Positions 1 to 64,000 of a DNA stretch of 64,000 bases are shown in pieces (positions within the stretch are counted from its first letter, which is position 1; each line of letters begins with the position of its first letter). The stretch is from Chiloscyllium plagiosum (Eukaryota), in contig NC_057754.1 of the NCBI RefSeq assembly GCF_004010195.1, positions 10,920,911-10,984,910 on the forward strand, in the 5' to 3' direction. The position numbers were made by a program, and so were the translations under genes. The notes beneath the pieces were generated by a model. The model saw nothing but the letters and a program-made list of their open reading frames with translations, was not told the DNA's origin and did not search any database.

Positions 1-330
1 CCCCACCTTGTCTCAGTCAAATCCCTCGAACTCAGCACCGCCTTCCTAACCTGCAATCTTCTTCCTGACCTCTCCACCCCCACCCCACTCCGGCCTATCA
101 CCCTCACCTTGACCTCCTTCCACCTATTGCATTTCCAACGCCCCTCCCCCAAGTCCCTCCTCCCGACCTTTTATCTTAGCCTGCTGGACACACTTTCCTC
201 ATTCCTGAAGAAGGGCTCATGCCCGAAACGTCGATTCTCCTGCTCCTTGGATGCTGCCTGACCTGCTGCGCTTTTCCAGCAACACATTTTCAGCTCTGAT
301 CTCCAGCATCTGCAGTCCTCACTTTCTCCT
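1..330 (+). mobile_element. Penelope-like element 3' end/pseudo-LTR (family A) with minimal hammerhead motif at 205-232
   Basis: C-rich 3' UTR, then CTGAAGA-A-GGGC-TCAT-GCCC-GAAAC-GTC and the conserved tail ending ctgcagtcctcactttctcc. The same repeat follows a Penelope-type endonuclease C-terminus at 34768-35260. Confidence 0.8.
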
Positions 331-339
331 CGAGGACAA

Positions 340-760
340 GCTATCTGAGGAGCAGCACTCCAAAAACTTGTACTTCCAAATAAACCTGATGGACTATAAC
401 CTGGTGTTGTGTGACTTTTAACTTGATCCTTTTAATTTTGTCCAGCCTAATCCAACATCCACATCTTTAAAAAAATGACATCTCAGCTCAGACAATGCAT
501 TAAAGGTGTGAGGTTTGAGTCTGTCTGTATTCCAGCCTGAGTCTGACGGGTTCTATTTCCAAAGTAGGAATTTATAAACTGTCACATGGACTGACTGCTT
601 AAAGACTGTGTGCTTTTTGAACAAAATAGAATGTATCTGTAAATACAAATGTGCAAATGCAAATTCACCCCACTTATTTGTGTGCGTGCGTGTGTGTGAC
701 CGAGCGAGTGTATGAGGGAGTGAGAGAGAGTGTGTGTGCATGTGTATGTAGCATTGATGA
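340..760. mobile_element. Penelope-like family B fragments plus GT/GA microsatellite
   Basis: ggactataacctggtgttgtgtga (391-414) matches the repeats at 20050-20140 and 26195-26421; 500-560 resembles 20295-20340. Confidence 0.55.
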
Positions 761-1469
761 CTCAGCAGTATACGAGTCAATTGTGCCTGGAATTTTTAAA
801 ATATTAACCCAATCACAAAGGAAAAATGTTTGTTTTACATCTGCAGATAATTATTACCCAAATCAACCCTTTTTGAAATGCAGGAACCACCTGAACTGTT
901 GATCATTTGTTATTGTTATTTTTGGTTATCCATTTCTCTTCATTTTAATTTCTCTTTGGTTGAGATAGAAGTTCACATCAGTTTACATTTCAGAACAATT
1001 ATGTTCACATTCGGTGGTTTAAAATGATGAAGTGCTTGCCATTAACTTAGAGGTAACTTTCAAATCTTCTGTTCTCAAATGCTTTGTGTTGAATGAAAAC
1101 AAATGGTCTGAATGGTTAAGGCTAAGTCATTAAAAGGCAAAGCCTTTTTAGTTCATATTGTCACCACATTGCGATGTTTGATGTCTGTAGTTTCTTCATG
1201 ATTTCATTAAAAAGTCCATAATCCTTACTGCAGAATCAGCTCCAGGTTTGCTCTGGAAATCACAGTTAACTCTTTAAAAAGCACAGACACAAGAGCCCAA
1301 AGGGTGAACGTGCCCATGAGAACAACCAAAGGGTTAAGAGCTACAATAATACATGGAGAGCCAGTGCAGATACAATCGGCTGAGTGGCTACTTTCTGCAG
1401 TATAACAGTTCTGTCATTCAGAAGTGTCAGATCTGAAATATCCTTGAGAAATGATGAGGTATTAATGCT

Positions 1470-2700
1470 CTGGTTACAATCTAATTGCTGAGTCAGGATA
1501 TTGTGAGTTCAATCACCCCATCCAGAGTCTTCACCATAAAATTTTGGATAATATTCTGATGCAGGACTGAGGGAGCACTGCACTGTCAGAAATCCGTCAT
1601 TCAGAGGGAACCTTTAGATGTAGCCACATCTGCCCTCACAGGTGGACATCAAAGATCCCATGATGTTGTGATGATGCAGTTCCTTTAGCAAGGTTATGTT
1701 GTCCTTGGTTTTTTACAAAAAGGGTTGTAAAAGGCAGAGGTTCCAATTTGTCTGGGGTTTGTGGTCTTTGCTTATGGCTAACAGATACTGTCCAAGCCAG
1801 GGAAAAGGCTTTTAGTTTCTTTTAAAACAGTTGTACAAAGAAAGGGGAGTGGCCCGTTCCAGGATTTTTCTAGTTTCGTTTAGTTTCAGCTAGGGACTGA
1901 GAGACACAGCTGCAGTGGAAAGAGGTTTAGCAAATGATCCCTGGTTGATCCTCTCTCTCTCTCCCTCTCTCTCTGACATCTCTCCTGTAAGAACTTGTGT
2001 TTGAGTTTACCTTTTTGCCAAGTGGTGTATTTATTGGATGCTGTGGGAATTGGAGCAGCTCTTTGTTAAGTTGCAGGGGATATTGTGTCAGTCGGGTTTT
2101 CAAATCATTCTTATTCAAACTTCTGTTTTCTTTTGTTTGTGTTTCCTTTGATGGTGTGTAAATACATTTTATTTTACTTGAAGCCAAATGGTCTGACCAG
2201 CTGCATCACTCCTGGAATATCCACCTTACATCTGGCTGAAGCAACTAGAAAAGTCAGGGGCTGGGCTAACTTCTTAAAATGTTTAGAGGGGGTCTGGCCT
2301 GATGAAGGGCTTTTGCCCGAAACGTCGATTTTACTGCTCCTCAGATGCTGCTGAGCTGCTGTGCTTTTCCAGCACCATTCTAATGTAGACTCTGGTTTCC
2401 AGCATCTGCAGTCATTGTTTTTACCTGATAAATAACCATGCTATTTCAAAGAACAGGGCAGGGCTCAGATTTACTGTCCAATGTACACCCTTCAATAATC
2501 ACCACTGAACTGAGTGTCTGTCACAGCCAGGTTTCTGTTGCGAACTCGGTTTCTCTCCCTACAGATACTGCCTGACCTGCAGGGTATTTCCACCATCTTA
2601 TTTCTGTTTGTTGCACCCAATCTAGCTGCTGTATCTCCTTCAACAGTAACGACACTTCACAAGGGCTTTCAGTTGTTGTGAAACACATTAGGACATTCTG
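1470..2700 (+). mobile_element. Old Deu-domain SINE (SacSINE1-like), split by an LTR
   Basis: gcaggactgagggagcactgcactgtcaga...ctgccctcacaggtggacatcaaagatcccatg (1561-1661) resumes as gctatttcaaagaacagggcagg at ~2440. Recognised from memory of the Deu domain. Confidence 0.55.
1667..2438. mobile_element. Solo LTR-like element containing a Penelope family A fragment (2299-2425)
   Basis: Starts TGTG; its right end (gggtctggcct...ataac) is the reverse complement of the TGTTATGG...CCAGACCC start of the LTRs at 49511 and 60253. Intact hammerhead core at 2299-2326. Confidence 0.6.
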
Positions 2701-3338
2701 AATATGTGAAAGTCATTTTCTAAACACAAGCCTTGTATTAACTTTGAAGGAAAGGCTCAAGAACAGGTAAATAACAGGACGTCTATCAGTCTCCTCCAAT
2801 CTGAAAGAAATCAGTGACACATACTGTGTATCTGATGTGATTGAAATGTGGATAATTAAACACCAGTCTGGTTAAAGAGATTATGCATACCCATGAAAGT
2901 AAACCCCAACTGTAAGGTTGAACATAGTTCAGTTCTGCATGCAATAACAGCAAAATGTGACCTCGCTGGTGTCTCTGACATACGGACGAATCATTGAATG
3001 CCTCGTCACAATGTGGAAGAATAAAATTACTTATTCAGCCAGCATGAGAGATAGAATAGCTCAATGATTAAAACTTAGTAACATAAAAGAAAAAAAAGTT
3101 TAAGGATTAAAATATGTTATGATTAATAGTAATGGTATTTAGCGAACAGCAAAAAGCAGTAACCATTTTAAAGTAACTTGTTTTTCAAGCAGACATTTTG
3201 TGGTCATAATTCATTAGCTTTGGTGAGTATGGGCCTTATTGGATAGAATCCCCGGGAAAGAACTCATAGCTTCTATGATCTGAACAAGCTGTGACTTGTA
3301 CTATACTAACTGTGAAGTTATAAAACTGTAGCTCCATT

Positions 3339-4618
3339 CATAGAGTCATAGAGATGTACAGCATGGAAACAGAGCCTTCGGTCCAACCCGTCCATGCCGA
3401 CCAGATATCCCAGCCAAATCTAGTCCCACCTGCCAGCACCCAGCCCATATCCTTCCAAACCCTTCCTATTCATATACCCATCCAAATGCCTTTTAAATAT
3501 TGCAATTGTACCAGCCTCCACCACTTCCTCTGGCAGCTCATTCCATACTTGTACCACCCTCTGTGTGAAAAAGTTGCCCCTCAGGTCTCTTTTACATCTT
3601 TCCCCTCTTACCCTAAACCTATGCTCTCTAGTTCTGGACTCCCCCACCCCAGGGAAAATACTTTGTCTATTTATCCTATCCATGCCCCTCATAATTTTGT
3701 AAACCTCCATAAGGCCACCCCTCAGCCTCCGACGCTCCAGGGAAACAGCCGGAGCCTGTTCAGCCTCTCCCTTTAGCTCAAACCTTCCAATCCTGGCAAC
3801 ATTCTCTCTGGTTAGGCTCCATTTGGAGTACTGTGTCCAGTTTTGGTCCCCACTGGCTGAGGATCCTGGGATTGTATTCATTGGAGTTTAGAAGATTAAG
3901 GGGAGATCTTATAGAAACTTACAAGATAATACATGGCTTGGAGAGGGTGGACGTGAGGAATTTGTTTCCGTTAGGCGAGGAGACTAGGATCTGTGGACAC
4001 AGCCTTCGAATTAGAGGGGGTAAATTCAGAACAGAAATGCGGAGAGATTTCTTCAGCCAGAGAGTGGTGGGCCTGTGGAATTCATTGCCACAGAGTGCAG
4101 TGGAGGCTGGGACGCTAAATGTCTTCAAGGCAGAAATTGATAAATTCTTGATGTCACAAGGAATTAAGGGCTATGGGGAGAATGCGGGTAAGTGGAGTTG
4201 AAATGCCCATCAGCCATGATTGAATGGCGGAGTGGAATCGATGGGCCGAAGGCCTTACTTCCACTCCTATGTCTTATGGTCTTATTAAGTGTAAGTCCTG
4301 CTAAGATTTGCTTTCCCAAAATGCAGCTCCTCACATTTATCTGAATTAAACTTCATCTGCCACTTCTCAGCCCATTGGCCCATCTGGTCCAGATCCTGTT
4401 GTAATCTGAGGTAACCTTCTTCGCTGTCCACTACGCCTCCAATTTTGGTATCATCTTCAAACTTACTAACTGTACCTCTTATGCTCGCATCCAAATCATT
4501 TATGTAAATGACAAAAAGTAGAGGACCCAGCATCGATCCTTGTGGCACTTCACTGGCCGCAGGCCTCCAGTCTGAAAAACAACCCTCCACCAACACCCTC
4601 GTCTTCTACCTTTGAGCC
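3339..4618 (-). mobile_element. CR1 LINE fragments (3' end 3339-3805, RT 4285-4618) flanking an oppositely oriented CR1 piece
   Basis: Translations [20 protein letters not shown]...KFEDDTKIGG and RLRGGLMEVYKIMRG...FFTQRVVQVWNELP; ctatgactctatg-type tail. Confidence 0.9.
3857..4284 (+). mobile_element. CR1 LINE 3' end (different subfamily)
   Basis: LGLYSLEFRRLRGDLIETYKI...FFSQRVVGLWNSLP; tail cctatgtcttatggtcttat. Confidence 0.9.
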
Positions 4619-4816
4619 ACGTGGAATTTTATCATATCTGCTCTTGTTGCTAAAATGAATAAGCCATGCGTTGATTTTCCCACAATTTTGTTATAAAAGA
4701 CTGTAATCTGAATAATTCTTTGGAGCTGCTTCCTATATGGTTATAGGACCTCTTCCCATCATAATTAAGAAAAATAAAATTGGTTTTGGACAAAGAAGTC
4801 ATTTGTCTAGCCTTTG

Positions 4817-5020
4817 AGGAGAAAGTGAGGTCTGCATATGCTGGAGATCAGAGCTGAAAATGTGTTGCTGGAAAAGCGCAGCAGGTCAGGCAGCATCCAG
4901 GGAACAGGAGAATCGACGTTTCGGGCATAAGCCTGAAGAAGGGCTTATGCCCGAAACGTCGATTCTCCTGTTCCCTGGGTGCTGTGTGACCTGCTGCGCT
5001 TTTCCAGCAACACATTTTCA
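4817..5020. mobile_element. Inverted Penelope family A pseudo-LTR pair, 14-bp TSD
   Basis: Arms ~4854-4933 and ~4941-5020 are reverse complements; atttgtctagcctt at 4801-4814 and 5021-5034; intact hammerhead core at 4933-4960. Confidence 0.85.
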
Positions 5021-5068
5021 GATTTGTCTAGCCTTGTTTGGGATCAGTGAAAACTTCGATGGTTATTT

Positions 5069-5086
5069 TGGAGGTCCCACCGAGAT
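5069..5086 (+). promoter_or_regulatory. Retroviral primer-binding site complementary to tRNA-Gln 3' end
   Basis: TGGAGGTCCCACCGAGAT is the reverse complement of the vertebrate tRNA-Gln 3' end ATCTCGGTGGGACCTCCA (18 nt). Confidence 0.88.
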
Positions 5087-5391
5087 TGCTTGCTGTTTGC
5101 AGAGAATCTATAGAAGAGAACACTGTCACCTTCCAAGGTGGAAACCTGAGCTGGCAAGTGGTGACCCTTGATCACCAAGTGGGTTCTGTCCTTGGATAGC
5201 GTGGCATTGCTGCCTGTCTGCATCTGCGAAGGTTCTGCGATCAGCAAGGCTCATTTCCATGCTTCATTTACTATCTCTCCCTCGTCTGGTCCCACGGACC
5301 CAGTCTGGTGCGATTTCACTCTGGAAAAAAAACAGGTACGGTTGACATTGATAAAGAGTTGCATTAAGTTTTGAAAAATTGCTAAATAATA

Positions 5392-7698
5392 ATTAGAGGT
5401 TTGCTGGAGCTCTTTGGGAGGGTTTAAACTAGTTTGGCAGGGGGATATGAATGGTACTATGGATCAGAGGACGGGGTAGCTGGGGAACAGACAGATACAG
5501 CGTGCAAAGAGTCTGTGAGGAAGGATAGACAGTTAATAGGAAAAGTTGCAGTCAGTGTGATGTATTGAAGTATGTCTATTTTAACACAAGAAGTATCAGG
5601 AATAAGGATATTGAACTTAGACCATGGATCAGTACTTGGAGCTACGCTGTTGTGGCCATTACAGTGACTTGGATATCACAGGAGATGGAACAGTTGTTGG
5701 ATATTCCACAGTTTGGATATTTCAAAAGGAATAGGGAGGGAGGTAAAAGAGGTGGGGGAAGTGGCATTGCTAATCAGGGATAGTATAACAGCTAGGCAAA
5801 AGTGAGGACTGCAGATGCTGGAAACCAGAGTTTAGATCAGAATGGTGCTGGAAAAGCACAGCAGGTCAGACAGCATCTGAGGAGCAGGAAAATTGACGTT
5901 TTGGGCAAAAGCCCTTCATCAGGAATAGAGGAGTAGTATAATAGCTGCAGAAAGGGAGATCCTTGATGATGGTCTGTCTACTGAGTCAGTATGGGTGGAA
6001 GTCAGAAACAGGAAAGGAGCAGTCACTTTATTGGGAGTTTTCCATAGAACTCCCAGTAGCAACAGAGACATGGAGGAGCAGCTTGGGAGACAGATTTTGG
6101 AAAGGTGCAGAAGTAACAGAGTTGTTGTCATGGGTGACTTCTACTTCCCTAATATTGATTGGAACCTCCTTAGTGCAAATAGTTTGGATGGAGCAGATTT
6201 TGTCAGATGTGTCTAGGAAGGATTCTGGACTCAGTATGTAGATCGGCCGACTAGATGGGAGGCCACATTGGATTTGGTGCTTAGCAACGAACCAGATCAG
6301 GTGTCAGATCTCTCAGTGGGAAAGCGTTTTGGTGATAATGATCACAACTCCCTGACCTTTAATTCTTTGAGTGATAGAAGCAGACAGTGTGAGAAAGTAT
6401 TTAATTGGGGAGGGGGAATTACAATGCTATTAGGCAGGAACTGTGGAGCATAAATTGGGATCAGGTATTCTCAGGGAATTGCATGACAGAAATGTGGAGG
6501 TTGTTTAGGGAGCACTTGCTGCAAGTGCTGGATAGATTGGTCCCGTTGAGGCAAGGAAGGGATGGTACGGTGAAGGAACCTTAGACGATAAGAGATGTGG
6601 AACATCTAGACAAGAGGAAGGAAGCTAACTTAATTTTGCGGAAGCAAGAATCAGACAGGGCTTTAGAGGGTTACAAGGTCACCATGAAGGAACTGAAGAA
6701 TGGACTAAGGGGGGGGGGGGGGGGCATGAGAAAGCCTTGGCGGGTAGGATTAAGGAAAACCCCAAGGCATTCTACACTTATGTGAGGAACAAGAGGATGA
6801 CCAGAGTGAGGGTAAGGTGTATCAGGGTTAGTGGAGGGAATTTGCACCTGGAGTTGGAGGAGGTAGGGGAGACCCTTATTGAATACTTTGCTTCAGTATT
6901 CGCTGGTGAGAAGGACCTTCTCATTTGTGAGGACAGTATGAAACATGCTGATATGTTCAAACAGGTTGATGTTAAGAAGGAGGATGTGTTGGAGAAACTT
7001 TGAGAAGTATGAGGATATATAAGTCCCCTGGCCCAGATGGAATGTACCCAAGGTTACTACAGGAAGCTAGGGAAGATATTGCTGCATCTTTGGCGATGAT
7101 CTTTGCATCCACAATGTCCATTGGAGTAGCACCACGTGATTGGAAGGTGGCAAATGTTATTCCCTTGTTCAAGAAAGGGAATAAGAATAGCCCTGGGAAT
7201 TACAGTTCAGTCAGTCTTATGTTGGTGGTGGGCAAATTATTGGAGAGGATTCTGAGAGACAGGATTTATGATTATTTGGAAAACTATAGTTTGATTAGAA
7301 ATAGTCAGCATGGCTTTGTGAGGAGAAGGTCATGCCTTACAAGCCTTATTGAATTATTTGAGGATGTGACAAAACATATTAATGAAAGTAGAGCTGTGTA
7401 TATGGATTTTAGCAAGGGGTTTGATGAGGTACCCCATGGTAGGCTCATTCAGAAAGTAAGGAGGCATGGGGTTTCAGGGAAATTTGACTGTCTGCATACA
7501 GAATTAGCTGGCTCATAGAAGACAGAAGGTGGTAGTAGATGGAAAGTATTCAGCCTGGACTTCGGTGACCAGTAGTGTTCCACAGAGATCGGTTCTGGGA
7601 CCTCTGCTGTTTGTGATTTTTATGAATGACTTGGATGAGGAAGCAGAAGGGTAGGTTCGTAAGTTAGCTGAAAACACAAAAATTGGTGGTGTTGTGGA
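5392..7698 (+). mobile_element. Decayed CR1 LINE ORF2 (APE endonuclease + RT), 3'-truncated; Penelope fragment inserted at 5794-5933
   Basis: YFNTRSIRNK, VVVMGDFYFPNIDW, KSPGPDGMYPRLLQE, QHGFVRRRSCLTSL, YMDFSKGFD; many stops and frameshifts. Confidence 0.92.
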
Positions 7699-7699
7699 T

Positions 7700-10600
7700 A
7701 TTTTCCATGCAGTCACATCATTCCTCACATATGCCTTCTCCCTCTTCTTGTTCTCTGGACTCTGGGAGTTTAGTTGTGAGGTTAACTGGGCTGGCCCAAA
7801 CAAAGTGGAGATTGAGGGCTTCTAAGACTGCTGTCCAGTGGATCCACCTAGCTGCTGTTACTTACAATACTCTATTCATTGACAGTGGAACATGTACTGT
7901 GGTGGGACACTTGACAGTTAATTTTTGGTGAGGACCAAATCTGCGATGCCCAGTATGGCTGGGCATATGGCTTCCATAGCACTCAAACAGCTTCCCCATC
8001 CCAGTTCTACTGCATCCAGTTCTGCTGAGTAGTATTCAATAGGTCTTTGTAAATCTCCGTATTCTTACATCAGTACTGCTGTCATGTATCTTCTTTATCA
8101 TTTACAAAAAGGGTAAATGGCTTCCCATTTCAGGAATTCCCAAAGGTGATGCAGAGCATAAGATCTTTGTAGATTCCTGAAAGGCTTTTGTTGCTCCTCT
8201 GTGAGGGTGATAACGTCCTTTGATGTTCTCTTGCCCTTTAAGAGATCGCTCAGAAGCTTTGCTAGTTGTGTGTAGGAGTCGATCTAGTTTCTGTTAAAAT
8301 CCTAAAAAAAGATCTGAATTCCTGGATAATACTGGGTTCTTGGGTCTTCCGAATTGCGGCAATTCTGTCCTGGGTAAGTTCTCTTTTTCTCTCTGAAATC
8401 TTTTGTCCCAAATACACAACCTCTTCCTGCAACACTTGAGCCTTGTTAAAATTGGCTTTATGTCCTTAGGAGTACAAGTGGTCCAGCAGGATTCGCAGAT
8501 CCTGTTCATGCTGTTCCTCTGTATTGGAGGTGAATAGAATATCATCCACGCTCTGAATAAGTGTAAAAGGCATAGTGGGCGAAGGGCTTATGCCCGAAAC
8601 GTCGATTCTCCTGTTCGCTGGATGCTGCCTGACCTGCTGCGCTTTTCCAGCAACACATTTTCAGCTCCTCTGTATTGGAGGTGAATAGAATATCATCCAC
8701 GCTCTGAATAAGTGTAAAAGGCATAGTGGGTAATTCTCGCAAGTGATTTTACAGGCCATATGAATTATAGTAGGACTGCTGTGGAAACCCGGTGTACTGT
8801 TGTTTCTGGTTCATGAGGGCAAACTACCATTGGACTTCAGGTGCCAAGGGTATCAACCAGAATCAATTGGCCACATCTATCACTGCAAAGGATTTATGTT
8901 CTGATGTGAGAGCATTAAAAATGGTCATGAGATCCGTGACCAAAAAGCTTTCTGATCAATGCATTGGCTGGCCCTCTGTAGTCGATGATCTGGCACCAAG
9001 TAATGAAGGGCTTATGCCCAAAACATTGATTCTCCTGCTCTTTGGATGCTGCCTGACCTGCTGTGATTTTCCAGCATCACACTCATGACTCTGACTCCAG
9101 CATCTGCAGTTCTCACTTTCTCCTGTTGCCAAGTAATGTCAGGTTTCCTCACCCACCATACAGGGCTGGTGGAGGAGCTGTGTGTTTTTACCAATATGCC
9201 TTTTTCTTCCAGTTGTCACATGACAGGCAAGTACCCGACAATTGAGACTGGGTTAATGGGATATTGTTTGGCGCTTGGAGAGGTGACTCTGGTGAATGGT
9301 GCTGGTTCCATTTGGAGCAAGCTACAATTGTTCTTACCTTTTGCCCAGATTGGGTGGTCTCTTAACTTTGCCTTTTTCATGCATCTTATAGACCAGGTCA
9401 TTTTACCATCTTCAAAGTGCAAGTAAGAGTTTATCTGGGTCAGAAATGTTCATTCCCAAGACAGCCTGTTCCACTAGTCCTACCGAAATCCAAGTTGTTC
9501 ATTCTTGCGAGTCCAATTCATTGGGCACCAGACATGTTCACAGTAAGACTTTCAATCCCCACTCTACATACTGTTAGTGTTTTCCTGTCTAAGGGCAGCC
9601 TTTGTCCATAATAGAGGTAAACAGGTTAATTCCGCTCCAGTATCCAAAAGACAATCTATTTCTTGGTTGGCCACCCTAATTAAGATATCAGTTCCATCCC
9701 TCTATTGTTGCACTAGAGCTATCTGGGGTATGGTAAGTGAGAGGGTGGGCTCTCCTCGCTTTTTGTTATCTTCAACATTTCCTTCTCTCATTCTGCAGTC
9801 ATAACCTTTCTCCTATTCACAATTGTTCTGGAGAAGGGTTTGATCCTGATTTAGAGTTGCCTGCGCACCACCTTGGTGATCTCATCACTTGGCCCTACAA
9901 GTCTTGAAGAAAGTGAGGACTGCAGATCAGGAATGAAGAAGAGCTTATGCTCAAAGTGTTGACTCTCCTGCTTCTCGGATGCTGCCTGACCAGCTGTGCT
10001 TTCCGGCACCTCGCTCTTCTACCCTAGAAGTCTTTGCCCTTTTTGCAGCAATGATAGCGTTTGTTGGGGGTCCTTCCTCACAGTTGTTTCTCACTTGGTT
10101 TTCCCCCTGTGACTTGCATTACTTTTAGCTCAGCACTTATGTCCCTGTCCAGCCTATGGCACCGACAGATCAGACTTCCCACTGTCACTAAATGGTCCTT
10201 CCAGTCATGATGGGCTACTTGCAACATTTAGCTAGTTCCTGCTTCAGTCCTGTCACAAAGACAGCCTTTAGTCATCCCACACTGCTGTCATCCAAGTCAT
10301 TGGGTATCCTAATGTCAAATCCAGAGTGATCTGACCATGCCACCTTAAACCTTTTGAAATAATGAAGTGGACCCTCACACATATTTTTAATATATACCAT
10401 CAGCTTTGTCCAGTCCATCTCAAAACCAATTCCGATCCCATCTCAATGATGTTCGTTCTCGCCCAATCCTTTCCACGCTATCCTATTCAATCTTTTTCCT
10501 TCACTAAGAGGCATCAGCATTGACAATACTTGGACCCCATCTATCATGTGCAGTTTGTAAATACTCCTCAGCCATTCCGGTTGCTCCAATGTTTTCATCC

Positions 10601-11080
10601 CTCCACCACCACCCAACCCCGACCCCCCTTCTCTTTAGATCATTTATCTACCTTTTCTGGGTCCACAGACATGTGGTTGAAATGTTTTCTATAAGCCTAA
10701 ATGGTGATAGTGCACCCATTGTCCCTGTTGTCTCTCTCTGTTTTATTTTAACCTTCATCCCTTTAGGGGAGCAGGCTGTGGTTTGGTCTCTTTTTCTGAG
10801 TTACCACAGGAGTCCGATTCTGGGACTAAAGTGGCCTCCCTCCATGGGTTCTTGGCCAATTGGTTTAAACAGGGGTATCTGATCCAGGATTTGGCATACT
10901 TTCCTTTGGGATCAGGGGGCTTATTAGGCTCTTTAGTTACTTGTTTCTGTAGTTTCTTGTTTTCTGACTCTTAGTCCTCACACTTTCTTTCAGATCCCTG
11001 CACTTCCTTTTTAGCCCCTGTTAATTCTTCACACACCACTATTAATTGTTCTTTAATGCTGATTAAATCTCGCTCATATC
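7700..11080 (-). mobile_element. Decayed endogenous retrovirus-like gag-pro-pol
   Basis: Manual minus-strand translation: gag-like DWTKL...YFKRFKVAWSDHSG...VFVTGLKQE (~10240-10420); protease IDCLLDTGAEL (~9626-9660); RT IDVAN*FWLIPLAPE, GFHSSPT, LIQSVDDIL; connection domain KPFTLFV...QRPIEYYSAELD...VTAARW. No integrase, env or matching LTR seen. Confidence 0.85.
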
Positions 11081-11139
11081 AAGAGTGTGTTATAATTTCG
11101 TTTTGCTGTCAGACCTGTCCCTTAAGGGCAAGGGACCAT

Positions 11140-11445
11140 CTTTACAACAATATGCAGGTGGACAGTCTTTACCCAACAAAAATGTGTTGATGTACAGCGA
11201 CATTGTGATTATTTTCAAAACCTATCCTACAGATACACAATTGTATCAAGGTTTTATCTACAATATTAGCCCCTTTGATACAGCAGTGTTTAATAACATC
11301 AATACAAACAGTCTGATGACCAAGGTTTATTCCTTAGTGTGGGTAAAAGCAAAGCCCTGTGGTTCTTTGTGAATTTGTTGGTGTGTTAACAAACAGCAAA
11401 GCCTTTTACACAAACACAGCAGATGAATGGGATCAAGTTAGTGTC
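11140..11445 (-). repeat. Paralogue of the segment immediately 3' of the ZNF gene (37328-37640)
   Basis: Long shared blocks such as ggtggacagtctttacccaaca and aaatgtgttgatgtacagcgacattgtgat. Confidence 0.85.
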
Positions 11446-11604
11446 ATTTGATGGGAAAAATTGTGGCTACTTTATTTTGAGGTATTTTAGGTATTGGAGG
11501 TGATTTCCTTGAATTCCAGGAACAGCAATTACTGTTTGATAAGCTGTTGCATTGTTTTGGAACTTTGGGGGAAAAAGATCAAAACAACAGCACTTGTAAA
11601 AGTG

Positions 11605-13020
11605 CTGAATGAGATTTATCCAAGGATTCGCTGGGAAGCCAGGGAGGAGATTGCAGAGCCTTTGGCTTTGATCTTTATGTCATCATTGTCTACAGGAATT
11701 GTGCCAGAAGACTGGAGGACAGCAAATGTTGTCCCCTTGTTCAAGAAGGGGAGTAGAGACAACAGTGGAAATTATAGACCAGTGAGCCTTACTTTGGTTG
11801 TGGGTAATGTGTTGGAAAAGGGTATATGAGATAGGATTTATAATCATCTAGAGAGGAATAAGTTGATTAGGTATAGGCAACATGGTTTTGTGAAGTGTAG
11901 GTTGTGCCTCATAAATCTTATTGAGTTCTTTGAGATGGTGACCAAACAAGTGGATGAGGGTAAAGCGGTTGATGTGGTGTATATGGATTTCAGTAAGGCG
12001 TTTGATAGGCTATTGAACAAAATACTGAGGCACGGGATGGGGGTCATTTAGCAGTTTGGATCAGACACTGGCTAGCTGAAAGAAGACAGAGAGTGGTGTT
12101 TGATAGGAAATGTTCATCCTGGAGTTCAGTGTTTAGTTCTGTACTGAAGGATCTGTTTTGGGTCCACTGCTGTTTGTCATTTTTATAAATGACCTAGATG
12201 AGGGCATGGAAGAATGGGTTAGTAAATTTGTGGAAGACACTAATGTCGGTGGAGTTGTGGATACGGTTGAAGGATGTTGCAGGTTACAGAGGGACATAGA
12301 TAAGCTGCAGAGCTGGACTTAGAGGTGGCAAATGGAGTTTAATGCGGAAAAGTGTGAGGTGATTCACTTTGGAAGGAACTACAGGAAGAAAGAGTACTTG
12401 ATAGTGTGAATGAGCAGACAGAACACGGTGTCCATGTACATAGATCCCTGAAAGTTGCCACCCAGATTGATAGGGTTATTAAGAAGGCATACGGTGTGTT
12501 AGCTTTTATTGGTAGACGGATTGAGTTTTGGAGCCACGAGGTCATGCTGCAGCTGTACAAAACTCTGGTATGGCCGCAGTTGGAATGTTGCGCACAGTTC
12601 TGGTCACTGCATCACTGGAAGGATGTGGAAGCTTTGGAAAGGGTTCAGAGGACATTTGCTAGGATGTTGTCTGGAATGGAGAGAAGATCTTATGAGGAAA
12701 GGCTGAAGGACTTAGGCTGTTTTTGTTGGAAAGAAGAAGATTGAGTGGTACAATTGAGACATACAAGATCATTAGATGGTTAGATAGCATGGATATTGAG
12801 AGCCTTTTTTGTCAGCTGGTGATGGCTAGCATGAAGGGACATAGCTTTAAATTGACCAGTGTTAGATATAGGACAGATGTCAGAGGTAGTTTCTTTACTT
12901 CAAGAGTAGTAGGGGCATGGAACACTGCCTGCAACAGTAGGAGACTTGCCCACTTTAAGGTCATTTAAATAGTCATTGGATAGGCATATGTATGAAAATG
13001 GATCAGTGTAGGATAGATGG
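11605..13020 (+). mobile_element. CR1 LINE RT to 3' region, decayed
   Basis: EAREEIAEPLALIF, VPEDWRTANVVPLFKKG, VYMDFSKAFD, LYKTLVWPQLECCAQFWS. Confidence 0.92.
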
Positions 13021-13129
13021 TGAAATTTGAATTTAGTACATATCTAGAGTTAGAAGGTAGTTTCATCACAACAACATAACGATTGTTGTAAAAATTCTTC
13101 TCACTTACCAATTGCCCTGAGGGAAGGGC

Positions 13130-13700
13130 ATCTCGGGTGCAGATGCATAGTTCCTTAAAAGTGAAGTCATAAGTAGACAGGGTGGTTAACTAGCCATTTG
13201 GCATACATGCCTTCATTGGTCAAAACATTGAGCATAGGAATTGGGACATAAACTCTTTTCCCTGGGGTAGGGGAGTCCAGAACTAGAGGGCTTAGGTTTA
13301 GAGTGAGAGGGGAAAGATATAAAAGAGACCTAAGGGGCAACTTTTTCATGCAGAGGGTGATACGTGTATGGAATGAGCTGCCAGAGGATGTGGTGGAGGC
13401 TGGTACAATTGCAACATTTAAGAAGCATTTGGATGGGTATATGAATAGGAAGGGTTTGGAGGGATATGGGCCGGGTCCTGGCAGGTGGAACTAGATTGAA
13501 TTTGGATATCTGGTCGGCATGGACGGGTTGAACCGATGGGTCTGCTTCCGTGCTGTACATCTCTATGATTCTATGACTCTATGTCGGTGAGGCCACTTTT
13601 AGAATATTAACCAAATACTCTCAAACGGGACCAGATCAGTTTAGGATATCTGGTTGGCGTGGATGAGTTGGACTAAAGGGTCTGTTTCCGTGCTGTATAA
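13130..13700 (+). mobile_element. CR1 LINE 3' fragments
   Basis: RGERYKRDLRGNFFMQRVIRVWNELPE and ctatgattctatgactctatg tail. Confidence 0.85.
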
Positions 13701-13749
13701 CCCCATAAGCAGGAAGATCAGGATTCTCAGTTTCATTGCTTTTTGATTA

Positions 13750-14115
13750 CATGAAGAGAAACATTTTCTGTGCTGTCCTGGCTATAATATGTCAACCATC
13801 TGAAAAATCACAGAAAGAAGCACACATACCAGACTGAGTTTGTTTCAGTTTACTTGACTGTGACCAATTACACAACTTCAAAACAAACATTGCAAAGTGT
13901 ACAAAACTTTTCAACTGTTCCATTGTTTCACAATCTCAGGAAATACAAGGACACCTGTGAAGAAATGTGAAGAATGTGATAAAAGATTTGATTACCAATC
14001 CCTGCTGGAAAACCATCAACATAATCACACTGGAGAGAGGCCATTTATTCATTCTGTGTATGGGAAGGGATTTACTTAGTCATCTGGCTTTTGGTCACAC
14101 CAGCGGGTTCACACT
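13750..14115 (+). pseudogene. C2H2 zinc-finger pseudogene fragment
   Basis: CEECDKRFDYQSLLENHQHNHTGERPF followed by a finger lacking cysteines and an in-frame stop. Confidence 0.75.
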
Positions 14116-14659
14116 CAACACCATGAATCTACATGTGACTCCAGCAGTTGAAGTCTGTGACCATTGCTGCTGTTTCACGAGTTTATAGATACATTATCAA
14201 TTCTTATTATCCTTCCTGATGCATCTGGATGATCCATTTAGTTGCGTTTCCCTTTACATTGCTTCTTTGCTCTAGTATTTGAATCTCCGGCCTTGTGTCT
14301 ATCTGTAAAAGCAAAACAAGTCACAACACAATCCTTCTAAAAACTCAGCAGTGGTGCCTTTACCAGTCATAACCTGTGGCGGTGAAGTATCCACATCACA
14401 GTGAGAGTGATGCACAGGTGCAATGTCAGGAACACGCGTAGTGCATTTGGTGAATTTGCGGCCCAGGTAAAGGGAGGAATGGACCTGGCAGCTGGACAAT
14501 GTGACTCCTTTTGGAAACAGTGTGTCTGGCTGCAAAGGGCAGGTAAGGAGCTCCTGGCACTGGTTGGTAGAAAGTTGGGGCAGTGAGCTGGACTGACAGA
14601 GACAGTCAGGAGGGGAGAATCTGTAATTTGCAACCCAGGGAAATGTTTATCTCTTTTTT

Positions 14660-14955
14660 AGATTAGATTCCCTACAGTGTGGAAACAGGCCTTTCGGTCC
14701 AACCAGTCCACATCAACCCTCCGAAGAGTAACCCACCCAGACCCACTTCCCTCTGACTAATGCACCTATGACTATGGGCAATTTAGCATGGCCTGCACAT
14801 CTTTGGACTGTGGGAGGAAACCGGAGCATCCGGAGGAAACCCACGCAGACACAGGAAGAATGTGCAAACTCTACACAGTCGCCCAAGGTTGGAATTGAAC
14901 CAGGGATCCTGATGCTGTGAGGCAGCAGTGATTACCACTGAGCCAATGTGCCATC
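14660..14955 (-). mobile_element. HE1-type tRNA-derived SINE
   Basis: Reverse complement of the HE1-like element at 32640-32950. Confidence 0.9.
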
Positions 14956-15597
14956 TCTTCGTAATCTCCATCCTGCACTGACACAGATTGAGTTTATAAA
15001 CTTAAAATAATGTAGCCTTTGAGAAAGATTAAACAGATTGGGGCATTTAAGGAAAACTGAGCAGTGACCTATTAATGCAGTTTAAAATGCTCAATGTTTT
15101 GGATAGGGGTCAATATGTAGAGAATGTTTCCACATGAAATTTCTTCACTCAGTTAATGATTAAAATGTGGAATTCACAGCAAATAGTGCAGACAGAGAGA
15201 GAGATATGTTCAAAAGTAGACTCAATAAACCTGACAGGGAGATGGGATAAGAAAAATAAGTCAGAAGACAGATGAGATGAAGAGAATGGGAGAGGAAACA
15301 TACATCAGAAGAGTAATTAGACTGAAAAGCATTTTTGTTTCTTTCATATTCTAAGTATTCCATATTAAACATTTTTTGCAGGGTATTCAGAAGTTTGTAC
15401 TTATATCCAGAAGGTGAACCAATGCATCATATCAAAATCTGACAAAGTCATTCAGTTAATTAGAATCTGAACATCATCAGCTTCTGAAGAAACACTTCAT
15501 GTAAGAAAAGATTTTAAACATCAGTGTGACTGCAAAACTGCCAAGACACACATACCCGAGGGAGAGTGTTCCAGTGAACATACTGTGGAAAGAGTAG

Positions 15598-15725
15598 GAG
15601 AAAGTGAGGACTGCAAATGCTGGAGTACCAGAGTTGAAAAATGTGGTGCTGGAAAAACACAGCAGGCCAGGCAGCATCCGAGGAGCAGGAGAGTCGACAT
15701 TTCGGGCATAAGCCCTTCTTCAGGA
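15598..15725 (-). mobile_element. Penelope family A pseudo-LTR
   Basis: Minus strand CTGAAGAAGGGCTTATGCCCGAAATGTC plus conserved tail. Confidence 0.85.
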
Positions 15726-15872
15726 ATGGGGCAGGACAGTGTCAAGGTATTCAGAGATGGGGACAGGACAGTGTCGAGGTATGCAGAGATGGGGACAGGA
15801 CAGTGTCGAGGTATGCAGAGATGGGGACAGGACAGTGTCGAGGTATGCAGGGACAGAACAGTGTCGAGGTAG
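15726..15872. repeat. 32-bp minisatellite, ~4.5 copies
   Basis: Unit atggggacaggacagtgtcgaggtatgcagag at 15757, 15789, 15821 with degenerate flanking copies. Confidence 0.95.
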
Positions 15873-16635
15873 GCATGGAAAGAGTAGCCCAGCTACTCAG
15901 CCTGAAAAATAATTACACCATCCACAATGGGGAGAGACCATCAATGTGTTCTATCTGTGGAAATCAATTTCAGTCAATCACTGAAGTTGGAAAGAATCAA
16001 GGACACTGACACTATGGAGAAACTGTGGGAATGTTGGGACTGTGGGAAGGGATTCAGTTACCCAGCAGGGTTGGAAAGTCATCAACCCATTAAGCTGTTC
16101 CATCTGTGGGAAGGGATTCACTCAGTCATCCACCCTCTGCATACGCCAGGTTCACAATGGGAGAAGCCATTCACCTGCAGGGAGGGAATTAATGCTCTTT
16201 CAACCCTCTGGATTCATGAGCAGGTGCACTCTGATGAAAGACTGTTTGAATATTCTGACTGTGAGAAGAGTTTTAAAAACAGAAAGGATATATTGATACA
16301 TCAACACAGTCACACTGGGGAGAGAACATTCAGCTGTAATGTTTGTGGAAAAGGATTCATTCAGTCATCTCAGCTCCTGATACACCAACTTATTCACACT
16401 GATAACAGACCTTTTAGAAGTACTGACTGTGAGAAGAGCTTTAAAAGTAAAAAAGATTTACTGAACCACCAATGTGCTCTAACTGGGGAGAAACATTCAT
16501 CTGCTCCGTTTGTAGAAAGGGATTCACTAGTTCATCCTAACTTAAAACACACACTGATGAGACACCTTTTGGATGTCCTGATTGTGAAAAGAAATTAAAC
16601 ACTCACACTGGGAAGAGGCCATTCCTCAGCTCTGT

Positions 16636-17125
16636 ATGTTGTGAAACTTGAAAGGGTTTAAGGATGTTGCTAGGGTTGGAGGATTTGAGCTATCAGGAGA
16701 GGTTGAATAGGCTGGGGCTGTTTTCCTTGGAGCATCGGAGGCTGAGGGGGGGACCTTATAGAGACTTATAAAATCATGTGAGGCATGGATAGGATAAATA
16801 AGTAAAGGCTTATCCCTGGGGTCGGAGAGTTCAGAACTAGACCGCATAGGTTTAGGGTGAGAGGGGAAAGATATAAAAGAGACCTAAGGGGCAACTTTTT
16901 CACGCGGAGGATGGTACGTATATGGAATGAGCTGTCAGAGGAAGTGGTGAAGGCTTGTACAATTACAACATTTAAAAGGCATCTGGATGGGTATATGAAT
17001 AGGAAGGGTTTGGAGGGATATGGGCCAGGTGTTGGCAGGTGGGACTAGATTGGGTTGTGAATCTGGTCAGCATGGACGGGTTGGACCGAAGGGTCTGTTT
17101 CCGTGCTGTCTGTCTCTATGACTCT
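16636..17125 (+). mobile_element. CR1 LINE 3' end
   Basis: RGERYKRDLRGNFFTRRMVRIWNELSE; ctatgactct tail. Confidence 0.9.
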
Positions 17126-17231
17126 AAACGAAACTGATTAGGATCTTTCCAGGATTGGAGAATTGTGGCTGTGAGGAAAGAATGGATAGGCTGGGGATAT
17201 TTTCTAGGTGGAAGCGAAGACTGCACCTGTT

Positions 17232-17440
17232 GGAGATTAGAGTCGAGAGTGTGGTGCTGGAAAAGCACAGCAGGTCAGACAGCATCCAAGGAGCCGGAAA
17301 ATCAACATTTTGTTCAAAGTTTGTGCGAAGATTTGTAGCTCGGGTGCTCGTTGCTGTGGTTCTGTTTGCTGAAAAACTTCCAGCTCGGCGAACAGAACCA
17401 CAGCAATCAACATTTTGGGCAAAAGCCCTTCAAGAGGAAT
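17232..17440 (-). mobile_element. Penelope family A fragment with a nested mini inverted Penelope-like end (17313-17404)
   Basis: TSD aatcaacattttg at 17300-17312 and 17405-17417; inner arms ttgctgtggttctgtttgctga / tcggcgaacagaaccacagcaa. Confidence 0.75.
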
Positions 17441-18349
17441 CTGTGGAACAAAGGAGACTGAGGTGACATTTAATTAAAGTGATAAAATTGTGAAGATTCC
17501 AGACAGAGGGGATAGGAAGGAGCTACGCATTAACAGATCAGTAACTGGAGATTTTAGATTGAAAGTAATTCACAGACACGGGGGGAGGGAAGAATAATTT
17601 CACTCAGAGATGGTGGGAAACTGGAACTCTATCTAATAAGGTGACAGAGTCAGAAATCCTCATCACATTGAAGAAAAAGATACAGATACACGAAACATAG
17701 AGGACTATGGACTAAGATCTGCAGAGTGGGATTAGCTGCCATAGTTCTATTTCAGCCAATGAAAGCACAGTGAGCCAACTGGCCTCAATCTGTTTTATAA
17801 GTTTCTGACTTATTTTAGTCTGATCATTGCAGTTTGTTTCTGATGATATTCATAGTCTCACAAATTGGACTTGAGTTTAATATTCTGGAGAAATGTTAAA
17901 TAAATCAGCTTTGCTTCAAACATGTCACTGTAGATTGTTGTATTTCTCCCTCGTATTTAATATCAGCTGGAGTTCAGAAAGGACAATCTCGAATGAGGAT
18001 TGCATGGCAGCAATAGAGCATCAGCCTGCACATTTCCTTCAGGGTCACACTGAGGGGGACAAATGGCACTTTGGTCTTTCTTGTCTCTTTACTGATAACA
18101 AAGTCCCTGTCTGAATCAATCTTGTGGAATGTAAGAAATGTGTCCCAGTTAGTGTCTTCAATGGTTCAGAACTTCCAGACACGTAACCGAATCTCATTTA
18201 CAACTGGACTTAGGGGTCAGAAGGATTCCAAGCCTCACATTTTAATGTTTTCCCAGTATGGCTGCGGACATGTTTGGAAAGGTCAGGTGATCGATTAAAA
18301 CCACTGTGGGGAACAGTGGGCTAAGGTACTGCCATGAGGGGTCTTGGAA

Positions 18350-19065
18350 AAGTAGAGTCATACAGCACAGAAACAGACACTTTTGGTCCAACCAGTCCAT
18401 GCCAAAAATAATCCCAAACTAAATTATATCCCTCCAAACCTTCCCAATGACTGTACTTATCCAAATGTTTTTTAAATGTTGTAACTGTGCCTACATCCAT
18501 CACTTCCTCTGGAAGTTCATTCCACACACGAACCACTCTGTCTTAACAGGTGCCCTTTATATCTTTTTTTAATTGTCTCTAGATGCCCCTAGTCTTGAAA
18601 TCCTCAATCCTAGGGAAAAGACACTTACCATTAATCTTATCTATCCCTTCTATTTTTATGAACCACTATATGATCACCTCTCAATCTCCTACACTCCAAT
18701 GAAAAATGTCCCAGCCTATCCAGACTCTCCTTACATAACTCACAACTTTCATACAAATCAACATCCTGTTTATTTTCTTCTGAACCTTCCCCAGATGAAT
18801 AGTATCCTTCCTAAAACAGAGTGACGAGAACTGGACACTGTACTCCAGAAGAAGCCACACCACCATTCCATATAACCTCAAAATGACTCCTTTATTGGGA
18901 ATGTGCTGGTCAATCCCCATCTCTCAGGCTGCTAACTTGAGGCAGTATTAACATGCTGTTCCCTGGCATACTATTGCACTGTCTCCCAGTACTTGGCCCA
19001 TCTGATCAAGGTCCTGTTGTACCCTGAGACAACCTTGACTGCACAGTACACCACCATTTTGGTGT
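18350..19065 (-). mobile_element. Old CR1 LINE 3' part
   Basis: VRVWNELPEEV, LEYSVQFSS. Confidence 0.8.
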
Positions 19066-19454
19066 CATTTGCAAACTTACTAACAATATGTAGTTCTGAG
19101 GAGATTACAGAGATAGGGAGGATTGTAAGACTGGAAGAGATTATGCAGATAGGGAGGATTTGTGAGGCTGGAGGAGATTATCATCTAAACAGCACTCTAG
19201 TGTACTAACAGCATATGAATAGCACAGTTCAAAAAGGCAGTTTGCCATGACTTTGTCCAAGTCAAATAAAGACAGACAAAAAATATTGGTCTGGATAGCA
19301 AAAAGCCACTGTATACCTAAAGTAAAATTAAGATGAATGTTTTTTGGAGAGGATGCAGAAGCTCAGATAATTCTCCTTGAGAAGGTTAAGCAGTGATCTA
19401 GTGGATTTTTTCAGGATATTTCCAGGATATTTCAATTGCACAGAGAGAATCATA

Positions 19455-19740
19455 GATTCCCTACACAGTGAAAATAGGCCATTTGGTCCAACATGTCCAC
19501 ACTGGCTCTCTGAAGAGCACCCCATCCTACCTATGTATTACCCACAGACTAATCCATATAATTTTAAAGATCTGTGGACATGATGGGTAACTTAGCATGG
19601 CCAATCCACTTAACCTGCACACCTTTGGACTGTGGGAGGAAACTGAGGCAGGCACAGGGAGAATGGGCAAACTCCACACAGCCTGATGTTGGAATCAAAC
19701 CCTGGTCTCTGGTGCTGTGAGGCTGCGGTGCTGCCATGTC
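19455..19740 (-). mobile_element. HE1-type SINE, diverged
   Basis: ttagcatggccaatccacttaacctgcacacctttggactgtgggaggaaac core. Confidence 0.8.
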
Positions 19741-20049
19741 ACAATGTTTGGTTACCACAGAACATATCTTTCAGATAATTGCCAAATGATGCAAAGTGAA
19801 AATGTGAAGATTGTGTGAATCTGGAAACAGACTGAACGTCAGGCTGAATGCAGATTTAGCAGTTACTCTCAAAAGAGATTTGATATTTAACTTTTCAAGG
19901 AAAGATTTGCAGGCTTATGGCAAAGGCAAGAGAATCCAGTAGATTTACAGCAATTCTCAACTGAGAAAGTACAGCTCCAATGGGCTGAATGGCCACCAGA
20001 CCATGTGCTGTGATACTGCACTGTGAATAATGAAGCTCATTCGAGGGCA

Positions 20050-20345
20050 AAGTTAAAAATCACACAACACCAGGTTATAGTCCAACAGGTTTATTTAGAA
20101 GCACTAGCTTTCAGAGTGCCGCTCCTTCATCAGGTGGCTGTGGAGGTTAAGATCATGCTCACAGAATTTATAGCCAAAGGATTAGATTAGAACTTTCATT
20201 TTTTATAATGGGACATGCTGGTTTCTGTTCTTTGATATGTAAATCCCAGAACTTCTTTTAAATTACATTCCCAAGACAGCTCTGGTTTTTAAACAATAGG
20301 TGTGAAGTCTGTCTGTGTCCCAAAGCTATGTCAGACTGACAAACC
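20050..20345 (-). mobile_element. Penelope-like family B pseudo-LTR with hammerhead motif (~20102-20136)
   Basis: Minus strand CAC-CTGATGA-A-GGAGCGGCACTCT-GAAAGCTA-GTG. Confidence 0.75.
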
Positions 20346-20399
20346 CTCTGTATAGCTTTGCAGAGTTTTCCCTGACTTCACGCAGTTTTTCAGCACAAA

Positions 20400-20830
20400 A
20401 GCTCAGGGCAGAGAGAGAGGAGGTTCCGCCACTCACCTCACAATGGAGTCCGGCTAATTGACGGCAGCTCCCCCACCAATAGGAGTGAACGAGGGGCGTG
20501 ACAAGCATGATGACACGTCACCATGAACGCTGCTGGTACAGTGTTGTTGTGACTGGAGTCCGATTGAGTGTAGCCGGGAAAGCGGGAGAAACAGTGGGAC
20601 CGGGAGGAAAACTGGGTCAGTCTGGGCTGTGGGAGACTTTATGAAGACCCGGTATAGGCCACTAGACCCGAGTTAGAAAACCCCAGTCCCGCCTTTGCAT
20701 GTGGAAGCTGGCTGTGAGCCTGAGGTAGTGATACCACCCGGGTTACCAGCACGTTTATTAGGAGCGATGTGCAGCAGTACACGTGTGTGTGTGTGCTTCT
20801 TCCCGGGTTGGGGGGCGGGCGATCTGAAGA
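20400..20830 (+). promoter_or_regulatory. CpG-enriched promoter-like region, paralogous to the 42.9-kb module
   Basis: gagtccggctaattgacgg...ccaatagg (20446-20483), CRE-like tgacacgtca, GC box ggggcggg, locally raised CpG. Confidence 0.6.
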
Positions 20831-21004
20831 GAAGCATTTACACAATAAACTGAAATCAAGAGAAATATCATTCGTATTTAACTGCGGAAGGAGTTGGTGA
20901 GAAAATATCTCGGATAATTTTGTAACTCGTCAAATTCATGGTTAGATTACCCCTGGGATGTGTTCAATTCTGGGCCCTGCAGCTGAGAGAAATCGCCGTA
21001 AAAG

Positions 21005-21180
21005 GAAACACACACTTGCCAAATAACACTTGCCTCCTCTCAGCCTAGTATAAATACCTCCCTATTTCTCCCTTTTTTTAGCTTTGACAAAGGGTCAGTT
21101 AGACTCGAAACGTCAGCTCTTTTCTCTCCTGACAGATGTTGCCAGACCTGCTGAGATTTTCCAGCATTTTCTCATTTGGT
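21005..21180 (+). mobile_element. Penelope-like family D terminal repeat with variant hammerhead (21080-21118)
   Basis: AGCT-TTGACAA-A-GGGTC-AGTTA-GACTC-GAAAC-GTC-AGCT, followed by the shared ccagacctgctgag...tttccagca tail. Confidence 0.65.
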
Positions 21181-21437
21181 GTCAAAATAACACGTCAGCT
21201 CTTTGAGAGATCAGTCACATACTTAATAATTTTAGCCTATATATTCCCCATTCTCAAATACCTGCAAAATTCCCTTTAAAATTCCTTATCGGCTTGAATT
21301 CCATCATCATTTCAGGTGATTCCAGATCCCGACAATTCTATTTATCCTGAACCTGCTGAAGTTCATGTTGAATCCAGAAGGTTATACTGTGCTAAACTGA
21401 AAGATGAGCTGCATTGCAACGTTTAGAATAGGACATC

Positions 21438-21765
21438 ACTACAGTGTGGAAACAGGCTATTTGGCCCAGGGAGTCCACACTGACCAAGAGCATCCAAACC
21501 AGACTCAGCCCTTGACACTATCTCCGTAACACCGCATTTCCCATGGCTAACACACCTAACCTTCACATCCCTGAACACTATGGATAATTTAGCATGGCCA
21601 ATCCACTGAACTTACAAATCTTCAGACAGTAGGAGGAAACCAGAGCATTCGGCAGTAACCCACGCAGACATGGGGAGGACGTGCAATCTCCACACAGATA
21701 GTTGTCAAAGCCGGGTCAAATATGACGCTATGAAGCAGCAGTGCCTACCACTCAGCCACTGTGGT
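21438..21765 (-). mobile_element. HE1-type SINE, diverged
   Basis: ctacagtgtggaaacaggc tail and gcagcagtgc head region. Confidence 0.8.
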
Positions 21766-21779
21766 CACACCATTTTTCA

Positions 21780-22620
21780 AGGTGGTCACACCACAGGTAA
21801 GAATTACATAGGTAGAAAGGGAATGGACAACCAGACAAAGTAAAGGGCACATAAAGAAAGTGCAAGAGTCTCCAGTAGTCTTCCCCCGCTTGGATATACT
21901 GCTTTGGATGCTGTTTGGGGTTGTTAGGGGTGGTCTCTTAGGGGGAATCTGCAAGAGTGAAGCTCATGGCACCACAGGTGGTCAGCTGCATAAAAGGAGA
22001 GGAAAACAAGTGGCGAAGCAATAGTGACAGGGGATTCAAAATAGGACTGCAGTCAGATGTGAATCCAGATGGTATGTGACCTACCCGGTGCCAGGATGAA
22101 AGATGTCCTGGAGTGGCTGCAGGACATTCTGAAGCAGGAGGATGAACAGCCAGTGGTCGTGGTTCACATAGGGACTGTTGACATAGTTAAACAGAGGGAA
22201 AAGTACCTGAAAGATGAATACAGGAAGATAAGAGATACATTAAAATGCAGGAGTTCCAATGAATAATGTCAGACTTACTCCCAATGCCACATGCTAGCGA
22301 GAGCAGGAATGGGAGGATTGATCAGATGAATGTGTGGCTGGAGAAATGCTGTAGCAGAATAGCCTTTATTGAGGAATTGGGACTGTTTCTATGGGATATA
22401 GGACCTGTGTCACCTTATTTATCCTGGACAAAGCTGGGACAAATCTCTTGGAGGATTTTGCTCGTTCCTTTGGAGAGGTTTTAAATTAGTATGGCAGGGG
22501 AATGGGCGTCAACACAAAGGCTTTGAGGGGTCAGATTCAGATCAGGAATTGAGAGCTAGAATATTAGTTAATGATGCAGTCATTGCCCAGAAAGACAAAA
22601 GAAAGCAGGATTAAACAAGG
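21780..22620 (+). mobile_element. CR1 ORF1 esterase (SGNH-like) fragment
   Basis: MVCDLPGARMKDVLEWLQDILKQEDEQPVVVVHIGT; SDLLPMPHASESRN. Confidence 0.8.
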
Positions 22621-22854
22621 AAAGATTCTCTCTTCATCAGTCAGTCCTGACCTCCCAGAAATCAGTCTGGTGAACATTCTTTACTCTATTTCAATAGCAA
22701 GGTCATCCATCCTTGGGAAAGGAGAATAAAGATGCACACTGTACTCCAAAGCCTTTGTAGAAAGATATCCCTGCTCCTGTACTCAAATCCTCTCACTATG
22801 AAGATCAACATATCATTTGCATTCTTCACTACCTGTCGCACTTACCTGCTCAGT

Positions 22855-22948
22855 GTCAAAAAGTGTGATGCTGGAAAAGCACAGCCAGTCAGGCAGCATT
22901 CCAGGAGCAGGAGAGTCGACGTTTCAAGCATAAGCTCTTCATCAGGTA
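22855..22948 (-). mobile_element. Penelope family A fragment with intact hammerhead core
   Basis: Minus strand CTGATGA-A-GAGC-TTAT-GCTT-GAAAC-GTC. Confidence 0.75.
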
Positions 22949-23269
22949 TTTGAGTCAAACTGCTTAGTCAAAGAAAGACTCACAGAGAAACACTGAACAA
23001 AATGGGGTCAGAGTCTCTGATATAAAATTGTGAAACTCAATGTCCCCATCGTATCCATGCTAGTCATCAAGCAGCTATTTATTCTCGTACCACTTTCCAG
23101 TATTCAGTGTGTAACCGATATTGCAGTGCCTTATATGATGATCTAAACATTTCTTCAAAGTTGCAATTGTTCCTGCATCTGTTACTATTTAAGATGCTGC
23201 CAGACCTGCTGAATGTCTCTAGCATTTTCTGATTTTATTTCGGATTTCCATACTTTATTTAAGCACTTA

Positions 23270-24860
23270 GTGTCATAGAGTTATACAGCACGGAAACAGA
23301 CACTTGGTCCAACTTGTCCACGTTGACCAAATATCTGAAACTGATTGAGTTCCATTTGGCCCATATCCCTCTCCACATTTCCTGTTCATGTACCCATCCA
23401 GATGACTTTAAAATGTTGTAATTGCACCTGTCTCCACTACCTCCTGAGGTCGCTTGTTTTATTCACGCACCACCGTCTTTGTGAAAAGATTGCCCCTCAG
23501 GTCCCTTTTAAATCTTGCCCCTCTCACTTTAAACCTATGCCCACTAGTTTTGAACTCCCCTACCCTGGGAATAAAGACATTTATCTCAATTAAACTCCAT
23601 CTGCCAGTTTTCAGCCCATTAGCCCAATCTGATCAAGGTCCAGTTGTACTCTGAGGTAAACTTCACTGTCCATTACACCTCCAATTTTAGTATCATATGC
23701 AAACTTATGAACTATACCTCCTATGTTCACATCCAAATCATTTATATAAATGACAAAAAGTAGTGGACCCAGCACCAATCCTTGTGGCACACAACTGGTC
23801 ACAGCCCTCCAGTCTGAAAAGCAACCCTCCACGATCATCCTCTGTCTTCTACCTTCAAGCCAGTTCTGTATCCAAATGGCTAGTTCTCCCTGTATTCCAT
23901 GAGATCTAACCTTGTTGACCAATCTCCCATGGGGAACCTTGTCAAACACCTTACTGAAGCCCATATAGATCACATCCACTGCTCTGCCCTCATGAATTCA
24001 CTTTGTTACTTCTTCAAAAAACTCCATCAAGTTCTTGTGACACAATTTCCCACGCACAAAGCCCAGCTGACTGTCCCTAATCAGTCCTTGTCTTTCCAAA
24101 TACATGTAAATCCTGTTCCTCAGGATTTCCTCCAACAATTTGCCCACCACCGATGTCAAGCTCACCAATCTTTCGTTCCCTGGCTTTTCTATACCACTTT
24201 TCTTTAATAGTGGCATCACATTAGCCAACCTCCAGTGATTTGGCACATCGACTGCGACTATCAACGATATAAATATTTCAGCAAGGGGCCCAGCAATCAC
24301 TTCCCTAGTTTCACATAGAGTTCTAGGGTATACCAGATCAGGTCCTGGGATATATCCACTTTTATACGTTTCAAGACATCCAGCACCGCCTCCTCTGTAA
24401 TATGGACATTTTTCAAGATGTCACCATCTATTTCCCTACATTCTATATCTTTCATGTCCTTCTCCACAACCCTGATGCAAAATCCTCATTTAGTATCTCG
24501 CCCATCGCCTGCAGCTCCACACATAGGCTGTCTTGCTGATCTTTGAGGGGACCTATTCTCTCTCTAATTACCCATTTGTCCTTAGTGTATTTATAAAAAC
24601 CCTTTGGATTCTCCTTAACCCTATTTGCCAAAGCTATCTCATGTCCCTTTTTGCCCTCTGATTTCCCTCTTCAGGATACTCCTACTGTCTTTACACTTTC
24701 ATCAAGAGTTCACTCGATCTCTCCTGTCATATGCTTCCTTCAATTTTTTAAGCGAAACCTCAATTTCTCTGGTCATCCAACAATCCTTACACCTACCAGC
24801 CTTTCCTTTCACTCTAACAGATTAACAGGAATATACTGTCTCTGGACTCTTGTTATCTCG
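23270..24860 (-). mobile_element. CR1 LINE ORF2, internally deleted
   Basis: DVIYMGFSKVFDKVPHGRL...[20 protein letters not shown]...KFAYDTKIGG. Confidence 0.92.
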
Positions 24861-25395
24861 AATATTGAGTGTAGTTGTGGTGTCCTTCCTATCGGGAGGA
24901 TGTTGTGATACTTGAAAGGGTTCAAAAAAGATTTACATGGATGTTGCCAGGGCTGGAGGATTTAAGCTATCAAGTAAGGCTGAACAGGCTGGGGCTGTTT
25001 TCCCTGGAGTGTCAGAGGCTGAGGGGTGACCCTGTAGAGGTTTATAAGATCATGAGGGGCATGATAAATAGACAAAGTCTTTTCCCTGGGGTGGGGGAGT
25101 CCAGAACTAGAGAGCATAGATTTGGGGTGAAAGGGGGAAAGATATAAAAAGGGTCTAAGGGGTAACTTTTTCATGCAGAGGGTGATGCATGTATAGAATG
25201 AGCTGCCAGAGGAAGTTGTGGAGGCTGGTACAATTGCAGCATTTAGAAGCATCTGGATTGGTGTATGAATAGGAAAGATTTAGGGGGATATGAGCTAAGT
25301 GCTGGCAAATGGGACTTGATTATGTTAGGATGTTTGGTCAGCATTGCCGAGTTGGACCGAAGGATATGTTTCGGTGCTGTACATCTCTATGACTC
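24860..25395 (+). mobile_element. CR1 LINE 3' end
   Basis: LERVQKRFTWMLPGLEDLSY...RLRGDPVEVYKIMRG. Confidence 0.9.
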
Positions 25396-25944
25396 GAAGA
25401 AAAATCTGCTGACACAGTCAAGGTTGGCCTTAATAGGTTAACGAGGAACCTTTATGAAATCGACCTGTGCACTGAGATATACTGTAGATGACTGCCTCTG
25501 GCTTTTTTTTTGAAAGGATAGCTAAGTATGAATGTTTGAGGGACAGCACGAAGAGACTGAATTGTTAACAATATGTTTAGAGAGAATACGGTCAGTGGAA
25601 CAAATTTGGGTCTCATGGACAAGACAAGCTCTGACAGAGGTAAACTGGAAAAAGCTGTGGGGTCAAGCACAGAGGAACTTGACAGGCAGTTTGATGCAGT
25701 GAGCTAGTGGGACAGGAGCAGTAGCAGTAGTTGATCAGATTGTCTCAATCTTAGTGGCGACTAAGCTCCTTGATCTCTTCACACTTGTTGTTGAAGGAAA
25801 GAAGGGAGAGGGAGAGTCTTCAAAAGGGACTTATTTGTGTTGGAGATATTAAAAAGACTCATGACGCTGGGTTTAACACAAAGCGAATTCATGCGAGTTT
25901 TATTCTGAATATTCACACCAAAAGCCGTTCATCAGGATTCCTGA

Positions 25945-26082
25945 TTCTATTCCTGATGAAGGGCTTTTGCCCAAAACATCAATTTTCCTGCTCCTCGGGT
26001 GCTGCCTGACCTGCTGTGCTTTACCAGCATCACTCTGATCTAAACTCTGGTTTCCAGCATCTGCAGTCCTCACTTTTGCCTA
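25945..26082 (+). mobile_element. Penelope family A pseudo-LTR, mutated core
   Basis: CTGATGAAGGGCTTTTGCCCAAAACATC plus tail. Confidence 0.8.
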
Positions 26083-26084
26083 CT

Positions 26085-26490
26085 CCACTTTGTGTGAACT
26101 CACTGGTATATGGTGAGGGCAAATGATTGTCTGAACCCAGTCCTGCAGTGAGAGCACATGAATTGTCTCTCCTCTGTATGAATTCATTGGTGGGAAAGTT
26201 ATAAATCTCACAACACCAGGTTATAGTCCAACAGGTTTAATTGGAAGCACTAGCTTTCAGAGCGCCACTCCTTCATCAGGTGGTTGTTGCACCACCTGAT
26301 GAAGGAGCGACGCTCTGAAAGCCCTGTGCTTCCAATTAAACCTGTTGGACTAAAACCTGGTGTTGTGTGATTTGTAACTTTGTACACCTCAGTCCAACCC
26401 CGGCATCTCCAAATCATGACTACATTGGTGGGAAATCATATCACTGAGATTTCCACAGCACTATTTCCAGTCTTGGCAGAGAAAGCTGAT
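26085..26490 (-). pseudogene. ZNF pseudogene fragment split by a Penelope insertion
   Basis: Minus strand [32 protein letters not shown]. Confidence 0.65.
26195..26421. mobile_element. Inverted Penelope family B pseudo-LTR pair, 13-bp TSD
   Basis: Arms 26195-26285 and ~26291-26381, ~40-nt one-sided tail; cattggtgggaaa at 26185-26197 and 26423-26435. Confidence 0.85.
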
Positions 26491-26493
26491 CAT

Positions 26494-26810
26494 GGGCGGC
26501 ATGGTAGCACAGTGATTAGCACTGCTGCTTCACAGCGTCAGAGACCCGGGTTCAATTCCTGCCTCAGGCGACTGACTGTGTGGAGTTTGTACATTCTCCC
26601 TGTGTCTGAGTGGGTTTCCTCCGCGTGCTCCGGTTTCCTCCCACAGTCCAAAAATGTGCAGGTTAGGTGAATTGACCATGCTAAATTGCCTGTAGTGTTA
26701 GGTGAAGGGGTAAATGTAGGGGAATGGGTCTGGGTGGGTTGCGCTTCAGCGGGTCGGTGTGGACTTGTTGGGCCAAAGGGCCTGTTCCCACACTGTAAAT
26801 AATCTAATCA
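26494..26810 (+). mobile_element. HE1-type SINE, full length
   Basis: A-box-like tggtagcacagtg, B-box ggttcaattcc, (taatc)n tail. Confidence 0.92.
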
Positions 26811-26999
26811 AATTGTCTTGATCTCAGTGACAACAAAGCTCTTCACACTTCTTGTTAAAAGGTGAAGATAGGGGGTGGGGAGCTGGAGAACAATTTAGAA
26901 TACACTGTGTAAGAAACAGACATCAATAAATACGGTTCATTCCTGGGTGTGATTAATCGCTGTAGTTAGTTAACTAACTAATCGCTGTAGTTAGTTGTG

Positions 27000-27475
27000 A
27001 AATCTCTGGTCATTCAGCAGGTGGGATGACTCACTGAATTCCTTCCCACTTTCAGAGCAGGTGTGTGACTTCTCCCTTGTGTGAACTTGATGGCGCACTG
27101 TGAGGTAAGATGATCGTCTAAATGCAGCTCCATAGTCAGAGCACCTGAACGGTCTCAAAAGTGTGAGGAAGCATCAGCCTTCCAGAACCTTTATAGCACT
27201 TCCCAACTGAAAGGCATTTAAAAGGTCTCTTGTCAGTGTGAACTGGCTAGTCTGTCCCCAGGTTTGATGAATTGATAAATTTCTTCCTATACTCCCAAGC
27301 TGAATGGTCTCTTCGCAGTGTCACCACAGTCACCACATTTCCACGGTTTCTCATCAGTATGAACATGTCTATGTTCTGACAGGCCGGTTGATTGGTTGAA
27401 GCCTTGTCCACATGCAGATTCAGTGTTCAGTTCCTCCTTATTGTGAATTGTGCTTTCTCCTTCCATGTTCAACAT
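27000..27475 (-). pseudogene. C2H2 ZNF pseudogene paralogous to 37741-38466
   Basis: N-terminus [10 protein letters not shown] mirrors [25 protein letters not shown] then deletion/frameshift; degenerate fingers further on. Confidence 0.8.
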
Positions 27476-28169
27476 TCAGTGACATTCAGGCTGTGGTATG
27501 TTTGGCAATTATCTCAAATCCTGATGTAATGTCTGAGTTCAGTTTCTTGAATGCAAAACCTCCTCTTCTAAAAACTTTGCAAGCCTTATTTAGACAGAAC
27601 AAAGGGAGTGAAACAGAAACCATTTAATCAAAAAAGCAGGCTATGAAATGTGGAGTAGGTGAAGCTTGTAATTTGCACAGTAGAAGTTAACAGCAGTGCA
27701 CAAAAAACAATTTATTGCCATTAATGATTCAGTGGGAAGGTAAGGTTGGTAAGTCAACAGCACACAGTCAGGGGATAGGCAGTGGTGGAAACCTAATTGA
27801 GGCACAATTAGCAGAACTAACAGTAAAATACAAAATAGAACTAAAGTACAACCATTATCAGGGACTGAAGAAGTTATATAATGGCAGAGGAGGATCTGGG
27901 AGGCAGATGCAAAATACAGCAATGATGGACATGGATTCAGATCCAGAGTCTTTACTAGCCACACTAGCTCCAGACCGTGCAATCTCTCACAGATAACAGA
28001 ACACAGTACTAAAAACTTGAACTTCCTCCCGAATAATCAAAAATGCTCAGCTCTGAAACAATTTCACTGCTTTCAATATGACAGTCTCCTGCTGTTGCTT
28101 GCAACTGGAAAGATGTCAGAATCTCTGGAAAGAGAGGAACAAGTTTGAGACATTACCCTGTATTCCATG

Positions 28170-28720
28170 AATTTTCACTTTGGAACCAGTTTGCCATATG
28201 GGACCTTGTCAAATGCCTTAACAACATCCTTACAGACAACATTCACTTCACTACCCACATGGATGCTCCTTGTCAATTCCTCAAATAATTCACTCAAATT
28301 TGTTAAGCATGGCCTTCCCTTAACAAAGCAATGCTGATTATCCCTGACTAGTCCATGCATTTTAAGTGACACTTTATCTGATCTCTCAGGAATTATTCTT
28401 ACAATTTGCTCAGCAGCAAAGTAAGACTGATTGGCCGAGAGTAGTTTGGTGTTTCCTTTGTACATTTTTTTGAAAAAACAAAACCACATTTCATTCCTGT
28501 AGTCCCTCACCTGTGTTGAGTGAAGATCTGAACATAATCCTCACAGCATTTGCTATTTCTTCCCTGATCATCCTAGGGAACCATCCAGCTGTTCTGCTGA
28601 TTTTTCCACTTTCAATGATTCCAGCTCCTCTAACACTTCCTCTCATTATTATTATTGTCTAATATTTGACACTACTCCTCTTGGATGATTATATCCACAT
28701 CATCCTTTTCTTTTATGAGC
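28170..28720 (-). mobile_element. Old CR1 RT fragment
   Basis: QHCFVKGRPCLTNL...KAFDKVPYGKL. Confidence 0.8.
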
Positions 28721-28854
28721 CGTGCAGTTGGTGTGTTTAAACCAAAAGGTGCCATCAGACTCTGTTGCTCTGTGACAGGGGAATGAAGCATGAGTGAGGG
28801 AACATCACCTCCTTCCACATTGTGGACAAATCTTTTATGGAGTTAGGTTAGACC

Positions 28855-29152
28855 GATTAGATAAGATTCCCTATAGTGTGGAAACAGGCCCTTCAGCCTA
28901 ACCAGTCCACACCGACAGTCCAGTCCGAAGAGTAACCCACCCAGACCCATTTCCCTTCCTAATGCACCTAACACTATGGACAATTCACCTGACCTGCACA
29001 TCTTTGGACTGTGGGAAGAAACCGGAGCACCCGGAGGAAACCCACGCAGACACAGGGAGAATGTGCAAACTCCACACTGACAGTCGTCCAAGGCTGGAAT
29101 TGAACCTGGTGCTGTGAGGCAGCAGTGCTAACCACTGAGTCACCGTGCCGCC
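28855..29152 (-). mobile_element. HE1-type SINE
   Basis: Ends gtgctaaccactgagtcaccgtgccgccc, the reverse complement of the HE1 head. Confidence 0.9.
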
Positions 29153-29159
29153 CTTAAAG

Positions 29160-29356
29160 TAAAGCTACTATAGTCCTAGGGGACCATAGGACTTCTCCCT
29201 AGGGGACAGAGAATGGTGGTTTTAACTGGAAGATCACCAGGGGAAAGAGGCCAAGGAGAAAGGTCCATTATAATAGACCCAGTCGATACTGGAATTGAAC
29301 CCACACTGTTGGTATTATTCTGCATTGCAAATCAACCATCCAGCCAACTGAGCCAA
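29160..29356 (-). mobile_element. Second tRNA-derived SINE family (also at 63616-63838)
   Basis: Minus strand ggctcagttggctggatggttg...ggttcaattcc matches the head at 63616. Confidence 0.6.
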
Positions 29357-29376
29357 GGTTAGATTGAGAAATTAAG

Positions 29377-29448
29377 CTGCAGTGACGTGATTTGAACACA
29401 CCATGGTCTGATCTGGAGTCAGACACGCTTCCGTTGCGCCACAGTTAT
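29377..29448 (-). pseudogene. tRNA-Trp(CCA) pseudogene
   Basis: Minus strand GTGGCGCAACGGAAGCGTGTCTGACT-CCA-GATCAGA...GTGTTCAAATCACGTC matches vertebrate tRNA-Trp; anticodon and T arms can pair, acceptor stem cannot. Confidence 0.85.
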
Positions 29449-29639
29449 CAACAAGTGACATCTTCTCCAAATTTGACTCAAAACAAGGACACAGCAGCTG
29501 GAGCTTTCTCCTGATTTATGAACGGTGATAACATTCATACCTCATTGTGGATTTCACCAATGCAAGCGATTGCTGTTTGCCAGAGGCAAAAAGAATGTTT
29601 CTTCACGAAGACTAAACTTGCACACAGTCTCCAGACACG

Positions 29640-30260
29640 GTCTCACAAATTCCTGCACAGCTGCTTGCTCCTTGCTCCTATACTCAAACCCTCTTGCAGT
29701 GCCTTCTTGTCTGCTGTAACTACATGCTTGCTTGAATGACTGATGTACAAGCACATCCAGGTCCCTTTGTACATCAACATTTCCAAACCTACCATCATTT
29801 CAAAATAACTTTGCCATCCTGAATTTTTCACCAAAGTGGATAAATTCACACTGAAACTGCAACTGCCATGCATTTACCACTCACCCAAATTGACTAAATC
29901 ACTCTGAAGCCTCTTTGTGTCCTGCTCACTCACAATCCCCCTAGTTTTGTATCAACAAACTTGAAAATATTACATTGGATTCCCTCATCCAAATCGTTGA
30001 TGTATGATCCTTGTTGTGTCTTACTTGTCAAAGCCTTACACTCCGAAAAAAAATCATTTATTTCTACTCTGTTTCCTGTCTGCTAATCCATTCACAATCC
30101 ACATCATTAGATTCTGAACAATCCTGTCTACTTTCATTTTACACACTAACCTCTTAAGCAAGACTTTACCAAGTTATTTGAAAATTCAAACAACCCTATC
30201 TACCGATTCTATTAATTACATCCTCAAAAAACTTCAGTGGATTTATCAAACATGATTTGA
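29640..30260 (-). mobile_element. Old CR1 RT fragment
   Basis: Minus-strand remnants of INDLDEG...KFVDTKL and EGLSIGAR regions; heavily decayed. Confidence 0.7.
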
Positions 30261-32010
30261 CTCATCCTAAATTGACAGACTGTCGCTCCAGGAGAAGATC
30301 CTCTGACTTGCTCAGTCCCCTCCACACTGTGCAGTCAAAATTCACAGACATGGTCCATGGCAGCACTTACTCCAGAACACCTGAGACTGCAATAATGCTG
30401 ATCCAAGCAGCACTGCCCACATTCCATGAATGAATACACAAAACTAAGTACCCTGTTCAGTAATGCCTTAATTTTAAAATTTCCATCCTTGCTTTCAAAT
30501 TCGTCCATGGTCTTTCCTTTCTATTTCCATGTGCTCCATATTTTTCCCCACAGACAGAACAGACAAATCTCAATCCTTCTCAGTCGAGGACAGATCATAT
30601 TCACCTTCTCTTTCATCAAATGACTCTTTCTGTATTTGGTGTCGCTCTTCTTTCATAAGAAAATTCACAAACCCTGTGCTGATTGGGTGCAGTTCTGGTC
30701 ACCATAAATGAAGGGAAGAGATTTTACACAGTTCCCTTCCCTCCTACACTCACTGTCCTGCTTCTCGCTCTGGCTCAAGCTGGCAGCCAGTTGCCCTGGA
30801 AACCTTGGCTCCACGAGGGAGAGGGGAAACAAAGGTTGGTGCAAGGCTCCTGTGTCTGCGCCATGGGCATCTGTTGACGTGACCACAACACTACCTATTG
30901 GCTGCTTCTGGTATGCCCCATAATGAACATCACAATGCAGAAGTTGTCCAGCAAAGTTCAGACTGAATCTTCATTCTTTGTGCAACATTTGGGAGCAAAG
31001 CAATGTAGAGTAGAGTAGCTTGTATTTGTCATTTCTCCCATGTACAACTGATACAGTAAAAAAAAGACAGCGTTCCTCCAGGACCGACGGTGCTACATGG
31101 AGAGCACAAACTACACAATCATACATGGCTTAAAGTGCAGAAGAAGTGCAAAACACGCAAGTCACAATGTAATAGAAGAATGATAAATAATAGACATTTT
31201 TCAAGCAGCAATTTGAAGTCGTGCAAAGCATTTCAGATGGGAAAGAGTCCGCTTATACTGTGTTAAGGAGCCTGATGGCTTGGGGAAAGAAACTGTTGCA
31301 CAGTCTGCCGTGAGAGACAGAATGCTCCAGTATCTTCTGCCATTTGGCAGGAGGGAGTACAGTTTGAGTGAGGGATGTGTGTGGGGTCTTCCACAATGCT
31401 CTTAGCCTTTCAGATGCAGCGTGTGATGTAAATGTCTGTAATGAGGGAAGAGAGACCCCGAAGACCTTCTCCGTTGTCCTCAGTAACCGTTGTAGGGTCT
31501 TACGATCTGAGACGGTGCAACTCCCAAAACAGACAGTGATGCAGCTCAGGTACTCTCAATGATCCCTCTGTAGAATGTGGTGAGGATGGGGAGGTGGGCT
31601 TTCCTCAGCCTATGCAGAAAGTAGGGATGCTGCTGGGCTTTCTTGGCTATGAAGCTGTTATGGAGGGATCAGGTGAGATTGTCCGCCAAGTGTACACCAA
31701 GAAATTTGGTGCTTTGCACGATCTCCACAGGGCAGCTGTTGATGTCCAGCAGAGAGTGGTCACCCCGTGCCATCCTGAAGTCAACAACCATCTCTTTCAT
31801 CTTGTCCACATTCAGAGAGAGGTTGTTGGCTCTGCACCAGTCCGTTAGACACTTCACCTCCTCTCTGGATGCTGATTCATCATTTGTGCTAATGAGACCC
31901 ACTACAGTCGACATGTGCATTGCTGCACAGTCGTGTGTCAGCAGCGTGAAACAGCAGCGGACTGAGCACACAGCCCTGGGGACCCCTGTGCTCAGTGTGA
32001 TGGTGATGGC

Positions 32011-33728
32011 AATAAAGAACAAAAAAGATTTACAGCCTTGGAACAGACCCTTTGGCCCTCCAAGCCTGAGCCAATCCAAATCCACTGTCTAAACGTATCG
32101 CCCAATTCCTAAGGATCTGTATTCTTCTGCTCCCCACCTACCCATGCATCTGTCTAGATGCACCTTAAATGAATCTACTGTGCCTGCTGGCAATGCGTTC
32201 CAGGCACCTACCACCCTAATGTGTAAACTATTTTCCTCATGTATCCCCCTTAAAGATTTCATCTCTCACTTTGAATGCATGACATCTCGTTATTGAATCC
32301 CTCATCCTGGGAAAAAGCTTATCTCTATCTACCCTGTCTATACCCTTCCTGACTTTGCAGATCTTAATCAGGTGCCCCATCAATCTCCTTTTTTCTAATG
32401 AAAACAATGCTAATCTACTCAACCTCTCTTCATAGCTCGTACCTTCCATACCAGGCAACATCCTCATAAACCTCTGCACCCTCTCCAAAGCGTCCACATC
32501 CTTTTGGTAATGTGGCGACCAGAACTGTACACAGTATTCTAAATGTGGCTGAACCAAAGTCTTGTACAGTTTTAACATGACCTGCCAGCCCTTATACTCA
32601 ATACCCCGTACGATGAAGGCAAACATACCATATGTTTGTGGGCGGCACGGTGGCACAGTAGTTAGCACTGCTGCCTCACAGCGCCAGAGACCCGGGTTCA
32701 ATTCCCGCCTCAGGCGACTGACTGTGTGGAGTTTGCACATTCTCCCCGTGTCTGCGTGGGTTTCCTCCGGGTGCTCCGGTTTCCTCCCACAGTCCAAAGA
32801 TGTGCAGGTTAGGTGAATTGGCCATGCTAAATTGCCCGTAGTGTTAGGTAAGGGGTAAATGTAGGGTTATGGGTGGGTTGCGCTTCGGCGGGTCGATGTG
32901 GACTTGTTGGGCCGAAGGGCCTGTTTCCACACTGTAATCTAATCTAATCTAATAAAAAAAATGTCTTCTTGACCACTCTATCAACCTGTGCAGCCACCTT
33001 CAGGGTACAATGGACCTGAACTCCCAGATCTTTCTGTTCATCAGCTTTTCCCAAGGCTCTTCCGTTTACAGTATAGTTCGCTCTAGAATTAGACTTCCCA
33101 AAATGCATCACCTCATATTTTCCTGGATTGAACTCCATTTGCCACCTCTCTGCCCAACTCCCCAGTCGATCTATATTCTGCTGTATAATTTGACAGTCCC
33201 CTTTGCTTTCTGCTCATCCACCAAACTTCGTGTCATCTGCAAACTTACTGATCAGACCAACAATTTCCTCTTCCAGATCATTATGCATATCACAAACAAC
33301 AGTGGCCCCAGCACTGATCCCTGTGGAACACCACTGGTCACCTTTCTCCATTTTGAGAAACTCCCTTCAACTACTACCCTCTGTCTCCTGTTGCTCACCC
33401 TCTTCATCCACCTAGCAAGAACACCCTGCATACCATGTGACTTCACTTTCTCCATTAGTTTACCATGGGGAATCTTATCAAATGCCTTCATGTATATGAC
33501 ATCTACAGCCCTTTCTTCATCTATCAACTTGGTCACTTCCTCAAAGAACTCTATTAAGTTGGTAAGGCACGATCCCTCCCACACAAAACCATGTTGCTGA
33601 TCATTGATAAATCCATTCTTTTCCAAATATAAGTAGATTTTATCCCTCAGTATCTTCTCCAGCAACTTTCCCACCACTGGCATCAGGCTCACTGCTCTGT
33701 AGTTACCTGGAATATCCTTACTACCCTT
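32011..33728 (-). mobile_element. CR1 LINE RT/3' end nested in Rex1
   Basis: [21 protein letters not shown]...[33 protein letters not shown]. Confidence 0.92.
32640..32950 (+). mobile_element. HE1-type SINE, full length, young, nested in CR1
   Basis: gggcggcacggtggcacag...gggttcaattcccgcc head, CpGs retained, (aatct)n tail. Confidence 0.95.
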
Positions 33729-34429
33729 GCTGTTCCCAATCCAGATTGACTGAGGTCTCCCAGTCAGGAAGTCCAGGATCCAGTTACAAAGAGAGGTATT
33801 TAGGCCTCATCACAAGCCTCTCGTAGCACTTCATGATATTGAATGTAAGTGCAACAGGGTGATAGTTGTTGAGACAGGACGCTGAAGACTTCTTTGGCAC
33901 GGGGGTGATGGTAGCACGTTGGAACTATGGTGCAGCTCAGGGAGATGTTAACGATGTCCATGAGAACATCTGCCAGTATATCAGCTGAGCACTCTGCCAA
34001 GGATGTTACCTGGTCCAACAGCCTTATGTGGGTTAACTCTGCACAGGGTTTTCCACACGTTGGCCGTGGTAAGACACGGCCGTGGTCATTGGGAGGGGGC
34101 TGGATTTCCTCGCTGCCACAACATTTTGTGTCTCAAACCATGCACAAAAAGTTGTTCAACTCATCTGGGAGGGAGGCAACACCAGAACAAGCAGGCAATG
34201 CTGTTGTGGTTGGTGATGGCCTGGATGCCCTTCCACATGCTCTGCGTAGCACCGCTATTCTGAAAGTTACTGTATATTCTCTGTACGTATGGATGCTTTG
34301 CCTCTTTGGTGTCTCCCCTTTTCCATTTCGTTTCTCTTCTGGGAGGGAGGGGGACTACTGTTCACATGCAGCAACTTCAGGGAGAGGATGTGAATCCAGG
34401 AAGGGAGATTCTCTGGAAATATTGAATCA

Positions 34430-34737
34430 TAGAACCTCTACAGTGTGGAAACAGGTCATTTGGGCCAACAAGTACACACTGACCCTCGTAAAAATAACCC
34501 ATTCCCCTACCCCATTACTCTACATTTACCCCTGATCAGTACACCTAACCTACATATCCCTGAACACAATGGGCAATTTAACATGCCCAATTCACTTAAC
34601 CTGGATTGTGGGAGGAAACCAGACCACTTGGAGGAAACCCACACAGACATGGGGAGAATATGCCAACTCCACACAGTTGCCCCAGGCTGAAAGCATACCT
34701 GGGTCCCTGGCACTGTGAGGCAGCAATACTAACCATG
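34430..34737 (-). mobile_element. HE1-type SINE
   Basis: Reverse-complement match to other HE1 copies. Confidence 0.8.
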
Positions 34738-34767
34738 GTTTTAGGTATGTCTTTCTTAGATAAATTT

Positions 34768-35260
34768 AGAACTGAAGATGCTGGAATCCAAAGTAGACAA
34801 GCAGGAGGCTGGAGATGCACAGCAAGCCTGGCAGCATCAGGAAGTGGAGAAGTCAATGCTTTTGGGTATAGCCCTTCTTCACAAAAGGAGGTGGGGGTAG
34901 GGGGAGCAACAGATAAAGAGAGGGGCAGAGTGGTGAGGTAGTGATAGGTGAATATGGGTGGTAGGTACCACCTGCTAGGTTGATAGGAGGAATGAATCCA
35001 GTTGGTAGCTGGAAGGAGGGATTGGTCAGAGGAATGGGAGGGACGAGGCGAGTTTGGAAAGGTAGTTCGGGATGGGTGAGAAGGTTATTTCAAATTGGAG
35101 AACGCAATGTTGAGCCCTTTGGGCTGCCTGCTGCTCAGGTGAAAGATGAGATATTATCCCTCCAATTTGCTGTCTGATTCACTATGGCAATGGAGGAGAC
35201 TGAGGATGGACATGCTGGAGAGGGAGTGGGAACAGGAATTGAAATGGGCGGTGACCGGGA
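34768..35260 (-). mobile_element. Penelope-like element 3' end (endonuclease C-terminus + family A-like repeat)
   Basis: Minus 35213->35087 reads MSILSLLHCHSESDSKLEG*YLIFHLSSRQPKGLNIAFSNLK*, with the PxGLN ending typical of PLE GIY-YIG domains. Confidence 0.8.
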
Positions 35261-35261
35261 G

Positions 35262-35550
35262 TGAATATTATGCACAATTCGGGTGTCCTTCCTATCAGAA
35301 GGGTGTTGTGAAACTTGAAAGGGTTCAGAAAAGATTTACAAGGATGTTGCCAGGGTTGGAGTATTTGAGCTTTTGGGAGAGGCTGAATAAGCTGGGGCTG
35401 CTTTCCTGGGAGCATTGGGGGCTGAGGGGTGACCTTAGGGAGGTTTATAAAATCATGAGGGACATGGACAGGATAAATAGACAAAGTCTTTTCCCTGGGG
35501 TAAGGGAGTCCAGAACTAGAGGGCATAGGTTTAGGGTGAGAGGGGAAAGA
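35262..35550 (+). mobile_element. CR1 LINE fragment
   Basis: VVKLERVQKRFTRMLPGLEYLSF. Confidence 0.88.
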
Positions 35551-35711
35551 CACAATGTAGGATATACTTCACCTGACAGTAGAGGTTTCCCAATATTTAA
35601 GCCCGCCAGACTATTCAAAATCTCTCTCTCAGCTAATTTCTTTAAATTTGATGACAGTCCTTCTTTCTGATTCGTCTCTCTCACGAGGGAACACTGACAC
35701 ATAATATTCAT

Positions 35712-36171
35712 GTAGGTTTGCTCGGTGAGCTGTAGGTTTGATATCCAGACATTTCATTACCTGGCTAGGTAACATCATCAGTGGCGACCTCCAAGTGAAG
35801 CGAAGCTGTTGTCTCCTGCTTTCTATTTATATGTTTGTCCTGGATGGGGTTCCTGGGGTTTGAGGTGATGTCATTTCCTGTTCATTCCTAGAGGCCTGGC
35901 ACTCCAACCACAACGCCATAAACAAAGACATAGATCTTAGATACCATCTATCAACCCCTCAGAAAACAAACAGGAAATGACATCACCACAAACCCCAGGA
36001 ACCCCATCCAGGTCATACATGTAAATGGAAAGCAGGAGACAACAGCTTCGCTTCACTTGGAGGTTGCCACTGATGATGTTACCCAGCCAGGTAATGAAAC
36101 ATCTGGATATCAAACCTACACCTCAGCGAGCAAACCTGCACCCTAAACCTCAACCTGAGATACAAACCTTG
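35712..36171. mobile_element. Inverted Penelope family C pseudo-LTR pair around an endonuclease C-terminal remnant, 14-bp TSD
   Basis: ~170-bp arms 35712-35882 and ~35969-36139; centre encodes FLEAWHSNHNAINKDIDL; cacataatattcat at 35698-35711 and 36172-36185; hammerhead motif in each arm. Confidence 0.9.
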
Positions 36172-36249
36172 CACATAATATTCATTTACAAATTACTGCT
36201 ATTTGTAAGTAATGGGCCTCACTCTTTCCCCAGTTATCCATTAACCATT

Positions 36250-37050
36250 AATATACCTGTTAAACCACAGGGCATTTTCCTTTATTTTCCCTGGCTGTAT
36301 TAATTCATGTTCCCCTTATAGCTATCCTTATCTCCCCATTTCCGTTCCGTCTTATACATTTACCTGAAAGCATCTTCTCCCTGCACCCTCTGGCTAAATC
36401 ATATCTGGTATTATTAAAATTAACCAATTCAGAACTTTGATTTGAGGCCCATCCTTGTCCTTTTCTATAATAATCCTGAATCGTTTTTAAAACAGTTCTG
36501 TTAATTGTCTGTAAAATGCTCCCTCACTGGTATTTCATCTACTTGTCCACCTTTGTTACCTAAAGTTAGTGATAGAACCTCCCCTTTCCTTGTTGAAATT
36601 TCTACATACTGGCTTCAAAAGCTGTCTATTTTAAAAGTTCCTCTAAATCTTTCAGCCTGTGTTGACCACAGTTAATGTTCGGGAAGTTGAAATCTCCCAC
36701 TACCACAACCCTATTACTTTTACACTTCCCTGAAATTTGCCTCCTTGCCTGCTCTTCTATTCTACCCATATAGGCTAATTTAAGGATTTTTCTAAGATGT
36801 CCACCCTCCTTATTGCTGTATTAACTTTCCTGAACATAATTGTGACACCTCATCTTATTTTGCCTCCTCTGCTGTCATAGCATGAAAAACAATGCCATTC
36901 AACCATATCAAACTCTCTTGCACCTTAACTGGCCTGTAATGTCAATGCCTTCCTGACTCAATTGTTGGACATTCTGTCTGGATTCCATACCCTTGCCAAG
37001 TTACGTTATATGTGCCCCAACAGTACTTCTAACTAAATTTCCAGCATTAA
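36250..37050 (-). mobile_element. Old CR1 fragment (APE region)
   Basis: Minus strand RVVVVGDFNFPNIN (~36670-36715). Confidence 0.7.
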
Positions 37051-37740
37051 TAAGGCAATATCTCACTCTCGATGTGTCCTCTCCCAACTGCTCATGTGAA
37101 GGATACTGATTTTCTCATCTTAAAAGGCACTCAGAATTAGAAAACTTGAGACATTGTTTTAACAAAAAGTATTATTTTTATCCCCAATAGGTAACTAAAT
37201 CTGTGGTATTTAAAAACATCATCCGAAACATGGTTTGGATACAGATAACAGGAGCATCAAAATTCAATGCTGACAATTACTAGGGAACTCACTGCTGTTT
37301 ACCCAATCCTGATGAACCACAAAATCACTTTACAACAATATGTAGGTGGACAGTCTTTACCCAACATAAATGTGTTGATGTACAGCGACATTGTGATCTT
37401 TTTCAAAACCTATCCTCCAGATACACAATTGTATCAACATTTTATCTGCACCATCAGCAACTTTAATAGAGCAAGATTTAATAACATTAATACATATGGC
37501 CCAATGACCAATGTTCATTCCTTGGTCTGAGGAAAAGCAAAACCCTTCGCCTGTGGTTTCTTGTGAATTTGCTGGTGTGTTCCCAAACAGCAAAGCCATT
37601 TACACAAAACAGTATGGGATCGACCCAGTATTACTTCACTGGTGAGTTAAGTTTGGATGAAAGAGTGAATCCCTTCCCACATAAGAAATAAGTGAACAGC
37701 CTCTCCATAGACTGAACAGGCTGTTGTATCAGTACATTAG

Positions 37741-38466
37741 TTAACTGAGTGCATGTCTCTCCCCAGTGTGAAGTCGCTGGTGTCTCAGCAGGTTGAATGA
37801 TTGAGTAAATCCTCTCCCACAATCAGAACAGGTGAACGGTTTCTCTCCGGTGTGAACTCGCTGATGCTCCAGTAGTTGAGATGAGCGAATGAATCCTTTT
37901 CCACATTCAGAACAGGTGAATGGTCTCTCTTCAGTGTGAACTCGCTGGTGTCTCCGCAGGTGGGATGACTGTCTGAATCTTTTCCCACACAGGGAGCAGG
38001 TGAATGGTCTCTCTCTTGTGTGAACTCGCTGATGTGTTCGCAGATTGGATGATTGGCTAAATCCCCTCCCACAATCAGAGCAGGTGAATGGTTTCTCTCC
38101 GGTGTGAACTTGCTGATGTTCCAGTAGTTGAGAAGAGCGAATGAATCCTTTTCCACATTCAGAACAGGTGAATGGTCTCTCCCCACTGTGAATTCGCTGG
38201 TGCATCAGCAGGTTGGAGGACCGTGTGAATCCCTTCCCACACACATAGCAAGTGAATGGCTTCTCCCCTGTGTGACTGTGCTGGTGGCTTCCCAGCTGGG
38301 ATGGGTAAAGAAATCCCTTCCCGCAATCCTCACATTTCCACAGTCTCTTCCCAGTGTGACTGCGCTGGCATTTGGACATTTCCGATGAATCGTAAAAGAC
38401 TCTTCGACACACAGACAATACCTGTTTCGCCCCAGTGTAAACAGTGCTTTTTCCTTCAATGTCCAA
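37741..38466 (-). CDS. C2H2 zinc-finger protein, 7 tandem fingers, no KRAB/SCAN visible
   Basis: Seven canonical CxxC-x12-HxxxH fingers with TGEKPF-type linkers in one open frame. The ORF track start is TTG; the first in-frame ATG is at 38379 (212 aa, all 7 fingers retained). Confidence 0.8.
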
Positions 38467-38849
38467 AATCCTGAGATAATTAGGTTATGATAAACAGAGT
38501 CACTGTCAAATCTGGATGTGGTTTCATGTGAAGTATCTAATTGAAAAACAACCTTTTAAACACAAATGTATTGGGAGAAACCCGAAGAACACACAGGTTG
38601 TGAAATTGAGAGCAATTAATTCAGTCAGTTGTAGAGATGACACTGAGGGAAACTGCTGGATTGTCATTACAACCAAACTGGTTCATAAATATCCTTCAGG
38701 GAAGCGAACCAGTCTGTTTGCATGAAACTACAGAAAAAGATGAGAGAGACAGGTATGAAGGAGATGCATTTTACAATCTACAATTCAACCCTGTTCCTGT
38801 TTTCTCCCCATATATTTCAATAGCTCCGAAAGGCTAAAAATAATTGCAG

Positions 38850-39498
38850 AGTTCATTCAAGGTGGCGTTGCAGTTAAACAGGATGGTGAAGAAGGCATTT
38901 GATACACTTGCCTCTATTGGTCAGTGCATCGACTATAAGAATTGGGAGGCCATGTTACGGCTATATAGGACATTGGTTCTGCAAATTTTGGAATAGTGTG
39001 TTCAGTTTTGGTTTCTCTGCTGTCGGAATGATGTGTAAGGGTTCAGAAAAGATTTACAAAGTTCTTGTTGGAATTGGGAAATTGAGCTGCAGGGAGATGC
39101 TAAACAGGCTAGAGCTTTTTTTATCTGGAGGCTTAGGTATGATGTTAGAGAGATGTATAAAATCGTGAGGAATACAGATAGGGTGAGTAGCCAAGGTCTT
39201 TTTCCAGGGTATGGAATTTCAAAAGTAGAGGGCAAAGGTTTAAGGTGAGAGGAGAAAGATTTAAAAGATACCCAAGGTGCAATCTTTCACACAGTGTGGT
39301 GCACGTACAAAACAAGCTGTCGGAAGGGTTGCTGGAGGCAGATACAATTACAACATTTCAAATGCATTTGAATTGGTTCATGAAGAGGAAGGGTTCAAAG
39401 AAATATGGGCCAAATGCGACCAGATCAGTTTAGGATAACTGGTCAGCATAGACAAATTGGACCAAAGGGTCTGTTACCATGCTACATAACTCTATGAT
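38850..39498 (+). mobile_element. CR1 LINE 3' end, decayed
   Basis: RGERFKRYPRCN...; ctctatgatt tail. Confidence 0.85.
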
Positions 39499-40149
39499 TA
39501 GGTGCTTAAGCAAAATGATGGAAATCCGACATCCAAAATGAGAAAAGGCTGCAATCGTACAGCAGGTTTGGCACATCTTAAATGGTGACAGGTGCAGGGA
39601 CAATTGGAACTTTGAAGAAGTGTTTAGACTATCATGCAAGGCACGACAAAATAGGTTATTCACTAAGTGCTGAAAATTGGGACAAGAATAGATATGTGCT
39701 GATGTCGAGTTTGATGGGGAAATTGTGTTGTACAGTTTTATATCCGAGACCCTGACCTGATTTTGTTCTGTTTCTCTCTGTGATTCTCTCTTCTAGGAAG
39801 CAGGCAGGAGCAGCAAACAGTGAAGAATGCAAATGATATGTTAGTCTTCATAGTGAGAGGATTCGCGTACAGGAGCAGGGATAGCTTCCTGTAAGGGCTT
39901 TGGAGAGTTCACACCTGGAGTACCGTGTGCACTTTTGCCTTCCTACTCCAAAGAAGGATGCCTTGGCCATGGAGAGGGTGAATCCTTTCCCACATAAGCA
40001 ATAAGTAAAGAAGCTTCACCAGACTGATTCCTGGGATGTCACGATTGTTGTATGACAAGAAACTCAATCTTTATTTAATCTTCCATTCTTTTGGCTTTGT
40101 GAGCCACCAGCTGCTTCACTAATATTCTACCTCCCTAAATCTGACCTAT

Positions 40150-41320
40150 TTAACCCTACACTTTAGTATGGCAGGGGAACAGGAAATAGTTTAAAACCTC
40201 ACCACCTTAACTAGCAAAAGACCCCATGAGGAGATTTGTCTCATCTCTGCCCAGATGCAACCGGTCAAGCTTGTACATGTCCCACCTTATCCAGGAACGG
40301 TCCCAATGGCTCACAAATCTAAACCCTTCTCTGGCACACTGTTTCTCCAGCCACATATTCATCTTATCTATCCTCTTACTCATGCGCTCGCTAGCACTTC
40401 ACACTGGGAGTAAGCCTGACATTATTACATTTGAGATTCTGCATTTTAATGTATCTCCTATCTTTCAGGTATTTATCCCTCTGTTTAACTATGTCATCGG
40501 TCCTTATATGAACCACAACCACTGCCTGTTCACCTTCTCACTCCAACTGTCCTGCAGCCACTGCATGACATCCTTCATCCTGGTACCAGAGAGATCACAT
40601 ACCATCCTGGATTCACGTCTGACTGTAGTCCTGACTGTTTTGAATCCCCTGTCACTGCTTCCCTGGCAATCGTTTTCCTCCCCTTTCACACAGCTGATCA
40701 CTGGAGACCCCTGCACTTCCTTTATGAGCCTTTTACTTTGTCTCATGGTCACCCATTCCCTTTCCACATACTGTTGTGTGACCATCTTGAGAAACTGTGT
40801 GACCACTGCTGCCTTACAGCGCCAGTGACCCTGATTTGATTCCACCCTCAGGCAACTATCTGTGTGGAGTTTGCCTGTTGTTCCCTGTGTCTGAGTGGTT
40901 TTTCTTGTGTGATCTGGCTTGCTCCCATAGTCCAAAGATGTGCAAATTATGTGGATTGACTGTGCTAGATTATCCATAGTGTTCAGTGATGTGAAGGTTA
41001 GGTGCATTAGTCATGGGAAATGGAGGGTTACAGGGATGGGATAGTGGATGGGTCTGGGCAGGGTGCTCTTCGGAGGATTTATGTGGACTCGTGGGGCCTG
41101 TTTCCACACTGTAGGGATTCTATTCTATTCTAAATGTACTGTCTCTGACATTCTCAGTGTCATGGATGCTCCACAGCGAGTCACCCACAGCTCCAGCTCA
41201 AGAAAGCAGTAGCCAGGACACACTTCCTGCATATGAAGCTGTGAGGGACACTAGAAGCATCTCTGATTTCACACAGTGTGCAACAGGAGCACACCATAGG
41301 TCTAAGGTCTCCTGCCATTA
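40150..41320 (-). mobile_element. CR1 ORF1 esterase fragment with nested HE1 SINE (40795-41132, +)
   Basis: RRESRMVCDLSGTRMKDVMQWLQD; SINE tail attctattctattct. Confidence 0.8.
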
Positions 41321-41944
41321 AGCCAGTTACACCCTTTAAGAGAATTTAATTCAGCTTCCTTCATTTCAAATACTTTTTTCATAATCAAAAGCTCCTGGGT
41401 ATTTAAGCTGAATATTATATTTTTAAGACTGTCATAAAATTCTCTGCACTTATCACTTACTAACTGACTGTTGCCATTGCAACCCTTTTAACTTCTGAAC
41501 CGGCTGAATTGAGACTGAGCATCACACTCAGTCTTGCAACTTCACCTCCTCCCAGTCTCACCTAACTTTTTGATTCAAAGCACTCAACTCCAAAGGTCTT
41601 TCATTAAGCTAAGCAGCACTCAGTGTAGCCTTGTCATTTAAATTGTCTGCTCACACCGACTCTGACTTCAGCCTCTTGTACTATTCCAATGCAGTTCATC
41701 TTTCAATTCAGTACTTTATAACTCTTCAGACTCAATGTGCTCTTCAGCAGTTTTAGGATCAGTAGCTAGTAATCAGGATCTGGAATGTTCCATCTGAAAT
41801 GGTGGTGGAATTTGAGTCCATAAGGAATTTTACAGGGATATTTGCAGGTATTTGAGAACGAGGAATGTACACATTAAAATCATGAAGTGGGTGATTGAGA
41901 GTAAACATGACAGTACTTTCAAACAGACAAGATGTTATTTGGAT

Positions 41945-42197
41945 AGCACTCAGTGGTTGGCACTGCTACCTCACAGTGCCAAGGACTCGGGTTCGATTCC
42001 AGCCTTGAGTGACTGTGTGGAATTTGCACACTCCCGTTCCCCCCCCCCCCCCCCAGTCTGCATGGGTTTCCTTCCACAATAGGCATTAGTTGGGGTAAAT
42101 GTAGAGTAATGGGAATGGGTTAATGTGGGAACTCTTCAGAGCGTTGTTGTGGAAATGTTGGGTTGAAGGGCTTGTTTCCACACTGTAGGGATTCTAA
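41945..42197 (+). mobile_element. HE1-type SINE, internally deleted
   Basis: cagtggttggcactgctacctcacagtgccaaggactcgggttcgattcc head. Confidence 0.8.
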
Positions 42198-42539
42198 CAT
42201 TTTCTCAGGTGCAGGGCCCAGAACTGAACACATACCCCAGGGGTGATCTGACCAAGAATTTGAACGTGTTACTCCTTTTGGATTTACGAAGATAAAGGGA
42301 AATACTTGCCCACACAGAACAGACAAACCTTCTTCCTTCCACAGTTAAATACCAATAATATTGAGATCCTGATGACTGCGCTGACGCTTAGAACTTGTTC
42401 TGAGGTCCCGATCTGTAAATCATTCTCATTAATATCCTGTAGAACGAATTCACAAAAGAAAAATTACTGACAGTTCAGAATAGAAATCTGAAAAATATAA
42501 ACATTTCTCTTAGTTTCAATTTGCTGTGCATTTGTAAAT

Positions 42540-43045
42540 ACTCCTCTTCAAATCGCCCCGCCCCTACCCGGGAAGAAGCATGCGCACTGCTTCTTCTTGT
42601 CCCCAATAAAGATGGCGGCGACAATCCGGGGCCTATCATCGCTTTGTGTCCACATTGCTTCAAACGCGGGACCGGGAGCTTCTAATTCGCGTCTAGTGGC
42701 CTACACCGGTGTTCATTAGACCTCCCACAGTCCAGACTGACTCCGCTCTTCTCCCGGTGTCCACTGATCCTCCCTCTTTCCCGTAGACCCCTCCCGCACT
42801 CACTCAGGCGGCAGTGCGCAGGCAACGTTAATGATCACGTGTTGTCCTGCTCGCCCCGCCCCTCATCACAACGTCCTTTGGAGGACCAGCCGCTTCCGTT
42901 TGGTCCGCCAGCCCTGCCCACCTTCACCCTATTGGTCAGTGACATACCGTCAATCAGCCGGGCTCAAGTGTGATGTGTATGACGGGATCCCCCCTACCTT
43001 AGGCTGGGATGAGACTCATCATTTTCAGGGAATGTTGTAGTATCA
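42540..43045 (-). promoter_or_regulatory. CpG-island-like promoter/first exon, probably of the minus-strand ZNF gene
   Basis: CpG dense; GC boxes (~42554, ~42853), NRF1-like gcatgcgca (42578), YY1 aagatggcggc (42609), CCAAT (42929-42936), TGATTGACGG; minus-strand splice donor GTGAGT starting at 42803. Confidence 0.7.
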
Positions 43046-43647
43046 CAGAGCACATAGGCTGGTTTCTAATCAGCCTAGTGGAACAGTGCCCCTCTCTCTG
43101 TAGAGATGCTACTAATCTCCCCTATCTGCCTTGTGAATGGCAGTTTTGTACACTTTTCATTGCACTCATGTATTCCTACACTTGAATACATGTCACAATA
43201 AAATCTGAATCTAATTCTAAATCTCTTTTGAGAATGACAGCTGAATCTGCATCCAGCTGCCATTGAGGCTGTTCCAGATGCTCAGAGCGTGCTAATTAAA
43301 TTAATCTTCACATTTTCATCCTGCATTATTTGCTAATTATCTGAAAGTTGTATCTGTGGTTAAAATTGTGACATCTGTTACCTCTCCATTAAATAGAAAT
43401 CCATCTTAATTATAATTTATTCATGGAGTGTGGTCTTTGCATATGCTGTAATCACACCACTGTGCTGTTTAGCTGACAATCTCCTGCAGTCTCATTCTTA
43501 TCCCTGTAATCATCTTCAGCCTCAAAATCCTCCCTATCTCTGTAACTTCCTCGCTATCTGACAAAACTCCCTATCTCTGCAATTTCAGCTTCACAATCCT
43601 GTCACTGTAATGACCTCAAACCTCCTTATCTCTATAATCCCCCAGAA

Positions 43648-45435
43648 ATAACTCCATGGAGGCAATTATCCCTTCACCAAGTCACCCTTTATTTACACGT
43701 GCATGGTAAAAGACAGTAATTCAGCTAGCTCAGAGCCAGCTCCCAGAATGATCAGAAACCTCTGACACTCTTAGAATCCCTACAGAATCATAGAATCCCT
43801 ACAGTGTGAAAACAGGCTATTCGGCCCAATGAGTCACACCAATCCTCTGACGAGTATCCCACACAAACCTATTCCACATTACTTGACATTTATTCCTGAT
43901 TAGTGCACCTAACCTACACATCCCTGAACACTATTGGCAATTTAGCATGGCCAATTCAAGTAACCTGCATATCTTTGGATTGTGGGAAGGAACCGGAGCA
44001 TCCGGAGGAAACCCCACTGAGGCAGGGAGAATGTGCAAACTCCACACACACAGTCGGCCGAAGCTGGAATCGAAGCCGGGTCCCTGGAGCTGTGGGGCAG
44101 CAGTGCTGTGTTTTTTAAATTTCTTTTTTTCTTCTTACCCATGTTGTGTGTGTGCAAGTGTGAAACACAGTGAAAGACACAAAGTGCACAAATCTTTATT
44201 CAAATTTCCACCACCAGGAAGAAAGGAAACACCCGAGTGGCCAGTGACAAGCAGTGCCCTTCACATCAAAGGGCAATGCTGAGCAGTGCTGTTTATATTT
44301 TTTTCTTCTTTTTTTCCTTTTTTTTCCCTTTTTTTATAGGAAAACACCCGAGTGGCCAGTGACACTCCTGTTTATTTATTTTTTTCTCTTTTTTTTAGGG
44401 GAGGGCAGGGATTAAATCCAAGACACACTCGTTCTTTTTTTTTCCCCCAAACTACCGCCTAACTGCGGTAGTGCTTATTTTTTCCCCCCAACACCCATGT
44501 TGTATGTGCAGGTTTGAGACACAGTGAGAGACACAAGGTGTATGAATCTTTATTCAATTTCCACCACCAGGAAGATAGGAAAACACCCGAGTGGCCAGTG
44601 ACAAGCAGTGCCCTTCACATCAAAGGGCAATGCTGAACAGTGCTGCTTATCTTTTTTTTACTTTTAAAATTTTTTTTTAGTTTTTCCCCCACACTACCGC
44701 CTAACTGCGGTCATCCCCGTTTTTTTTTAATAGAGTTGGAGGGGGAGACACTTCTGTTTATTTTTTTTTAAAACCCCCACACTACTGCCTAACTGCGGTA
44801 GTTTATTTTTTTTAAATTTTTTTTCTTTTTGGATTTTTTTTTTACCCCCCACACTACCGCCTAAGTGCGGTAGTGCTTATTTTTTCCCCAGCACCCATGG
44901 TGTGTGTGTGCAGGTGTGAGACACAGTGAAAGACACAAAGTGCATGAATCTTTATTCAATTTCCACCACCAGGAAGATAGGAAAACACCCGGGTGGCCAG
45001 TGACAAGCAGTACCCTTCACATCAAAGGGCAATGCTGAGCAGTGCTGTTTATTTTTTTTAAATATTTTTTTTCGTAACCGGAATCTCCTGTTTATTTTAT
45101 TTTTTTTTCTTTTATAATTTAACCCCCACACTACCACCTAAGTGCAGTAGTGCTTATTTTATCCCCAGCACCCATGGTGTGTGTGTGTGTGTATACGTGT
45201 GAGACACAGTGAAAGACACAAAGTGCACGAATCTTTATTCAATTTCCACCACCAGGAAGATAGGAAAACACCCGGGTGGCCAGTGACAAGCAGTGCCCTT
45301 CACATCAAAGGGCAATGCTGAGCAGTGCTGTTTATATCTGTCGGCCAGGGATCTCTGATTGGACCAGGTTAACAGCCTCAATCAGGGAACTCATATTCTG
45401 AGGTCCACCAGGCCAAACTTGTTCCAATCACAACA
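43648..45435. mobile_element. LTR-like host repeat split by an HE1 SINE (43772-44107, -) and a retroposon cluster
   Basis: Left part ends ctgacactc (43770) and the right part resumes ctgtttatatctgtc (45328); the joined word gacactcctgttta occurs at ~44361; ends in aaca. Confidence 0.55.
44108..45333 (-). mobile_element. Cluster of four ~155-210 nt copies plus three fragments of an unclassified poly(A)-tailed retroposon
   Basis: Copies at ~44137-44291, 44444-44648, 44844-45050 and 45121-45333; hairpin-only pieces at ~44686 and ~44773; each preceded on + by a T-rich tract; AATAAA on the minus strand. Confidence 0.8.
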
Positions 45436-45944
45436 TCCTCGAGCCTCACAAACCTCCCTAGCTCTGTAAATTCCTCCAGCCTCATCATCCTCTCTATCTC
45501 TGTAATCTCCAGCCTTATAACCCTCCCTATTATTTACTCCAACCTCATGAATCTCTGAGATAAACGCTTTTCTCTAAGACCACCCTGATAAGGATAACCC
45601 ATTTTTATTTCTCCACTTGAAGGCAATTTCAGATTCCACTGCTGAGCTTCAGAATTTCCATCTGAACCACTCCACCTCCGTACCTCACTTCACTTCTTAA
45701 AGTATTGACGAAAGATAAGTCATCTACCTTAATATCTCTGACCTGGATCCAAATGTTGCTTATTATATTCCTATATTAAGAGTCTCAGAGGTATATGGTA
45801 CAGAGAAAAATTCTGCAGCCTTCAGGTCTGTACCTGTTAAAAATAATCACCAACTGTCTCATTTTTCAGCACTCGATCTGCATCCTTGTGAGCTTGCACA
45901 TGTGTGAATTTAAATACATCTTAAAAATTATTTTCTTTTACTTG

Positions 45945-46970
45945 TTTTTGTGGGATGTGGGCATCTCTGGCTTGCTAGCATTTATTACCTGTTCCTAATT
46001 GCCTTTGAGAAGGTGGTAGTGAACTGCTTTCTTGAACTGCAGCAGTCCACCTGGTGTGGGTTGACCCACAATTCCATTAGGGAGGGAATTCCAATATTTT
46101 GATCCAGCAACAGTGAAGCAACGGCAATATACTTCCAAGTCAGGATGATGAGTGGCTTGGAGAGGATCTGGAAGTTGGTGGTGTTCCCATGTATCTGCTG
46201 CCTGTGTCCTTCGAGATGGAAATGGTCAAGGCTTTGCAGGATGCTGTCTGAGGATTTTTGGTGAACTTCTGCAGTACATCCTTAGATAGCACACAGTGCT
46301 GCTACTGAATGGTGGAGGGAATGGATGCAGTGCTTTGTCTTGGATGGTGTAAAGCTTCTTGAATGTTGTTGGGGCTGTACTGCTGCAGACAGGTGGTGGA
46401 TATTCCATCTTGTGACTTGTAGTTGGTAGACAGGCTTTTGGGTGTCAGTAGACGAGTCACTCACCTCGGACTTCCTAGTCTCTGACCTACTCTTGTAGCC
46501 ATTGTGTTTATGTACTGAGTCCAGTTACATTTCTGATGAATTATAACTCCCAGGATGTTGATAGTAGGGGATTCAGCAATGGTCACACCATTGAATGTCA
46601 AGAGGCAGTGGTTAGGTTGTTTCTTGATGTGTTGGTCATAGCTTGGCATTTGTGTGGCACAATGTTACTTGCCACTTCTCAGCTGAAGCCTAGATATTGT
46701 TCAAATTTTGTTGCATGGACTGCTTCAGTGTCTAAGGAGTCACGAAAGGTGCTGAACACTGCAATCACCAGTGAACAATCCCACTTTTCTCCTTATGATG
46801 GATGGAATGTCATTGATGAAGCAGCTGAAGAAGTTTGAGCATAGAACACTACACTGAGGGACTCCTGCAGAGATATCCTGTAGCTGGGAGGACTAACCTC
46901 CAGCAATCACAACTGTCTTCCTATGTGTCAGGTATGATTTTACCCATTGGAGAGTTTGCCCCAGATATCC
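45945..46970 (-). mobile_element. L2/CR1-group LINE 3' portion
   Basis: LTFNGVTIAESPTINILGVII...WTQYINTMATRVGQRLG; MEYPPPVCSSTAPTTFKKLYTIQDKA. Confidence 0.8.
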
Positions 46971-47151
46971 AATGTTAATAAGACTTACAGTGAGGTTCAT
47001 TTCAGGTGTCATTGTGTGTTGACATCACACACTGGAAGAGAGAGCATCTGGATTTGTGAAAACTAAAGATTACCCACCCAGTGTGAAGGGTGGGAGACTC
47101 CCTGAAAGCATGGACAGTTCCAAATTGATATTGCTGCATGTCCTGCAAGTG

Positions 47152-47435
47152 ACAGGGACCCGGGTTCAATTCCAGCCTTGGGTGCCTGTCTGCGTGGAGT
47201 TTGCACATTCTCCCGTGTCTGCATGGGTTTTCTTCTGGTGCTCTGGTTTCCCCTCACAATCCAAAAGATGTGCAGATTAGGTGAATTGGCCATGCTAAAT
47301 TATCTATAGTGTCAGGGATGTAAAGGTGCATTAGTCAGGGATAAATGTAGGGAATGGGTCTGGGTGGGTTATTCTTCGGAGGGTCAGTGTGGAGTTGTTG
47401 GGCTGAAGGGTCTGTTTCCACACTGTAGGGGTTCT
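47152..47435 (+). mobile_element. HE1-type SINE, 5'-truncated
   Basis: gggacccgggttcaattccagcc...ctgtttccacactgtagg. Confidence 0.88.
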
Positions 47436-48734
47436 TCTAATTCTTCTTCCTATACTCATGACTGAGTAGTAAAAGTGATGTTGTTGAAACCTATTGGCTG
47501 TCCCCTTGCAGATTTGAGCCATTCTGATTACATTTGTCATCTATCCTGATTTTAGTCTGTGATATGCACCAAATACAGACAGGTGAGCTTAGTCTAGTTT
47601 GAGAAACATGGCTGGCATGGCCAAGTTGGAAGAAAGGGTCGACTGCTCTGCTCTTTGACTCTATGATACAAGTGATCCTGTTTAAAAACTAGATCTTCAC
47701 CAATCAGGTCAGCACACTGTGTTGGATCGTGTGCATGTGTTCTCCCTCATATTTAAAAAAAAATCCCAAACCATAAGGGCTGACTTTTACTGACACACAA
47801 AACAAGAGAAGTATTTGAGCAGTTCAGGCTGCGAAAGAAAATAAGTGTTTGGGGCAAGTTCCTGGCATGGATAAAGGATTGGATGTTTGGCAGAGGAAGA
47901 GAGTGGGCTTGGAGGAGTCTTTTTTCAGGATAGCAGTCAGTGACTAGTGGAGTTCCACAGGGGTCAGTGTTGGGACCACAGTACACATTAATGATCTTGT
48001 CAAAGGAACTCAGGGCATTGTAGCTGGGTTTTCAGAAGACTCAAAAGGTGTGTTTTAAACATTGTCTAAAATTATTTCTGATGGCACAGTATGATGTCAT
48101 TTTGTCCACAGGCCAGGGCTGATCCGTTTGAGTTTGGAATTCCACTTCCCTGTTTGAGGAAATGAATCAGTTACATGAGCAATGTTCTAGTTTGGCAGGG
48201 AGAATGAGGTGAGGCAGTATAAACTGTGACCAGGAATCAATGGGTAAGTAACAGGGAAAGGGGACCAATTGAGTGCTTCCTTTCCTTACTGTGACCAGGC
48301 TCTTGTTTCAAAGTCTGAAATGAAACAAGAACAAGTAGAATGGATGAAATCTTGCTTTCTGTGGGTAGGTCTCTCACTCTTGGAGGCTGTGTCTGTGCCT
48401 CCCTCTATGGTGAATGTGAGGTTCAGTTCCCTGAGGGGGCATGAACACAGTTTTACCATCTCAAACTTCAGCCCCAATCATTGTGTCATTTCAGATTAAA
48501 ATATTACAGGGAAAATCTCATTGAGATGAGCTCTTGAGACGTCACGCCATGGGCCAAGTGCTAGAAACTGGAACTTGGGAGCACTTGGATGTTTGATGAC
48601 TGGCAATGGCATGATGGGCTAAAGGCTGTAAAAACTCGACAATGCGACCATTTTGGAGGATAAACCTATCTCCTGTAAAGAAAAAGCTAAAAATGCTGTG
48701 TCATTTAGAGAAGATACAAACATGCTAGCTATCA

Positions 48735-48806
48735 TCCTTGGTGGTTGAGTGGTTAAGATTTTGTGCTTTCACCACTACGGCCAAGGTTCGATTCCTTGTC
48801 GACAAA
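48735..48806 (+). pseudogene. tRNA-Glu(TTC) pseudogene
   Basis: TCCTTGGTGGTTGAGTGGTTAAGATTTTGTGCT-TTC-ACCACTACGGCCAAGGTTCGATTCCTTGTC is colinear with vertebrate tRNA-Glu; B box intact; acceptor and anticodon stems mismatched. Confidence 0.82.
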
Positions 48807-49099
48807 TCAGGATTTATTGTGATAACAACTGGGCAACTCTAATGAGAAGCCTTGCATCATCTTAGATCAGTTCATGTCCCAAAGAACATCAATGTCAATG
48901 TCCTACACCCTTAAAGATGGGGAGTTTTCCCTTACTGTCTCTGCTCAGTCGGACAGTTCACCGTTCATTCTCCTGTAATTCTGGTTCCCAATAAGTTTCT
49001 AAAGATTAATTATGTTGGAGACTGAATTTTCTGCTCAATTCCCTTCCCATTCCCAGGGGGTTTGGGAAATTGAAAGTTGCACATGAGGACTTTGTGATT

Positions 49100-49457
49100 A
49101 GATTTTTTAGATTAGATTCCCTACAGTGTGGAAACAAGGCCTTCGGCCCAACAACTCCGCACCGACCCTCTGAAGGGTAACCCACCCAGACCCATTTCCC
49201 TCTGACTAATGCACCAAACACTATGGGCAATTTAGCATGGCCAATTCACCTAACCTGCACACCTTTTGAACTTCTGCAGTACATCTTGTAGATACATCTT
49301 TTGTGACTGTGGGAGGAAACCGGAGCATCCGGAGGAAACCCACGCAGACACAGGGAGAATGTGCAAACTCCACACAGACAGTCACCTGAGGCTGGAATCA
49401 AACCCATGTCCCTGGTCCTGTGAGGCAACAGTGCTAACCACTGAGCCACTGCGCCGC
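49100..49457 (-). mobile_element. HE1-type SINE, full length
   Basis: Reverse-complement HE1 head and (ttaga)n tail. Confidence 0.9.
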
Positions 49458-49510
49458 TTCATCATCCCTTTCCTTAATGACACTGGGACTTTGACTCAGA
49501 TGTTCTCGAG

Positions 49511-49640
49511 TGTTATGGACCAGGCCAGACCCCCTCAAAATATTATAAGAAGGTAGCCTAGACACTAAGTTTTCTTATTTTAAAGGCCGATGTGAAGTAT
49601 ATATTCCAGGTGTGATGCAGCTGGTCAACCCCCTGAGCTT
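49511..49640. mobile_element. LTR fragment related to 1667-2438 and 60253-61446
   Basis: tgttatggaccaggccagacccc...tccaggtgtgatgcagctggtca. Confidence 0.7.
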
Positions 49641-49669
49641 ACAGAGTTTTTGTAAGCGCTGATATATTC

Positions 49670-50617
49670 AGGCTGTGGCTAAACCCAAGACATGACATAT
49701 GTTGTGTCCCCCACCCGTTATCCTCCTCCAAACAAGGAGGGTTGGTAAGGTAAGGCTTTTTTCATTTATTCAATATTTCTTGGCAATTTAGAGCAGAGGG
49801 GATGGAAGCTAGAGCATTGCATGCTCCTCTTGCAAGATGTGGGAGGTAAGGATCACCACTGGTATCCCTGTTGACTTCGCCTGCGAGAAAAGCAAACAGC
49901 TCCTCACAGGCCACATTAGGGAATTGGAGTTGGATCCGGATTATCTTTGGATCGTTTGGGAGGCTGGGGAGGCGGGGGTGGTGATAGAGAGGAGTTATAG
50001 GGAGGTAGTCACACCTAATTTACAGGAAAAATGTAGCTGAGGGAGAGGAAAAAGGAATAGACAGACAGTACAGGGACAGTACAGGGACCCCCTGTAGCCA
50101 TTCACTTTGGTCAGAGTAACCAGAATGCAAAGTACTGGGCTCATGGTAAAATTCTTGGTAGTGTAGATGAGCAGAGAGATCTCGGTGTCCAGGTACACAG
50201 ATCCTTGAAAGTTGCCACCCAGGTTGACAGGGTTGTTAAGAAGGCTACAGTGTTTTAGCTTTTATTAATTAGAGGAGGGATCGAGTTCCGGAATCATGAG
50301 GTTATGCTGCAGCTGTACAAAANNNNNNNNNNNNNNNNNNNNNNNNNNNNNNNNNNNNNNNNNNNNNNNNNNNNNNNNNNNNNNNNNNNNNNNNNNNNNN
50401 NNNNNNNNNNNNNNNNNNNNNNNNNNNNNNNNNNNNNNNNNNNNNNNNNNNTAGTAGATTCGCCAACTTTAAGTACATTTAAGTCGTCATTGGACAAGCA
50501 CATGGATGTACATGGAATAGTGTAGGTTAGATGGGCTTCAGATTGGTATGACAGGTCGGCGCAACATCGAGGGCTGAAGGGCCCATATTGCGCTGTAATG
50601 TTCTATGTTCTATGTTT
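49670..50617 (+). mobile_element. CR1 5' end (ORF1 zinc-finger/leucine-zipper start) joined to a CR1 3' end; spans the gap
   Basis: CSSCKMWEVRITTGIPVDFACEK...IRELEL, then RT 3' region and (ttctatg)n tail. Confidence 0.8.
50323..50451. other. Assembly gap (129 N)
   Basis: Run of N. Confidence 1.
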
Positions 50618-51486
50618 AATACAGCTGAGCTACCTTAGAATTGAAGTGTATGATTTATTGTCATTTGCATTTAACAAATGAAGAGCAAACAGTCTCTTAT
50701 TTACCACGCTTCGTGCATTTATAGACACAGACGATATTAAGATACAACGAGAATATATCAAACATCAGAGCTTTTCCTCCTTTTTTGTGCTCATCTCCAC
50801 ATTACGGGCGTGGGTAGCATTCGCAAACATTCTGGGCCCACCAACACCCCAGCAACAGTCATTTCCAGGTATGTCGCTCTGGGGCCACCGTCGTCACTAC
50901 TGCATTCCAGGCGGACCACACTGAACCCACCATGACATCACACCACCACCAATGTAACCACTGCTTCTGTCGATCTGCCAGGGGTACTGATTCGGGTCTA
51001 TCACATTCCCGCAACATCAACAATTGCTGTTTTGTTTTGCAATGGAGATTTCTTTATCAGTCGAAGTTCGTAGAGACAGGTAGGAAAGTGGGTTTTCGGC
51101 AACAGTTTTCGCCATGGTCTTATTGAATGGTGGTACAGTGGTGAAGTGGACTATTCCTACCCCTACATCATCTGCTCTGACGCTTTTGCCTGATACATAT
51201 TTATCGTTCAACAAACGAAAGGAGCATAGATGTCACAAGACTTTGGTGGCTCTCACCCACGTTGTGTTCATAGCTACAAAGTGGATGATGCATTTCTGAA
51301 AGACTGTCCGCCTATGAGACTTGGAACGTGAGTATAAACAGGTTTGCTTGTTTTAGTATTAAAGACATTCCATCTAGAAAAGACTTCTCCCTGTCCATTA
51401 GAACTGCCCACAGTCTTAATGAGACATCGGTAGCCAATGATCCTCAGGGCAGCAATAGAGTAAATTGCACAAGTGTGGAATGACAT

Positions 51487-51968
51487 CCTATCGGAAGGAT
51501 GTTGTGAAACTTGAAAAGGTTAAGAAAAGATTTACAAGGATTTTGCCAGGGTTAGAGGATTTGAGCTATAGGGACAGGTGAATAGACTGGCGTTGTTTTC
51601 TCTGCAGGTTTATGAAGCCATGAGGGTCATGGATGGGATAAATAGACAATATCTTTCCGCTAGGGTGGGGGAGTTCAGAACTAGAGGGCATAGGTTTACG
51701 GTGAGAGGGGAAAGATATAAAAGAGACCTAAGGGGCAATGTTTTCACGCAGAGGGTAGTATGTGTATGGAATGAGTTGCCAGAGGAAGAGGTGGAGGCTA
51801 GTACAATCACAACATTTAAAAGGCAGCTGGATGGGTATATGAATAGGAAGGGTTTAGAGGGATATGGGCCGGGTGCTGGCAAGTGGAACTAGATTAGGTT
51901 AAGATGTGTGGTCGGTATGAACGAGTTGGATCAAAGGGTCTGTATCCGTGCTGTACATCTCTATGACT
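51487..51968 (+). mobile_element. CR1 LINE 3' end
   Basis: RGERYKRDLRGNVFTQRVVCVWNELPE. Confidence 0.9.
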
Positions 51969-52506
51969 GACAATTTGAAAAGTAACAAGATTGTGCGAAA
52001 AGCAAGTGGCATCATAGATATTTGGGAGGACCAGTCAAGAAAATCCTTTCAAAGTATCATGAAGAATAATTAAATAAAGGAATGACCTCGAGGAAATGAA
52101 ACAATGAACATTTAAACAGAAATCACTGTCAGATGGTGATGACAGTTCTGAGATAAGAAACAAAGGCTAAAGAGAAAGTTAAAATGGAGGAAGGAGGGAA
52201 TGAGAGTGGGTGGAAAAGAAATGAGTACATAAATTTCCATGGGCCCAGAACACTGGAGAATTGAAATAGTGAGCACTGATCTGGACCGTGGTTTAGCATC
52301 TCATCCTGAAAGATAGGAGCTCCGATAATTTCAGATTCCTTTAGAATTCGGAATTGAGAACCATCTCAGCTAGATAATGGACATGACATCTCTTTCAAGT
52401 GCAGGAGCCTCGACACACAAATGCCAGATTCAAATTCAAGAAATAGCGTTGCAAACGGAGTCACTCTGATAGATGATAAATAAGATGGGTCAATTTTGTT
52501 TTTCTT

Positions 52507-53408
52507 TTAACGTTTGAAGAATCTGATATAGATGGTGAATGGATACTTTATCACCACCTTAAGCTCCTCTCTAAACTTGTTCTGAGATACAGCGTAGATG
52601 AAGATGTTGTTGCAGGAGCTGAGTAACTGGAGCATGTTGGTAGTCTCTGAAAGGATGTACTGTGGGTCTTTGAAATTCTGGCTGTTGAAATAACCTGCAC
52701 CTCGAACTCGCACGTAGAGGAAACGCCCGACCTGGGTAGCCCACAGGAGAAGGAAACTGAGTGAGACGGCAAACAGCAGGACAATGGACCTCTTGCGATT
52801 CACCATCTCCGAATCTTGGCAGTTCTCAACACCTCGAAGCCTCTGCCTGGATCTGTTGGCCCATAAGATGTGCTTTATAGTCAAAGCATTGAGAAGAAAA
52901 ATGAGAATGAATGGGAAAATGGGGGTTAAGATGGGGTCGAGCATGTCGTAGGCCTGCCAGACTGGAGAAGTGTAATAGCTGGACTTGATATCACAGAACC
53001 AGGGCACACCCCTAATCGTATACAACGGCTTGTAGATAAAGTATAAAGGGACATTCTTGATGCAACTCAGGATACAAATTGTTCCAATGACCAGTGATGC
53101 AGATTTCTCAGTGCAGTATCTGATCTTCAAGTTCTGGCAGCAGATGGCAACAAAACGATCGATGGTGAAGGCCACTGTCAGCCACACTGAGCCATCTCGG
53201 GTACCATAGACTAGTACAGCGCCAAGGCTGCATACTGGTGTGGTAAACAAGACACTGTACCGAAAGTAAATGCGGCCAATCCTGTTTAGGATGACGGAAA
53301 TTATTATCACAAAGAAGTCATTGACAGCTATCACCACAAGATAGTATGTGATGCATTTGGAGAGTCCACAACGTCCTCGGGATAAAATTCCAATCGCCAG
53401 CAAATTGG
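52507..53408 (-). CDS. GPR139/GPR142-like class A GPCR, exon 2 (end of TM1 to TM7, stop)
   Basis: Hydrophobic helices, SVWLTVAFTIDRFVAIC, YCTEK, LLNALTI, NMLQLLSSCNNIFIY; polypyrimidine acceptor ttttctttctcAG at 53409-53421, phase 1. Confidence 0.92.
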
Positions 53409-53574
53409 CTGAGAAAGAAAATGAGAGAGACGTTGTTGAACTTATTCAAAACACTTACTACTGTCTCAAAACAACATGTTGCTCAAACGCACTTTCAGAC
53501 TCTTGAGTATTCAAGCTCCTCTGCTCCACCTGTTCTTTTCCTTTCTCTCTTTTTTTCTCCTTTCTACATCTTGT

Positions 53575-54115
53575 TGAATTAATTAATTAGACTTAGCTGA
53601 AGGGGAATTGAGAATCTGGCGAGTCTCCCACAGTGCAGGCCTGCGCCAGGGAAGCAGCCCTGAAGTAGTAATCGGCACCTGGAATCACTCTGGGGGAAGC
53701 AGTCCCAAATCAGCGGCCAGCGCTGGCAGCGAGTCCCGAGCTGAGGCCGATGCAGAGGAAACAATCCGGAGGAAAACTTTACTTGGAACGGAGTGGAGGA
53801 GGCTTGGAGGGGAGAGGGGACGATTGTTAGACTGGAGTCTGGTGTGGGTTATCAGACTGCACTGTGGTATTGTAATGTAATATTTATTTGTAATTGTTTA
53901 TCTAAATGTAATGTCTATCCTCTAGCTATGTCTTCTTTCCAACTTATTCTTTGAAGACTGCAAAATAATGCAACTATTTTTTTTAAAATTCTTTTTGCTA
54001 TCTAAGGTTTGCACTGATGCATTTATACCTGAGATGGCGTCATAAGCGGTGGCATTGCAAAGCTTTTCACTGTACTCCTGTGTTTCTGTGCTTGAGTACA
54101 CCATGAAAAAAAACC
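53575..54115 (+). mobile_element. Unclassified short retroposon with Rex1-like 3' tail
   Basis: Ends cttttcactgtactc...cttgagtacac + A-run, like the tail at 43140-43222. Confidence 0.45.
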
Positions 54116-54559
54116 TGCTAGATCCTATTCTATATTTTATATAATTTTATATAATTCCTGCGACGATTTCCCACCATACATACCCCAGTCGCTGAAGCTA
54201 CAATCACAACTTTAACTTCAGGAGTTGAATTCACCCCTGACAAAGAATCCCCTTGAAATCTTTAAAAAAAGAACAAGAAGAAACTGCAATGTATATTCCA
54301 TGTCTGGTAATGAATATATAACGGACTTGTGCCAGGACTAAGCAGAAGAACTAGTAATTCTAACCAGAAGTAACTTTGCACTGGAATGCATCAAAATTTG
54401 TGAACACGTATGTACGAGTCAGCATCAAAAGTGAACTGTGGACTGACTGAACGGCTCAACCTCACTTCATCATAACCACTCAACAGCGTATATTCACCCA
54501 CACACAGTCACCCTCAATCACTCACCATCACTCAGCCTCGTGACAGGAACCAGGATGCG

Positions 54560-55230
54560 TGAAGCCAGGCAGAAAGAGTGGACTGCGTTGGGGTTGGAGT
54601 CAGCGGCGTGGATCATTCGGTGGCGTCAGGTGGTTCAACTGGGGGTTCGGTTTGCAACGTATTGGATTTTAGATGGGGAAATGGCAGCCTGACATAGAAT
54701 GGAAGAAGAGGCCTGTCTTACTGGGAGGCGAAGATGATTGACATTGTGAGTAAATGGACAGATTCTAGGGGTACAGCACGCCACCTTTGTTGGGGTACAA
54801 TGAACAGAATTTAGAGGATTAGCGTGGTAATTGAAGGTAGGCTGAACTTTTGGAGCAGGCAGCATGGTAACACTGGGGAGGAGATGAAGCTGCAGGAAGA
54901 CTGGAAATGGGAGACAGAAACCGATATTGGTGGAGAAACACATAGATCGAGCAACACATTTGGGGATGCAGTACAGTTAACATTTCGAGTCCAGTCACCA
55001 TTCCATGGTCAGAGAAAGACGAGGGTAGGTATGAGAGTCTAGGAATCTGTGTGTAAGATTCTGGTAGTATATTAACAGGACAAGAACAGTGGTGTTTAAA
55101 AACTGGCCAACAAAGATTAGAGGCAGGGAGACGAGTAGCCAGATATCAGAGGGAAGGGAAAAATCCAATGTCTGTGCGAGATGGAGGGGGGGACAGGCAA
55201 AAGCCTGAGACGATATAAAATCCATAAATT
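54560..55230 (-). mobile_element. Possible very old Penelope-like endonuclease remnant
   Basis: Weak minus-strand motifs (VLVLLIYY, YCIP) across frameshifts. Confidence 0.3.
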
Positions 55231-56002
55231 TGAAGCTTCATTTCAGACTCTAAAAGCTGCTGATATGGCAAAGGTCGCACCGTCAATGAAATCTCTAACC
55301 ATCTGTATTCCCAGTCCTGAAATCTGATTGAATGCCTGCCTATTGGTGTCGCTTTCTCACCCTGTTTGCATAGGTTGAAATTGAATGCTTCTTCTGATTG
55401 CGTGCTGAGTCGCCAGATCTCAGCGCTGCTGAGAGTTGATTGGTCTGCGTGAAGGGTCAGTGTCAGGGTAAGTTAATTTGAATGAAGACGACAGGAAACC
55501 AGCCACAAGCACTGTGGCTGCTGGAGGACATAAAGTAAATTGTCAAACTTTGTTTACAATCCAATGTTTGCAGAAAATTCTCTGTCATAATGTCTCGTGT
55601 TGAGAATAATATTATAAATTGTTTGCACTTGCTTTGGAGTTACTTTGAAGGGACATATGTGGTGAGGTACAGCGTGGCAACTGAAAGAAGAGAGTGAAAT
55701 ATTTCAGTAAATACTAATGAAGATCTGTCCAGTCACCGAGTATGTTAACTTTAAATCCATGTATTTTACTTGCAGCAGTTGTGGGAGAAATACACTATGG
55801 AGAGATCTTAAAGAACGACATAAGGTTACCACAAATTTAAAAAATAAACTTTAGACCAATTAACATTGTTATCTAATTTATTTGGAGCTTTGTCGATTTT
55901 GCTTTGCTAGGCAATATCGTTGGCATTTAACTCCTTGTTTTTATCTCTCTCATCAGGATAATCTTTCATCGTCCTTGCAGGAACCAATGGCAGACAATAA
56001 GG

Positions 56003-57560
56003 CTATAAGATACAGGAGCAGAAATTAGGCCATTTGGCCCATCGAGTCTTCTCCACCATTCAGTCATGGCTGATAGATTTTTCAACTCTATTTTCCTGCT
56101 TTATCCCCGTAACCTTTGATCTCCATGGCAATCAATAATTCATCTACCTATGTTTTAAATATACTCAATGACATGGCCTCCACAGCCTTCTGTGACAGTG
56201 AATTCCACGGATTCACCATTCTTGTAAGGTTAGATTAGATTACTTACAGCGTGGAAACAGGCCCTTCGGCACAACAAGTCCACACTGACCTGCCACCCAC
56301 CCAGACCCATTCCCCTACATTTACCTCTTCACCTAACACTATGGGCAATTTAGCATGGCCAATTTTTTGGACTGTGGGAGGAAACCGGAGCACCCGGAGG
56401 AAACCCACGCAGACACGGGGAGAACGTGCAAACTCCACACAGTCAGTCGCCTGAGGCGGGAATTGAACCCAGATCTCTGGCGCTGTGAGGCAACAGTACT
56501 AACCACTGTGCCACCCATAAAAAAGGGATAAAAAAAAGTTTCTCCTTCTAACGATTGTAAAAAAGGTTTTCCTTTTACTCTAAGGCTGTGCCTTCATGTC
56601 CTCGTCTCTCCTGCCAATGGAAACATCTTCCCAACGTCCACTCCATCCAGGCCGTTCAGTATTCTATAATTTTCAGTCAGATCACTCCCGCCACCACCCC
56701 CACCCCTACCGCTGTCATCCTTCTAAACTCCATAAAGTACAGTCCCACAGTCCTCAAAAAGATCCTGGGATCTTTGTCATGAACCTCCTCTGGACCTGGA
56801 CCAGGGCCAAAACGTCTTTCCTGAGGTATGGGTCGCAAAATTGCTCACAGTACTCTAAATGTGTTCTCAGACCTTTCAGTTTTTTCTAGCAATTTTTCCT
56901 TGCCGATGGCCACTGTACTCATATCTGCCGCCTGGCTGTCATGTATTTTTGAGATATTGGTCATGTCTTTCACCGAGAAGACTGACACAAAGTACTTATT
57001 AAGTTCCTCAGCCATTTCTTTGTTCCCATTACTACCTCTCCAGCATCCTTTTCCGATGGCCCAATGTCCACATTTGCCTTTATATATCTAAAGAAACCCG
57101 TGTAATCTCTCCGAATATTACCAGCTCATTACGCTCATATTAATTTTCTCCCTCCTTGTTTCTTTCTTTGTTGTCCTCTGTTGATCTTTGTACGCTTCCC
57201 AGTCCTCTTGCTTCCCATTGCCCTTCGCCATATTATGCTTTCTGTTTCGTTTTTATATTGTCCCTGACTTCCCTGACCAACCCGGGTTGCCTCAACTCCA
57301 CTTAGTATACTTCTGTTTCCACAGGATGAGTCGTGGTATGTCTATCGAATTACTGTCAGAAACTCCTGTCATTGCTGTTTCACTGTCTTTTCTGCTAAAC
57401 TCCTTTCTCAATCAATCAGTCAGTTCCTCCCTCATGCCACTATAGTTGCCATTATTCAACGGTAAAACCATTATGTCTGATTCCCACCTTCTTCGTTTCA
57501 AACTGCAGAATACATTCTACCATATTATGGTCCAGGCCGCATAAGGTTTCCTTCACTTTC
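56003..57560 (-). mobile_element. Old CR1 LINE, internally deleted, with HE1 SINE at 56230-56515
   Basis: EMAEELNKYFVSVFSVKD on the minus strand; tail ataagatacaggagcagaaattaggcc. Confidence 0.8.
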
Positions 57561-60252
57561 AGCTCCCAGTGGCAGAAAATATTGCGAAAACCCGTGTTTC
57601 TAATATAATCCCAAGATTTTACCCAAAAAAAACAGCGATACCAAGACAAGAATTGTAAATTATTGAAAAGAAAGAGATTATTTGTACACTTTGCGTGTAT
57701 ATTTATAATTCAATTTATGCATTTCCAGTATTTTGTATGCATTGCATGATATAATGCTGTGAAGAGGCCAATGATAGTGTGATATTTGCGATTGCAGAAT
57801 GAAGTATTGCAAAATATTATTCAATTTGTTATGCTGCACCTTTATAAAAATGGCTTAATTAGAATGCTGCATCATGACTTCTAAATATTTAGAACACAGA
57901 ACATACAACAGTACAGCACAGTACAGGCCCACCCGTCCTCTATGTTGTGCTGAACATTTTTCCTATTCTGAGATCAAACTAACCTACATGCCCTTCGTTT
58001 TACTATCATCCACGTGCCTATCCAAGAGTCGCTTAAATATCCCTAATGTATCTGACTTTACTAGCACTGCTGGCAGTGCATTCAATGCATCCACCACATG
58101 CCGTGTAAAGAACCTACCTCTGACATCCCCCCAAACCTTTCTCCAATCACCTTAAAATTATGCCCCCGCATGATAGCCACTTTTGCACTGGGAAAAAGTC
58201 TCTGGCTATCTACTCCATCTATACCAGTCATCATCTTGTACCCCTGTTTCCAGTCACCTCACATCCTTCTTTGCTCAAATGAGAAAAGACCTAGCTTCCT
58301 TAAACTTCCTTCATAAGACATGCCCTACTGTCCAGGCAGCATCCTGGTAAACCTCCTCCACAACCTCTCTGAACCTTCCACATCCTTCCTACAATGGGTT
58401 GGCCAGAACTGAACACGATATTCCAAGTGTGGTCTAACCAGTGCTAGAGAAAACTGCAGCATAACCTCGCAGGTGTTAAACTCAACAGCCCTACTAATGA
58501 AAGCCAATATACCATACTCCTTCTTAACAAAACTGTCAACTTGTGTGCCAATTTTGAGCGAACTATGGATCCCCCTGTTCCTCCACACTGCCAAGAATGC
58601 CGCCTTTAACCCTGTAATATTCAAATTAAATAAATTCCAAAATAAATCACTTCACACTTTTCCAGGTTGAACTCCATCTGCCACTTCTCATCACAGGTCT
58701 GCATCCTGTCAACCTACAACAGCCCTCCACAGTATTCACAACTCCACCAATCTCCGTGTCATCGGTGAACTTAATAACACACCCTTCCACTTCCTCATCC
58801 AAGTCAGTTATAAAAACCACAAAAAGCAGAGATCCCAGAACAGATTCCAGCAGAACACCACTGATCACCGAACTCCAGATTGAATTATTCTCCATACGAT
58901 CACGCTTTGCCTTCTATGGGTCGGCCAAGTCTGTATCCAGCCAGCCATATTTCCCTGTATCACATGCCCCCTTCCTTTTTGAGTGAGCCTACCATGGGGA
59001 AAGCCTTGCTAAAATCCATATAAAATCCACTTGCATTGCTTTACCTTCATCAATGTGTTTTGTTACATCTTCAAAGAATTTAATAAGGCTTGTAAGGCAA
59101 GAACTGCTCCTCCATGCTGACCAATCAAACTATGTTTTTCCAAACAAGCATAAAACCTGTATCTCAAAATCCTCTCCCAGAATTTGCAAACCATTGACGT
59201 CAGACTCACTGCTCCATAATTCTCAGCGGTATTCCTATTCCTCTTCTTGAACAAGGGAATATCATTTGCCAATCTGCAATCATCAGGTACTATTCCAGTG
59301 GACAGCGAGGAGCAGAAATCATTGCCACAGGCGACACAATCTCTTCCTTCGCTCCGTAGTAACCTTGGGTATATCCTGTCATGCTCAGGGGTCTTATCTA
59401 TCCTCATGTTTTTCAAATTTCCAGCACATCCTTCTTCTTATTATCCACCTTTTCGAGCATATCAGCCTGTTTCACACTGTCCTCACAAACCACAACAAAC
59501 CTCTCACTGGTGAATGCTGAAGCAATGTATTCATTGCAGAACTCCTCTACCTCCTCCAATTCCAAGAACAAGTTTGCACCACTATCCCTGATTGTCCTTC
59601 CTCTCACTCTCACTATCCTCTTGTTCTTGACATTAATGTAGAATGCCTTGAGGTTTTTCTTAATCCTAACCACCAAGGTTTTAAAATACCTCCTTCTAGC
59701 TCTCCTAAGTCCATTCTTCAGTTTTGTTTTGGCTCCCTTGTAACCCACTAGAGGCCTGTCTGATTCTTGCATCCTCAACCTTAAGTCAGCTTCCTTCTTC
59801 CTCTTGATGAGTAGTTCCACATCTCTTGTCATCCTTCGCCCTGTCATCTCTTCCTTGCCTCAGTGGGACAAACCTATCCAGCAGTCGCAGGAAGCACTCC
59901 CTAATCAAGTTCCACATTTCTGTCGTGCATTTCCTTGAGAGTATCTATTCCCAACTTTTGCTCCACAGTTCCTGCCTAATAGCATTGTAATTCACCCTCG
60001 CGCAATTGAATATTTCCCCATACAGTCTGCTCCTATCTCTCTCCATGACTATAGTAAAGGTCAGGGACTCGTGATCACTATCACTGAAATGCTTTCCCAT
60101 TGACAGATCTGGCATCTGACCTGGTTTGTTGCCCAGAATCAAATCCAATATGGCCTCCTCTCAAATCGACTTATCTACGTATGGAGTCAGAAATCCTTCC
60201 TGGACGCACCAAACAAAAACTGCTCCATCCAAACTATTTGCACTAATGAGGT

Positions 60253-61446
60253 TGTTATGGAGGAGGCCCAGACCCTCAAACCATTTTAAAGCAGCTATCC
60301 CAGACCGTAACTTTACTATTTATTTCAGGTCAGTGTATAGTGGACCTTCCCAGAGTCAATTGGCTGGTCAAACTGCCGAGATTTAAACAAACAAAACGTA
60401 TTTACAAGATTACGGAATGAATCACAAAGAACAGGAAATAGAATACCGGAGAACATATCCAATCCAAAAACCCGATAGAATATTCCAACTTAATGATGCT
60501 ATTCCGAAGAAACTTGCAACATTGCCCATAAATTGGGCACAAATGTTAAAATGAAACACAGGCCTGCAGGTTTTAAGCCAAAGAGAGAGAGAGAGAGAGG
60601 CAGAGAGAGAACCAGGCTGGACTTGTTTCCAGCGGGGCAAAAGTGAGGACTGCAGGAGCTGGAGATCAGAGTCTAGATTAGAGTGGTGCAGGAAAGTCAC
60701 AGCAGGTCAGGCAGCATCCGAGGAGCAGGAAAATCGACGTTTTGGGCAAAAGCCCTTCATCAGGAATGAAGGACGGAGTCTCCAGGGCGGAGAGATAAAT
60801 GGGAGGGGATGGGGCTGGGGAGAAGGTAGCCAAGAGTACAATAGGTGAATGGAGGTAGGGATGAAGGTGATAGGTCAGAGAGGAGGGTGAAGCAGATAGG
60901 TGGGAAGGAAGATTGGCAGGTAGGAAGAGCTTCAGGGCAGAGGAGATGACCTGGGGGTTGCAGTGAGAGAGAGACTCACTGAGATTCTTGTAGAGAGAGG
61001 AGGAGAATGTCTTCAAGGTAGGCAGCCTTGCAAGAGGTTTCGCAGTAAGGTTAAAATCAACTAGGTAAAAACAATGACTGCAGATGCTGGAGACCAGAGT
61101 CTAGATTAGAGTGGTGCTGGGAAGGCACAGCAGATCAGGCAGCATCCGAGAAGCAGGAAAATCGATGTTTCGGGCAAATGCTTCCAGTAGCCTTTCTTCA
61201 CACACTCCTGCTGAACTAAACCCATGGAGAAACTTTGTTTTCAGAAGTGGTCACTCCCCATTCATTATTCAAGTTTGTTTAGTAAAACATAAAAGCCTCT
61301 GCCTGAGGCAGCATCTGCTAGCTACAAACCAAAAGGTCCTCGATAATCTATTCAAACCCAGTCTATTTGGAACCTGGCCAATTACCCCCTCACTGAAAAA
61401 AAACTCAAGTGCACAGTAACTTTGAGAAAGGACCAGCTTTGTGACA
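60253..61446. mobile_element. Solo LTR (TG...CA) with 4-bp TSD AGGT
   Basis: aggt at 60249-60252 and 61447-61450; removing it restores the CR1 endonuclease sequence. Confidence 0.9.
60635..61180 (-). mobile_element. Non-autonomous Penelope family A derivative with direct terminal repeats
   Basis: ~105-nt repeats at ~60647-60750 and ~61075-61178 around a ~300-nt core with no recognisable protein domain. Confidence 0.8.
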
Positions 61447-63341
61447 AGGTTCCAATCAATATTAGGGAAGGTGAAATTACTTTTCCAAAATGTGCCTCCC
61501 AAACTGCTCCTCCGTATCTCTGTTGCTATTGGGGATTCTGTAGAAAACGTCCAATAAGGTGACTGTTTCTTTCCTGTTTCTGACTTCCACCCATACTGAC
61601 TGAATAGACAAATCCTCCTCGATGAACACCCTTTCTGTAGTTGTGATACGCTCTCTCATTAGGAATGCTACTCCCCCACCTCTTTTACCGCCCTCCCTAT
61701 TCCTTTTCAAGCATATCAATCCCGGAACATCCAACCTCCATTCCTGCCCCTGTGATATCCAAGTCTCCGTAATGGCCAAACATCGTAGCTCTAAGTACTG
61801 ATCCACGCTCTAAGTTCATCACCCTTATTCCTGACACTTCTTGCATTAAAATACACACTTCAACGCATCACACTGACTGTAACTTTGCTCTTATAACTGT
61901 CTATCCTTCTTCACAGACTCTCTGCACGCTATATCTGCCTGTTCATCAGCTACTCCATCCTCTGATTGGCAGTTTCATGTCCCATTCCCATTCGAAACTA
62001 GTTTTAACACTTCTGAAGAGTTCCAGCAAACCTACCGCCCAGGATATCAGTGTCCCTTCAGTTTAAGTGCAACCTGTCCTCTCTGTACAGGAGCCTCCTT
62101 CCCCAAAAGGTATCCCAATTTGGTGATCATAGCTTGAAAATTTCTTTGATGCTTGTATTCATGTGTTTATATTACTTTCGTCCTAAAAAGGTGTTTTTAA
62201 TATCGAAGTGTCCCTGAATTCGAGCTTTCTGTCCAACGTTAACATGGTGCACATTCTGACCTTGTTCGTTCAGGATGTGTTCATTAGATTTCCCTTTTCG
62301 TAAGTTTTTCTCCCCCCATGAATATCAGACAACCTTTAGAGTCATGCTGGGGAACCAAGCAAGTTAAAAATATAAATAACGTAACGCAGGGTCTCAATCA
62401 CTTGTCTTCCTCGCATGCTCGATGTGAGCAATAGCTAACCACCGAACAATCACGATCAGCCACCCAGCAATGCAGAACTGCAATGCTAGTAGTCTCAACT
62501 ATCCTCAATGTGGGAGAAGCCTCCCGTCGACAACACATATCAATTGCTCCTGACTGCTCTACTTTGCTGGTTAGCATTCATTTCAACCATTTTGATTTTA
62601 ACCTTTCGTTGCTCTCAGACTGTCATGATGAAAAAATATTATTGACCGTCCTTGATGCAACCACAATTGTTGGCTATCAGCAATTGCTCTCTTTTATCAT
62701 ATACAAAACCCATCAGTAGATGATAATATAAGCGATAAGTTAAAATTCTTGTCTGCCCAGGTCTTTTCAAAATATTTCCAGAATACTTCATCAGATCATG
62801 TTCATTTTGGGGCTCAGTACGTGGACACTCATCCTACTGTAACTACGAAATTAGTGCAAAGGTCGGACTGTAGAGTCCCGAAATCACTGGAATTGTTTTT
62901 GTGATAAAATTACGTCATTATGACGACTTTATGGGATAAATCATATTCTGCTGCGGCAATAATATCCATGCACTTCGCAATGTTGATTTTTTAAAAGAAA
63001 TCTTGTCACAAAATAAATGCTAATTTCCGCGTTGTGAAATTAAAACAAACGCTATGTTGTTCATCCAGTGCATGATTGAACAACCTAATAAATGACGTTT
63101 CTATAAACGTGCAGTATAATACATTGAATGAAATGTATGAGCACTCCATTCTGCAACCACAATGAGTGCATTTCACCACACCACAGCGTAATAGCATATA
63201 ATGCATAAACATTCTGGAAACCTTTTGATAGCCCCTATATTCAGATAATGTTGATTTTGGAAAAGTTCAGCCCGATTTTGAAAATAAAATATAAGATTTG
63301 TGGAGATTTTCGAAGAAAAATCGTTGGCAACCATTACTTAC

Positions 63342-63411
63342 CCGGAGCACCAACAATAGCAATAATGGGATAGCAAATGGCATAAAAGAGCCCTTTTGGT
63401 GCCCCATGCAT
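63342..63411 (-). CDS. GPR139/GPR142-like GPCR, exon 1
   Basis: ATG at 63411; MHGAPKGLFYAICYPIIAIVGAP + G, donor GTAAGT at 63341. G + CC from exon 2 gives Ala then NLLAIGILSRG, completing TM1. Confidence 0.9.
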
Positions 63412-63615
63412 TGTCTGTTGGAAGCTGGAGGAGTTCCCGACGATATAGAGCAACACCACCAAAAAGTACGATATTTGTTCGAACTGAGAGTCTCCAGAGG
63501 TCCAAGTATTTTGCAACACGCACCTTAGTCACAGCTCGATTAACAGTCACAGTTTCATGATTTCTTTTTGTAATATTAGGAAAGCGAATAATATAATTGT
63601 ACTTTTGAACCAATG

Positions 63616-63838
63616 GGGTCAGTTAACTCAGTTGGCTGGACGATTGGTTAGTGATGCAGAGTGACACCAATACAATTGATCAAATTCCACATTGGCTGAG
63701 GTTACCATGAACGTACATGTTTCTCAATTTCTCCTATTGCCTGAGGGCTGGTGGCCCTTTGGTTAATCTCACCAGCAGTCATTTCTCTCTAACGAGAGGT
63801 GAGCTCTATGATCGTCTTGGACTTTGCAAATCTACCAT
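63616..63838 (+). mobile_element. tRNA-derived SINE (non-HE1), diverged
   Basis: ggggtcagttaactcagttggctgg head; counterpart at 29160-29356. Confidence 0.6.
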
Positions 63839-64000
63839 TAACTGTGAGAATTAAGTGACTGCATCAGTGCCAATATTTGAAGTATGGCAGTTAAGTGTCA
63901 TGTTTCCTGTTGTTCTCAAATATGGAATAAAGGCTGCCGTAAGACCTGCTGCTCCCTGACCAAGAAATGTACTCTCTTGAAAGAGGAATTTTAGGTAGAA

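What the first reader, a model, noticed from the sequence alone, without database searches (positions are those of the whole stretch)
205..61180. Four sequence families of minimal hammerhead ribozyme motifs with covarying stems, dispersed across the window
Seen: about 20 intact, mutated or partial copies of CUGANGA-N-[stem II]-GAAA-palindrome-NUH. Family A has stem II GGGC/GCCC and GAAACGUC (cores intact at 205-232, 2299-2326, 4933-4960, and ~22918-22944 on minus with GAGC/GCUU). Family B has GGAG/CUCU and GAAAGCUA with stem I CAC/GUG (~20102, ~26249, ~26293). Family C has UUACC/GGUAA and stem I CCA/UGG (~35735, ~36068). Family D has GGGUC/GACUC (21080). Stems differ in sequence but keep pairing; stem III is reduced to a 4-nt palindrome (ACGU or AGCU); every family has one extra nucleotide between A9 and stem II. 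Established: Penelope-like elements carry minimal type I hammerheads with palindromic stem III thought to act as dimers, and an extra A9/G10.1 nucleotide is tolerated in viroid hammerheads. Inference: this genome holds a very large, diverse pool of potential self-cleaving motifs. Family A stem I is only ~2 bp, so its activity is uncertain.
Basis: partly seen in the sequence, partly recalled or inferred. Interest (0 to 1): 0.72.

Follow-up and report, generated by a model that had tools for sequence, protein, structure and literature searches.

The report
Shark Penelope-element minimal hammerhead relics
This stretch of likely shark DNA holds 23 copies, mostly broken, of a small motif that is predicted to be a self-cutting RNA and sits in the tail ends of Penelope-like jumping genes, a kind already described in 2014, so the catch is correct but ordinary.

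Summary
Real but known. A strict minimal-hammerhead descriptor finds 6 motifs against a mean of 0.005 in shuffles. A seventh, family D, has a U3-A8 core. With broken copies there are 23. They are the 3' pseudo-LTR ends of Penelope-like elements (PLEs): one copy lies 200 nt behind a GIY-YIG endonuclease remnant with elasmobranch relatives, and insertions show target-site duplications, 5' inversions and the 35-40-nt optional tail. In 80 loci encoding the same endonuclease, 28 carry a near-identical hammerhead 82-168 nt downstream, with covarying stem I; two hold RT and GIY-YIG in one frame. Cervera and de la Pena 2014 describe the motif, extra nucleotide, palindrome, U3-A8 variant and a Neptune example much like families A/D. 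Most copies are decaying: catalytic G12 is mutated in 6 of 14 family A copies, and only 4 of 23 keep core plus a stem I of 2 bp or more. Twelve of 15 family A copies begin at the motif's front edge and none at the cut site. The scan already reported all of this elsewhere in this genome. Cleavage is untested.

The parts
1..331 (+). Family A PLE 3' end with at least 200 nt of upstream UTR; complete min-HHR at 205-232 (predicted cut after 232), stem I 2 bp, long (tailed) 3' end
345..429 (+). Family B stub, 5' part of core missing; AATAAA at 379-384
2298..2427 (+). Family A stub; core intact 2299-2326, 5' arm of stem I lost
4815..5021 (.). Family A head-to-head pair: inverted tailed copy (-) plus short forward copy with intact core 4933-4960 (+); 14-bp target-site duplication 4801-4814 / 5022-5035
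5794..5933 (-). Family A stub, G12A; 13-bp TSD with 1 mismatch
8580..8665 (+). Family A stub beginning inside the core, short 3' end; flanked by a perfect 65-bp direct repeat (8515-8579 / 8666-8730)
9006..9128 (+). Family A stub, decayed; 10-bp TSD
9908..10021 (+). Family A stub (GAGC/GCUC stem II variant) with an inverted piece of the tail at its 5' end; 13-bp TSD with 1 mismatch
15596..15745 (-). Family A copy, palindrome broken; 32-bp minisatellite directly upstream
17204..17440 (-). Decayed family A copy split inside its hammerhead by a 92-bp insertion (17313-17404) of a further element end without a hammerhead (family E), 13-bp TSD
20043..20141 (-). Family B stub; complete min-HHR 20133->20105, stem I 3 bp
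21050..21190 (+). Family D stub; min-HHR 21084-21114 with U3-A8 core, 5-bp stem II, 4-bp stem I
22856..22949 (-). Family A stub; core intact 22945->22918 (GAGC/GCUU), stem I arm lost, short 3' end
25915..26082 (+). Family A stub, G12A and broken palindrome, with a 19-nt inverted piece of the hammerhead at its 5' end
26198..26415 (.). Family B head-to-head pair: complete min-HHR 26279->26251 (-) and a tailed copy with broken palindrome 26296-26324 (+); TSD 13 bp exact (20 with 2 mismatches)
34760..35267 (-). Old A-related copy: GIY-YIG endonuclease C-terminal remnant (35088-35267, one internal stop), about 200 nt UTR, decayed hammerhead near 34883, tail
35715..36171 (.). Family C head-to-head pair: inverted short copy (motif 35781->35748) and forward tailed copy with ORF-end remnant from 35885, UTR and motif 36070-36103; TSD 14 bp exact (17 with 1 mismatch)
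54899..55015 (-). Heavily decayed D-like copy
60636..61187 (-). Family A partial tandem: stub starting in stem II, running through the tail into an ORF start (60924-61061), then about 170 nt UTR, a G12A hammerhead at 60763 and tail; candidate 9-bp TSD with 1 mismatch

Best explanation
The motifs are minimal type I hammerhead sequences in short, mostly decayed tail-end copies of Penelope-like retrotransposons, which likely cut RNA only in the parent element, as dimers or with help from the element's protein, and are likely inert at these dispersed sites. Shown: motif anatomy and excess over chance; position behind a GIY-YIG remnant; target-site duplications, 5' inversions, partial tandem and two 3' end classes 35-40 nt apart; the same motif behind the same endonuclease in RT-bearing elements of other animals; CpG-type decay of G12. 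Inferred: families A and D belong with Neptune-type elements and family C with Penelope/Poseidon. Also inferred, by analogy with the anole element PAc: the element's protein nicks DNA and primes reverse transcription at two internal sites just behind the hammerhead, and copying usually stops near the motif's front edge, leaving 90-130-nt stubs. Because stubs carry sequence from both sides of the predicted cut and none starts at it, the templates would have been uncut RNA. Untested: cleavage by any of these sequences.
For: 6 strict hits vs 0.005 expected. The 60-aa remnant 35088-35267 has 53 relatives at E<=0.001; 5 of 6 looked up come from rays or the whale shark; 6 of 13 scanned show GIY-YIG, below Pfam's cut-off, and several carry the CX2-5CxxC linker and CCHH motif that PMC8557442 gives for Neptune-type endonucleases. 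80 loci fetched with one relative: 28 strict same-strand hammerheads, all 82-168 nt behind the endonuclease, 25 of the 73 loci with >=400 nt downstream; RVT_1 plus GIY-YIG in one frame in L064 and L066; the remnant matches the L031 frame at E 1e-10. Stem I was not part of the descriptor, yet it pairs for >=2 bp in 26 of 28 loci, and all 4 stem I pairs show two-sided changes, 0 of 500 shuffles reaching the score. TSDs at 7 of 19 units tested, against 2 of 272 cross-pairs scoring as high as the weakest of them, plus 2 found after refining edges. G12A in 6 of 14 A copies vs 1 change in 114 cells at non-CpG core positions. Cervera 2014 text and supplement row for an Acropora Neptune motif with GGGC/GCUC stem II; Frangieh 2024.
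Against: No PLE reverse transcriptase is left in the window (tblastn), and the ORF start at 60924-61061 was linked only to one uncharacterised Chiloscyllium punctatum protein, not to an RT. Family B has no coding remnant here, and family C's remnant is recognised from a recalled motif only (Pfam blank). Pfam hits for GIY-YIG and RVT_1 are mostly below the curated cut-offs. The covariation control ignores relatedness, and 'pairs with two-sided change' was not above shuffles (217 of 500). 12 of 19 units showed no TSD in the automatic test. The best hit (P0002) is a spurious repeat protein. The active dimer fold is 11-28 kcal/mol above the best predicted dimer for the three copies tested, which argues against unaided cleavage. 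No ribozyme assay was possible.
Confidence: 0.9

Rival explanations
1. The 90-130-nt units are an independent non-autonomous family (retrozyme or SINE-like) that is transcribed, self-cleaved, circularised and re-inserted on its own.
For: 12 of 15 family A copies and all 4 family B copies begin near the motif's front edge, as a defined unit would. RNA reads from a related organism cover the unit several-fold deeper than the upstream UTR. Animal retrozymes are described as PLE derivatives, also in one chondrichthyan.
Against: No head-to-tail array of these units in the window. A cleaved monomer should begin at the cut site, and none does. Three A copies and both C copies run on into UTR or ORF remnants. 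No pile-up of read starts or ends was listed (table 6; weak, see Tried and rejected).
Confidence: 0.07
2. Some dispersed copies are active, domesticated ribozymes that cut host transcripts.
For: Four copies keep core, stem II, palindrome and a stem I of 2-4 bp (205, 20133, 21084, 26279). Three intact A cores lie on the same strand within 4.8 kb.
Against: G12 is lost in 6 of 14 A copies. Monomers of this kind showed no cleavage and dimers low cleavage. The anole motif needs the element's protein. The predicted active dimer is far from the best fold. The one close same-strand pair (60636-61187) is broken in both copies.
Confidence: 0.03
3. The motif is a chance pattern, or conserved for another reason (promoter, protein-binding hairpin) with no catalytic meaning.
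For: Fold z-scores of 7 of 8 segments were unremarkable; Rfam hammerhead models did not hit; family A stem I is only 2 bp.
Against: Shuffle control; invariant core with covarying stem I across distant animals; among the 40 best-supported variant rows in reads, those inside 205-232 are only N7 (209) and loop II (218) (135 rows not shown); C3/G8 mutants abolish and the double mutant partly restores cleavage in the anole PLE.
Confidence: 0.02

Closest known systems
Minimal hammerheads (min-HHR) in the pLTRs of metazoan Penelope-like elements (Cervera and de la Pena 2014, PMC4209133; parts 1-2 of 4 of the text and a supplement search read)
   Same: Type I order, no stem III beyond a palindrome at 15.2-16.2, extra nucleotide between 9 and 10.1, G10.1 start of stem II, many sequence families per genome, mostly solo copies, opposite-strand pairs 100-700 bp apart, U3-A8 variant, 2-bp helix I in D. 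virilis. The supplement lists an Acropora digitifera Neptune motif with GGGC/GCUC stem II.
   Different: No shark or ray in the main-text parts read or in the 2 supplementary files searched (one file could not be searched). Stem II here is 4-6 bp, shorter than the 7-8 bp given for Schistosoma. Density is high: 23 copies in 64 kb.
PAc, Poseidon element of Anolis carolinensis (Frangieh et al. 2024, PMC11167929; parts 1-2 of 4 read)
   Same: Hammerhead at the pLTR-ORF junction; two internal priming sites that give an optional tail. Family C has an AUG at A9-extra-G10.1, 28 nt before the predicted cut (26 in PAc), an open frame through the tail, and 3' ends 35 nt apart.
   Different: PAc was assayed (protein-assisted cleavage, not needed for insertion in vitro); nothing here was. 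Families A and D have the ORF start well behind the tail, judged from the one run-on copy at 60924-61061.
Neptune-type EN+ PLE insertion units (Craig et al. 2021, PMC8557442; Arkhipova et al. 2013, PMC3846280; passages read)
   Same: 5' truncation, partial tandem, adjacent inverted 5'-truncated copy, 30-40-bp tail at one end, 8-10-bp-class TSDs, C-terminal GIY-YIG with CCHH and CX2-5CxxC linker in the relatives of the remnant.
   Different: No full-length copy in the window; one TSD-like repeat is 65 bp; 5' ends cluster at the hammerhead's front edge, which the passages read do not describe.
Non-LTR retrozymes (Li, Clavereau and Pollet, bioRxiv 10.64898/2026.07.22.740005; parts 1-2 of 5 and passages read)
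   Same: Type I hammerhead, PLE origin, dispersed monomers.
   Different: Defined by tandem arrays of at least two units with complete hammerheads; none in this window.

Membership tests
PLE min-HHR (Cervera 2014) | CUGANGA ... GAAA core with UH cut site, type I order (or U3-A8 variant) | tested here: met
   6 strict copies plus 1 U3-A8 copy of 23
PLE min-HHR (Cervera 2014) | [quoted passage not shown] | tested here: met
   All 6 strict hits and family D
PLE min-HHR (Cervera 2014) | Palindromic 15.2-16.2, no true helix III | tested here: met
   ACGU in A and D, AGCU in B; broken by CpG-type changes in both C copies
PLE min-HHR (Cervera 2014) | Covarying helices I and II | tested here: met
   Helix I: 4 of 4 pairs with two-sided change across 23 sequences, 0 of 500 shuffles, not corrected for relatedness. 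Helix II within family A: 1 of 4 pairs; differs between families while paired
PLE min-HHR (Cervera 2014) | Located in the pLTR behind the PLE ORF | tested here: met
   Shown for the A-related copy 34760-35267 and 28 related loci; family C by a recalled motif only; family B has no coding remnant here
PLE min-HHR (Cervera 2014) | Self-cleavage as dimer or with protein help | not testable with these tools
   No assay; predicted dimer fold unfavourable
EN+ Penelope-like element | RT and C-terminal GIY-YIG in one ORF | tested here: inconclusive
   No RT remnant in the window; met in relatives L064 and L066, Pfam scores below cut-off
EN+ Penelope-like element | Inverted 5'-truncated copy, partial tandem, optional 30-40-bp tail, TSD | tested here: met
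   3 head-to-head pairs, 1 partial tandem, ends about 35-45 nt apart, TSD at 7 of 19 units plus 2 by refined edges; joints and 3' ends in reads
Neptune clade | CX2-5CxxC linker before a CCHH GIY-YIG domain; RT phylogeny | tested here: inconclusive
   Linker and CCHH seen in relatives of the remnant, not in the window itself; no RT tree built
Non-LTR retrozyme | Tandem array of at least two units, each with a complete hammerhead | tested here: not met
   No such array in the window; rest of genome not available
Rfam hammerhead families | Match to an Rfam covariance model | tested here: not met
   No hammerhead family among 13 hits at E<=10

The most novel reading that the evidence does not exclude
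The stubs are run-off copies primed at the first, 5'-proximal pLTR of an uncut transcript that begins just ahead of the hammerhead. The shark genome would then be a natural record, many thousands of events deep, showing that hammerhead cleavage is not on the path to insertion and instead destroys or switches the RNA. An upstream hairpin predicted to bury the core in copies that keep their UTR would hold the 3' copy off.
Probability: 0.3. Interest if true: 0.45.

Novelty: new member of a known kind. Interest (0 to 1): 0.16.

Why it matters
As a class this has been in print since 2014, and this scan has reported it many times in the same genome. What remains useful is scale: sharks offer very many natural insertion products of hammerhead-bearing PLEs, which could test the open question of what the PLE hammerhead is for. 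I found no paper on these motifs in sharks in four searches, which cover open-access papers and bioRxiv only. One preprint reports retrozymes in a chondrichthyan.

Tried and rejected
Whole genome not held, so no genome-wide count in this species. Rfam: no hammerhead model; the miRNA-family hits at 4892-4984, 26253-26322 and 35851-35996 fall on the head-to-head pairs and are below gathering scores. Word-index protein search with the endonuclease remnant found nothing; the exhaustive search did. No RT link for the ORF start: longer-protein search blank, Atlas uninformative, tblastn against 80 loci blank. Exact family A and C motifs: no match in metagenome or viral contigs; P0039 found no viral locus. 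No RNA holder listed for 35700-36180. No pile-up of read starts or ends in RNA run X21: a poly(A) single-cell library from a related organism, 2 in 100 of the run read, so not evidence on cleavage. The 5- to 6-fold depth rise from 181-195 to 211-225 is confounded by subfamilies whose UTR is under 85% alike. Single-sequence folding does not single out the hammerhead fold. In one search the rows A34881, B345 and D55015 were out of register; counts of complete motifs rest on the window-wide scans. Fragments at 23191 and 39579 lie inside two copies of another repeat and 2549-2604 has no motif; none of the three is counted. Lunse et al. 2017 is not held; seen only as a citation in PMC6765202. Schostak 2008 (abstract and one section) did not let me place a transcription start relative to the hammerhead.
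Full report
Setting. The window is 43% G+C vertebrate-type DNA with LINE relics (RVT_1 hit at 6976-7515), C2H2 zinc-finger arrays, a single-exon 7TM receptor frame at 52507-53445 (-) and many short repeats. Protein relatives of two remnants come from Chiloscyllium punctatum, rays and the whale shark, so a shark is likely. No genome is held.

Observation. A strict descriptor (CUGANGA, optional extra base, stem II of 4 bp or more, GAAA, 4-nt palindrome, H17) finds 6 motifs: 205, 2299, 4933 (+) and 20133, 22945, 26279 (-). The mean in 200 shuffles is 0.005. Profile searches bring the count to 23 motif-bearing copies: A 15, B 4, C 2, D-like 2. So 7 of 23 are complete in core, stem II and palindrome. 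Only 4 of these (205, 20133, 21084, 26279) keep a stem I of 2 bp or more, because the others lost the 5' arm by truncation. Both family C copies have a broken palindrome. Families A and D share downstream sequence. Rfam has no matching model.

What carries the motifs. Upstream of the old A-related copy lies a 60-codon remnant (35088-35267, -) with one stop. An exhaustive search gave 53 relatives at E<=0.001. The top hit is a spurious repeat protein; 5 of 6 looked up are from rays or the whale shark. Six of 13 scanned show a GIY-YIG domain below Pfam's cut-off, and the longer ones carry the CX2-5CxxC linker and CCHH motif that PMC8557442 gives for Neptune-type PLE endonucleases (passages). One relative, P0054, fetched 80 loci from metagenome contigs (host animals not determined). 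In these, 28 strict same-strand hammerheads lie 82-168 nt behind the endonuclease, in 25 of the 73 loci with at least 400 nt downstream; 6 hits lie on the other strand. Their stem II and palindrome nearly match family A. L064 and L066 have RVT_1 and GIY-YIG in one frame, below curated cut-offs, and the window remnant matches the L031 frame at E 1e-10. Family C is preceded by a frameshifted remnant beginning FLEAWHS, which I recall as a Penelope/Poseidon endonuclease end; Pfam did not confirm it. Family B has no coding remnant here, and no PLE RT survives in the window.

Insertion anatomy. Three insertions are head-to-head pairs (4815-5021, 26198-26415, 35715-36171), each inside a 13-14-bp exact duplication and each with one short and one long 3' end, about 35-45 nt apart. 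One is a partial tandem whose first copy runs through the tail into an ORF start that matches an uncharacterised C. punctatum protein (60636-61187). Duplications were found automatically at 7 of 19 units, against 2 of 272 cross-pairs scoring as high as the weakest of them, and at 2 more after refining edges. These are the features listed for PLEs: 5' truncation, partial tandem, adjacent inverted copy and 30-40-bp tail. Frangieh 2024 traces the tail to two internal priming sites. In family C an AUG sits at A9-extra-G10.1, 28 nt before the predicted cut, with an open frame through the tail, much as in PAc (26 nt).

Reads. On window 1-440, three DNA runs from related organisms laid 150,320, 246,226 and 162,443 contig pieces, and one RNA run laid 4,820 reads in both directions. 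These are not copy numbers. Loose 3' ends lie at 285-286 and 329-331. The RNA run's one listed loose 5' end within family A is at 201, and opposite-strand joints start at 201-217. Among the 40 variant rows shown, those inside the motif are N7 and loop II; 135 rows were not shown.

Covariation. Within 11 family A copies stem II is paired in 44 of 44 cells, with one two-sided change in 2 copies, which is thin. I then aligned 4 of the 15 A copies (those that keep the upstream arm) with 19 of the 28 locus motifs; 6 identical repeats and 3 with a longer loop were left out. All 4 stem I pairs show two-sided changes, and 0 of 500 shuffles reach the covariation score or the share paired. The count of such pairs is not above shuffles (217 of 500), and relatedness is not corrected. 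Stem I was not in the descriptor, yet it reaches 2 bp or more in 26 of 28 loci and 3 bp or more in 22. Family A's 2 bp is at the short end, with a precedent in D. virilis.

Decay. In family A, G12 lies in a CpG and is A in 6 of 14 copies; non-CpG core positions differ in 1 of 114 cells; CpG sites in the motif and downstream decay alike (0.23 and 0.26). The source elements kept the core; the inserted copies are losing it. The active dimer fold is 11-28 kcal/mol above the best dimer for the three copies tested. The only close same-strand pair is broken in both copies.

5' ends. Twelve of 15 family A copies begin between -24 and +15 relative to C3, three run far upstream, and none begins from +16 to +60, which includes the predicted cut at +28 (the edge of the split copy at 17435 was read by eye). 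A uniform model gives P of 1e-5 to 1e-9, but the interval was chosen after seeing the data. All 4 family B copies start near the same edge. I infer that the templates were uncut RNA, in line with the PAc result that unprocessed RNA is the main substrate. Whether copying ends there because the RNA starts there, or because RT stalls at a hairpin predicted over the core in 2 of 5 copies folded, is open. I noted this before consulting earlier findings; the scan had already reported it.

Comparison and verdict. Their supplement shows an Acropora Neptune motif close to families A and D (one supplementary file could not be searched). Four searches found no paper on these motifs in sharks; subscription papers and bioRxiv supplements are not covered. 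The scan holds many earlier reports of the same thing in this genome. Verdict: correct observation, new member of a known kind, mostly inert relics; interest 0.16.

Noticed in passing
window 8515-8730: An 86-bp family A stub is flanked by a perfect 65-bp direct repeat, far longer than the 9-14-bp duplications of the other insertions.
   Followed up: partly
window 379-399 (family B): AATAAA at 379-384; 199 RNA reads of run X21 carry a poly(A) loose end behind 399, so family B ends may act as polyadenylation sites.
   Followed up: no
window 17313-17404: A 92-bp element end without a hammerhead, with a small inversion, is inserted into the hammerhead of a family A copy with a 13-bp duplication.
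   Followed up: partly
window 60749-60775 (-) and 195-213 (+): The UTR just upstream of family A is predicted to pair with the CUGANGA core (10-bp hairpin in the 60763 copy), which would block the ribozyme fold.
   Followed up: partly
reads on window 1-440: Opposite-strand joints between 3' ends (290-330, 298-330) and between family A and B ends (325-422, 328-424) point to tail-to-tail and mixed-family insertions in related genomes.
   Followed up: no
window 52507-53445 (-): Uninterrupted 312-codon frame matching the rhodopsin-family 7TM receptor model, E 1e-15.
   Followed up: no
window 37741-38484 (-), 15906-16598 (+), about 26996-27312: C2H2 zinc-finger arrays, one open for 247 codons with 7 fingers matched, others decayed.
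   Followed up: no
window 48735-48806 (+), 29383-29443 (-): tRNA-like sequences above Rfam's gathering score, probably pseudogenes; ARAGORN calls only the first.
   Followed up: no
window 44137-45337: Complex T-rich tandem-like repeat of 150-250-bp units, of unknown origin.
   Followed up: no
proteins P0005, P0044: PLE endonuclease C-termini are annotated as parts of host proteins in rays (neuromedin-U receptor 1, NYAP1-like), either exonisation or gene-prediction artefacts.
   Followed up: no
L001:1955-2215, L003:3427-3687: Related loci whose motif reads CAGAUGA in place of CUGAUGA at the core.
   Followed up: no
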